Source: Phoronis australis (taxonomy: Eukaryota > Animalia > Phoronida). From it: DNA of 39,294 bases. Each line of letters opens with the position of its first letter. The stretch's first letter is position 1. Both the position numbers and the translations under genes were made by a program. The notes beneath the pieces were generated by a model. That model did no database searches. It saw only the letters and a program-made list of their open reading frames with translations, and was not told the origin of the DNA. Positions 1-39,294 of this stretch are shown here, piece by piece. The DNA is taken from the NCBI GenBank assembly GCA_002633005.1, contig NMRA01001150.1, positions 8,998-48,291 on the forward strand, in the 5' to 3' direction.

Positions 1-312
1 TGCGAAAATGATCACCTATATATAAGTGCATTTTTGGATAAGCGCAATCAATGATCCTTCCGCCTTGCCACAGTTTTGTGTTAAAACATGTAGTTGACAC
101 AAAATTCTTAACCTAGCAAACAGGTGACAAAAGTTGTCACTGTTGTGTCACTTTGCTCCGTGTGAGCCCCTTTGCACACATATACTTGCACTTGACCATA
201 TCATTTGGATTAACCTGATCCGAGTCAGCTGTAGTGTAAACAGCACTTAAGATGTTTCACAACAGAAATTTTAATTAGGAACATAACCCTAAAAATTATT
301 ACATTGTATAGT

Positions 313-766
313 TACAGTACAGACACTGAATTATTAGACGTTGTATGGTCTGCCTCCGGTCTCGCTCGGCGTGAGCATAACTGGAGACAGAGCGGACTGA
401 AACAACCGTGACAGCTGGCGTGAGCCTAAGAGTGACTGTGTCCGGAACTTACTGCAAGTTAGGCGTGAACGAAACGCAAGCGCACCTCTCTCTTTAATGC
501 AGATCTAGATGTTATTTTAATTAGCCCTGTGCACAATCACAGTATGTTACCACAGCTACTGAAGGCGTGACGGAAGCATGAGAAAAGCGTGATGAAAGCG
601 TGAGGAAGGCATTAACCAAACTGGAGGTAAGTGTGAGAGCTACCCGGAGAGTAGGCGTGAGAAGACCCTGACTGATTTCTCTCATGCCTGCGTTCCGGTT
701 ATGCTCCAGTCTGGCCAGGCCTGAGGCAGACTGGATGAAGTTTAGTAATTCAGTGGTTGTACTGTA
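313..766. mobile_element. MITE-like element with imperfect ~70-bp terminal inverted repeats, TA at both ends (Tc1/mariner-type non-autonomous)
   Basis: Left tacagtacagacactgaattattagacg...gtctgcctc...gagcataactgga is the reverse complement of right tccggttatgctc...gaggcagac...tagtaattcagtggttgtactgta; no ORF inside. Confidence 0.65.
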
Positions 767-931
767 GTTGCTTTTAACAAAGTAACTTCTTTGAGCTTAA
801 ACAAAACGAGGTTTCAATTTGCAAATAATAATAATAACAGAATTAAAAGAAGAATTGTTTTGTAAGTCATTTTTTTCTTAGCGGGAACTTATGCAATTTC
901 ATAAAATAGTGCACGATCAAAAAGAACTCAC

Positions 932-1061
932 TTGTCTTAAAGGCCTGTCCTCTTCATCAACATCAGACATGTCACAGCTCAATTGGTCATCTTCAGTAGC
1001 CACGGATTCTCTAGACTTTGTGGCAAATACCAGTCTTCACTGCTGTCACTCTCCACTTCAT
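932..1061 (-). CDS. Acidic C-terminal exon of the transposase (DEVESDSSEDWYLPQ / SRESVATEDDQLSCDMSDVDEEDRPLRQ) with an apparent 1-nt frameshift near 1017-1019
   Basis: Acceptor ttagcag at 1062-1068 and donor GTGAGT at 926-931; phase-1 entry fits the exon ending at 2926; the two acidic halves are in different frames. Confidence 0.55.
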
Positions 1062-4000
1062 CTGCTAAGTCAAGGAAAGCTTGATGAAAGTAGCTTAAAC
1101 TGACCTCAACTTTTTTGGCAAGGTGATGCCATGGTTAGTGTTGAGCTTTACTATACATCAAAAGTGTGTTTCCTGAGATATTACCTAGATTAAACAGCTA
1201 GTATAATCCCATTTTTGATGGACCAGCAGTATCTACTTAAAAGCTATCACAAAACCACTTACTCTTAAAATACTAAATTTAGATCACTTCCTTCAACAAA
1301 ACTGATGTCAATTTGTTACGCAAATGAGCAATAATTCCCGAGATTTTGAAGAAATGCCCATAAAAATACAACGAATACTAAATTGTCTTTTCAATAACCG
1401 TAAAGGTTGGGGTATGATTGAAAATTTGAAAAAGATGAAAACTAACTAAATGTATTTGGTAATGGGGGACCACTCAGGCCTTATGGAAAATGGCACTTTG
1501 GAAACTATTTAAAGATATCTCAAACGAATTCCAAAAAAATGTTTGTTTTAACAAGATTTTTTCAAAGGCCACGACCTCCAACCCTGGACCTCTGGCATAG
1601 AAAGTAGTTACAAAAGATGAGGCAAGCCGAGATAGGTTGATCGATTCATTGCAATGTTTATAGTTCAGTATGTGATATATATAGATTATTATTACATGTT
1701 CTCAGTCAATATCCCCCTTATCTAGAGCCCGAGTGGATTTTGTAGAATTATCGCCCTCACGCAGGGCTAATACCCCTCAGCAATAATTTTACAAAATCCA
1801 CTTGGGCTCTAGACTACAGGGGATAACGGATTCGCCATGTCATAATCTATATTCAGGTTGAATGTGGAAGTACTGGTTCAAAATTTTGATGATACAATCT
1901 AAGAAATATACAAAAACATCCTACAGCTTATTGTTTAATTTGGATGAAAAAAGAAGGAATCTGAAGTTAAACTTCTATCTAAATATGGTCTGGCTGAATC
2001 ACTGAGACAACCTTTATTAATGATTTTTCTCAACATGTTATACACTTTTATTTACAAGGCTGGCAGAGCGACATTGATAACAACTTTAAGTTAAGATGCA
2101 TTTCTCAATTTAAATTAGAGTACATGAATTAGTTGAACCTTACTTGTTATCAGATTTGCCGGGAAATTCATAATGTAGCTGTCGAAACCGGCTGGCATAA
2201 TATTGTTACCTATTTGACCACATGTCTCATTTCTGTCCAAACAATATCGAAAATGAATATCATTTTGCACTTGTATGCCCATCATTTCATGATTTAGGTT
2301 TAGATTTACGTATACAGGAAAAATATTGGAGCAGTCGCAATGTCAATAAATTTATTAGTTTTCATAAAAAATCTTGACAGATATTAGTATCATTAACCAT
2401 TGATTTAGTTGGAGATCCTCATTGCATTATACCAAACGGACTAAAAAATTGTTGGAATTAAGAACTACCATTTAATAAATTTTTAAGCCAACAATATTCT
2501 TTCAAAATTCATCCTGGGCAACCTCAGGTTATTCAATGGAATGTGTGCATCGCCTCCTACAAAATGCAAGATCTGGGATGCTTGAATTCCAAATAATTTA
2601 TGACATTCTCTGTTCCACTTAAGTGCTATTTCAAGATTAAGTATTTAAAATTCTGTTTTAGTGCTAAATGTCTGGTGACTCCAGCATTATGGATAATAGT
2701 TCGAGTCAGAACCCATCATTTCAAGTATTTTCTTGCAAGAATGCAGGATGAGAGATATGTATCCCAGCACAGAATAAATAATACATGTAAAGACTTTGCA
2801 CAAAAGTAGAACAGAAGATATCAAAAATATTTTGAAGTTCGATTTTGACCCTGCCTCCACAAGCACAACTTGCTGATAAAAAATAAAATAGGGTTGAAAA
2901 AGTACTGTGACTGGTGGTATCTTACCCTCTGTACCATCTAGCTTTTGGAACCACTGGCTCCACCATTCCTTATCGTCTTCGTTAGTCATGAATTTGCTGG
3001 CTGTCATAATTCCACTTTTTAGCTTGTGCAGCTCCAGCTTTTCATAGTTTGGGGTCAGCAACTTTGGGTGATTGAGTGGTATTGACGTAAGCAAGTATGG
3101 CCCTGCATAAACACAGCAGTGAGATTAATGCATAAAGCAACTTTAATTTGCACAATATTACACTTTGGTTGGAGAGTGCTTATAAGGAAGTAAAAGATCA
3201 ACCTGTTGCATAACAATGAAAAGGAAATTCAGCAAGAATGCTGGCACAGACTGCCACAGACTTCTCTTATGACTGAACTTTTGTACGTGTCTGGAAGCAA
3301 CACTTAGGACTCAGTCACAAGTCTTATTAAATCCTGACAAGTTCAATTAACAGTGAAAAGAGTATGACAAATTAATTATTTCTTCAGCAAAAACACGACA
3401 TTGTGGATGTTTGGTACCGGATTAATGTATTAATGCCAAACTCCGTGATGCAAAACCATCACACATGAATTGAATGTAATATGTAACAGCTTTGATAAAA
3501 CAGGATACCTACCAGTTTCTATGTTAAAGTCCGCTGGTGTCCAGTTGCTGTCAGTGGACCACTTTTTTACAGAGATGGAGCACTTGCCGTTATGAAGGGA
3601 AAATTTAAATTGGTGAGGCAATGAGTGATTGTGCATGGGATTTAAGTGAGGTTTTATCCATGCACTTATGTTATACATTTTGGAAAACAAAAACGAAACA
3701 GGGTTTGGTGTTGTGCATCTTGAGAACGCTTCCATTAATTTTGGATTCGTAAGGATCGAATGGCGAGCTAAGTAGGTAGAAAAACGAGAAAAAAACCTGG
3801 TCCACATCTTCATGAGTATGGCCCACCATTAAAAAACCAACTTTAATTTTGGAAAAAATTCTCATTTCCACCAAAAGCGCACAAAGCCCAAAAATTACAA
3901 TATTCTTATTTTCCCTCCAACAATTGTCCATTTGGAGATACAAAATTGGGGGCAAAAAGCTCATACATGACAGTGTTCGGAGCAGGACATTGGCAGTCAC

Positions 4001-7000
4001 ATCTGGCCCGTGTCCCCACTGCCCAACGTCAAAAAACCGATAGTTTGATGTCCGTGGTTAATTACCCCAGTCAGATGAGTCCTTAATTGATGTAATTTTT
4101 GTAAAGTTTTGCTATATATGTTGAAAGCCGGTAGATTTGTTTTTTGCTGGTCCATGCCATCCAGAATTATGCAAGCGTATTTACTAGGGTGAGACCTTGC
4201 CTTGGAGCTGTGTTTGTAATATTTTTTTCTCTTATTGCTGAAAAATAATAAGTTTCATTATTCAATTAAGATACTCTCATTTCCACCAGATTAGAATGCA
4301 AAAACCTGTTATCACTTAAACATGGGGACATTTAGAAATTAGAACAGTCCATGTATTTTCAATTTTACCACCAGACTTCAAATAAGAAAATTAAAAGCTA
4401 CCCACTTTAAAGTGATGATTAAAAGCCCATTAAGGAAATATACATGCAGTACGATTTGAAAACACCTTCAATGTTGCCAATAATTAATTCCAGGATTCCG
4501 ATCACAGTGCAATTAGTACCAACCAGGTATATTTGAAGTTTACCATGTAAACTGCAGTTGTGGCACATACCTTTGTTTANTTTGATAAAACAGGATACCT
4601 ACCAGTTTCTATGTTAAAGTCCGCTGGTGTCCAGTTGCTGTCAGTGGACCACTTTTTTACAGAGATGGAGCACTTGCCGTTATGAAGCGAAAATTTAAAT
4701 TGGTGAGGCAATGAGTGATTATGCATGGGATTTAAGTGAGGTTTTATCCATGCACTTATGTTATACATTTTGGAAAACAAAAACGAAACAGGGTTTGGTG
4801 TTGTGCATCTTGAGAACGCTTCCATTAATTTTGGAATCGTAAGGATCGAATGGCGAGCCATGTATGTAGAAAAACGCGAAAAAACTTGGTCCACATCTTC
4901 ATGAGTATGGCCCACCATTAAAAAACCAACTTTAATTTTCGAAAAAATTCTCATTTCCACCAAAAGCGCACAAAGCCCAAAAATTACAATATTCTTATTT
5001 TCCCTCCAACAATTGTCCATTTGGAGATACAAAATTGGGGGCAAAAAGCTCATACATGACAGTGTTCGGAGCAGGACATTGGCAGTCACATCTGGCCCGT
5101 GTCCCCACTGCCCAACGTCAAAAAAACCGATAGTTTGATGTCCGTGGTTAATTACCCCAGTCAGATGAGTCCTTGATTTATGTAATTTTTGTAAAGTTTT
5201 GCTATATAAGTTGAAAGCCGGTAGATTTGTTTTTAGTATGTGATAATTTTTCAATGTAATCAAAAACTATTAAATTAACAGCTACCTTATTAAGTTTTGC
5301 ATGGTAGAAGTCAATTGTGACCACAATTTGTAGTGTACCCTTTTATACAACTGCGCTGCATTAAGCCATTAAATTTTATTCGGTGGTTCTTGTGCAAAAA
5401 AAATTTAGATTAGAAACCTGGAATGATGGTACTTTAAAATAACCTAGCTTTTACAGTTATATGACAACCATCATTTTTCACCAAAAGTGGCCACCGAAAA
5501 TGGACCTTGATTGTGATTCGTCCGTCTATATTGGCCATAAAGAACTGCAAACATTGCAACGTGGGCCTAATCTATTTTCAAAACCAGTTTCTAATTTGTT
5601 TCTAACTTGTTTTCACTCAATTAGACATTCGGTAAAAAAGTTGCCTATTGCAGATGTACGTGAAATTACAATACCCGGCAAATGAATGTCATTTTGCCCC
5701 TTTAAGGTAAACGATCAGTGAGACGGACGGATAGTTGCGTTGAACACCTGACAGATACTTCACATTTCTGCCAAACATCTGCAACCGAGCAAATACTTAG
5801 AACCCAACAAACATACGCTGAACTTGGTGACACGACTTGATACCCGCTATTGCGGCAGACCTGGTTCTGATTCCAAGGCAAGGCCTCTCCCAAGTGTCTA
5901 TTAGCTCTATCACACAAGAATGCCCTGTTCCAGCCCTGACCAACAGTACGGTAGTTCATTGACCCAGTCAAGTCAACACTGGCTGAATTCTCTGTCAATG
6001 AAAATTGTTTCGTGCCCTCAGTTATCTATACTTGGGCACCCAAAGAAAATTCATGTAGCGTTTCCCAGCTAAAACTTCAATCTTACAGACTTGTAAAAAG
6101 TGCAGTGACCCCAACCAACTCCACATTTTAAGCCTGACTTGTTTACCAAATGATACCCATGGGAGGTGCAGCAGGAGGCTGGAGGCTATAAAGCCCTCCT
6201 TTTGCCAGTGCTGCGCCGCCCCTGGATACCCCTAGACTCACAATGCAACATTCCGATCTATTTCAAAAACGTATCCTCATGATTATAATTGAAGAACCAT
6301 TAGTATTTTAGTCTTACATTACTTTATCCATGTTTTAGCGAAATTTCTTTATTGTGGCACCTGGCAAGGGATTGAACTTTGGCATGTAAACCATTACAGT
6401 CATGGATTAGTTGGTAACTGACTGACAACACCAACTCCAAAAAAATCAAATGCCACACAATATCAAATTGTTAAAACATCAAGATTATTGAAAATTTGCG
6501 TATATACAGTAAATCAAATTATAACAGTACAAGTGGCATCTGTGGAATCTGTTTGCTACTTCCTTTCGGAATCGGGATGCTGATCATAAAAATTTATTAC
6601 TATAACATGTAATATTACCGATCCTTCTACTGCTACATAACCTTGGGATCATGTAAGTGCAGGTGAAAACTTATGTGAAAATATCTCATGTAGTTAACAG
6701 GAAACTTAATGCCAAAAGCAACATTGAGATCACGTTCTCACAACCTATCCCGACAAACTGCTGAATGAATAACTATCTAAGTGACACAGAACACAAAACT
6801 TTACACTTCTGGAAATTATTATGAAACTTCTGGTTCATAAAATTGTGTTTCAGGTCACAAACAGAGCAGAGTCAAGTGAAAAAATACAAAAATAATTCTG
6901 AATCACCTCTTTTTGTTAACAGTAAAACCTCCCCAATGCAATAATAAAACCATCTTGTATGCAACTACTACAATTAATCCTAAATTAGTAGAACCCTTTA

Positions 7001-10000
7001 AATCACCCAAGTGTTGCAATTTTTAAAACTTTTCACCTCCACCATGATTAGAGACAGCTCTGCTACAGGGCCATGTTTTGATAAGCAGATATCAAGCTGG
7101 CTTATTTCTAAGCTCCCCAGCAGTCTTTTGTCCAGCACCAAGTCCCTGCTTTTGTCCTGAGCTAATGGCATAAATGGTCTGAAGGGATTTCTGTGCATAT
7201 CCCTTTACTCAGTTACAGGTGTGGTGCAACAAGCCCTGTTTTGCTGGCAATGAGAATGGCCATTTCAACACTGATCAACTTTCATTGCAGTAACCAAATG
7301 ACATACCGTATTCACCCTAATGAGCGCCCATGCCCCTGTAAACTCCCCACACGCGTTTTTACACTTTGCTAAAATAAGCACATGAACTCCANGGGTTTCG
7401 ATACCAACCGTCACCAACAAATCTGTGCTTAATTAATGTTCAAGAAATATGAATCAGCAAATTGTGGTTGTCTTTTTGGAGTGCGTCTTTCTACTGCTGA
7501 CTTTTGTTTACGTTGCTGTCCTGTATTGACACAGGTATGAATAACACACTGGTTAAATTGACCAGATGTGTGCATCTGTACATGTAAGTGCTTCTATAAT
7601 CTGGCTATAATTAAATCGCATTACTGCAGAAACGAAATATTTGCTGTCACGCCACTGGCTAATAGGCTAAAAACAGTATTAGTCAGCTATTTTTCTTTCT
7701 TTGGTGTAAAGCTAACCAATGAAAACCGAGGTTACATCAACTGGTCATAAAACGTGTGCTACTGAATGATGGCTGCGTGTTCATACACATAGGAAACCAG
7801 CAAGTCGGCTGGCACTGCAAGACACTGAAAGAGGAAAAATGGAATAGTTAGCCGTACCCCAACAGGGTTCTACCTGTGTAAGAAATTTGTCTCTGGGTAA
7901 ACAGATATGTAAGAGAGTTGTGGAGGAAAGTTTGTGATGGTCCTTAGAATCGATTTTTTAAACAGCCTTGACATTTTGTTAAAAAATACCGAATGTAACA
8001 ACATTTTAAATCTTGTAGTTTTAATAACAAAAAATATCTTTATCAATGTAGAATGCAAAACAAAATTCCATTAACAACTGATAACAATAGAGTTTTAAAA
8101 ACTACAGAAATATAGAATTTACTATTAGTAGAGTCAAAGGTACATTAGAAAATCGCAACAAAAATGGACCTTAGTACATGTGTATTGTAACTGTCAGTTT
8201 GTTATATCAAATGTTTGTCAGATTATCCCAATGTTGATGAAATCCTCCCGACTTAGAACTAATTGTCCCGGGTGTTCTCGAAATGTAATTGCTGGGTTAT
8301 TGAGGTCATGTGACCACCGAAGGGACACTTTGCCCCACTGGAGAGGTGCGTGTGGATATTCTCACACTTTAATCGCAGGATTGCATGTTACGTTTGCAAC
8401 AACATAATATTATGTAAGTGACACGTGACTAGTACATATGCACTGAGTTTCAACTGCAGAACAAAGGGCTTGAAAATTTGTTTTCGACTTATGCTAAAAT
8501 GCAGGACATCTCACATGAAAATAAAGGTTTTTCCATTGCAGTTTGGTGAGGAAAGTGTACAGACTATAGAGTCTACAAACTTTTAGAGAAATGATCGTAG
8601 TTAAAGTTTAGGTATTTTTTCATTTAAATTAAACCTGATTTACGCAACTCCGGTGTGGTTGAAATCAAGTCATAGTATTCTTATGTACAAATTTGTTAGG
8701 CTTAGCGTAAGATTTGTCTCATGAAAGCATCACATTCACGTTTCCAAAAAACTTGTATATTGTAATTTTGATAAACAATGGGTAGGCAAATCATTAAGTA
8801 AATCTCAATACCCTCAGATTTAATTGATCATTATACTGCAGAGGTTTGAGACATGAGGCTAAATTGCAACTTGCCATGTATAAATGTCGTAAATATGCAG
8901 CATATTTTGAAAGTTTTAACAAGTGTCATTTTTGCATTTGAGATTACATTGCTTGAGACGTTACCGAAAATGCATTACTTACTCTTAAACTGCTTAATTA
9001 TCCTCCTCATCGTTGTCTCCTCATTTCCAAGCACCAGTCGCCAGCCAACAAGACACAGTTTAGTTGTCCCTATTGTGAAAAGGAAGTCAAAATCATCTTG
9101 AACCTGCGTTGAATGATGTTCGAGGTAATTGAACATCCACAAACGCTGCTCACTCTTTGACATCTTAAGAAACGTTGCTCTTGCCATTTCCATTTCTTGC
9201 ATGCCTATAGTTGAAAGGCATAAACAGATACAGCAAGCAACTGCCGGCAAGATGCTTAAGTCAAGAAGCTGCTTCTTTGGCTCTGAAATGAACAAAATGA
9301 TGAAAACTCAGACATTATAAGACACAGAACTTCAGTTAAATTATTTCATAAATTGAGAGTGCCTTTGAGGTCAAATGTGAAAGAGAAAATATGTTCATTT
9401 CCGTAACAATGCAATGACAGAACCACAGAATGGATGTCAGTAACCAACCTTTATACTTTAATTCCTATTATAATGCTGAAACATATAATTCAGGCCTCTT
9501 TTAAAGTAGGTAAGCTCAGTATTCTCATTACATCACCATGACTAGATTTCAGACACCTGGCTGGGAAAGGTAATTGGACACAGAGACACCAGTGTTCTCC
9601 ACGACCTTTTTTAACTCAACGCAGTAACGAGTTTGGCTTTTGCCGCGTCTAGTTTGGGGAAAGCGCGTCAGTTGGCTTAATTTCACTCTCTCCGGCTTCT
9701 GTCGTGCATGAAATTCATCGGGCCTCAGGCGCTGGCAAAATTAATGATGCCTCATTAAATTTTTTTTACTCTTTCTTGAGTAAACTAAATTATTTACCCG
9801 GGTGTTGGAAAATTGGCGTTTTTCAGTTATTCTGCTACTAAAATTGCAATGCACTATCGGGCCAATTTCCATGTCCTTCAATCAACTGTGGAGGTTGCAT
9901 ACATGTCGTAAGAATCGGAAGTGGTTTCATTTCGTTACAAGTTTTTACTGTTTTAATACCAAAAAAAAAACAATTTCAGAAAATACTCTCGAGAGATATC

Positions 10001-12831
10001 GCGAGTTTTGGGAAATGGCACGTAAGTGCACGTGTCACGAGATTGCACTGTTTCCTAAACGACGGCAGATAGTAGGATTTGCCTTTGTAACAAAAGGCAG
10101 AGAATAACGAAAAATGTTTATTAAATTTTGTTTACTTCAGTAAATGGCTGTAACAGGCACTGTGAGTGTTGATTCATACCCAGATTTTGCATGCACCACT
10201 GCAGGTTGTTAACTCAAAGTTTCACGACGAGGTGACGAGCTGAGCACCAAGGTTGTGCCACTGAAATTTCGGTGTCTAAACGGAGCTCTACACACAGCTA
10301 CCTAGCTGTATGTTGACGACAGTCTTCATACAGCTATAGCTGGCTTTCTACCTCAGTATGTACATTTATGATGTAACTTTTGTACGGCAGATAGAGTATT
10401 AGCCAAAATTTTGTCCTTCTGACATTCACACCCCGGACTGCCAAATGAAATCTGGGAGAATTTTATGGAGGCCATGGCCCCCTTGGCCCCCCTCCAAATC
10501 CGCCACTGACACCTATATACTGTGTGTACAATACAATATTTTAAATGCATTCTTAGTTTTCACTTTAAACTGAAGAATATCTGATTACAGTACTTTGTGT
10601 CACGGCCGATTCCCACAGCTGCACACCTTAATTGCCTACTAAAAATCTGACAGGTGACAGAAATTCTGCTTGAATCTTTGAACACAGTCTCTTCAAGAAG
10701 TATTCCCGTTTCTAGCGATGAACACTAGATTGGTTCACTCTTAGGTGTAGCTATTTCCCCTCGACGTTTCCCACTAGCAGCTACCCGTGCTTTCACACAG
10801 GTAACGGCTAGTTGGACTATATTCCATGTTGCCGATTCAAAAGGGAGCCTCAGTTATATAGCTCTGTCAAGGGTGGATAAAAGATGTTCCAGTTAGTTTT
10901 CTGGCCCTCATGTCATGTTTACCTCCAAGACTAAATTCTAAAGGCCCTTCATATTGACTTAACTCCAGTCAGAGGGGAGGGTCTATGTAAACAGCCCAGT
11001 TAGGTACCTTATTCATAAAAAATAGCCATTTTTACAATATGTCACGCGTCTAGAAAAATACCTTATTCTCGGGGAAATTCAAATACAAAATGTATACTAC
11101 GTAGCGAAAAAAAGATTTAACAGAACCATCTTGGAACCGCACAACCACGTGCATATTTGTTTACTACTTATCCAAGGTCAAACCGAATCTGCCGCCAGGT
11201 ACAGAACAGCTGCGTATACCCTCAGTCCTTTTATTCACAAAATCACCATAACATTGAGTCAACGAGGTGTACTTATGGTAGAATGGTGCCGGAGAAAACA
11301 AAGACAAAACGTAGTTTTGATCCTAAGGAAGTTAATGTGCGTCTCCATGCATACGACCCTTGGTGTTGAGAACGAATGCTATGGTCGCCTCAGGCCTCTG
11401 TGGTCATGAACACAGCAAGTTGTGATTAAGAGATAAATCCTCACCCTAATTCATTTAATTAAACAAGTGACATTTCAATGAACTGTGACCTATTGCAAAC
11501 AATAGGAAGAGTTAACTGGGAATGATACGTTTAATCATAAATTAAGTAAATTACGCACTGCAAAATCAGTTGACATTACAAGTGAATGTTGAAATAGTGA
11601 ACTGAAAACAAGTTTTCACCAAATAACCAACCAAAGACTTTGAGATTTTCACTTCTCCCTGCAGTTTAATTGACTTTCTTGTCTTTGGCAAATCGACTTT
11701 ATTTGAACTTAGGAACACGAGTTCTCGAAAACGGCTCGGTGGTTTTCGCTGAAACTTTACAAATAATTTAATGTTAAGTCATCAATTTCAAAACCACTGT
11801 CTCTTGCAATGAACACTCAGTTCACTCTTAGGTGTAGCTATTTCCCTTTGGCGTTTCCCACTAGCTGCTACCCCTGCGAAAGCAAGGGTAACAGCTAGTA
11901 CTAACTATATTCAGTGCAACATTGTTCCCCAACTGGTCCTGAACAACCATTTTATGGCCTGGCCAAGGCCTAAGCTATTCATTACAAAGAACTAATCCCA
12001 GCATGACCTATAATCTAATTATACTGGCATCACTACTCACAGTAGGAGCTGGGCCTGACAGGAGGTGGACTAAACTGGTTGATCTACTTATGAAATCTGG
12101 CCATGTTCACAACATGACTACTCAAATTAAATATTTTGGCAGCAACATGAAACACCTTACTTTTCCTCGGAATTGTGTAGAGCAGGGGCATATCTTCATT
12201 TGAGGAGTCATCTGACAGAGGTTCCCTTTGAACAGTTGAGCCTTTTGGTCTTCCCCTTTTTTTGCCTTGCAAATTAAAAAAAATAATAGACTTAGTAATG
12301 ACAATACAATTTGGTTCTGAATGCCGGAAATAACTTAAAAAACATTGCTCATTCAAATAAGGTTTTGTTGGCATCAAATCCAGTAAAATCACAAAGTCTA
12401 TTCATAGCACAGGTATGCCTTTTTGGGTACTAATGGACAACACAATGTCCCTAAAGACTAATAGCTTAACACCTGATGAATTATTAAAGAGGTTACTACA
12501 AACAAATGTTCACGACTTGTCTCGTATGAGAGAACAGCTATTTTCACAAATTGTCTTTGTAAATCAAACTCAACTTAACTACAAAGTAAATAAATATTAT
12601 CTATTTCGCAATGTTGAAACATGAATTAAAAAGTGATAATTTTAACTGAAAGTACCAAAAACTACACCAGTTGTGATTGTGAAGAACTCCCAACTAACAC
12701 ATCACATCTTATTTGAAATTTCAAATTTACCACAATACTTTTGGCTCATGGACAATGTTAGACACAGAGACACAATACCGACAACATAAACTAACCTTGT
12801 GCAGCTGCAGACTTCTCCATATTTTCTTCAC
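932..12831 (-). CDS. Multi-exon Sola-like (DUF7869-type) DDD transposase. Exons 12796-12831, 12161-12265, 8983-9282, [middle exons missing at the 4580-7392 assembly break], 4571-4579 (cut by N), 3513-4237, 2926-3102, 932-1061. Probably continues left of the window
   Basis: GT-AG bounded, phase-compatible exons; motifs KYYKHSSKARSHPSKYACIILDGMDQQKTNLP, LYLQMDNCWRENKN, FLMVGHTHEDVDQVFS; N-terminal CCICLCL...EQRLWMFNYL...IGTTKLCLVGWRLVLG. Confidence 0.8.
1679..1852. mobile_element. Short near-palindromic MITE
   Basis: Ends atatagattat / ataatctatat; inner arm tctagagcccgagtggattttgtagaattat pairs with ataattttacaaaatccacttgggctctaga. Confidence 0.7.
1856..2400 (+). pseudogene. Degenerate 3' fragment of a non-LTR retrotransposon ORF2 (RTE-X/CR1-like C-terminus with Cys/His knuckle), in a transposase intron
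   Basis: Frameshifted translation KYWFKILM...YSLLFNLDEK...SEVKLLSKYGL...FYLQGWQSDIDNNFKLR...HNVAVETGW...HFCPNNIENEYHFALVCPSFHDL. Confidence 0.7.
2926..3102 (-). CDS. Transposase exon (GPYLLTSIPLNHPKLLTPNYEKL...DDKEWWSQWFQKLDGTE)
   Basis: Acceptor tgcag ending at 3103, donor GTAAG at 2921-2925, phase 1/1; lies inside ORF 2687..3094. Confidence 0.8.
3513..4237 (-). CDS. Catalytic-core exon of the transposase, with two homopolymer frameshifts in this copy (A7 at 3789-3795, A6 at 4031-4036)
   Basis: Acceptor tttttcag ending at 4238, donor GTAGGT starting at 3512; holds DGMDQ, QMDNC and GHTHEDVD; the second copy at 4603-5234 is open across both positions. Confidence 0.88.
4581..5234 (-). pseudogene. 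Second, 5'-truncated copy (allele or paralog) of the catalytic exon, equivalent to 3491-4144; open frame but lacking DGMDQ
   Basis: ORF 4577..5263 is near-identical to 3491-4144; homology stops at TTTT 5231-5234. Confidence 0.85.
5231..7391 (+). repeat. ~2.16-kb near-identical direct copy of 36459-38617
   Basis: Colinear sequence; ORFs 5702..5998 and 6998..7198 recur as 36930..37226 and 38224..38424; this copy ends at the N at 7392. Confidence 0.95.
8983..9282 (-). CDS. Cys-rich N-terminal exon of the Sola-like transposase
   Basis: Acceptor catttcag, donor GTAAGT at 8977-8982, 300 nt, phase 1/1; CCICLCL...ARATFLKMSKSEQRLWMFNYL...FTIGTTKLCLVGWRLVLG. Confidence 0.75.
10718..10826 (+). repeat. 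~100-bp dispersed repeat, copy 1
   Basis: ttcactcttaggtgtagctatttccc...cgtttcccactagc(a/t)gctaccc shared with 11809-11913. Confidence 0.75.
11809..11913 (+). repeat. ~100-bp dispersed repeat, copy 2
   Basis: Same core as 10718-10826, moderately diverged. Confidence 0.75.
12161..12265 (-). CDS. AT-hook exon (GKKRGRPKGSTVQREPLSDDSSNEDMPLLYTIPRK), probably part of the transposase gene
   Basis: 105 nt, phase 1/1, donor GTAAGG, AAG acceptor; RGRP AT-hook core; in frame with 8983-9282. Confidence 0.6.
12796..12831 (-). CDS. Candidate 36-nt micro-exon (EENMEKSAAAQ)
   Basis: cattag acceptor, GTTAGT donor, phase 1/1, no stop. Confidence 0.4.
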
Positions 12832-14974
12832 CTAATGATTGCAAAAAATCAAATCAAAACATTGAACACAGAAACCCTAATCACACAGGCATGAAATTTT
12901 CAGATTATTTTATACAAAATAAAAATTGCTGATGAAATATTCCACTTTTGCACGAGGGACTCTCAAATGTTTACAGGAATTATCAAAAGTTACATAAAAT
13001 AAATGGAAGTGATGATACTACTACTGCATGAGCTAGTTTTTTAGAATTCATGTTGTACATACATCAAATCAAATTCATCAGTTGTTGACTCTTTTGTTTT
13101 GCTATGAATGTAAGTTTATTTTTCACTTAATTGCTTGGTCAAGCAAGGTTCTCATTGAGCACTGTTCATGTCTCGCTGATTTTGAACGTATTCTCAAATT
13201 AATACTTTGTCAATTGGAGGTGATTCTGGGCTTCCAAAGCATTGAAAACTATGATCTACAAGTACAGTTGTCATGGCAAGTAAGTTCTAATGTGAAATCG
13301 GTACAGGATAATCTGAGATAAGTATTGATACCTGGTTAAATCATAAGTTCTCTTCTTGAGCCACCTTCACAACCACTTTAAACAATACTAGAATGGATGA
13401 CTCAACACTATTTTTTGTTCTTAGGCATTCAAATGCATCATATTATATTATAAACTACCAATTTACATTGATCATTAAACTACATCAACCTGTTGAATGT
13501 ATCAAAAATGAATTATCAAATTACCAAGCTTTTTATCTAAAAATTTCCACATGACACACTGTTCTTTGAGATTACTAAGAAGTACATACTAACTCTAAAT
13601 AGATCGATCCAAACCCCGCATGAAAATTGTCAATTTTATTTGGATTGGCCTAATCACAAAATTGGAAATGGGAAGCAGAGATTTGAAAAGAAAATATGTC
13701 GTTGACACAACAAAACGTTGACCATTTCAGGGCATGATGGGAAACCTGCACATGACCTACAGTGCTGATCAAAAATAGCTTCTGTTGAACAGCATTAAGG
13801 CTCACTCAGACCTAAGTGATCCTTAAGCCAATGAGGCCAGCCTTCCCTTGGACGCGCTCTGAACTCGGTTGGGTTGATACTCAACTTAGATTCGCATTAG
13901 CTAGACCTAGGATGGACAGTGGTTATTGAGGCATTTAAGTTTGCAAAAAATGTTACTATAAAAACAAATAGGCAATTTATCAATTTTAAATTAGTAAAAG
14001 AATTTTAGGCAAGCTTGGACAATTAGTATGTCGTCAAGAAGAAGTGTTTTGATTTCCCTACAAATTGGTTTTGAGTATGAAAAAAGCAAAGAATTGTTAC
14101 ATTTCTCAAAGCTTTTTCCAGGAACAAAAAAGTAATTACAAATGATTTGGCTATAATGAAAGAGAGTGACTCAGAAATGTTTAAAAACTGGAGTATTATG
14201 ACAATAGTCCTTTTGCGAGTTTACAATAATAACGCGAGATTACGTGAGACTTAACTGTGACGTCACGGGAAGTGGGGCAAAAGCTTGTCGTTTGGCTCAT
14301 TTGCCCAATACGTTAGCAGAGTGTCTGTTATTTTAATCCACTTTTTGGCCGTTTACTTCGAAAAATGCCAAACAAGCATTGCTGTTATGGCAAATGAAAT
14401 TCAGATTCGCACTACAATACGTTGTATCGCATTTTGTACTAATTTTGTTTCATGTATTTTAAACGGGCGATAGGCGAAATCCGCTCACTGATTAAGTTTT
14501 CACCACGTCAAAAATACATTCTACATCAAAAATTATCACCTAAAAAGGCGCTTACTTTCTCCAGTGGTCGTTTCTGCTTCTAAACATATCTTTGATGAAG
14601 CAGAGCTACGGTAATGCAGGTGACTTTGGCGAAGAATTCCAACTCCACATTGTGGTTACTGTTAACTTAAACCGCGTGCGCGATAAACACAAAGTAGTTC
14701 AACTGGTTAGGTGAGTATGAGGCAAAGGCTAACGCGAGACTGAGTGAAGCTGGAGACCTGGCGCGTGACACTTGCAAAATAACATGAGAACATATCAAGT
14801 GAATTTGTAAAATTTGTGTTCCTTGGACTTATTGTTCGTGATTTCACTTAACTTCCTCTAAATGGCGCCCTGTGAGAGAAACTTGAGCGAACCGCGAGGT
14901 TTTCTAAGGTTCAAGATATATGAGTCAGGGTATGTGTTAATTAATTATAACTCCATGTGCGCATATGCAAGTTT

Positions 14975-15024
14975 CATTTGATTTTATTTGCTGTATTTTG
15001 AAGTGAGTAACTTTTTATGGGGAT
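14975..15024 (+). repeat. 50-bp perfect direct repeat, left copy (candidate LINE target-site duplication)
   Basis: catttgattttatttgctgtattttgaagtgagtaactttttatggggat is identical to 16256-16305. Confidence 0.8.
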
Positions 15025-15034
15025 AAACTATCGC

Positions 15035-15754
15035 NNNNNNNNNNNNNNNNNNNNNNNNNNNNNNNNNNNNNNNNNNNNNNNNNNNNNNNNNNNNNNNNNN
15101 NNNNNNNNNNNNNNNNNNNNNNNNNNNNNNNNNNNNNNNNNNNNNNNNNNNNNNNNNNNNNNNNNNNNNNNNNNNNNNNNNNNNNNNNNNNNNNNNNNNN
15201 NNNNNNNNNNNNNNNNNNNNNNNNNNNNNNNNNNNNNNNNNNNNNNNNNNNNNNNNNNNNNNNNNNNNNNNNNNNNNNNNNNNNNNNNNNNNNNNNNNNN
15301 NNNNNNNNNNNNNNNNNNNNNNNNNNNNNNNNNNNNNNNNNNNNNNNNNNNNNNNNNNNNNNNNNNNNNNNNNNNNNNNNNNNNNNNNNNNNNNNNNNNN
15401 NNNNNNNNNNNNNNNNNNNNNNNNNNNNNNNNNNNNNNNNNNNNNNNNNNNNNNNNNNNNNNNNNNNNNNNNNNNNNNNNNNNNNNNNNNNNNNNNNNNN
15501 NNNNNNNNNNNNNNNNNNNNNNNNNNNNNNNNNNNNNNNNNNNNNNNNNNNNNNNNNNNNNNNNNNNNNNNNNNNNNNNNNNNNNNNNNNNNNNNNNNNN
15601 NNNNNNNNNNNNNNNNNNNNNNNNNNNNNNNNNNNNNNNNNNNNNNNNNNNNNNNNNNNNNNNNNNNNNNNNNNNNNNNNNNNNNNNNNNNNNNNNNNNN
15701 NNNNNNNNNNNNNNNNNNNNNNNNNNNNNNNNNNNNNNNNNNNNNNNNNNNNNN
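15035..15754. other. Assembly gap (720 N)
   Basis: Run of n. Confidence 1.
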
Positions 15755-16255
15755 GATCCACTGTTTCACTTTGTGAATGACAGAAAGTACATACATCAGA
15801 GTCCACCAGGTTAATTTTTCTAAGAAAAGAGTTGGTTACAAGTATTCTATGTAATAGTTTAAACTGCAGTGTACATAACTTGAAATCATAAGTAGTTTTA
15901 AAAGACATTGAATATAATTTTTTCCAGTCATCACTTCGAAAGTTATAACCTTCGTTTTGAAATTTTTTTTGGGCAATAGGCAAAATGTTGTTGTGGCAGA
16001 CACTTTCATATATCATTTTACATATTGATGTGCAGTTTAAAAAATTACGGATATTAAAAGGTATTATTGGTCCATATATCTTAATTAACTGCATTTGTAA
16101 TGGTGTTCTCCTCAGAAACGACCTAATAGACTCAATCAGAGAACAATATTCCAAAAAGTTTGTAGATATGTTCGAGATCTTTTTGAATTCAGTAAATGAG
16201 TAAAAACTGTTATTTTCATCAAGTAGGTCATTAATAAAAAGAACACCACCACTAG
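15755..16255 (-). mobile_element. 5'-truncated L1/Tx1-like non-LTR retrotransposon, ORF2 C-terminal zf-RVT region; 3' end lies in the gap
   Basis: Open frame GVLFINDLLDENNSFYSFTEF...NFLEYCSLIESI...DWKKLY...KLCTLQFKLLHRILVTNSFLRKINLVDSDVCTFCHSQSETV. Confidence 0.88.
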
Positions 16256-16305
16256 CATTTGATTTTATTTGCTGTATTTTGAAGTGAGTAACTTTTTATG
16301 GGGAT
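16256..16305 (+). repeat. 50-bp perfect direct repeat, right copy
   Basis: Identical to 14975-15024; abuts the truncated 5' end of the LINE. Confidence 0.8.
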
Positions 16306-19300
16306 TCAGGCCTAGACCGCGTTTAATTCCAATTTCAGTACATTCACAGCTTCGCACAACATAACAAGTTTACATTTTCTTCGTCCATGCACAGTTATTC
16401 CACGATTCATCTACCATCTTTTAAGTTGTGTTAACGTTTTAAGCGTAAAATTCACCATAAGAACTCCAGTAAAATTTAGCGTGTGTAGCAAAGACTTGGG
16501 GCCAAACAAGAGCAATGTGGTCGGTTTTGCCCCTTTTCCAGTGACTTCACATTGACTAACGAGAAACTCGCAAGTGAGCTATTTAACAAGGCAGTCTGTA
16601 ACCTTGCATTACATTGGCCCATTGATATCTTTGTTTTGCTTACATGAACGCAGGGTTTCACAAACTTTGCTTCGTGCTCCCTGTCAAGTTCGGAAATTGG
16701 ACCTTCGCGTCTCGCACGACCTTTAATAGATTTTTCTTGAGACACATGAAATTTTCAAAAGTCATGATTGCTTGAGATGTGACGTAAATAAAAAGACGAA
16801 ATAATCACGAACAATGAAAATCTGTGAGGCGTTTCACTGCAAACTCAAAGTTAATTAAAGATTGGGAACTGGCAGTCCGGGAACATAAGCGTATGCTGCC
16901 AATTTCGCAATTTTGTCAAAAGAAAGTCAAGGCAAATAAAAGAAGTGAAAATTCTGTAAAAAATTGCTGGTCAAAAAAGCAGGCCAGCAAGCTTGTTCTA
17001 AATATACATCACTTTCTCAAATCACTGCCCTGTTCGGTAGAATCGAGAATTGTGGGCTTTGTTAGAAGTCATTGGCATTAATTAATGATAAAAACGTGAA
17101 AATCAAATGCTGAAGAGTTAGAATACGGATGTCAAAGTTAATAAAAGTAAGTTCTTAGACCAGGTTTAAAAACCAATCACCTCTAAAAATGTGTCTTGAA
17201 GATCATTCTCTTCTCAGTTAAAAGTAGACAGACTTGGAAGGGTGCAAATTGAGTGAGGAATGAACTGTTCCACAGAGCTGATGAAGGCACAATGGCTATT
17301 AGCTTTCACATTGGAGGCTGGGTCTCTGAGTCATGTCTATTTTCATGGGAATGCAACTGTCCAACTTCCCCAAGAAAATTAACTGCTAGGTCCACTATTG
17401 AAATGTCCTTGGTGTCAGTGTTGCAAGTTATTCTGTTATGAATGTTCATTGTCCACATTAATCCTTTAGTGCCCCACCCAACCTAGACCATTGTATAGGG
17501 CCCTTTCACTACTATGCTCATTTACTTGCTATAGTGTGTACCTGAGGGTCATTTGATCAATATAGCTTTTGTTGGTGTTGACAAGATCCATGGCTTGGTT
17601 TCTTCAATGAAACTTGATGACCTTGTCTGCTATACAATGTATGTACTGGTCGACCCAGTTTTGACCCAACAAGACACTCAGTTGGCTATGAACTGATTTC
17701 TGTCACTGTAAGCTGTGCAGAAGGAGGAGAGCTTACGATCGGACTACATCTTTATAGCATTTGATCACGGTTCTCTCAAACTCTACATGCGCACCTTCCT
17801 ATTTCTTTTAGAGTTGCAATGTTTTTAAAACAGAAAACATCATAATACTGGAAATAAAATTTGCGAGTTGAGTATATCTCATGTATCTTATGCTTATAGT
17901 GGATAGTCACAGGTACAAGAGAAAAAAAATTACAGGTACGCCTCACAGATAATTTAATTTTTCTACTCAATCACCTCTGTATTTAAGTGTTATAAGGTGG
18001 CAGTCATTGCCAACATTGAAATTTATACGCAAGCTGTGACGGTGTGTTGCAAAAAAATGCTGAAAGTCTGTACTTTGTCCAAAATACAATTGGTGATATG
18101 TGCTAAGGAAGACAGTTATTTCATTAAATATTGCATTCTGTGCCTCCCACACACTATACCCAATCACACACTGTTCTCATGTATCCAATGTTTTAAAAGT
18201 TTATTTGTGAAATTGCAATCAGGCCCAGAATCAGGAACAGCAAGCGACAACGTCGGTGATACTCACTGCATCTCACACTAAACGTCACAATTTAGTAAGA
18301 CATTCACATATCTCAGATGAACATCTATTGTCCCAGCTGAAATCTGGTCATGACATTTCGTTTGCGTACAGTGCCATTGTACATGTATTTCCACTAGAAG
18401 CTTTCGGCACGCACAAAAGCCAAGACATCACTGCGGGTTAATCACGCCAGAGAAGTGACTTAAGTCTGAGGCTAGTCTCGGTCTAGCCATGCATTGGAAC
18501 CCCCATCCAGACAGTCTAGCCGCGTTCGACAGGAAGGGATTTTGATCAGCACAGCATAGTATGTATTTTATTGTTCTAATGGTCGAGCTATGATTTATGT
18601 AAATTAAGCCTTCTGATGAAAGTGTTAGCTGATCAAATAAATTATTGAACCAAAACTCAGTGTCATGAATTATACAAACACGGTGGGGCATAAGAAGCAC
18701 CATAACAACAATTACAATGAACTGCGTCTTTGTGCATCAGGGTCCTGCTTACAAACTCCACCTTGCCACCGTTTCTCAGTTCTATGTGTTTAAATGGATG
18801 CTTGACACGGATCACATTGCAATGGGTCATGGTGTCACATTTTAATGTCTAAATGGGACTAAGCCTATCTTGAACAATAGTACCAGACCTGTGAATTTGA
18901 TTCCTACACAATATGTATCGCACTGTACCCACTTGTGCCATATGCCAAATATAATGAACTGTTAGGCCTATTGGCTTGCTTTTGTCTGCGTCACAGCGAA
19001 AATCGACTGTTAATTAAAAGAGCTGCAAATCCGCAAACCTGCTTGCAATGGTGCCCTATTCAGACCCCTATACAATACCATTGCTATCGGCCTTTTGCTA
19101 TTTGTGGTGGGATCTCGCGGTGACGCAACATGGCATGAGCATGAACTTGCTTTTTTCTTATTTTACGAAGGCTTTGCTAAGACTTATTTGGTTGGCCCAA
19201 TACATCTAAAATAACAAAATTCCGTTGAAGTTAGGTTTTAAGTTGTCACAAGTGGGGCAATTAGTTAATGCACTTGAGATGGCCCTTAAACATAGCGACA

Positions 19301-19496
19301 ACTCCTAGTTTCCAGGGTTACTCATTGTGGAACAACACTGGGATCGCCTTTTAATTTTAATTTCCATTTGTGAGAACAGATATTTTCATCTCGAATTTTC
19401 GTCTTTAGCAAATATCAATATAGCACCATGACTGACAAAAAGGATGTATTAGTAGTCCATCAGATAGCTATTGGATATAAAATATACTATACTCAC

Positions 19497-19544
19497 ATGT
19501 ATCTTCGCTTGATGATGTGACATCTTCCAGAATCAGCAAATCAT
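19497..19544 (-). CDS. Candidate 48-nt micro-exon (DDLLILEDVTSSSEDT)
   Basis: ctttgtgttgtag acceptor, GTGAGT donor, phase 1/1. Confidence 0.4.
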
Positions 19545-20586
19545 CTACAACACAAAGGTGAATGATCACAGAAAATCCAATTTTGAACGCTCAGTCAACT
19601 GTTTTCAAAAACTTTTGTTAGGAATAAAATCTACCTCACCATGTCGGTATAACCATGGGTATACAGCTATCAGCATTTTCACAGAAAGTGCCCTTTTTTA
19701 GAAATATCACACTGTTGTCATTGAACACTGAATTGGATGTCTGTGAGGCTTCATAAAGCAGTTTTGTCCTGTGAACAATAGGCTTGAACTTAATAGTAAG
19801 TATACAACATGCATCTTCCCACACTTGCCCCTATAGTCATGATGTTTGGTGTCTTTTTTGCTTAGCAGCAGGGCATCCTTGCAGACATCACTGTGAACAC
19901 TTTTTACATAAATATACACCAAATCTCAGCATCATAGTTTAAAGGTGGTAGAATCCTACATCAAACAAGTTAGAAAGGACTGCAATTTGATGAATTCAGC
20001 CAATCTAATCATGACAAACTTGACGTTTAATGATTCGAGTTTCGGTGACCAAGAAAATTATTTCCAATTATTATATACACAAATGAAGTAATTAAGCAAA
20101 ATTCTTTTCTGTTAAGCATGAAAGTTAAACTTTTCTTCTGCTTTTGTACAAGAGCATTTAATTCAAAAAAATTGGCATTACACTGAAATGTTGTTATAGG
20201 ATTTTCTAACAAACCAAATTTGCATAATTTCAATTTCCAGTACATGGATGGTTTTTGAGACACATGCATGCACAGATTATTTAAAAAAAAACTTGGAACT
20301 CCTAGATATGTCAACACCTTCAATGTTGTTACACGCAAAATTCAAAAGTGGTATTTGTTCAGTTCCATTTGTAACGTCTTATGTTTTCTACATATAGTCC
20401 TTTCATACTGACTTTAAACTGCAGTCTGAGAAGAGCGTCCACATAATAAAGTTAACAGAACTATTCATTCTGACATTGGACACCGAAGTTAATGGTAGAT
20501 GACGCTGTTTTCATCGAAGTAATTGCAAGGTAGCGTTGGCACACTGAGATTTTTTAATGTGACAATTTGTGAACATTTACATGTGC

Positions 20587-23174
20587 TAATTGGCATAAAA
20601 CTTATTTCTAGTTCCAATTTGTGATTATTCAAGCAAAATTAATTTTAGAAACTTGTTATCGATGGCACTAGCTGCCCTTTAATTGTTGGCAATAACAGTG
20701 GTCATATCAGTGGATATATTGGCCATTTCATAGTATACAACAATCTGTGGCATGCTTCCCTTGATATAAACCAGAAAAGTGATTAAAACAGAAACAGTGA
20801 AAACTTACCTTCGCCACTGTGAACTCCTTCACTAGTACTGCAGGATGCCATAGTATGGAAAGCTATGAGCTCTTAGGCTTTGCAAACTAGCTTAAAAGAA
20901 GGACAGAACAATGGAACAGCATGACAAAAACACTCCCACAGAACAGCTTAACTACAGTTATGTTGCACTGAGTCAGACAGTCTTATGTCAGTGTCTCCAC
21001 CTCATTCTTGTACACAGAAATCCTTTTGCTTCATGCAGTTAGTTGTTTTCATTTGTTTGTACCTGAAGTCAGTACATAAAGCAGGTATTCACACTTGCTG
21101 GGCAAGGTAATGACTAGCTCTCAACAACTGGAAACAGTTAATCCTAAGAAGGTCAACTGCCATATCTTTGTGTGCTTAAATTTATCACTGAGATTTGGGA
21201 GCTTTGCTAAATATTATATAACTCCATATTGTCCAATTCTGCATTGTCCTGTTACTAAAAGTAGCAACCTCACCATATAATAACTATTATTTATTTAATA
21301 CACAAAGTTACAAAATTAGAAGATTAGTGATTTTAAGTTAAGATTTAGTAGCATTTTTTATTTCAGTGTAAACAAAAGAGGCATCAAAGTAAAACCATGT
21401 TGTGAACATATCCACTACCACAAGAAACTATAGGAACACTGCATTTATCCACCTTCAATCTTATCAGGCTTCTATTGTGAGTCAGCGTGTGTGAATAATT
21501 GGCTGAATTATTCTTGGCTGAATGGATGACTAGGCCTTAAAATGATAGTTAACCAAGACCAGTTAAATAATGCTGCATGAAATAGTTAATACCTTCATGG
21601 CAATTTTGAAAGAGTGGGCATCTTCTGCTAGTTTTTCACTGAAAATATTTTTAAAAACTTGGTTTACTGACCTTTGATTTTCTGGATTATGCAAACATGA
21701 ATTAAAAAATTCAAATTTGCAACGTTTCCATTTTAGCCATCATTTTGCTACGGAAACAAGAAAAAATTGGTAACAATCATTCCATGCAACAAAGAATATG
21801 TCATAGGATCACCTAGCCTTGCTGGAAAGCTGTATACCGGACACTTCGCAAAATTCATTTCACGGGAAGTGGACGCTTATTGTANTAATTGGCATAAAAC
21901 TTATTTCTAGTTCCAATTTGTGATTATTCAAGCAAAATTAATTTTAGAAACTTGTTATCGACTAGCTGCCCTTTAATTGTTGGCAATAACAGTGGTCATA
22001 TCAGTGGATATATTGGCCATTTCATAGTATACAACAATCTGTGGCATGCTTCCCTTGATATAAACCAGGAAAAGTGATTAAAACAGAAACAGTGAAAACT
22101 TACCTTCGCCACTGTGAACTCCTTCAATAGTACTGCAGGATGCCATAGTATGGATAGCTATGAGCTCTTAGGCTTTGCAAACTAGCTTAAAAGAAGGACA
22201 GAACAATGAAACAGCATGACAAAAACACTCCCACAGAACAGCTTAACTACAGTTATGTTGCACTGAGTCAGGCAGTCTTATGTCAGTGTCTCCACCTCAT
22301 TCTTGTACACAGAAATCCTTTTGCTTCATGCAGTTAAGTTGTTTTCATTTGTTTGTACCTGAAGTCAGTACATAAAGCAGGTATTCACACTTGCTGGGCA
22401 AGGTAATGACTAGCTCTCAACAACTGGAAACAGTTAATCCTAAGAAGGTCAACTGCCGTATCTTTGTGTGCTTATCACTGAGATTTGGGAGCTTTGCTAA
22501 ATATTATATAACTCCATATTGTCCAATTCTGCATTGTCCTGTTACTAAAAGTAGCAACCTCACCATATAATAACTATTATTTATTTAATACACAAAGTTA
22601 TAAAATTAGAAGATTAGTGATTTTAAGTTAAGATTTAGTAGCATTTTTTATTTCAGTGTAAACAAAAGGGGCATCAAAGTAAAACCATGTTGTAAACATA
22701 TCCACTACCACAAGAAACTATAGGAACACTGCATTTATCCACCTTCAATCTTATCAGGCTTCTATTGTGAGTCAGCATGTGTGAATAATTGGCTGAATTA
22801 TTCTTGGCTGAATGGATGACTAGGCCTTAAAATGATAGTTAACCAAGACCAGTTAAATAATGCTGCAGGGAATAGTTAATACCTTCATGGCAATTTTGAA
22901 AGAGTGGGCATCTTCTGCTAGTTTTTCACTGAAAATATTTTAAAAAACTTGGTTTACTGACCTCTGATTTTCTGGATTATGCAAACATGAATTAAAAAAT
23001 TCAAATTTGCAACGTTTCCATTTTAGCCATCATTTTGCTACGGAAACAAGAAAAAATTGGTAACAATCATTCCATGCAACAAAGAATATGTCATAGAATC
23101 ACCTAGCCTTGCTGGAAAGCTGTATACCGGACACTTCGCAAAATTCATTTCACGGGAAGTGGACGCTTATTGTA
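20587..23174 (+). repeat. Tandem near-identical duplication 20587-21884 / 21886-23174 across a single N (probable uncollapsed allelic overlap)
   Basis: The copies meet at N 21885 and differ by scattered SNPs and small indels. Confidence 0.9.
20809..20851 (-). CDS. Candidate first coding exon (MASCSTSEGVHSGE) of the minus-strand gene; duplicate at 22104-22146
   Basis: ACTATGG start context, AG|GTAAGT donor, phase 1 matching downstream phase-1 exons. Confidence 0.45.
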
Positions 23175-24427
23175 GCCTAAGGCAGTTGAAACCCGATTTC
23201 CGAAATGGGTAAAATCAGAAGCTAGGATTTATCAAATTTACGCTGTGACGTAATTGTAGCCTATGACAGTCTTTCTACAAAATTGTGGTGCATTGCTATC
23301 AAAATCCATTGTTAAATTACAATCGTTTTTCAAAAAATTGTGCTGAAATCCCAGGGCGAAAACTTGCCGACTGATACTTCGCTGAATCGCGATTGTTGAT
23401 AGGAAAACTTGAATTCTTGAATAAAAATACAGTTTCGACTCAACAAATTACCTAAAATTCTCCTGACGTTTTACAATTTTTTAAGTTTATGTGGAGTCCA
23501 GATTAACTACGATTAAGTCCAAATCTGCGCTACATCGTACCCCACAACACGAGAATAATCTCTGGATGAACACACGTTGTTGTCACGAGACGCTTGTTTT
23601 GAAGTTCTGCATATGATAGTGAGTGAGCGAGTGCGTGTGGGTCATCGAAAATTACGTTTATTACATTGTTTTTCACTTAAACGGCTGCAACGTGCAAGGT
23701 GAGTGCCGGTTAACTCACAGATTTTGTGTACACAGGCCGATCCAGTCGTTAGCTCTACCGTGGAGTAAAACATTAATAGTCCTAGGCTCAATCTACATGT
23801 TAGGGATGAGGTGACGAGGTGAACTACCCGGGCTGTGTAAAATTTCTGGGTCTAACGAATACACTGACGCAGTGGTACCTATAGTCAGCCAGCTCACTGT
23901 ATCAACACTTTCGTCAAAATCCAAATTTGTTTTATCGTGTCCCTGTCAATAATAACGGCATGCTAAAGTTTCTTAATGTTGGTACTTCAGAAACATAACC
24001 ATCCTGTATTTTGTATACATACACGCATGCCGCAGATCACATCTCGGGAAATTTCCGATTTGACGGATGACAAAATAATGAGCACAATGAAATTAAACAA
24101 TGTCGTTTTACAGGTTGTAAGAGCTATAATAAACGTATTTGAATCTTGCAATGCACGTGTTCCAAAATCTAAATAACTTGGGTCCTATATTTTTGTATTC
24201 TGGGCCGATTTGAAAAAATCAAAGTTGTACCATTTTTTTCTCTCTTTTCAAATATTACACTCAAAAGTACGTAAAACGCTCTTCATAAAAAGTACGCTCA
24301 TCTAGGCTAGATTGTAATCAGCTGATTGTATCCCCACCTGACTCAATGAATAGAGCAGCTAGGCCAATCCCTTTGACCATGAACTTAGTGCATCACAGCC
24401 AAGGTGGATAAATAGGGTCTAGTTCAA

Positions 24428-24476
24428 TCGGCCACACCCCCACAGTTTTCCCTGATTAGTGAGGTTGTGACGTCAT
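24428..24476. promoter_or_regulatory. Candidate promoter elements (GCCACACCCC box, CRE palindrome TGACGTCA at 24468-24475) between the divergent genes
   Basis: Motif match and position only. Confidence 0.25.
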
Positions 24477-25861
24477 CTCATTCAGTGGGAATGTTCATGG
24501 CATGACAGCAAATAATCAACAAAATAACTTTTTAAGTATGAAGCCAAAACCTTAAAAATCCAGATACACAAGCCCAAGATGACATAAACAAATCATATGA
24601 CCAAACTCTAGCCCATGGCAGGAATGACATTGGTGAGGCTCTGCTATGCATGCATGGCACTTGTTTCCATTCCTTTGTTCTGCAGGTATTGCTCATGAAA
24701 TTGTTAAGGAATTTACGGTTTCTAAAAATTTTCATAACTCCACATCTTTGTCTATGCCAGAACGCAATGGTGAAATGATCAGTGCCACACATAAAAATTG
24801 TCTCAGAAGCATCTTTTGTTGAGCGGGAGATTTTACGCCCAAAAGTGCTTGACGGAATTTTTTAAGTTGAAAGCCCTGTCGCAGGTGTTTGTCTTTTTAG
24901 TCGAAATGGAAAATAATGCAAAACCACATGAGAAATTACAGAAGTATATGACAATATGGCACTGTCATTGTGTGTTAAATATCGAGACATTTTGACGGTG
25001 TGGCAAGTTGACAAGAAAAAATTCACTAAGTAGGATATGTTGCCAAGAGCTGGACAACTGTACAATGTATGTTGTCAGCAACTACTAAGTATGGGGTTGG
25101 TAAACTTTTCATTTTTTAAAAATTTTATTACATAACTATTGTTAAATTCTATAGACAACATTCACTGTATTCAATATAAACTGCATGGTAATTACTTGAA
25201 ATACAAGACAAATGTAACATGACAAGCTTCACTTCGTTTTTAAAGTTATGTGTACCCTAATCATAAACTTGAACAGGCTATTTTTTTAAATAACAAGTAA
25301 ATAGCAACTATCAACTCATTCACAAATAATCTATTGAATGTCATTCACACCATTCTGATCATGTGACAAGGGACATTTGGTAAACATTTCAATAATTGTA
25401 GCTCATTTGATAGTGGAAAAGTCCTTCACTAGCACTCCCCAAAATTTTGGAATTAATACACCTTCTTCTGCTTGGGTCCCCATCCTTATGGGATTAAACC
25501 ATTGCTGAGCCAATAGTTATACATGAATAATGAAAAGCCAGCTGTTGACAACAATGGCAAAAATTCCAGAGTTTGGCTTCATTGTTTATAGTGAGCCAGC
25601 ACCCCACAGGCAGTATTAATCCTCTGTCAATGGATAGTTGACCAGACAATCCCTAACAGTTAACTGCAGACAAGCAATAAAGATCAATGGTAACAACCTG
25701 TGGTGTTCACACAAGGACTGTCCTGGTATTAGGGATCTCATAATTAGAGTACAATACAAGCAAATACCTTTAATATCTCAATCATAATTCTCTGCCTCCA
25801 AAAAGCAGAAACTTAGCAAGGCCAGCATCAGTTCAGAGAAAAACATAGAACAGAACAGACA

Positions 25862-28800
25862 ATGTCCTGGTATTTTGTTAAAGAAGCAGACAAGGTGTAT
25901 TTGTATGTTGGCGGTGTCAAAGTAAGGAGACCAACCGATGGTGAAGAATGTGGGCCAATAGATAAGATATTTCCTGGAAAGAACAAAGAGAGTGTTCAGG
26001 TAAGAGAATACTCTAATAAACTGCAGGGCATTTAAATTCAAACCTCATCACCAGTCTTCGTTGTGTAATGGGTGAGCCAGTGTTGCAATCCGAGAATAAA
26101 GTGTTTTCAATTATGAAAACAAAATAAGTATTTTTGCAACAGAAATTATTTCACCAAATGGAAAAAAATTAGTTTAAGTTAAATTTTGATTTCTATATTA
26201 TCTGAACTCTGGGGCCAGAAGGTGTTTTTTCCATTTTGATTTTTGGGTGCATTATTTTACAAAATGTTCAATTCAACTTTTTGTCATGCTTTCACATGCA
26301 CACTTACATTTGGGGGTTTGGATACCATAATGCCAGTGTGAGCTTAACGCCTGACTGTGGCTAAGCTGCCTTAATCAATTCAAATTAGCGGTGCTTGTGA
26401 AGAAAACCTATGTAATGCATTTTACTTTTCAATTTTATAAACAACTACCGTAGTCATGATGGTCATTTGCCTTAACCTATTGTTCACTTTTTGACTCTTG
26501 AGTAATGTATCAAACAGGAGAGTTTTTTACAGACTGCAATAATCTCATCCAACACACACTTGACCAAGTGAAGGAATAGCTCATTTCTATCACAGCTAGC
26601 CCCATCAACCCTTTGATATGTCAATGAATTTCACAAGATACATTAACTATTAATAGTGCACACTTTCTCGCCCCATTCTAAGAAAATGCCATGAGCGATA
26701 TTGTTACCAAATGCTCATGAAATCTCTTCCTTTTATTTATAGTTCAGTTTTCGTGACAGTGCAGAAAGACGGCACATGTACAGGCACCAGTTTGTGATGG
26801 ATCAGAATGACTTCTGCAAGAAGTTCAGGCGTCACACAGATTCAGCAGACTTTATGAACATCTTATGTGCCAACACTAAAGTTAAGCGTGGTACTAAACG
26901 GTCAAGCTATGGCAGTCAAGGTACACCCAAAAGGTCCCTTGTTACAATGCCCGACAATGAAGAGTGTACAACTACAACTTCATCCGCGGCAGAAGCGACT
27001 ACTGAAGAGCAATTACTGGTTGAGCAGCTCCCCATAGATCAAAGATGTCAGCATAAATATTTTGGTAAGAAAAATGTCATTCTTGATATTCACAAATAGC
27101 TTAATCATAAAACAGAACAGGTTTCTTTTCAATCCATCAAAGCAAGTTTTACTCCCTCATCAGCCTTCGACACAGANGCTAGAATATTTATGTAGTTACT
27201 GCAACCAAAATTGTCCAGAGGTTCCAAATCTTCAGTTTGGCTATCACCATATCAGTACTTATATATATATTTTATGATTTGAGTTCTAATAAGATTGAAC
27301 TTGAACTAATGGTATATGTAGTTTTGTTTGCTATGACATGTTTGGTGTAGCTGTAATCTGGAAAATTCACGGATGGATTCACAATACTGACTTCTAAGTT
27401 GTTTGATAATTCGTTTAAACACAAAATAAAAAGATAGCAACCCTACGGTAACCGGTAAGAAAAAACAAGTAGGCAGGAATATTAAAATAAAGTAATGAAA
27501 ACAGGTATGAAACATATTTAAAACAAACCTTTGGGAAGTGACCCTTTGTCAAGATCAATGCAGACTAACTTTTTAGTCTTTTTGTAATATTCAAAATGTA
27601 CCAAATTAAAACTGCTTTCCACATTGCAGGCTTTAACTCTGTGCAAATGCCAGAGAAAATGAATTTGGATGTAATAAGGATCACCATTGTTAAGAAAGTA
27701 ATGCTAGTTATTACCTTTCCACTTCATTAGCTCAGATCTACATCAATACAAAGGGCTTGCTGATCAGTATCATGAAAGTTGTCTGGGGCTTAGGGAATCA
27801 GAGTGGTAACCAGTGTAAGCAAGAAATTCTCCACATGTGGAGTACAGGAAGGGCAACTGGAAATAGGTAGTTCAAATAAATGTGAATTTATTAAATGTGA
27901 TCTTGTTAATGCGTGAGGACCATGTGAATTGTTAAAGCAATTATTCAAGAAGAATAATTGTGCAGCTTCACTGTTCAGTTCACTCCATATAGAGAAAGGT
28001 ACACAAATGGGAACTCGTAGAAGAGGGAGAATATGCGGCATATGCAATCTGAGTAAATTCAAGATGTCAATATCATATCTCCTGTGTCGATGCCTAGTTC
28101 ATANTTTGGCTATCACCATATCTGTACTTATATATATATTTTATGATTTGAGTTCTAATAAGATTGAACTTGAACTAATGGTATGTGTAGTTTTGTTTGC
28201 TATGACATGTTTGGTGTAGCTGTAATCTGGAAAATTCACGGATGGATTCACAATACTGACTTCTAAGTTGTTTGATAATTCGTTTAAACACAAAATAAAA
28301 AGATAGCAACCCTACGGTAACCGGTAAGAAAAAAACAAGTAGGCAGGAATATTAAAATAAAGTAATGAAAACAGGTGTGAAACATATTTAAAACAAACCT
28401 TTGGGAAGTGGCCCTTTGTCAAGATCAATGCAGACTAACTTTTTAGTCTTTTTGTAATATTCAAAATGTACCAAATTAAAACTGCTTTCCACATTGCAGG
28501 CATTAACTCTGTGCAAATGCCAGAGAAAATGAATTTGAATGTAATAAGGATCACCATTGTTAAGAAAGTAATGCTAGTTATTACCTTTCCACTTTATTAG
28601 CTCAGATCTACATCAATACAAAGGGCTTGCTGATCAGTATCATAAAAGTTGTCTGGGAGAGTGGTAACCAGTGTAAGCAAGAAATTCTCCACATGTGGAG
28701 TACAGAAAGGGCAACTGGAAATAGGCAGTTCAAATAAATGTGAATTTATTAAATGTGATCTTGTTAATGCGTGAGGAGCATGTGAATTGTTAAAGCAATT

Positions 28801-31800
28801 ATTCAAGAAGAATAATTGTGCAGCTTCACTGTTCAGTTCACTCCATATAGAGAAAGGTACACAAATGGGAACTCGTAGAAGAGAGAGAATATGCGGCATA
28901 TGCAATCTGAGTAAATTCAAGATGTCAATATCATATCTCCTGTGTCGATGCCTAGTTCATAGAGACGTTAGAAAAAACCTAGCTGAGCTTGTGAATGTTC
29001 TGGGTTAATTGTTCTAAAACCCCTCAACGACTCGCTCAACCCACAACCTTGACCCACGACCTCCTTAACCCACGGCCCCCTCGACAGGCCTTTATGCAGC
29101 GTACGCCCTGGGCGTCCAAATGGACACCCTAGCACGTGACTAATATGGACGACCTGGCGAGGACGTCCAATGTATCATTTGATGCCCACTATCAATAGGA
29201 TCCTTTCAAGTTTGGACACACACATTGTAATGATTACTAGGATCAAAGCCTATGAAGACTCACAGTGGTACTTGGCTCTTTTTTCAAAGCAGGAAGACAC
29301 AATGTATATACAAAGTACATACAATGTTGCTATGCTAACACATAGCATTGTAAAAGTCAAGTGTTTTGGTAAAATTGCTCACAACAGAAGGCTGTTTGTA
29401 AACTTCGATGTAAAAACCTTGGTCTATGCATATTTTTGTGAAAAAAATCTGTGTGTTTGGGGGGATTACTGAGGGTGGGGGGTTACGCGTCGGAATATTG
29501 GGAACCCCATGTTGGACAGTACCCTATTTTCGAAATCCTGGATAAAAGCCTGTCCCTCGACCCACGTCCTTCAACCTTGGACTATACACAAGCGTGACTC
29601 GATCTGAACTTAGAACAAACACTGACAATGCAGGAGCAATGAGTTGGGCGGTGAGCACAGCTGGATTTTAGGTTTTTTGCAATTAAGAGAGTGGGATTTG
29701 GCAAGTTTGAAAGCCAAACACTAGAAAAAAAACAATGCGACCAAATCAAATCAAAGACTAGCTACCACATTACAAATCTCATTCCTGGCAAAGTGTACTA
29801 GCTCTCAGATCTGCTGTAAATATTCTGAATATGCATATATGAATTTATGTATTCATGTATGTGAGGGCAACTCTGTAAGTAATATTGACATAAAATTTAA
29901 TTTGATTTCTATAAAACCTGTTTTCTATAAAACCTTTCAGATCGCATGAAAGTTGATGTGACTATACTTCAAAAACCCAAGCCTGAGCACCTGGCCAGGC
30001 CAGTGCAGAGGCAATGGGTGAATGAGCTGAAGTCTAGGATCTGTTCATCACCATCACCCATCACTACAGTGTTTCCTTGCCTTGTGGAGACAGAATTCGA
30101 AGAAGATGACCTCCACAATCAAGTCATATACACGCTGGGAGGAAATCATCTACGCACAGCACTGTCTGAAATACTGACGACAACCAATATAGACATGATC
30201 AGGTAAGCTTAAGGTTTGTGTACATAAATGATGACCGAACGTCAATTTTAAATGTATTCAGGCTAATTAAAATGCCTGGGTAATTGACTCTTGTTTAAAG
30301 ACAATTGTGTAATTGTAACTATATTTATTGATAGAATCTTGTCAGTAGCCTTCTGTTGGTTAAGTCTACATTAAAGGTTTACTATTTTACAGAAATGTAT
30401 GGATTGACGTGTATGTTGGACTGACAAATGAAGAGGTCAGGCGCCTAAGTAACAGCGACAACCTGAGAGCAGAGACAAGACGTCTCAGCTTTCAGGACAA
30501 GGTTCGGCAAGCCCGTGCAATACTGTTTGAGATGTCTGGTTTTAGCCCTTCCGAGAACCCACCTGCAGACCTACCTGTAGGATTCAAGGACATGGTCAAA
30601 GTGCAGCTTGCTATGCTTGATGTGGTATGTGCTTTTCATTAGCAGTTAGGTTTGTGTAGTGCAATGCAATAACACTTACAGCTAAGTTAGGAGTACAAAA
30701 GGAATGCATGTAAATATTTTCACTGAAGTTGGTATTTTGCTTACAAGCCAAGTACAGTTGCACATTCCAATAAAACTGAAACACATATACAACTTACTGA
30801 GTATTTTTTGCCATTTTCAGTGCTAAAATTACCGTCAACGTCCGGGTTAACACCCTGGGCGGTTAAATTGGCAAACACAAACATTGGGGGGTGGGCGGTT
30901 AACCAGACATGGGCGCTTAAACGTGAAATTTCAAGAAATCCAGGGTGGGCGGTTAACTGAACATGGGCGCTTATTACGACAGACAACCGACCTGGGCCAT
31001 TAATCTTGATCAGAGTACTACAGGACACACGTACTTGGAACGCGTAGAATTTTTCAAAGAGCTTTATCGTCAAGTCGCCAAATGTCGCTAAAAGTGTCAT
31101 AACAGCAGACGATCCCAAGAAATGTTCTGTTGCCCACAGGTTAGTCAATCACAATTAAATTTACAAAATTGGTGATCAGTAATAGCCCTGTGCCGTCCTG
31201 CGATCTTATTAGAGCTATAGTGCACAGATAGTAACAGTAACTTGGATTGCAACTATTCTCACGCGATAACACTTGTGTGCGCGTGCGAGCTTCACATGTT
31301 GCAGAGGTCACAGCAGACATCAGATTTACGGTGCTAGCTGTCAAGTTCCGAGTCAAAGACCAGTTTTAAAATCAACATCATGATGATGTATTTAAAGTTT
31401 GAAGAACAAATTCAGGTGTTTTTTGTGTTTTTGATGTTTATGTTGGAGATTAGATTAGACTCCGTGACTCATTTTCAATGTATGGTTCTGCGGCTAGCTG
31501 TTTATAATCTCGACCGCCTGGCGTTGCCCACTTCCAATTGCGTGAAACATGCGACTCAAAGAAGATGAGAATCAGGTGTAAGCGGACATGAGCCAGTCGT
31601 CAATCAAAAGTTACCGCAAAGGCATAAAAAGCAAGCATATGCTTAAGATTTTATTTTAAAATTACTAACACTATGACTGGAGAGGAGTCTAGTGAGCGTG
31701 TACAGTAGAGTCTGAGGAAAAAATTACCAGTTCGTACACGTATCTGCGTTGGTAAAAAACAATTCATAGATGTAGCCCCAATTCTTCGGGTGACCGGCAT

Positions 31801-33884
31801 CCGTGGTTTGCGCGGCTATACGACTAAATTAGTGAAGCGAGCTTCAACCAGCAACGCGTCCTTTCCGAGTCAGTGTTTTGCAACCGAGACTCCGCGCTCG
31901 GCATAACAAACTGCACGTCGCATTGCCGACCTGAAATTTAGAAATGCAAGCCGATATTATAGATGTCTTGTACCTGCCACCGGGAAATTCCAACCTAAGC
32001 AAGCCAGTTTTTGGGTTGGGGGAAATAGATAGGCCTACCTGGCAAACATAAAGCAACTCGAAAAACACATTTATTTTAAATGCAATATGTACAGATTATC
32101 CAATTATAATATCACCAATTTCAAATTCAACCATGTACGCTATTGTGCAAGCTATCATAATGATGAAGGCAATTAACATGTGCACTAAATTAAAAAGCAA
32201 TAGGCATGATGATACAAGGATTGTCCAAAATTCATGCTTTCAACAGTAATATTAAAAAGCAAATGCAGAACTGCATTTCAGTGAAACTTGTGTACCAACT
32301 TACATCCTGGCTTGTATACAGTTGTGCATACATTTTGCTTTTGTAGAGTGATGGAGCCCTCAGCACAATTTTGAAGCTGGCTAAGGCAAGTAATAGATGT
32401 TGGAAGTGCTTGCTGCACATATTTGTGGAAATGGACGAAAAATGCGCCAATGGAGAAAAATGCAATGTTTCTGTAAGTTAATTTAAGTTGTAATAGCACC
32501 CTTCTTTTGCTTGTGTTGAGCTGACTGTAGGTATAGCCCAACTGAATTGAACAGTCTTGTTGAGAGGAATCTGATAAGAACAGTATTTGATGACGCAACT
32601 AAGCAAATTTAAAGGATTGCCTCTGCAATCAGATACCTGTTACAACAACGTTTTAATTCAGTTTGAATTGACCTCAGAAATGTAAAAAGCCAATTGAACA
32701 ATAACGCGACATCGGAATTTTTTAATGATTTAATGGCTGACATCCAGTATGTGAAGCATGTGAAAGTTTTGTAATCGACATTACCAAGTTACATGATCTT
32801 TATCTTCACTTGACTACATTGTTTCAGACTTGCAAGTTTTGAATCAACATAATAAGGTAAATTATATTCCTTTGTATTTCAGGTATTTCAGAAATTTTGT
32901 GGGCTCTCTGAAAGTGAACTTTTTGGATATCTTGCAAAAATTACAAATGGCTTCATCCACCTCAATGACTGTGGAGCAACCATTGTGAAAGACAAGAAAA
33001 TGCGAACTCTCCAGCCACAATTTGTTCTGTTGACCAAAAGCAGCACATGGGAGGAAGCTAGAAGACAATTTCCCAACTGGACAAAACCTGAGAATCTGGA
33101 AGATCTGCTCCCTTTTGTTAAAGGTGATTTATGTTATTGTATAGGTGATTCCTATGATTTTTTTCTGTAGTGCAGCATGTCAAGTGAGCGTGGATGCCAA
33201 CTGAACTGAATTTGGTGCCGTTGTCCTGCTTTATGAACAGCAAACTCAAAATGTTGCACTTGTTGACATATTTGACATACTGAGTCCCCTTGCAGTATCC
33301 TATATCTGTGTCTTGTTTTTTAAATTTGAAGTGCTGGCAGCTTTGATTGTTGATTTTTGGCTTCAACTTGAACAGGAACTGATGATGTATAGGACTTGAA
33401 AACCAAGGAATTAAAAGTTTTAGAGAAATTGATAGAAGAAACATGGCTATTCCCATGACAAAAAACTTTCAATTCAATGGACCACTTATCATAGGCCAAT
33501 TTTAAAGCAAAATGCTTATTCGATGAAACAAAAGAAGCCATTTGATTGTTTAATTACAACAAAATTGATGCTTTGATAAATTTTTAATTTTTTAAAAACC
33601 TTTCAGCCCACCCGTCACAACAAGTGTTGGATTTTTGCCGACGTGCAAGATTAGACCAGCAAATACAAACTGAAGTGTTCATCACAGTAAAGCATAATGG
33701 AGTGGATATAACTGCCTATGACAAAGTTCAAGAACTAGTAAACAAGCATCAACAAGAAATTGCTAAAGTTGTGAAGTTTATGGAGCTTTCAGGCCCAAAA
33801 GACATAACCACTGAAGATGATTCCATGTTTGATGATGCTGATGATTCCCTGTTTGATAGTGTTGACTTGACAAGCCAGAAGTGA
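25862..33884 (+). CDS. 7-exon gene for a 532-aa protein with a ParB/sulfiredoxin-like domain. Exons 25862-25999, 26743-27064, 29941-30202, 30393-30624, 32347-32472, 32883-33123, 33607-33884
   Basis: All six introns GT-AG and phase compatible; 1599 nt with no internal stop; ParB-like pattern LARPVQRQWVNELKSRI...FPCLV...YTLGGNHLRTAL...VWIDVYVGLTNEEVRRLSNSDNLRAETRRLSFQDKV. Confidence 0.8.
27236..28961 (+). repeat. Tandem near-identical duplication 27236-28103 / 28105-28961 across a single N (probable allelic overlap)
   Basis: The copies meet at N 28104; duplicated short ORFs in the track. Confidence 0.9.
29085..29552. mobile_element. hAT-like non-autonomous element
   Basis: TIRs caggcctttatgcag / ctggataaaagcctg; flanking 8-mers cccctcga and tccctcga (7/8 match). 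Confidence 0.65.
29941..30624 (+). CDS. Exons 3-4 (29941-30202, 30393-30624) encoding the ParB/Srx-like domain
   Basis: ctttcag|AT...AG|gtaag and ttttacag|A...GTG|gtatgt; GGNHLR and DNLR motifs. Confidence 0.85.
30830..32070 (-). mobile_element. Degenerate pogo/Tigger-like DNA transposon relic in intron 4; one end visible, far boundary approximate
   Basis: Starts TACCGT...cgggttaa with repeated gggcggttaa/tgggcgctta, matching the MITE at 34151; decayed CENP-B-like HTH text VEARFTNLVV*PRKPRMPVTRRI on the minus strand. Confidence 0.45.
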
Positions 33885-34150
33885 TAACTTGTACATTAAC
33901 CAGCACTTTCATCGGTAATAAACATTAATCTAGTACCTGAAAACTTGTTAATCTGACCCTGCACCTCTGTGGCTGTTTTACAGTTAAGAGCAACCTGTGT
34001 AACAAACCACGTCATTCCTGTGTCCTTTGGCATGGATCTTGTTAGATTTACGTATAAGGATCCATATACCATGCTCACAAACAAATTTAGGAACATGAAG
34101 ATTAAATAACAACAACTTGCTTATTATCACCAAAGAAAAATAAATGGACA

Positions 34151-34313
34151 TACCGTAATCGTTCGGGTTAATGCCTTGGGCGGTTAAATTGGCGAATCCA
34201 AAAAATCGGGGGAGGGCGGTTAACCGAGCAATGGGCGATTAAATCGAAAATCCACTTAAAGTCGGGGATGGGCGGTTAACTGAGCATGGGCGTTAACCCG
34301 AACGATTACGGTA
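34151..34313. mobile_element. Complete pogo/Tigger-type MITE with TA ends
   Basis: Perfect TIR taccgtaatcgttcgggttaa / ttaacccgaacgattacggta; internal gggcggttaa repeats. Confidence 0.85.
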
Positions 34314-34349
34314 CAACATAATGTTACCATGTGATGCAGAATCAGTGCT

Positions 34350-35559
34350 GTAGTGTACGTACCCCCATGTTTACAAATGCCATGAAATTAAAATATCACT
34401 TGGTAATTGAGCAACATTGGTCATACACAGTTTTCATCCTTAAAAACATTAGGTTAAAAGAGCGTTTTTTGCAGTTACATTTGTTTTGTGTGAAATATTA
34501 GCATTTGTGTAGGGTACGTACCCCCATATTTTAATTTGTGTCTATTTTCAAAGTATGGCAGATATGCACATCAATACTGTGCTTTTTATTTTTTCTCTTT
34601 GAATTGATTTAGTAAATCAACTAACTCTCAGTAGATTCCTAGTATTTAGTTACAAACCTGACATGCCATTGAAATGTAGTGTATGTACCCCTCAGTCCAG
34701 TGTACGTACCCCCATATGAATAAATACCATGAAACAAAAATATTACATGGTAAGTAAGCAACACTTGTCAAAGACAGCTTCCTCCATTAAAAATGTTAGG
34801 TTAAAAGGGTGTTAATTACAAATACATTTGTTTTGAGTGAAATATTAGCATTTATATGTGCTAACTGCGAAGCGATACCGAAGCTAGTTTACAGTGAAAC
34901 AACACGTGTAGATGAGATAAAAGGTCATATATATTATGACAAACTAAACTACTACAGGTATCGGTAATTACAAACGTTATATAATATGTTGAACTGTAAA
35001 GGTGAGTGACAATGCATTTGTGTAGTGTACGTACCCCTATATTTTAACATGTGCCTGTTTTCAAAGAATTGTACAGATATGCACATGACTGCATGCTGCT
35101 TGTTCTCTTTGACTATTGGTAAGTGAACTAACTGTCAGTATATTTTAATTACTTTTTATAAACCTGAAAAGTCAGTGAAATGTGTACGTACCCCCGTGTA
35201 GTGTACGTACCTTCAACCTGTGTGCTATAAAGTACTGCCAACAAGAATTTTTACACACTGCTGTTCACATGAACAATTCAATACTGATATTTCTAAAATG
35301 AATACAGTCTGACAAGAAATGGACCTTATCAAATCTATGAACAATAAAATGCCACACAGGACTTGACTAAGTACTGAAAATCCTAGAAGTCACGTCATGT
35401 GACAACTGATATTGCAGTGGCAGGTTCTCTATCTCTCAAGACAACTTCAACTTGCAACAAAACAACAAGTGAAGGCAGCACAAAACTCGAGACCATCCCA
35501 TACATTTGTAACTTAGTCAGAATTTGACATTGATTGACGCACGTAGTGTACGTACCCCA
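34350..35559 (+). repeat. Array of the motif GTAGTGTACGTACCCC embedded in a diverged ~347-bp tandem unit
   Basis: GTACGTAC core at 34355, 34514, 34702, 35027, 35184, 35203, 35548; variant GTATGTAC at 34681; all in the same orientation. Confidence 0.9.
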
Positions 35560-36553
35560 TCAACCAGTAACATTTTTTACGGTTTACAAGTGGAACACTG
35601 GGCCTAACATTGCTTTAACTATAGCTTGACTAACAGGTGAATGTATTGAAAACTAGGCAAATAGCACCAATAAAGTTTTTGAAAAAGTTGTAACTTCCCA
35701 TTTTCTATTTGTAAGAATCATATTGCAAGAGAAGGAAGTTCTCATTATACTGTGTTAAGATATGCAATGTATCATCATGTAGAACAACTTGATCAGTACG
35801 GTAATAACTTTTCTTATTTTAGTATGTGATAATTCTTCAATGTAATCAAAAACTATTAAATTAACAGCTACCTTATTAAGTTTTGCATGGTAGAAGTCAA
35901 TTGTGACCACAANCACATATAAATATGTGGGCGCATAAAAATGAATACAGTCTGACAAGAAACGGACCTTATCAAATCTATGAACAATAAAATGCCACAC
36001 AGGACTTGACTAGTACTGAAAATCCTAGAAGTCACGTCATGTGACAACTGATATTGCAGTGGCAGGTTCTCTATCTCTCAAGACAACTTAAACTTGCAAC
36101 AAAACAACAAGTGAAGGCAGCACAAAACTCGAGACCATCCCATACATTTGTAACTTAGTCAGAATTTGACATTGATTGACGCGCGTAGTGTACGTACCCC
36201 ATCAACCAGTAACATTTTTTACGGTTTACAAGTGGAACACTGGGCCTAACATTGCTTTAACTATAGCTTGACTAACAGGTGAATGTATTGAAAACTAGGC
36301 AAATAGCACCAATAAAGTTGTTGAAAAAGTTGTAACTTCCCATTTTCTATTTGTAAGAATCATATTGCAAGAGAAGGAAGTTCTCATTATACTGTGTTAA
36401 GATATGCAATGTATCATCATGTAGAACAACTTGATCAGTACGGTAATAACTTTTCTTATTTTGGTATGTGATAATTCTTCAATGTAATCAAAAACTATTA
36501 AATTAACAGCTACCTTATTAAGTTTTGCATGGTAGAAGTCGATTGTGACCACA
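35295..36553 (+). repeat. Near-identical duplication 35295-35912 / 35938-36553 around the single N at 35913 (probable allelic overlap)
   Basis: Colinear copies with few SNPs. Confidence 0.88.
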
Positions 36554-38617
36554 ATTTGTAGTGTACCCTTTTATACAACTGCGCTGCATTAGGCCATTAA
36601 ATTTTATTCAGTGGTTCTTGAGCAAAAAAAATTTAGATTAGAAACCTGGAATGATGGTACTTTAAAATAACCTAGCTTTTACAGTTATATGACAACCATC
36701 ATTTTTCACCAAAAGTGGCCACCGAATATGGACCTTGATTGTGATTTGTCCGTCTATATTGGCCATAAAGAACTGCAAACATTGCAACATGGGCCTAATC
36801 TATTTTCAAAACCAGTTTCTAATTTGTTTCTAACTTGTTTTCACTCAATTTGACATTCGGTAAAAAAGCTGCCTATTAAAGATGTACGTGAAATTACAAT
36901 ACCCGGTAAATGAATGTCATTTTGCCCCTTTAAGGTAAACGATCAGTGAGACGGACGGATAGTTGCGTTGAACACCTGACAGATACTTTACATTTCTGCC
37001 AAACATCTGCAACCGAGCAAATACTTAGAACCCAACAAACATACGCTGAACTTGGTGACACGACTTGATACCCGCTATTGCGGCAGACCTGGTTCTGATT
37101 CCAAGGCAAGGCCTCTCCCAAGTGTCTATTAGCTCTATCACACAAGAATGGCCTGTTCCAGCCCTGACCAACAGTACGGTAGTTCATAAACCCAGTCAAG
37201 TCAACACTGGCTGAATTCTCTGTCAATGAAAATTCGTGCCCTCAGTTATCTATACTTGGGCACCCAAAGAAAATTCATGTAGCGTTTCCCAGCTAAAACT
37301 TCAATCTTACAGACTTGTAAAAAGTGCAGTGACCCCAACCAACTCCACATTTTAAGCCTGACTTGTTTACCAAATGATACCCATGGGAGGTGCAGCAGGA
37401 GGCTGGAGGCTATAAAGCCCTCCTTTTGCCAGTGCTGCGCCGCCCCTGGATACCCCTAGACTCACAATGCAACATTCCGATCTATTTCAAAAACGTATCC
37501 TCATGATTATAATTGAAGAACCATTAGTATTTTAGTCTTACATTACTTTATCCATGTTTTAGCGAAATTTCTTTATTGTGGCACCTGGCAAGGGATTGAA
37601 CTTTGGCATGTAAACCATTACAGTCATGGATTAGTTGGTAACTGACTGACAACACCAACTCCAAAAAAATCAAATGCCACACAATATCAAATTGTTAAAA
37701 CATCAAGATTATTGAAAATTTGCGTATATACAGTAAATCAAATTACAACAGTACAAGTGGCATCTGTGGAATCTGTTTGCTACTTCCTTTTGGAATCGGG
37801 ATGCTGATCATAAAAATGTATTACTATAACATGAAATATTACCGATCCTTCTACTGCTACATAACCTTGGGATCATGTAAGTGCAGGTGAAAACTTATGT
37901 GAAAATATCTCATGTAGTTAACAGGAAACTTAATGCCAGAAGCAACATTGAGATCACGTTCTCACAACCTATCCCGACAAACTGCTGAATGAATAACTAT
38001 CGAAGTGACACAGAACACAAAACTTTACACTTCTGGAAATTATTATGAAACTTCTGGTTCATAAAATCGTGTTTCAGGTCACAAACAGAGCAGAGTCAAG
38101 TGAAATAATACAAAAATAATTCTGAATCACCTCTTTTTGTTAACAGTAAACCCCCCCCCCAATGCAATAATAAAACCATCGTGTATGCAACTACTACAAT
38201 TAATCCTAAATTAGTAGAACCCTTTAAATCACCCAAGTGTTGCAATTTTTAAAACTTTTCACCTCCACCATGATTAGAGACAGCTCTGCTACAGGGCCAT
38301 GTTTTGATAAGCAGATATCAAGCTGGCTTATTTCTAAGCTCCCCAGCAGTCTTTTGTCCAGCACCAAGTCCCTGCTTTTGTCCTGAGCTAATGGCATAAA
38401 TGGTCTGAAGGGATTTCTGTGCATATCCCTTTACTCAGTTACAGGTGTGGTGCAACAAGCCCTGTTTTGCTGGCAATGAGAATGGCCATTTCAACACTGA
38501 TCAATTTTCATTGCAGTAACCAAATGACATACCGTATTCACCCTAATGAGCGCCCATGCCCCTGTAAGCTCCCCACACGCGTTTTTACACTTTGCTAAAA
38601 TAAGCACATGAACTCCA
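36459..38617 (+). repeat. ~2.16-kb near-identical direct copy of 5231-7391
   Basis: Colinear sequence and duplicated ORFs. Confidence 0.95.
37045..37219 (-). CDS. Candidate exon of an unidentified gene (NSASVDLTG...RANRHLGEALPWNQNQVCRNSGYQVVSPSS); also present in the 5.8-6.0 kb copy
   Basis: ttttcattgacag acceptor, GTATGT donor, frame open in both copies; no family recognised. Confidence 0.3.
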
Positions 38618-38900
38618 CGCACAAGCGAAGCCTTACCAACCGTTCTAAAATTCTTCAATAATGTCTTCTATTTATCAATAAGATCTGACAATCCTGAAAA
38701 AACCATTGTGTGCGCAATTTGTAGACCACGAGCCTCGCTGCTATGTCGGTATTTAGCCGTGACTAGTTCAAACTTCCGCTGTGCTTCAAAAAGAAAGCAA
38801 GCACGAATTGAACTTGACCTTTGTTCAGTTAAAAGCACATGGCCAGGAAGCACGAGCTCCATTCAAGCACCTGTCATCGAAAATTAGTCTTCGGTAACTA
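38530..38900. mobile_element. One end of another pogo/Tigger-like element; far boundary not found
   Basis: taccgtattcaccctaatgagcgccc is a TACCGTA-type terminus. Confidence 0.4.
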
Positions 38901-39294
38901 TAATCTATTCATGAAACAGGTAGCATAGCATCAGCAAGAAATAAATACTGGCACTTATTTCCAAAAGTTCTAGTACCATAAAAAAACGTTTGCAATATTT
39001 TGAAGGGGGAGTTATTAAATTAGTCATAATTGGTGTTTTTAAAGTCAAAATGACCCACTATAGTGAACACTCTCACACTCCCGAATCTCCCGAAAAATAG
39101 CTGTTAGACTGTCATGCACCTGGCGAGTCAATGACGATCGACTTTTAACCGAGACAATTCTCTAACGTTTTTTTAGCAAATGAGATCAACAAGTGCTAAA
39201 TGAAACAATGTTCTGCTACACTGATTGTGTTGATTTCCTAAGTTATAATGAACACCTAGATCGTTACATTGTATTTCACTCTGTCAAATGAACT

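What the first reader, a model, noticed from the sequence alone, without database searches (positions are those of the whole stretch)
932..36933. Candidate giant two-gene DNA transposon: Sola-like DDD transposase paired head-to-head with a ParB/Srx-like gene, a motif array and a TTAA-flanked end
Seen: a spliced transposase (minus), an intact spliced ParB-like gene (plus), a clustered palindromic motif right after it, a possible terminus at 36929, and a contig joining the transposase directly to the last ~470 bp before that terminus. Known: Sola elements are normally described as encoding only a transposase and being a few kb long; ParB proteins in bacteria are CTP-dependent DNA clamps loading at palindromic parS sites. 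Inference: these parts form one mobile unit of more than 30 kb, in which the ParB-like protein is an accessory factor (end pairing over long distance, targeting or anti-silencing). I do not know of a described Sola+ParB element.
Basis: partly seen in the sequence, partly recalled or inferred. Interest (0 to 1): 0.88.

Follow-up and report, generated by a model that had tools for sequence, protein, structure and literature searches.

The report
Animal transposon with ParB-like partner gene
This stretch of likely invertebrate DNA holds a spliced, transcribed transposase gene head-to-head with an intact gene predicted to fold like the bacterial DNA clamp ParB, followed by a cluster of short near-palindromes; together they are likely one very large jumping gene of a design reported in algae, but its ends were not found and the proposed right end is not supported.

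Summary
The genes and the array are real; the proposed end is unsupported.

Transposase (minus strand): DUF7869, E 2e-67, with a DDD triad; a public-run contig carries it spliced.

Partner gene (plus strand): 7 exons, 532 aa, no internal stop. Homologs occur in a nemertean, mussels and a brachiopod, and a homolog's model folds like ParB/Noc/sulfiredoxin. It leaves no room for a methyltransferase domain, and its GxxR arginine is replaced.

Array: eight copies of a near-palindromic motif follow the gene, mostly in unrelated flanks.

Proposed end at 36929: the contig cited as joining the transposase to the last ~470 bp runs 1.7 kb past it. A DNA-run contig crosses it unbroken, and no inverted partner lies in the window. 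That contig is a 32-kb deletion derivative; it shows linkage, not a boundary.

The pairing is already published: Ectocarpus Sola1-1_Ec32 (21.5 kb) carries an opposite-strand ParB-methylase gene, and red-algal Plavaka elements have ParB genes beside repeat arrays.

Best reading (0.55): a low-copy Sola-type element of over 30 kb with a ParB-only accessory protein that likely binds its own array. No second linked animal locus could be shown here.

The parts
12796..12831 (-). Probable small 5' exon of the transposase (AG/GT bounded, 36 nt)
   Evidence: Splice signals only; not confirmed by homology
12161..12265 (-). Probable transposase exon with an AT-hook-like RGRP stretch
   Evidence: AT_hook E 0.2, below cut-off; splice signals; one-sided RNA read depth in this bin in X5 and X6
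8983..9282 (-). Transposase exon, cysteine-containing N-terminal region
   Evidence: tblastn E 1e-9 to 1e-13 with 7 of 10 DUF7869 homologs tried; exact exon in spliced contig X1 record 1
3513..4237 (-). Transposase catalytic exon with DGMDQ, QMDNC and HTHEDVD; this copy has two compensating 1-nt indels in A runs (3789, 4031)
   Evidence: DUF7869; motifs and indels
4602..5234 (-). Second version of the catalytic exon on the deletion contig; open frame but lacks the first Asp
   Evidence: DUF7869 E 2.2e-67; matches the X1 spliced contig with 2 differences and no gap; DDE/integrase fold
2935..3102 (-). Transposase exon after the catalytic core
   Evidence: tblastn E 4.7e-10 with P0034
932..1010 (-). 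Last visible probable transposase exon, ending at a GTGAGT donor; the gene likely continues left of the window
   Evidence: Weak tblastn, E 0.30; donor; homologs carry about 120 more residues
4581..7391 (.). Deletion-derivative contig: 3491-4144 joined through a TTTT microhomology to 36459-38617 (about 32.3 kb removed)
   Evidence: a DNA contig of X4 ends exactly at 5234
25862..33884 (+). ParB/Srx-fold gene, 532 aa. Exons 25862-25999, 26743-27064, 29941-30202, 30393-30624, 32347-32472, 32883-33123, 33607-33884; motif GGNHLRTA in exon 3
   Evidence: Gene model and BLASTP to homologs; homolog search; fold of homolog P0003
34351..35558 (+). Array of 8 copies of TAGTGTACGTACCCC-type near-palindromes (core GTACGTAC), starting 467 nt after the ParB-like stop codon
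36186..36200 (+). Haplotype duplicate of the last motif copy
   Evidence: 35295-35912 equals 35938-36554 at 1.0% substitutions
36929..36933 (.). Proposed CCCCT|TTAA end; not supported as a boundary
34151..34313 (.). Nested MITE-like element with 25-nt inverted ends; a partial copy lies at 30830-30969 in intron 4 of the ParB-like gene
   Evidence: I9, D15
15755..16305 (-). LINE reverse-transcriptase fragment beside the 720-N scaffold gap between the two genes
   Evidence: zf-RVT E 0.0012, below cut-off

Best explanation
The transposase gene, the head-to-head gene predicted to have a ParB fold, and the motif array are likely parts of one low-copy cut-and-paste transposon of more than 30 kb whose ends lie elsewhere than proposed, and the ParB-like protein would bind the array on its own element. 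SHOWN: both genes, the open ParB-like frame, a spliced transposase transcript, the array, and linkage of the transposase to sequence beyond the array on one contig. PREDICTED: the ParB/Srx fold with a following helical region (from a homolog's model), and the DDE/D fold of the transposase core. INFERRED: that the parts move together; that the protein recognises the GTACGTAC-cored motif as a dimer; and that, lacking the methylase or oxygenase domain of the algal versions, it works by binding alone. It would mark or compact the element near its right end, helping two ends more than 30 kb apart to meet or shielding the element from silencing. Of these two roles I favour the architectural one. CTP-driven clamp sliding is not established.
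For: Same layout as the curated Sola1-1_Ec32 (opposite-strand ParB-like gene, 21.5 kb) and as Plavaka PAG3 with adjacent repeat arrays. The motif is kept while its flanks are not: only 2 of 15 flank pairs score above shuffles, which fits a binding site better than a plain tandem repeat. No host gene was seen between or around the genes: 0 of 111 further ORFs reach a Pfam cut-off. The deletion contig ties the transposase to DNA beyond the array without relying on the scaffold gap. The ParB-like family looks like mobile cargo. Members are 30-46% identical. Two near-identical genes lie on one Mytilus californianus chromosome, and a divergent lineage exists in the same genus. One of 2 metagenome copies is frameshifted with a stop. 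A sister transposase family about 90% identical is present at about three times the depth of this locus's exon (275 vs 90-98). The nearest feature look-alikes of a homolog are fungal DUF3723 clusters (0.93-0.94), a conserved Starship cargo gene; this is a lead only.
Against: No TIR, TSD, empty site or second full copy was found, and the left end cannot be in view. The 13 kb between the genes holds high-copy repeats, a LINE piece and a 720-N gap. No second linked animal locus was found: 0 of 2 metagenome loci carry a transposase match, though they are only 2.5 and 3.2 kb. The closest transposase family (P0034, 23 members) is multi-copy in M. trossulus, where no ParB-like homolog turned up. The deletion derivative lacks the array and the ParB-like gene. 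Pfam names no ParB domain in the window exons or in any of 27 hits, and the family profile does not align to P1 ParB (probability 0.1). Curated bivalve Sola1 elements average 5.4 kb (PMC10294476, passage).
Confidence: 0.55

Rival explanations
1. Two independent things lie side by side in a repeat-rich region: an ordinary intron-expanded Sola-type transposase, and a ParB-like gene with its array that belongs to another mobile element or to none.
For: 13 kb of repeats and a scaffold gap separate the genes. No linkage was seen elsewhere (0 of 2 loci, 0 of 18 accessions). Algal ParB accessory genes move between transposon families. The CT|TTAA site fits the Kolobok YY|TTAA pattern (PMC9587614, passage) rather than the AWWT target of Sola1 (PMC3845634, passage).
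Against: Orientation and array position match a curated Sola1 element and Plavaka. No second transposase was found near the ParB-like gene. The TTAA site shows no repeat boundary.
Confidence: 0.25
2. The locus was once such an element but is now immobilised: the ends have decayed, and one or both genes persist as single-locus genes, possibly used by the host.
For: Depth at the transposase exons and introns is that of one or two loci (40-98 in X4). The introns are long and filled with repeats. No end was found. RNA-like contigs of X1 cover DNA beyond the proposed end.
Against: The catalytic triad is intact and the transposase is spliced and transcribed. Three versions of one 96-bp stretch exist (D12), which in one diploid would need a second locus. 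A close sister family has multiplied.
Confidence: 0.15
3. The head-to-head arrangement is a scaffolding artefact of a heterozygous assembly.
For: Eight contigs, several with unmerged overlapping ends at 1.0-1.8% substitutions, and a 720-N gap with LINE sequence.
Against: One N-free contig joins the transposase exon to DNA downstream of the ParB-like gene in the expected orientation, and an X4 contig ends exactly at that junction.
Confidence: 0.05

Closest known systems
Sola1-1_Ec32 of Ectocarpus (PMC12477816; passages and supplement row read, figures not seen)
   Same: Sola-type transposase with a ParB-like gene on the opposite strand; giant size; nested unrelated repeats are typical of such giant elements.
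   Different: The algal protein is 1,104 aa with an N4C/N6A methyltransferase domain; this one is 532 aa with no room for one. The algal element has AACCG-CGGTT termini, 282-bp TIRs, a 4-bp TSD and 1,989 annotated pieces; here no end is shown and the locus is low-copy. No palindrome array is mentioned in that paper's main text (0 hits).
Plavaka (EnSpm) elements of red algae with PAG3 (bioRxiv 10.1101/2025.02.11.637652; passages read)
   Same: ParB-like accessory gene with an adjacent array of inverted repeats, proposed to bind its own element.
   Different: Different transposase superfamily; three accessory genes; PAG3 has a 2OG-oxygenase domain; the array here is a dispersed short motif rather than tandem inverted-repeat units.
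Bacterial ParB/Noc/KorB CTPase clamps and sulfiredoxin
   Same: Fold of the homolog model: Z 8.5, rmsd 3.5-3.8 over 127-141 residues to KorB and pNOB8 ParB; Foldseek E 8e-5 to Noc; nearby palindromic sites.
   Different: The motif reads GGNH[LI]RxA with no Arg at the +3 position in any of 33 homolog rows (P1 ParB reads GSRRRAS); no ParA partner; spliced animal gene; sequence identity 10-20%.
DUF3723 (PF12520) cargo of fungal Starship elements (10.1101/2021.12.13.472469; passages read)
   Same: Nearest language-model feature clusters of homolog P0003 (0.93-0.94); a conserved passenger of giant eukaryotic elements.
   Different: No Pfam DUF3723 hit in any protein scanned; Starships use a tyrosine recombinase; the likeness is an untested lead.

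Membership tests
Sola DNA transposons | DDD-type transposase with three conserved acidic residues | tested here: met
   DGMDQ, QMDNC and HTHEDVD are present and invariant or nearly so in 11 aligned sequences
Sola DNA transposons | RNase H-like DDE/D catalytic fold | tested here: met
   The model of the window exon ranks integrases and transposases in the first 20 rows; best Z 7.2, rmsd 2.8, 112 aligned. Z is middling but the list is consistent.
Sola DNA transposons | Placement within curated Sola1/2/3 transposases | not testable with these tools
   No Repbase set on hand. The DUF7869 = Sola1-type label is recalled; no paper holds the term DUF7869 (0 hits).
Sola DNA transposons | Terminal inverted repeats | tested here: inconclusive
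   None within the window, but the left end likely lies outside it
Sola DNA transposons | 4-bp target site duplication (AWWT for Sola1) | not testable with these tools
   No left flank and no genome held; TTAA is not AWWT
Sola1-1_Ec32-type Sola + ParB elements | ParB-like gene on the strand opposite the transposase | tested here: met
   linkage on one contig
Sola1-1_Ec32-type Sola + ParB elements | Methyltransferase domain fused to the ParB-like domain | tested here: not met
   532-aa frame with about 70 residues left after the helical region; full-length homologs end likewise at 403-480 aa; no methylase Pfam hit. The C-terminal part was not folded on its own.
Sola1-1_Ec32-type Sola + ParB elements | Both genes enclosed by one pair of ends and copied together | tested here: inconclusive
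   Only a deletion derivative is seen
ParB/Srx fold superfamily | ParB/sulfiredoxin nucleotide-binding fold | tested here: met
   Homolog P0003 model, pLDDT mostly above 90 over residues 30-200; all 4 Foldseek matches at E<=0.001 are Noc or ParB; Z 8.5
ParB CTPase clamps (ParB/Noc/KorB) | GxxR arginine of the CTP-binding motif | tested here: not met
   The +3 position is mostly Leu or Ile and never Arg; an Arg sits at +4 in 29 of 34 rows, one row mis-picked. The register is read from the GNH pattern, not from a superposition.
ParB CTPase clamps (ParB/Noc/KorB) | Helix-turn-helix DNA-binding region after the ParB domain | tested here: inconclusive
   Alignments run into the ParB DNA-binding region but at rmsd about 10; one Atlas row names HTH_ParB; model confidence there is 53-71
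ParB CTPase clamps (ParB/Noc/KorB) | Specific binding to a palindromic site, CTP binding and sliding | not testable with these tools
   Needs a bench assay
Kolobok | RR..YY termini with a TTAA duplication at both ends and a Kolobok transposase | tested here: inconclusive
   One CT|TTAA site fits by pattern, but there is no partner end, no repeat boundary and no such transposase

The most novel reading that the evidence does not exclude
Animals carry giant Sola-type transposons of over 30 kb whose only accessory gene is a stand-alone ParB-fold protein that loads on a private palindrome array, with no DNA-modifying domain. This protein family, the algal ParB fusions and the fungal Starship cargo DUF3723 would be one ParB-derived toolkit, repeatedly recruited to let very large elements pair their ends or escape silencing.
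Probability: 0.3. Interest if true: 0.8.

Novelty: new variant of a known kind. Interest (0 to 1): 0.56.

Why it matters
Accessory proteins that bind their own transposon are barely known outside plants and algae. My literature searches returned Sola or ParB accessory cases only from algae. An animal version without an enzyme domain separates binding from DNA modification. It supplies a protein and a defined 15-bp candidate site, so the proposal made for algae becomes directly testable. It may also explain how elements far larger than the usual 5-kb Sola size stay mobile, and it gives a possible role to an unannotated ParB-like family in mussels, a nemertean and a brachiopod.

Tried and rejected
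No assembly is held for this window, so flanks and copies could not be searched.

Protein searches. The word-indexed search with the ParB exon found nothing (0 of 36 candidates); HMMER over representatives found 27, of which 2 (P0002, P0013) are repetitive false hits that I dropped. The profile against solved-structure sequences found no ParB. tblastn of P0003 against phages found no match. The ParB-like family gave no locus in viral contigs (0 of 9 stretches) or prokaryote genomes (1 of 9 stretches passed, no locus returned). The transposase gave none in viral contigs (0 of 46).

Motif and ends. The 15-mer occurs singly in 3 viral contigs, with no array. The inverted-repeat search between the right region and 1-931 or 1036-2938 scored at shuffle level. 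The TTAA end was rejected as above. The reading of the deletion contig as a non-autonomous copy ending at 36929 was rejected because it runs 1.7 kb further.

Tree. The ParB-core tree is largely unresolved (6 of 30 inner branches supported) and places the window protein in no supported group.

Runs. No RNA holder was listed for 28962-35900. Read coverage over the ParB-like gene and the array was not obtained, so its expression, copy number and a possible end just after the array remain open.

Notes and supplements. No earlier notes exist for this genome or these sequences. The Plavaka preprint's supplements were not seen and may describe the arrays more closely.


Full report
THE WINDOW. It is a scaffold of eight contigs separated by six single Ns and one 720-N gap. 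Several contig ends overlap their neighbours at 1.0-1.8% substitutions, as unmerged haplotypes do. No whole genome is held. The best named protein matches come from bivalves, a nemertean, a brachiopod, echinoderms and cnidarians, so the source is likely a marine invertebrate (inference).

TRANSPOSASE. The minus-strand gene matches DUF7869 at E 2.2e-67 and has 43 homologs, the closest 54% identical in Mytilus. DGMDQ, QMDNC and HTHEDVD give three acidic residues. A model of the catalytic exon ranks integrases and transposases first among 48,161 chains (best Z 7.2, rmsd 2.8, 112 residues). That DUF7869 proteins of this motif type are Sola1-like is recalled, not tested. A 2,010-nt contig of run X1 lies on 9282-8983 and, 487 nt further on, on 5234-4602, so it is a spliced transcript. 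RNA runs X5 and X6 show low one-sided depth on exon bins. Only about 92 of those 487 nt are in the window, so about 395 nt fell into the gap between contigs. The contig-1 copy of the catalytic exon has two compensating one-base indels in A runs; the transcript follows the open version. The last visible exon ends at a donor at 932 and homologs have about 120 more residues, so the gene and any left end likely lie outside the window.

PARTNER GENE. Seven exons between 25862 and 33884, all introns GT-AG, give 532 residues without an internal stop. The model aligns to Tubulanus P0003 at 34% over 380 columns and to Mytilus P0033 from residue 3 to 492. HMMER found 27 hits to one exon, 25 of them real family members. 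Pfam names no ParB domain in them, though a source labels one Mytilus member ParB/Sulfiredoxin. The fold was tested on the homolog P0003. All 4 Foldseek matches at E<=0.001 are Noc or ParB, and the second aligner gives Z 8.5, rmsd 3.5-3.8 over 127-141 residues, to KorB and pNOB8 ParB. The family motif is GGNH[LI]RxA: the arginine of GxxR is replaced and an arginine follows one place later in 29 of 34 rows (P1 ParB for comparison). There is no room for a methyltransferase domain, and full-length homologs end similarly. Expression of this gene was not measured.

ARRAY. Eight distinct copies of a TAGTGTACGTACCCC-type motif lie on one strand between 34351 and 35558, plus a haplotype duplicate at 36186. 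None occurs elsewhere in the window and none is expected by chance. Only 2 of 15 pairs of downstream flanks are similar: an old block duplication explains two pairs, but the motif persists in at least four unrelated contexts. That pattern fits a protein-binding site (inference).

THE PROPOSED END. Contig 4581-7391 joins 3491-4144 to 36459-38617 through TTTT, removing about 32.3 kb. It continues 1.69 kb past 36929, so it does not mark an end. In DNA run X4 one contig crosses the TTAA unbroken and nothing else was laid in that bin. The window has no inverted partner. The site fits the Kolobok pattern, not the AWWT target of Sola1, although the Ectocarpus element's TSD tends to end in A. Three versions of one 96-bp stretch exist, two undeleted and one deleted. 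Either the assembly mixes individuals and the deletion is an allele, or the deleted form is a second locus, in which case the duplicated unit reaches beyond 38617. Depth is 86-98 where the deleted form is present and 40-64 inside, which fits both; the implied haploid depth is about 24-32 if the interior has two alleles. A sister transposase family about 90% identical has depth 275. A CGGTT, the right terminus of the Ectocarpus element, lies 22 nt after the last motif copy. This was noticed after the fact, the background is 0.45 per kb per strand, and it is untested.

LINKAGE ELSEWHERE. Not shown. The two metagenome loci are 2.5 and 3.2 kb and carry no transposase match; one copy is broken. Viral and prokaryote collections gave no loci. 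Unchecked notes from this scan describe a 13.75-kb animal element pairing DUF7869 with a ParB-methylase-like gene and end arrays; I treat that as a lead only.

WHAT IS KNOWN. PMC12477816 (passages; supplement rows) describes Sola1-1_Ec32, 21,549 bp, with a 1,104-aa ParB-like plus methyltransferase gene opposite the transposase, and proposes that such proteins bind and modify their own element. bioRxiv 2025.02.11.637652 (passages) describes ParB-like PAG3 beside inverted-repeat arrays in Plavaka elements. Curated bivalve Sola1 elements average 5.4 kb (PMC10294476, passages). Fanzor cargo in Sola2 shows that Sola elements can carry second genes (PMC3627910, passages). Searches (listings only, apart from the papers named) found no animal case. 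The nearest Atlas feature clusters of P0003 are fungal DUF3723, a conserved Starship cargo gene (10.1101/2021.12.13.472469, passages); no paper listed mentions ParB.

VERDICT. The genes and array are confirmed, the end is not, and the concept is published for algae. The most likely reading (0.55) is one low-copy giant Sola-type element with a ParB-only accessory protein that binds its own array. Rivals are chance neighbours (0.25), an immobilised relic (0.15) and a scaffolding artefact (0.05). It works like the algal Sola+ParB elements in layout, but fails their methyltransferase feature and is not shown to be mobile. New variant of a known kind; interest 0.56.

Noticed in passing
window 35580-35588 (duplicate 36222-36230): CGGTT followed by TACA, 22 nt after the last motif copy; resembles the right terminus and A-ending TSD of Sola1-1_Ec32. 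Noticed after the fact; background 0.45 per kb per strand.
   Followed up: partly
window 5806-7391 (= about 37035-38617): RNA-like contigs of run X1 cover 1.6 kb beyond the proposed end at depth 7-9, with a coverage hole across the TTAA site; could be a long 3' UTR or a neighbouring transcript.
   Followed up: no
window 5231-5326, 35817-35912, 36459-36554: Three distinct versions of one 96-bp stretch; needs a second locus or more than one individual.
   Followed up: partly
window 4148-4378 and 4941-5125: A 668-nt DNA contig of run X4, about 90% identical and at depth 275, shows a sister transposase family that shares the intron position.
   Followed up: no
window 34151-34313 and 30830-30969: MITE-like element with TACCGT ends and internal GGGCGGTTAA repeats; one full copy after the ParB-like gene, one partial copy in its intron.
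   Followed up: partly
window 14975-15024 and 15755-16305: LINE fragment on both sides of the scaffold gap; 50 bp are identical on the two contigs.
   Followed up: partly
window 5234-5596, 7049-7774, 9590-11767, 13946-15034: Very high-copy short repeats (summed depth 3,000-45,000 in run X4) inside the transposase introns and upstream region.
   Followed up: no
window 1721-1813 and 313-766: A 34-nt hairpin-like inverted repeat (91%) in a transposase intron and a 73-nt inverted pair (74%) near the left edge; probably small nested elements.
   Followed up: no
protein P0003 (homolog): Nearest Atlas feature clusters are fungal DUF3723, and a 119-member mostly mollusc cluster is structurally close; suggests a larger unannotated ParB-fold family in eukaryotes.
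   Followed up: partly
L002 1624-2018: A broken ParB-like copy (frame change and stop) in a metagenome contig.
   Followed up: yes
window 25862-26900: The first ~90 residues of the ParB-like protein align weakly with the N-terminus of Mytilus P0033 and have no named family.
   Followed up: no

What the first reader, a model, noticed from the sequence alone, without database searches (positions are those of the whole stretch)
25862..33884. Intact, spliced animal gene with a ParB/sulfiredoxin-like domain
Seen: seven exons splice to an uninterrupted 532-aa ORF. LARPV..WVNELKSRI, FPCLV, YTLGGNHLRTAL and LTNEEVRRLSNSDNLRAETRRLSFQDKV line up by eye with the ParB pattern (QPR...l..L..SI, P+lV, ++.GxRR..A, a+.EN..R.dL...E). 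A helical region follows (STWEEARRQFPNW, DFCRRA) and an acidic tail. Known: the fold binds NTP/CTP; animals normally have only sulfiredoxin, which is much shorter and needs a catalytic Cys (GCHR), absent here (GNHL). Inference: an uncharacterised nucleotide-dependent DNA-binding or nuclease-like protein under purifying selection despite TE-filled introns.
Basis: partly seen in the sequence, partly recalled or inferred. Interest (0 to 1): 0.8.

Follow-up and report, generated by a model that had tools for sequence, protein, structure and literature searches.

The report
Animal transposon's ParB-like helper gene
This is a real, spliced animal gene whose protein family has the predicted fold of bacterial ParB DNA clamps, and because it lies back-to-back with a transcribed transposase gene and just upstream of eight copies of one near-palindromic DNA word, it is likely a helper gene of a giant jumping gene that would bind its own DNA.

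Summary
The gene is real. Seven GT-AG exons give 532 aa. RNA supports 2 of 6 junctions, and lophotrochozoan homologs match across all exons. A model of a 34%-identical homolog has the ParB/Srx fold (top 31 VIA rows; Z 9.8 to Myxococcus ParB). The nucleotide motif is degenerate: no GxxR arginine in 30 of 30 homologs, no catalytic Gln/Glu, no Srx cysteine.

Eight copies of GTGTACGTACCC (at most one mismatch) start 465 bp after the stop and occur nowhere else. A spliced DUF7869 transposase gene runs the other way, start codons 3.7 kb apart. A second version lacks 4145-35816, and the shared flanks show about twice the DNA depth.

Best reading: a ParB-like accessory gene plus binding-site array in a DNA transposon of 38 kb or more. 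The element's ends were not found and binding is untested. Algal transposons with ParB fused to an enzyme are in print, and this scan noted the design in other genomes. Here ParB has no fused enzyme.

The parts
25862..25999 (+). ParB-like gene exon 1 (ATG; aa 1-46; N-terminal domain of unknown fold)
   Evidence: GT donor; aa 2-63 match Mytilus P0033, 0 of 2000 shuffles; no RNA depth in X5-X7
26743..27064 (+). exon 2 (aa 47-153; end of N-terminal domain, basic and Thr/Glu-rich linker)
   Evidence: AG/GT; its start lies inside the P0033 match, but alone it has no significant match
29941..30202 (+). exon 3 (aa 154-241; ParB/Srx domain first part: R173, G220-G221-N222-H223-L224-R225)
   Evidence: 26 homolog clusters; junction to exon 4 seen in RNA
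30393..30624 (+). exon 4 (aa 241-318; end of ParB domain with D263-N264, first helices of the putative DNA-binding region)
   Evidence: same donor position in L001
32347..32472 (+). exon 5 (aa 319-360; helical, putative helix-turn-helix region)
   Evidence: matches P0003 219-245, 0 of 500 shuffles; not significant against P0014 or P0033
32883..33123 (+). exon 6 (aa 361-441; helical)
   Evidence: matches 3 of 3 full-length homologs tested; junction to exon 7 seen in RNA
33607..33884 (+). exon 7 (aa 441-532; predicted helix-hairpin-helix, acidic tail, stop)
34349..35557 (+). array of 8 sites, consensus GTAGTGTACGTACCCC; 12-bp core at 34353, 34512, 34679, 34700, 35025, 35182, 35201, 35546; 8-bp palindromic centre GTACGTAC; candidate parS-like sites
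   Evidence: 0 of 100 shuffles; 7 exact centres within 1.3 kb against a maximum of 5 for any 8-bp palindrome in 1000 shuffles; 45 of 47 motif bases kept between repeat units against 238 of 304 elsewhere
36185..36200 (+). ninth site; scaffold duplicate of the site at 35546 (35295-35912 = 35938-36554 around the N at 35913)
22104..22146 (-). inferred first coding exon of the transposase gene (ATG at 22146; haplotype duplicate near 20809-20851)
   Evidence: GT donor and open frame; not seen in RNA
19497..19544 (-). transposase exon 2
   Evidence: AG/GT; the X1 loose end at 12831 continues with this sequence
12796..12831 (-). transposase exon 3
12161..12265 (-). transposase exon with an AT-hook-like motif (boundaries read by eye)
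   Evidence: (AT_hook E 0.2, below cut-off)
8983..9282 (-). transposase exon
   Evidence: piece of the spliced X1 contig; AG/GT
3513..4237 (-). transposase catalytic exon (DUF7869); this copy has a -1/+1 indel pair relative to the copy at 4581-5234
   Evidence: Pfam PF25273 E 2e-67 on the second copy; X1 contig
2926..3102 (-). transposase exon
   Evidence: X1 contig
932..1061 (-). late transposase exon; the window lacks 16 nt at 1018 that contigs of X1, X2 and X4 carry; 161 further transcript bases are not placed in 1-15030
4581..7391 (.). contig of a second, internally deleted version: equals 3491-4144 joined through a TTTT microhomology to 35817/36459-38617
   Evidence: an X2 contig spans the junction (4905-5363, 1 difference)

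Best explanation
The gene encodes a 532-residue protein with a predicted ParB fold that is likely an accessory protein of a very large cut-and-paste transposon and would bind, probably as a dimer, the eight near-palindromic sites just downstream of its own gene.

Shown: the gene model, spliced RNA at two junctions, the site array, the divergent spliced DUF7869 transposase gene, and a second version of the region with an internal deletion.

Predicted: the ParB/Srx domain followed by a helical region like the DNA-binding part of KorB/ParB.

Inferred: that both genes belong to one element of at least 38.6 kb whose ends lie outside 37-38617; that the protein recognises the array; and that, bound there, it marks the element as self and so supports or tunes the element's own transcription (anti-silencing or autoregulation, as KorB and VirB do in bacteria). 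It lacks the phosphate-binding arginine and both catalytic residues of CTPase ParBs, so it most likely works as a site-bound scaffold that does not hydrolyse CTP by the canonical route. It carries no DNA-modifying enzyme of its own.
For: Fold: the top 31 of 50 VIA rows are all ParB/Srx superfamily. Best is Myxococcus ParB (Z 9.8, rmsd 2.6, 93 aligned); Srx reaches Z 6.0-6.7. KorB aligns 174 residues over 37-289 and pNOB8 ParB 188 over 29-281.

Array: 8 sites in 1.2 kb from 465 bp after the stop; none elsewhere even at 2 mismatches; beyond chance and better kept than its flanks.

Transposase: PF25273 E 2e-67. A 2010-nt X1 contig lies on it in five exon-sized pieces. It is on the opposite strand, as for the ParB-methylase gene of Ectocarpus Sola1-1_Ec32 (PMC12477816). 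Arrays of inverted repeats beside ParB-domain PAG3 genes are reported in red algae (10.1101/2025.02.11.637652).

Two versions: the deletion junction is real in reads. X4 depth is 86-113 on shared flanks against 46-60 inside. Three haplotype-like duplicates at or inside the deleted part suggest the interior is diploid, so the flanks would stand at two loci.

Family: patchy, and two near-identical loci in Mytilus californianus. The nearest Atlas clusters by features are fungal DUF3723 proteins (score 0.94), which are conserved Starship cargo.
Against: No terminal inverted repeat or target-site duplication was found, so the element is not delimited. The depth ratio also fits a heterozygous 32-kb deletion at one locus or a segmental duplication, and the tool warns that contig depth is no copy number.

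The array region is covered by diverged RNA reads on both strands and by raised X1 depth, so it could belong to a separate repeat. The array is on one side only, unlike the two-armed arrays in earlier scan notes.

The fold comes from a homolog, not from the window's own protein. The alignments beyond the ParB domain have rmsd 3.9-7.2. No homolog could be checked for a neighbouring transposase or array: L001 and L002 are 3.2 and 2.5 kb and end near the gene. The motif-versus-flank test is partly circular, because the motif was defined on the same sites.
Confidence: 0.55

Rival explanations
1. The gene is a host gene, perhaps domesticated long ago from a mobile element. The transposase next door is a chance neighbour, and the array is part of an unrelated dispersed repeat.
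For: Seven exons with conserved intron positions. No element ends found. Array-like sequence occurs elsewhere in the genome (diverged reads, joints with other unit numbers). The depth pattern can be an allelic deletion.
Against: A version lacking the whole gene exists at about equal depth. Only 5 of 27 looked-up clusters carry an organism name, all lophotrochozoan, 23-48% identical to P0003 and with an unresolved tree, which is not the pattern of a conserved ortholog. The gene-array-opposite-strand-transposase layout matches published algal elements.
Confidence: 0.2
2. The gene is transposon cargo, but the array is a set of transposase-binding subterminal repeats or a leftover, and the ParB-like protein acts elsewhere.
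For: Subterminal repeats bound by the transposase are common in cut-and-paste elements (recalled). The transposase has an AT-hook-like motif (weak).
Against: The array lies at least 3 kb inside the shared right flank, hugs the ParB gene and is lost in the deleted version. No matching array lies near the left part of the window.
Confidence: 0.12
3. The protein is a working nucleotide-gated sliding clamp (CTP, ATP or another nucleotide) in which the conserved His223 and Arg225 replace the canonical arginines; it loads at the array and spreads along the element. This shares the transposon setting of the best explanation and differs only in the switch.
For: G-G-N is kept in 29-30 of 30 homologs, His in 28 and the next-but-one Arg in 26. 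The equivalents of R54 (28 of 29) and N127 (22 of 22) are kept. The fold binds diverse NTPs and specificity cannot be read from sequence (10.1101/2025.10.10.680097).
Against: In that paper changing the Box II arginine abolished binding in the binders tested. R95A Myxococcus ParB does not bind nucleotide. The position holds L/I/T/S in 30 of 30 homologs; in the alternative register it holds His in 28 of 30.
Confidence: 0.1
4. The protein is an enzyme of the sulfiredoxin, serine-kinase or nuclease branch of the fold with a metabolic or nucleolytic role.
For: The G-G-x-H string resembles the sulfiredoxin motif (recalled). Srx, SerK and SbnI appear among the structural hits.
Against: No cysteine at the catalytic position. 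DNA-binding ParBs score higher (Z 8.2-9.8 against 5.3-6.7) and align further. The array would be unexplained.
Confidence: 0.03

Closest known systems
PAG3 of red-algal Plavaka (EnSpm) transposons, Bostrychia (10.1101/2025.02.11.637652; passages read; supplements not seen)
   Same: [quoted passage not shown]
   Different: PAG3 carries a 2-oxoglutarate oxygenase domain and comes with PAG1 and PAG2. The protein here has no enzyme domain, is in an animal, and sits beside a DUF7869 transposase.
Sola1-1_Ec32 of Ectocarpus (PMC12477816; passages; supplement rows)
   Same: Large DDE transposon (21.5 kb) with a ParB-like gene transcribed on the strand opposite to the transposase
   Different: That protein is 1104 aa with an N4C/N6A methyltransferase, and the element has known 282-bp TIRs and 4-bp TSDs. 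Here: 532 aa, no methylase, ends not found, inferred size 38.6 kb or more. The word 'palindrom' does not occur in that paper's main text.
Bacterial ParB/Spo0J, Noc, KorB and VirB CTPase clamps (structures 7bnk, 7bm8, 6sdk, 8qa9, 5k5d; papers)
   Same: Predicted N-terminal fold, a following helical region, conserved equivalents of R54, G92 and N127, and clustered palindromic candidate sites nearby
   Different: No equivalents of Q52, E93 or R95; an extra N-terminal domain of about 90 aa; an acidic tail; 10-16% identity; spliced; no ParA found; the site is 12 bp and slightly asymmetric.
Sulfiredoxin
   Same: Same superfamily fold (Z 6.0-6.7); G-G-x-H string (Srx motif recalled)
   Different: No catalytic Cys, no following Arg, about four times longer, with further domains.
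DUF3723 proteins of fungal Starship elements (10.1101/2021.12.13.472469; passages)
   Same: Top three Atlas hits by features for P0003 (0.93-0.94); conserved cargo of giant mobile elements
   Different: No Pfam PF12520 hit in any homolog scanned. Starships move by tyrosine recombinases. No paper holding both 'DUF3723' and 'ParB' was found. A lead only.

Membership tests
ParB/Sulfiredoxin superfamily | ParB/Srx N-terminal fold | tested here: met
   AF2 model of homolog P0003 (34% identical; domain pLDDT mostly 84-97); top 31 VIA rows and all 28 listed Foldseek PDB rows are superfamily members. No Pfam hit.
ParB CTPase clamps | Box II GxxR arginine (R95 in Myxococcus) | tested here: not met
   L/I/T/S in 30 of 30 homologs with the motif; in the alternative register His in 28, Arg in 1. 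The register comes from sequence and recalled motifs, not from a residue-level superposition.
ParB CTPase clamps | catalytic Gln and Glu (Q52, E93) | tested here: not met
   Gln in 1 of 28 rows with a residue; Asn in 30 of 30 at the Glu position
ParB CTPase clamps | equivalents of R54, G92 and N127 | tested here: met
   Arg 28 of 29, Gly 29 of 30, Asn 22 of 22 rows with a residue
ParB CTPase clamps | central helix-turn-helix DNA-binding domain | tested here: inconclusive
   Alignments run on into the helical region for KorB (174 aligned, rmsd 7.2), pNOB8 ParB (188, rmsd 4.5) and Caulobacter ParB (134, rmsd 3.9); model pLDDT falls to 39-66 over residues 211-280
ParB CTPase clamps | C-terminal dimerisation domain | tested here: inconclusive
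ParB CTPase clamps | clustered palindromic sites near the gene | tested here: met
   8 sites, 465 bp to 1.7 kb after the stop; presence only
ParB CTPase clamps | site binding, nucleotide binding, clamp closure and sliding | not testable with these tools
   needs purified protein
ParABS partition systems | ParA partner gene | tested here: inconclusive
   No ParA hit in 85 ORF pieces of 52 aa or more from 12.4-25.9 kb and 33.7-39.3 kb; no whole genome held
Sulfiredoxin | catalytic cysteine | tested here: not met
   Asn in 30 of 30
Algal ParB-enzyme transposon accessory genes (PAG3, Sola1-1_Ec32 type) | fused methyltransferase or 2OG-oxygenase domain | tested here: not met
   The protein ends 91 aa into exon 7; three full-length homologs end in the same region; no such Pfam hit in the exons, the homologs or 85 nearby ORF pieces
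Cut-and-paste DNA transposon | transposase gene | tested here: met
   DUF7869 E 2e-67, spliced transcript. That DUF7869 is a DDE transposase core is recalled and taken from earlier scan notes; no paper names it.
Cut-and-paste DNA transposon | terminal inverted repeats and target-site duplication | tested here: inconclusive
   None in the window; both ends probably lie outside it
Cut-and-paste DNA transposon | more than one genomic copy | tested here: inconclusive
   Full and deleted versions coexist, flanks about twice the depth; allele versus second locus not settled
Sola superfamily | transposase similarity to Sola1/2/3, 4-bp TSD, terminal motifs | not tested
   No Sola reference was at hand; the label comes from earlier scan notes
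DUF3723 (Starship cargo) | PF12520 match | tested here: inconclusive
   Atlas feature score 0.94 with 172 shared features; no Pfam hit at E up to 1 in 17 homologs

The most novel reading that the evidence does not exclude
Giant transposons of marine invertebrates carry a stand-alone, enzyme-free ParB/parS-like module. Its ParB has traded the CTP switch for a new G-G-N-H-L-R site and loads on the element's own palindromes to shield tens of kilobases from host silencing. The same module, as DUF3723, may be the unexplained core cargo of fungal Starships, which would make site-and-clamp self-marking a general device of giant eukaryotic mobile elements.
Probability: 0.25. Interest if true: 0.85.

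Novelty: new variant of a known kind. Interest (0 to 1): 0.6.

Why it matters
[quoted passage not shown] This locus gives an animal case with a simple, testable pair: one expressed protein and one 12-bp site. It has no fused enzyme, so whatever it does must come from binding itself. The whole family has lost the arginine thought essential for nucleotide binding while keeping a strict new motif, so it also bears on how the ParB switch can be rewired. My four literature searches found no report of such a gene in animal transposons (open-access library only).

Tried and rejected
Sequence searches
- Word-index searches with exon 3 or exon 4 against longer proteins found nothing; the full HMMER scan did. 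P0002 and P0012 from that list are repetitive proteins without the motif and were dropped.
- Pfam, NCBIfam and PHROGs gave no significant family; the only ParB-named row was phrog_723 at E 0.036 in 1 of 31 members. A profile search of PDB sequences gave no ParB.
- No close prokaryotic or viral relative: plasmids best E 8, phages best E 4; viral contigs 0 of 4 candidates. Genome contigs reported 1 of 6 candidates as a relative but returned no locus, which I could not follow up.
- Metagenome loci L001 and L002 were too short for context and showed no comparable palindrome cluster upstream of the gene.

Structure
- N-terminal domain: Atlas hits below 0.9 (Myb-like, 0.83), a lead only.
- C-terminal domain: no informative structural match. 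My idea that it is a ParB-type dimer domain or a worn-down methylase start stays open.

Element and window
- Searches for terminal inverted repeats between the left and right parts gave only 10-24 bp chance-level matches.
- Rfam gave 0 hits. The bacterial promoter scan is not meaningful here.
- The run search listed no RNA holder by index; RNA came from runs of the same species label.
- The tree of 23 rows leaves the window's protein unplaced.
- dN/dS was not computed. The genomic context of the named homologs could not be fetched.


Full report
1. The gene model. Seven exons at 25862-25999, 26743-27064, 29941-30202, 30393-30624, 32347-32472, 32883-33123 and 33607-33884, all with GT-AG introns, splice to 1599 nt, 532 aa and a stop. 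Raw RNA reads from runs of the same species label skip intron 6 (4 reads in X5, 5 in X6, none in X7) and intron 3 (2 reads in X5, plus a contig of X1). Their orientation fits a plus-strand RNA. Only 18-19% of each run was read, exon depth was about 0-3, the bins of exons 1-2 were almost empty, and 25 joints were not shown. Four of six junctions therefore lack direct RNA support.

Homology fills most of that gap. The spliced protein matches a nemertean protein (P0003, Tubulanus) at 34% over residues 134-494 (E 2e-62) and a Mytilus edulis protein (P0033) over residues 3-492. Exons 3-7 each match P0003 in order with 0 of 500 shuffles reaching the score. Residues 2-63 match P0033 across the first junction (0 of 2000). 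Exon 2 alone is not significant. A homolog in locus L001 has introns of the same phase at the same places.

2. The family. A full HMMER scan with exon 3 gave 28 clusters at E up to 0.001. Two are repetitive proteins without the motif and were dropped. Of 27 clusters looked up, 5 carry an organism name: Tubulanus, Mytilus (three clusters, four species, with two loci in M. californianus) and Lingula. One is auto-labelled 'ParB/Sulfiredoxin domain-containing'. No Pfam or NCBIfam family fits, and no close plasmid, phage or viral relative was found. That the window comes from a marine invertebrate is an inference from these relatives.

3. The fold. The spliced protein could not be handed to the folding tool, so P0003 was modelled with a 31-row alignment that includes exons 3 and 4 (pLDDT mostly 84-97 over residues 21-210, lower beyond). 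All 28 listed Foldseek rows in the PDB are ParB, Noc, KorB, PadC, Srx or SbnI, though none reaches E 0.001. The wide VIA search puts eight superfamily members on top (Z 5.5-8.1). The second look puts 31 on top, led by Myxococcus ParB (Z 9.8, rmsd 2.6, 93 residues), with sulfiredoxins at Z 6.0-6.7. Viral ParB/Spo0J models are hit at E down to 5e-5. For KorB, pNOB8 ParB and Caulobacter ParB the alignment continues into the helical region, at rmsd 3.9-7.2, so a helix-turn-helix region is plausible but not established. The first 64 residues of exon 7 fold as helix-hairpin-helix, which recalls ParB dimer domains (recalled), but no structural match was found. The N-terminal domain stays unassigned.

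4. The nucleotide site. In Myxococcus ParB, Q52 and E93 are catalytic, R95 is needed for nucleotide binding, and R54, R94, E126 and N127 are needed for ring closure (10.1101/2021.05.05.442810, passages). Changing the Box II arginine abolished binding in the ParB-fold proteins that bound NTPs (10.1101/2025.10.10.680097, passages). In the 30 of 31 homologs that contain the motif it reads G-G-N-H-[LI]-R-x-A. The GxxR position holds L, I, T or S in all 30, the Glu position holds Asn in all 30, and Gln is present in 1 of 28. The equivalents of R54 (28 of 29) and N127 (22 of 22) are kept. The register rests on sequence, but the alternative register also gives no arginine (His in 28 of 30). The family is thus neither a canonical CTPase nor a sulfiredoxin. 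The strictness of the motif suggests that the pocket still matters.

5. What lies beside the gene. Earlier notes of this scan on other genomes prompted a look for palindromes and pointed me to two papers. Eight sites with consensus GTAGTGTACGTACCCC lie at 34349-35557, starting 465 bp after the stop. A ninth is a scaffold duplicate. None occurs elsewhere in the window even at two mismatches. Seven exact GTACGTAC centres fall within 1.3 kb, and no 8-bp palindrome exceeded 5 in 1000 shuffles of the de-duplicated window. The sites sit in diverged units of about 160-350 bp (75-81% alike), and the motif is better kept than the rest (45 of 47 against 238 of 304 bases, p 0.002, partly circular). Against this, diverged reads and other unit numbers show related arrays elsewhere in the genome. 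They may be derivatives of the same element or an independent repeat.

6. The transposase. The minus strand holds a DUF7869 gene (E 2e-67). A 2010-nt contig of X1 lies on it in pieces at 8983-9282, 4031-4239, 4602-5120, 2926-3101 and 928-1061, and another X1 contig runs from 12831 into 19497. Splice sites and frame, read, give a start codon at 22146, 3.7 kb from the ParB-like ATG and facing away from it. The window's own copy has a -1/+1 indel pair in the catalytic exon and lacks 16 nt at 1018. Over 4602-5120 the transcript matches the in-frame copy without a difference, and it carries the 16 nt. Its last 161 nt are not placed in the window's first 15 kb, so the gene probably runs off the left edge.

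7. Two versions. The contig at 4581-7391 equals 3491-4144 joined to 35817 onward through a TTTT microhomology, and an X2 contig spans that junction. X4 contigs have depth 112.7, 111.9, 97.6 and 86 on the shared flanks and 47.4, 45.9, 40.2 and 60.1 inside; X2 shows 14-23 against 9-12. X2 and X4 are one sample. Haplotype-like duplicates at 20.6-23.2, 27.2-29.0 and 35.3-36.6 kb, and differing X2 and X4 contigs at 8-9.7 kb, suggest that the interior exists on two haplotypes. That favours two loci, one full and one deleted, sharing at least 37-4144 and 35817-38617. An allelic deletion in a pooled sample or a segmental duplication is not excluded, and contig depth is a rough measure. If there are two loci, the ends lie outside the compared span, which would explain why no TIR or TSD was found.

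8. Mechanism. Most likely the gene is an accessory gene of a DNA transposon of 38.6 kb or more. Its product would bind the adjacent array through its helical middle region, probably as a dimer given the near-palindromic site, and act as a scaffold that marks the element and supports or tunes its transcription. The array hugs the gene, lies at least 3 kb inside the shared flank and is lost in the deleted version, which argues for a gene-plus-site module rather than transposase-binding ends. Binding, dimer formation, nucleotide use and the effect on transcription are all untested. I give this reading 0.55, a host gene with chance neighbours 0.2, cargo unrelated to the array 0.12, a rewired active clamp 0.1 and an enzyme 0.03.

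9. What is known. Ectocarpus Sola1-1_Ec32 (21.5 kb) carries a 1104-aa ParB-methyltransferase gene opposite its transposase (PMC12477816: passages; supplement rows). Bostrychia Plavaka elements carry PAG3, a ParB-oxygenase gene next to arrays of inverted repeats (10.1101/2025.02.11.637652: passages; its supplements were closed and may list further hosts). ParB-HTH fused to adenine methylases in chlorophytes and chytrids is described in PMC4738411 (passages). DUF3723 is conserved Starship cargo (10.1101/2021.12.13.472469, passages), and the Atlas links P0003 to such proteins at 0.94, a lead that Pfam does not confirm. PMC4455052 and PMC6431247 (passages) did not help to classify DUF7869, and no paper names that domain. 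Searches for ParB with metazoan or mollusc transposons returned one BREX paper (listing only), the Ectocarpus paper and nothing. Earlier AI notes of this scan describe the same design in other animals, fungi and a protist. They are unchecked leads, and sequence look-ups found no look-alike of this gene, of P0033 or of the transposase.

10. Verdict. This is a new variant of a known but untested kind: a transposon-linked ParB-like gene with its own palindrome array, here in an animal, expressed, without a fused enzyme and with a family-wide change in the nucleotide motif. Interest 0.6.

Noticed in passing
window 928-22146, minus strand: Multi-exon DUF7869 transposase gene over 21 kb. A 2010-nt contig of run X1 (labelled 'DNA?') lies on it in exon-sized pieces, so X1 is at least partly RNA. 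392 nt in the middle and 161 nt at the end of that contig were not placed in 1-15030.
   Followed up: partly
window 4580, 7392, 21885, 27177, 28104, 35913: Single Ns, several flanked by 97-99% identical tandem copies of 0.6-1.3 kb; these look like haplotype overlaps left by the scaffolder. The contig 4581-7391 is an internally deleted version placed inside the transposase gene.
   Followed up: yes
window 369-655: Seven copies of GCGTGA, with an 11-bp tandem repeat at 561-607; a second clustered motif of unknown meaning near the left edge.
   Followed up: no
window 34151-34313 and 30830-30985: Short element with 25-bp terminal inverted repeats and internal GGGCGGTTAA repeats; high depth and loose ends at both sides in RNA, so a high-copy MITE. 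A related copy sits in intron 4.
   Followed up: partly
window 15759-16295, minus strand: Remnant of a LINE-type reverse transcriptase C-terminus (zf-RVT, E 0.001-0.003, below cut-off) beside the 720-N gap, with a 50-bp direct repeat at 14975-15024 and 16256-16305.
   Followed up: no
window 22000-36000: Run X1 covers all 30 bins, introns and the stretch between the two start codons included, at depth 4 or more, whereas 6 of 30 bins in 1-15030 are empty. This could be nascent transcription across the ParB-like gene and the shared promoter.
   Followed up: no
P0003 (homolog), ESM Atlas: The nearest clusters by features are fungal DUF3723 proteins, the conserved cargo of Starship elements, which suggests that those proteins carry a similar ParB-like part.
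   Followed up: partly
Genome-contig scan: One candidate stretch in prokaryotic genome assemblies was scored as a relative, but no locus was returned; it may be animal contamination or a true bacterial relative.
   Followed up: no
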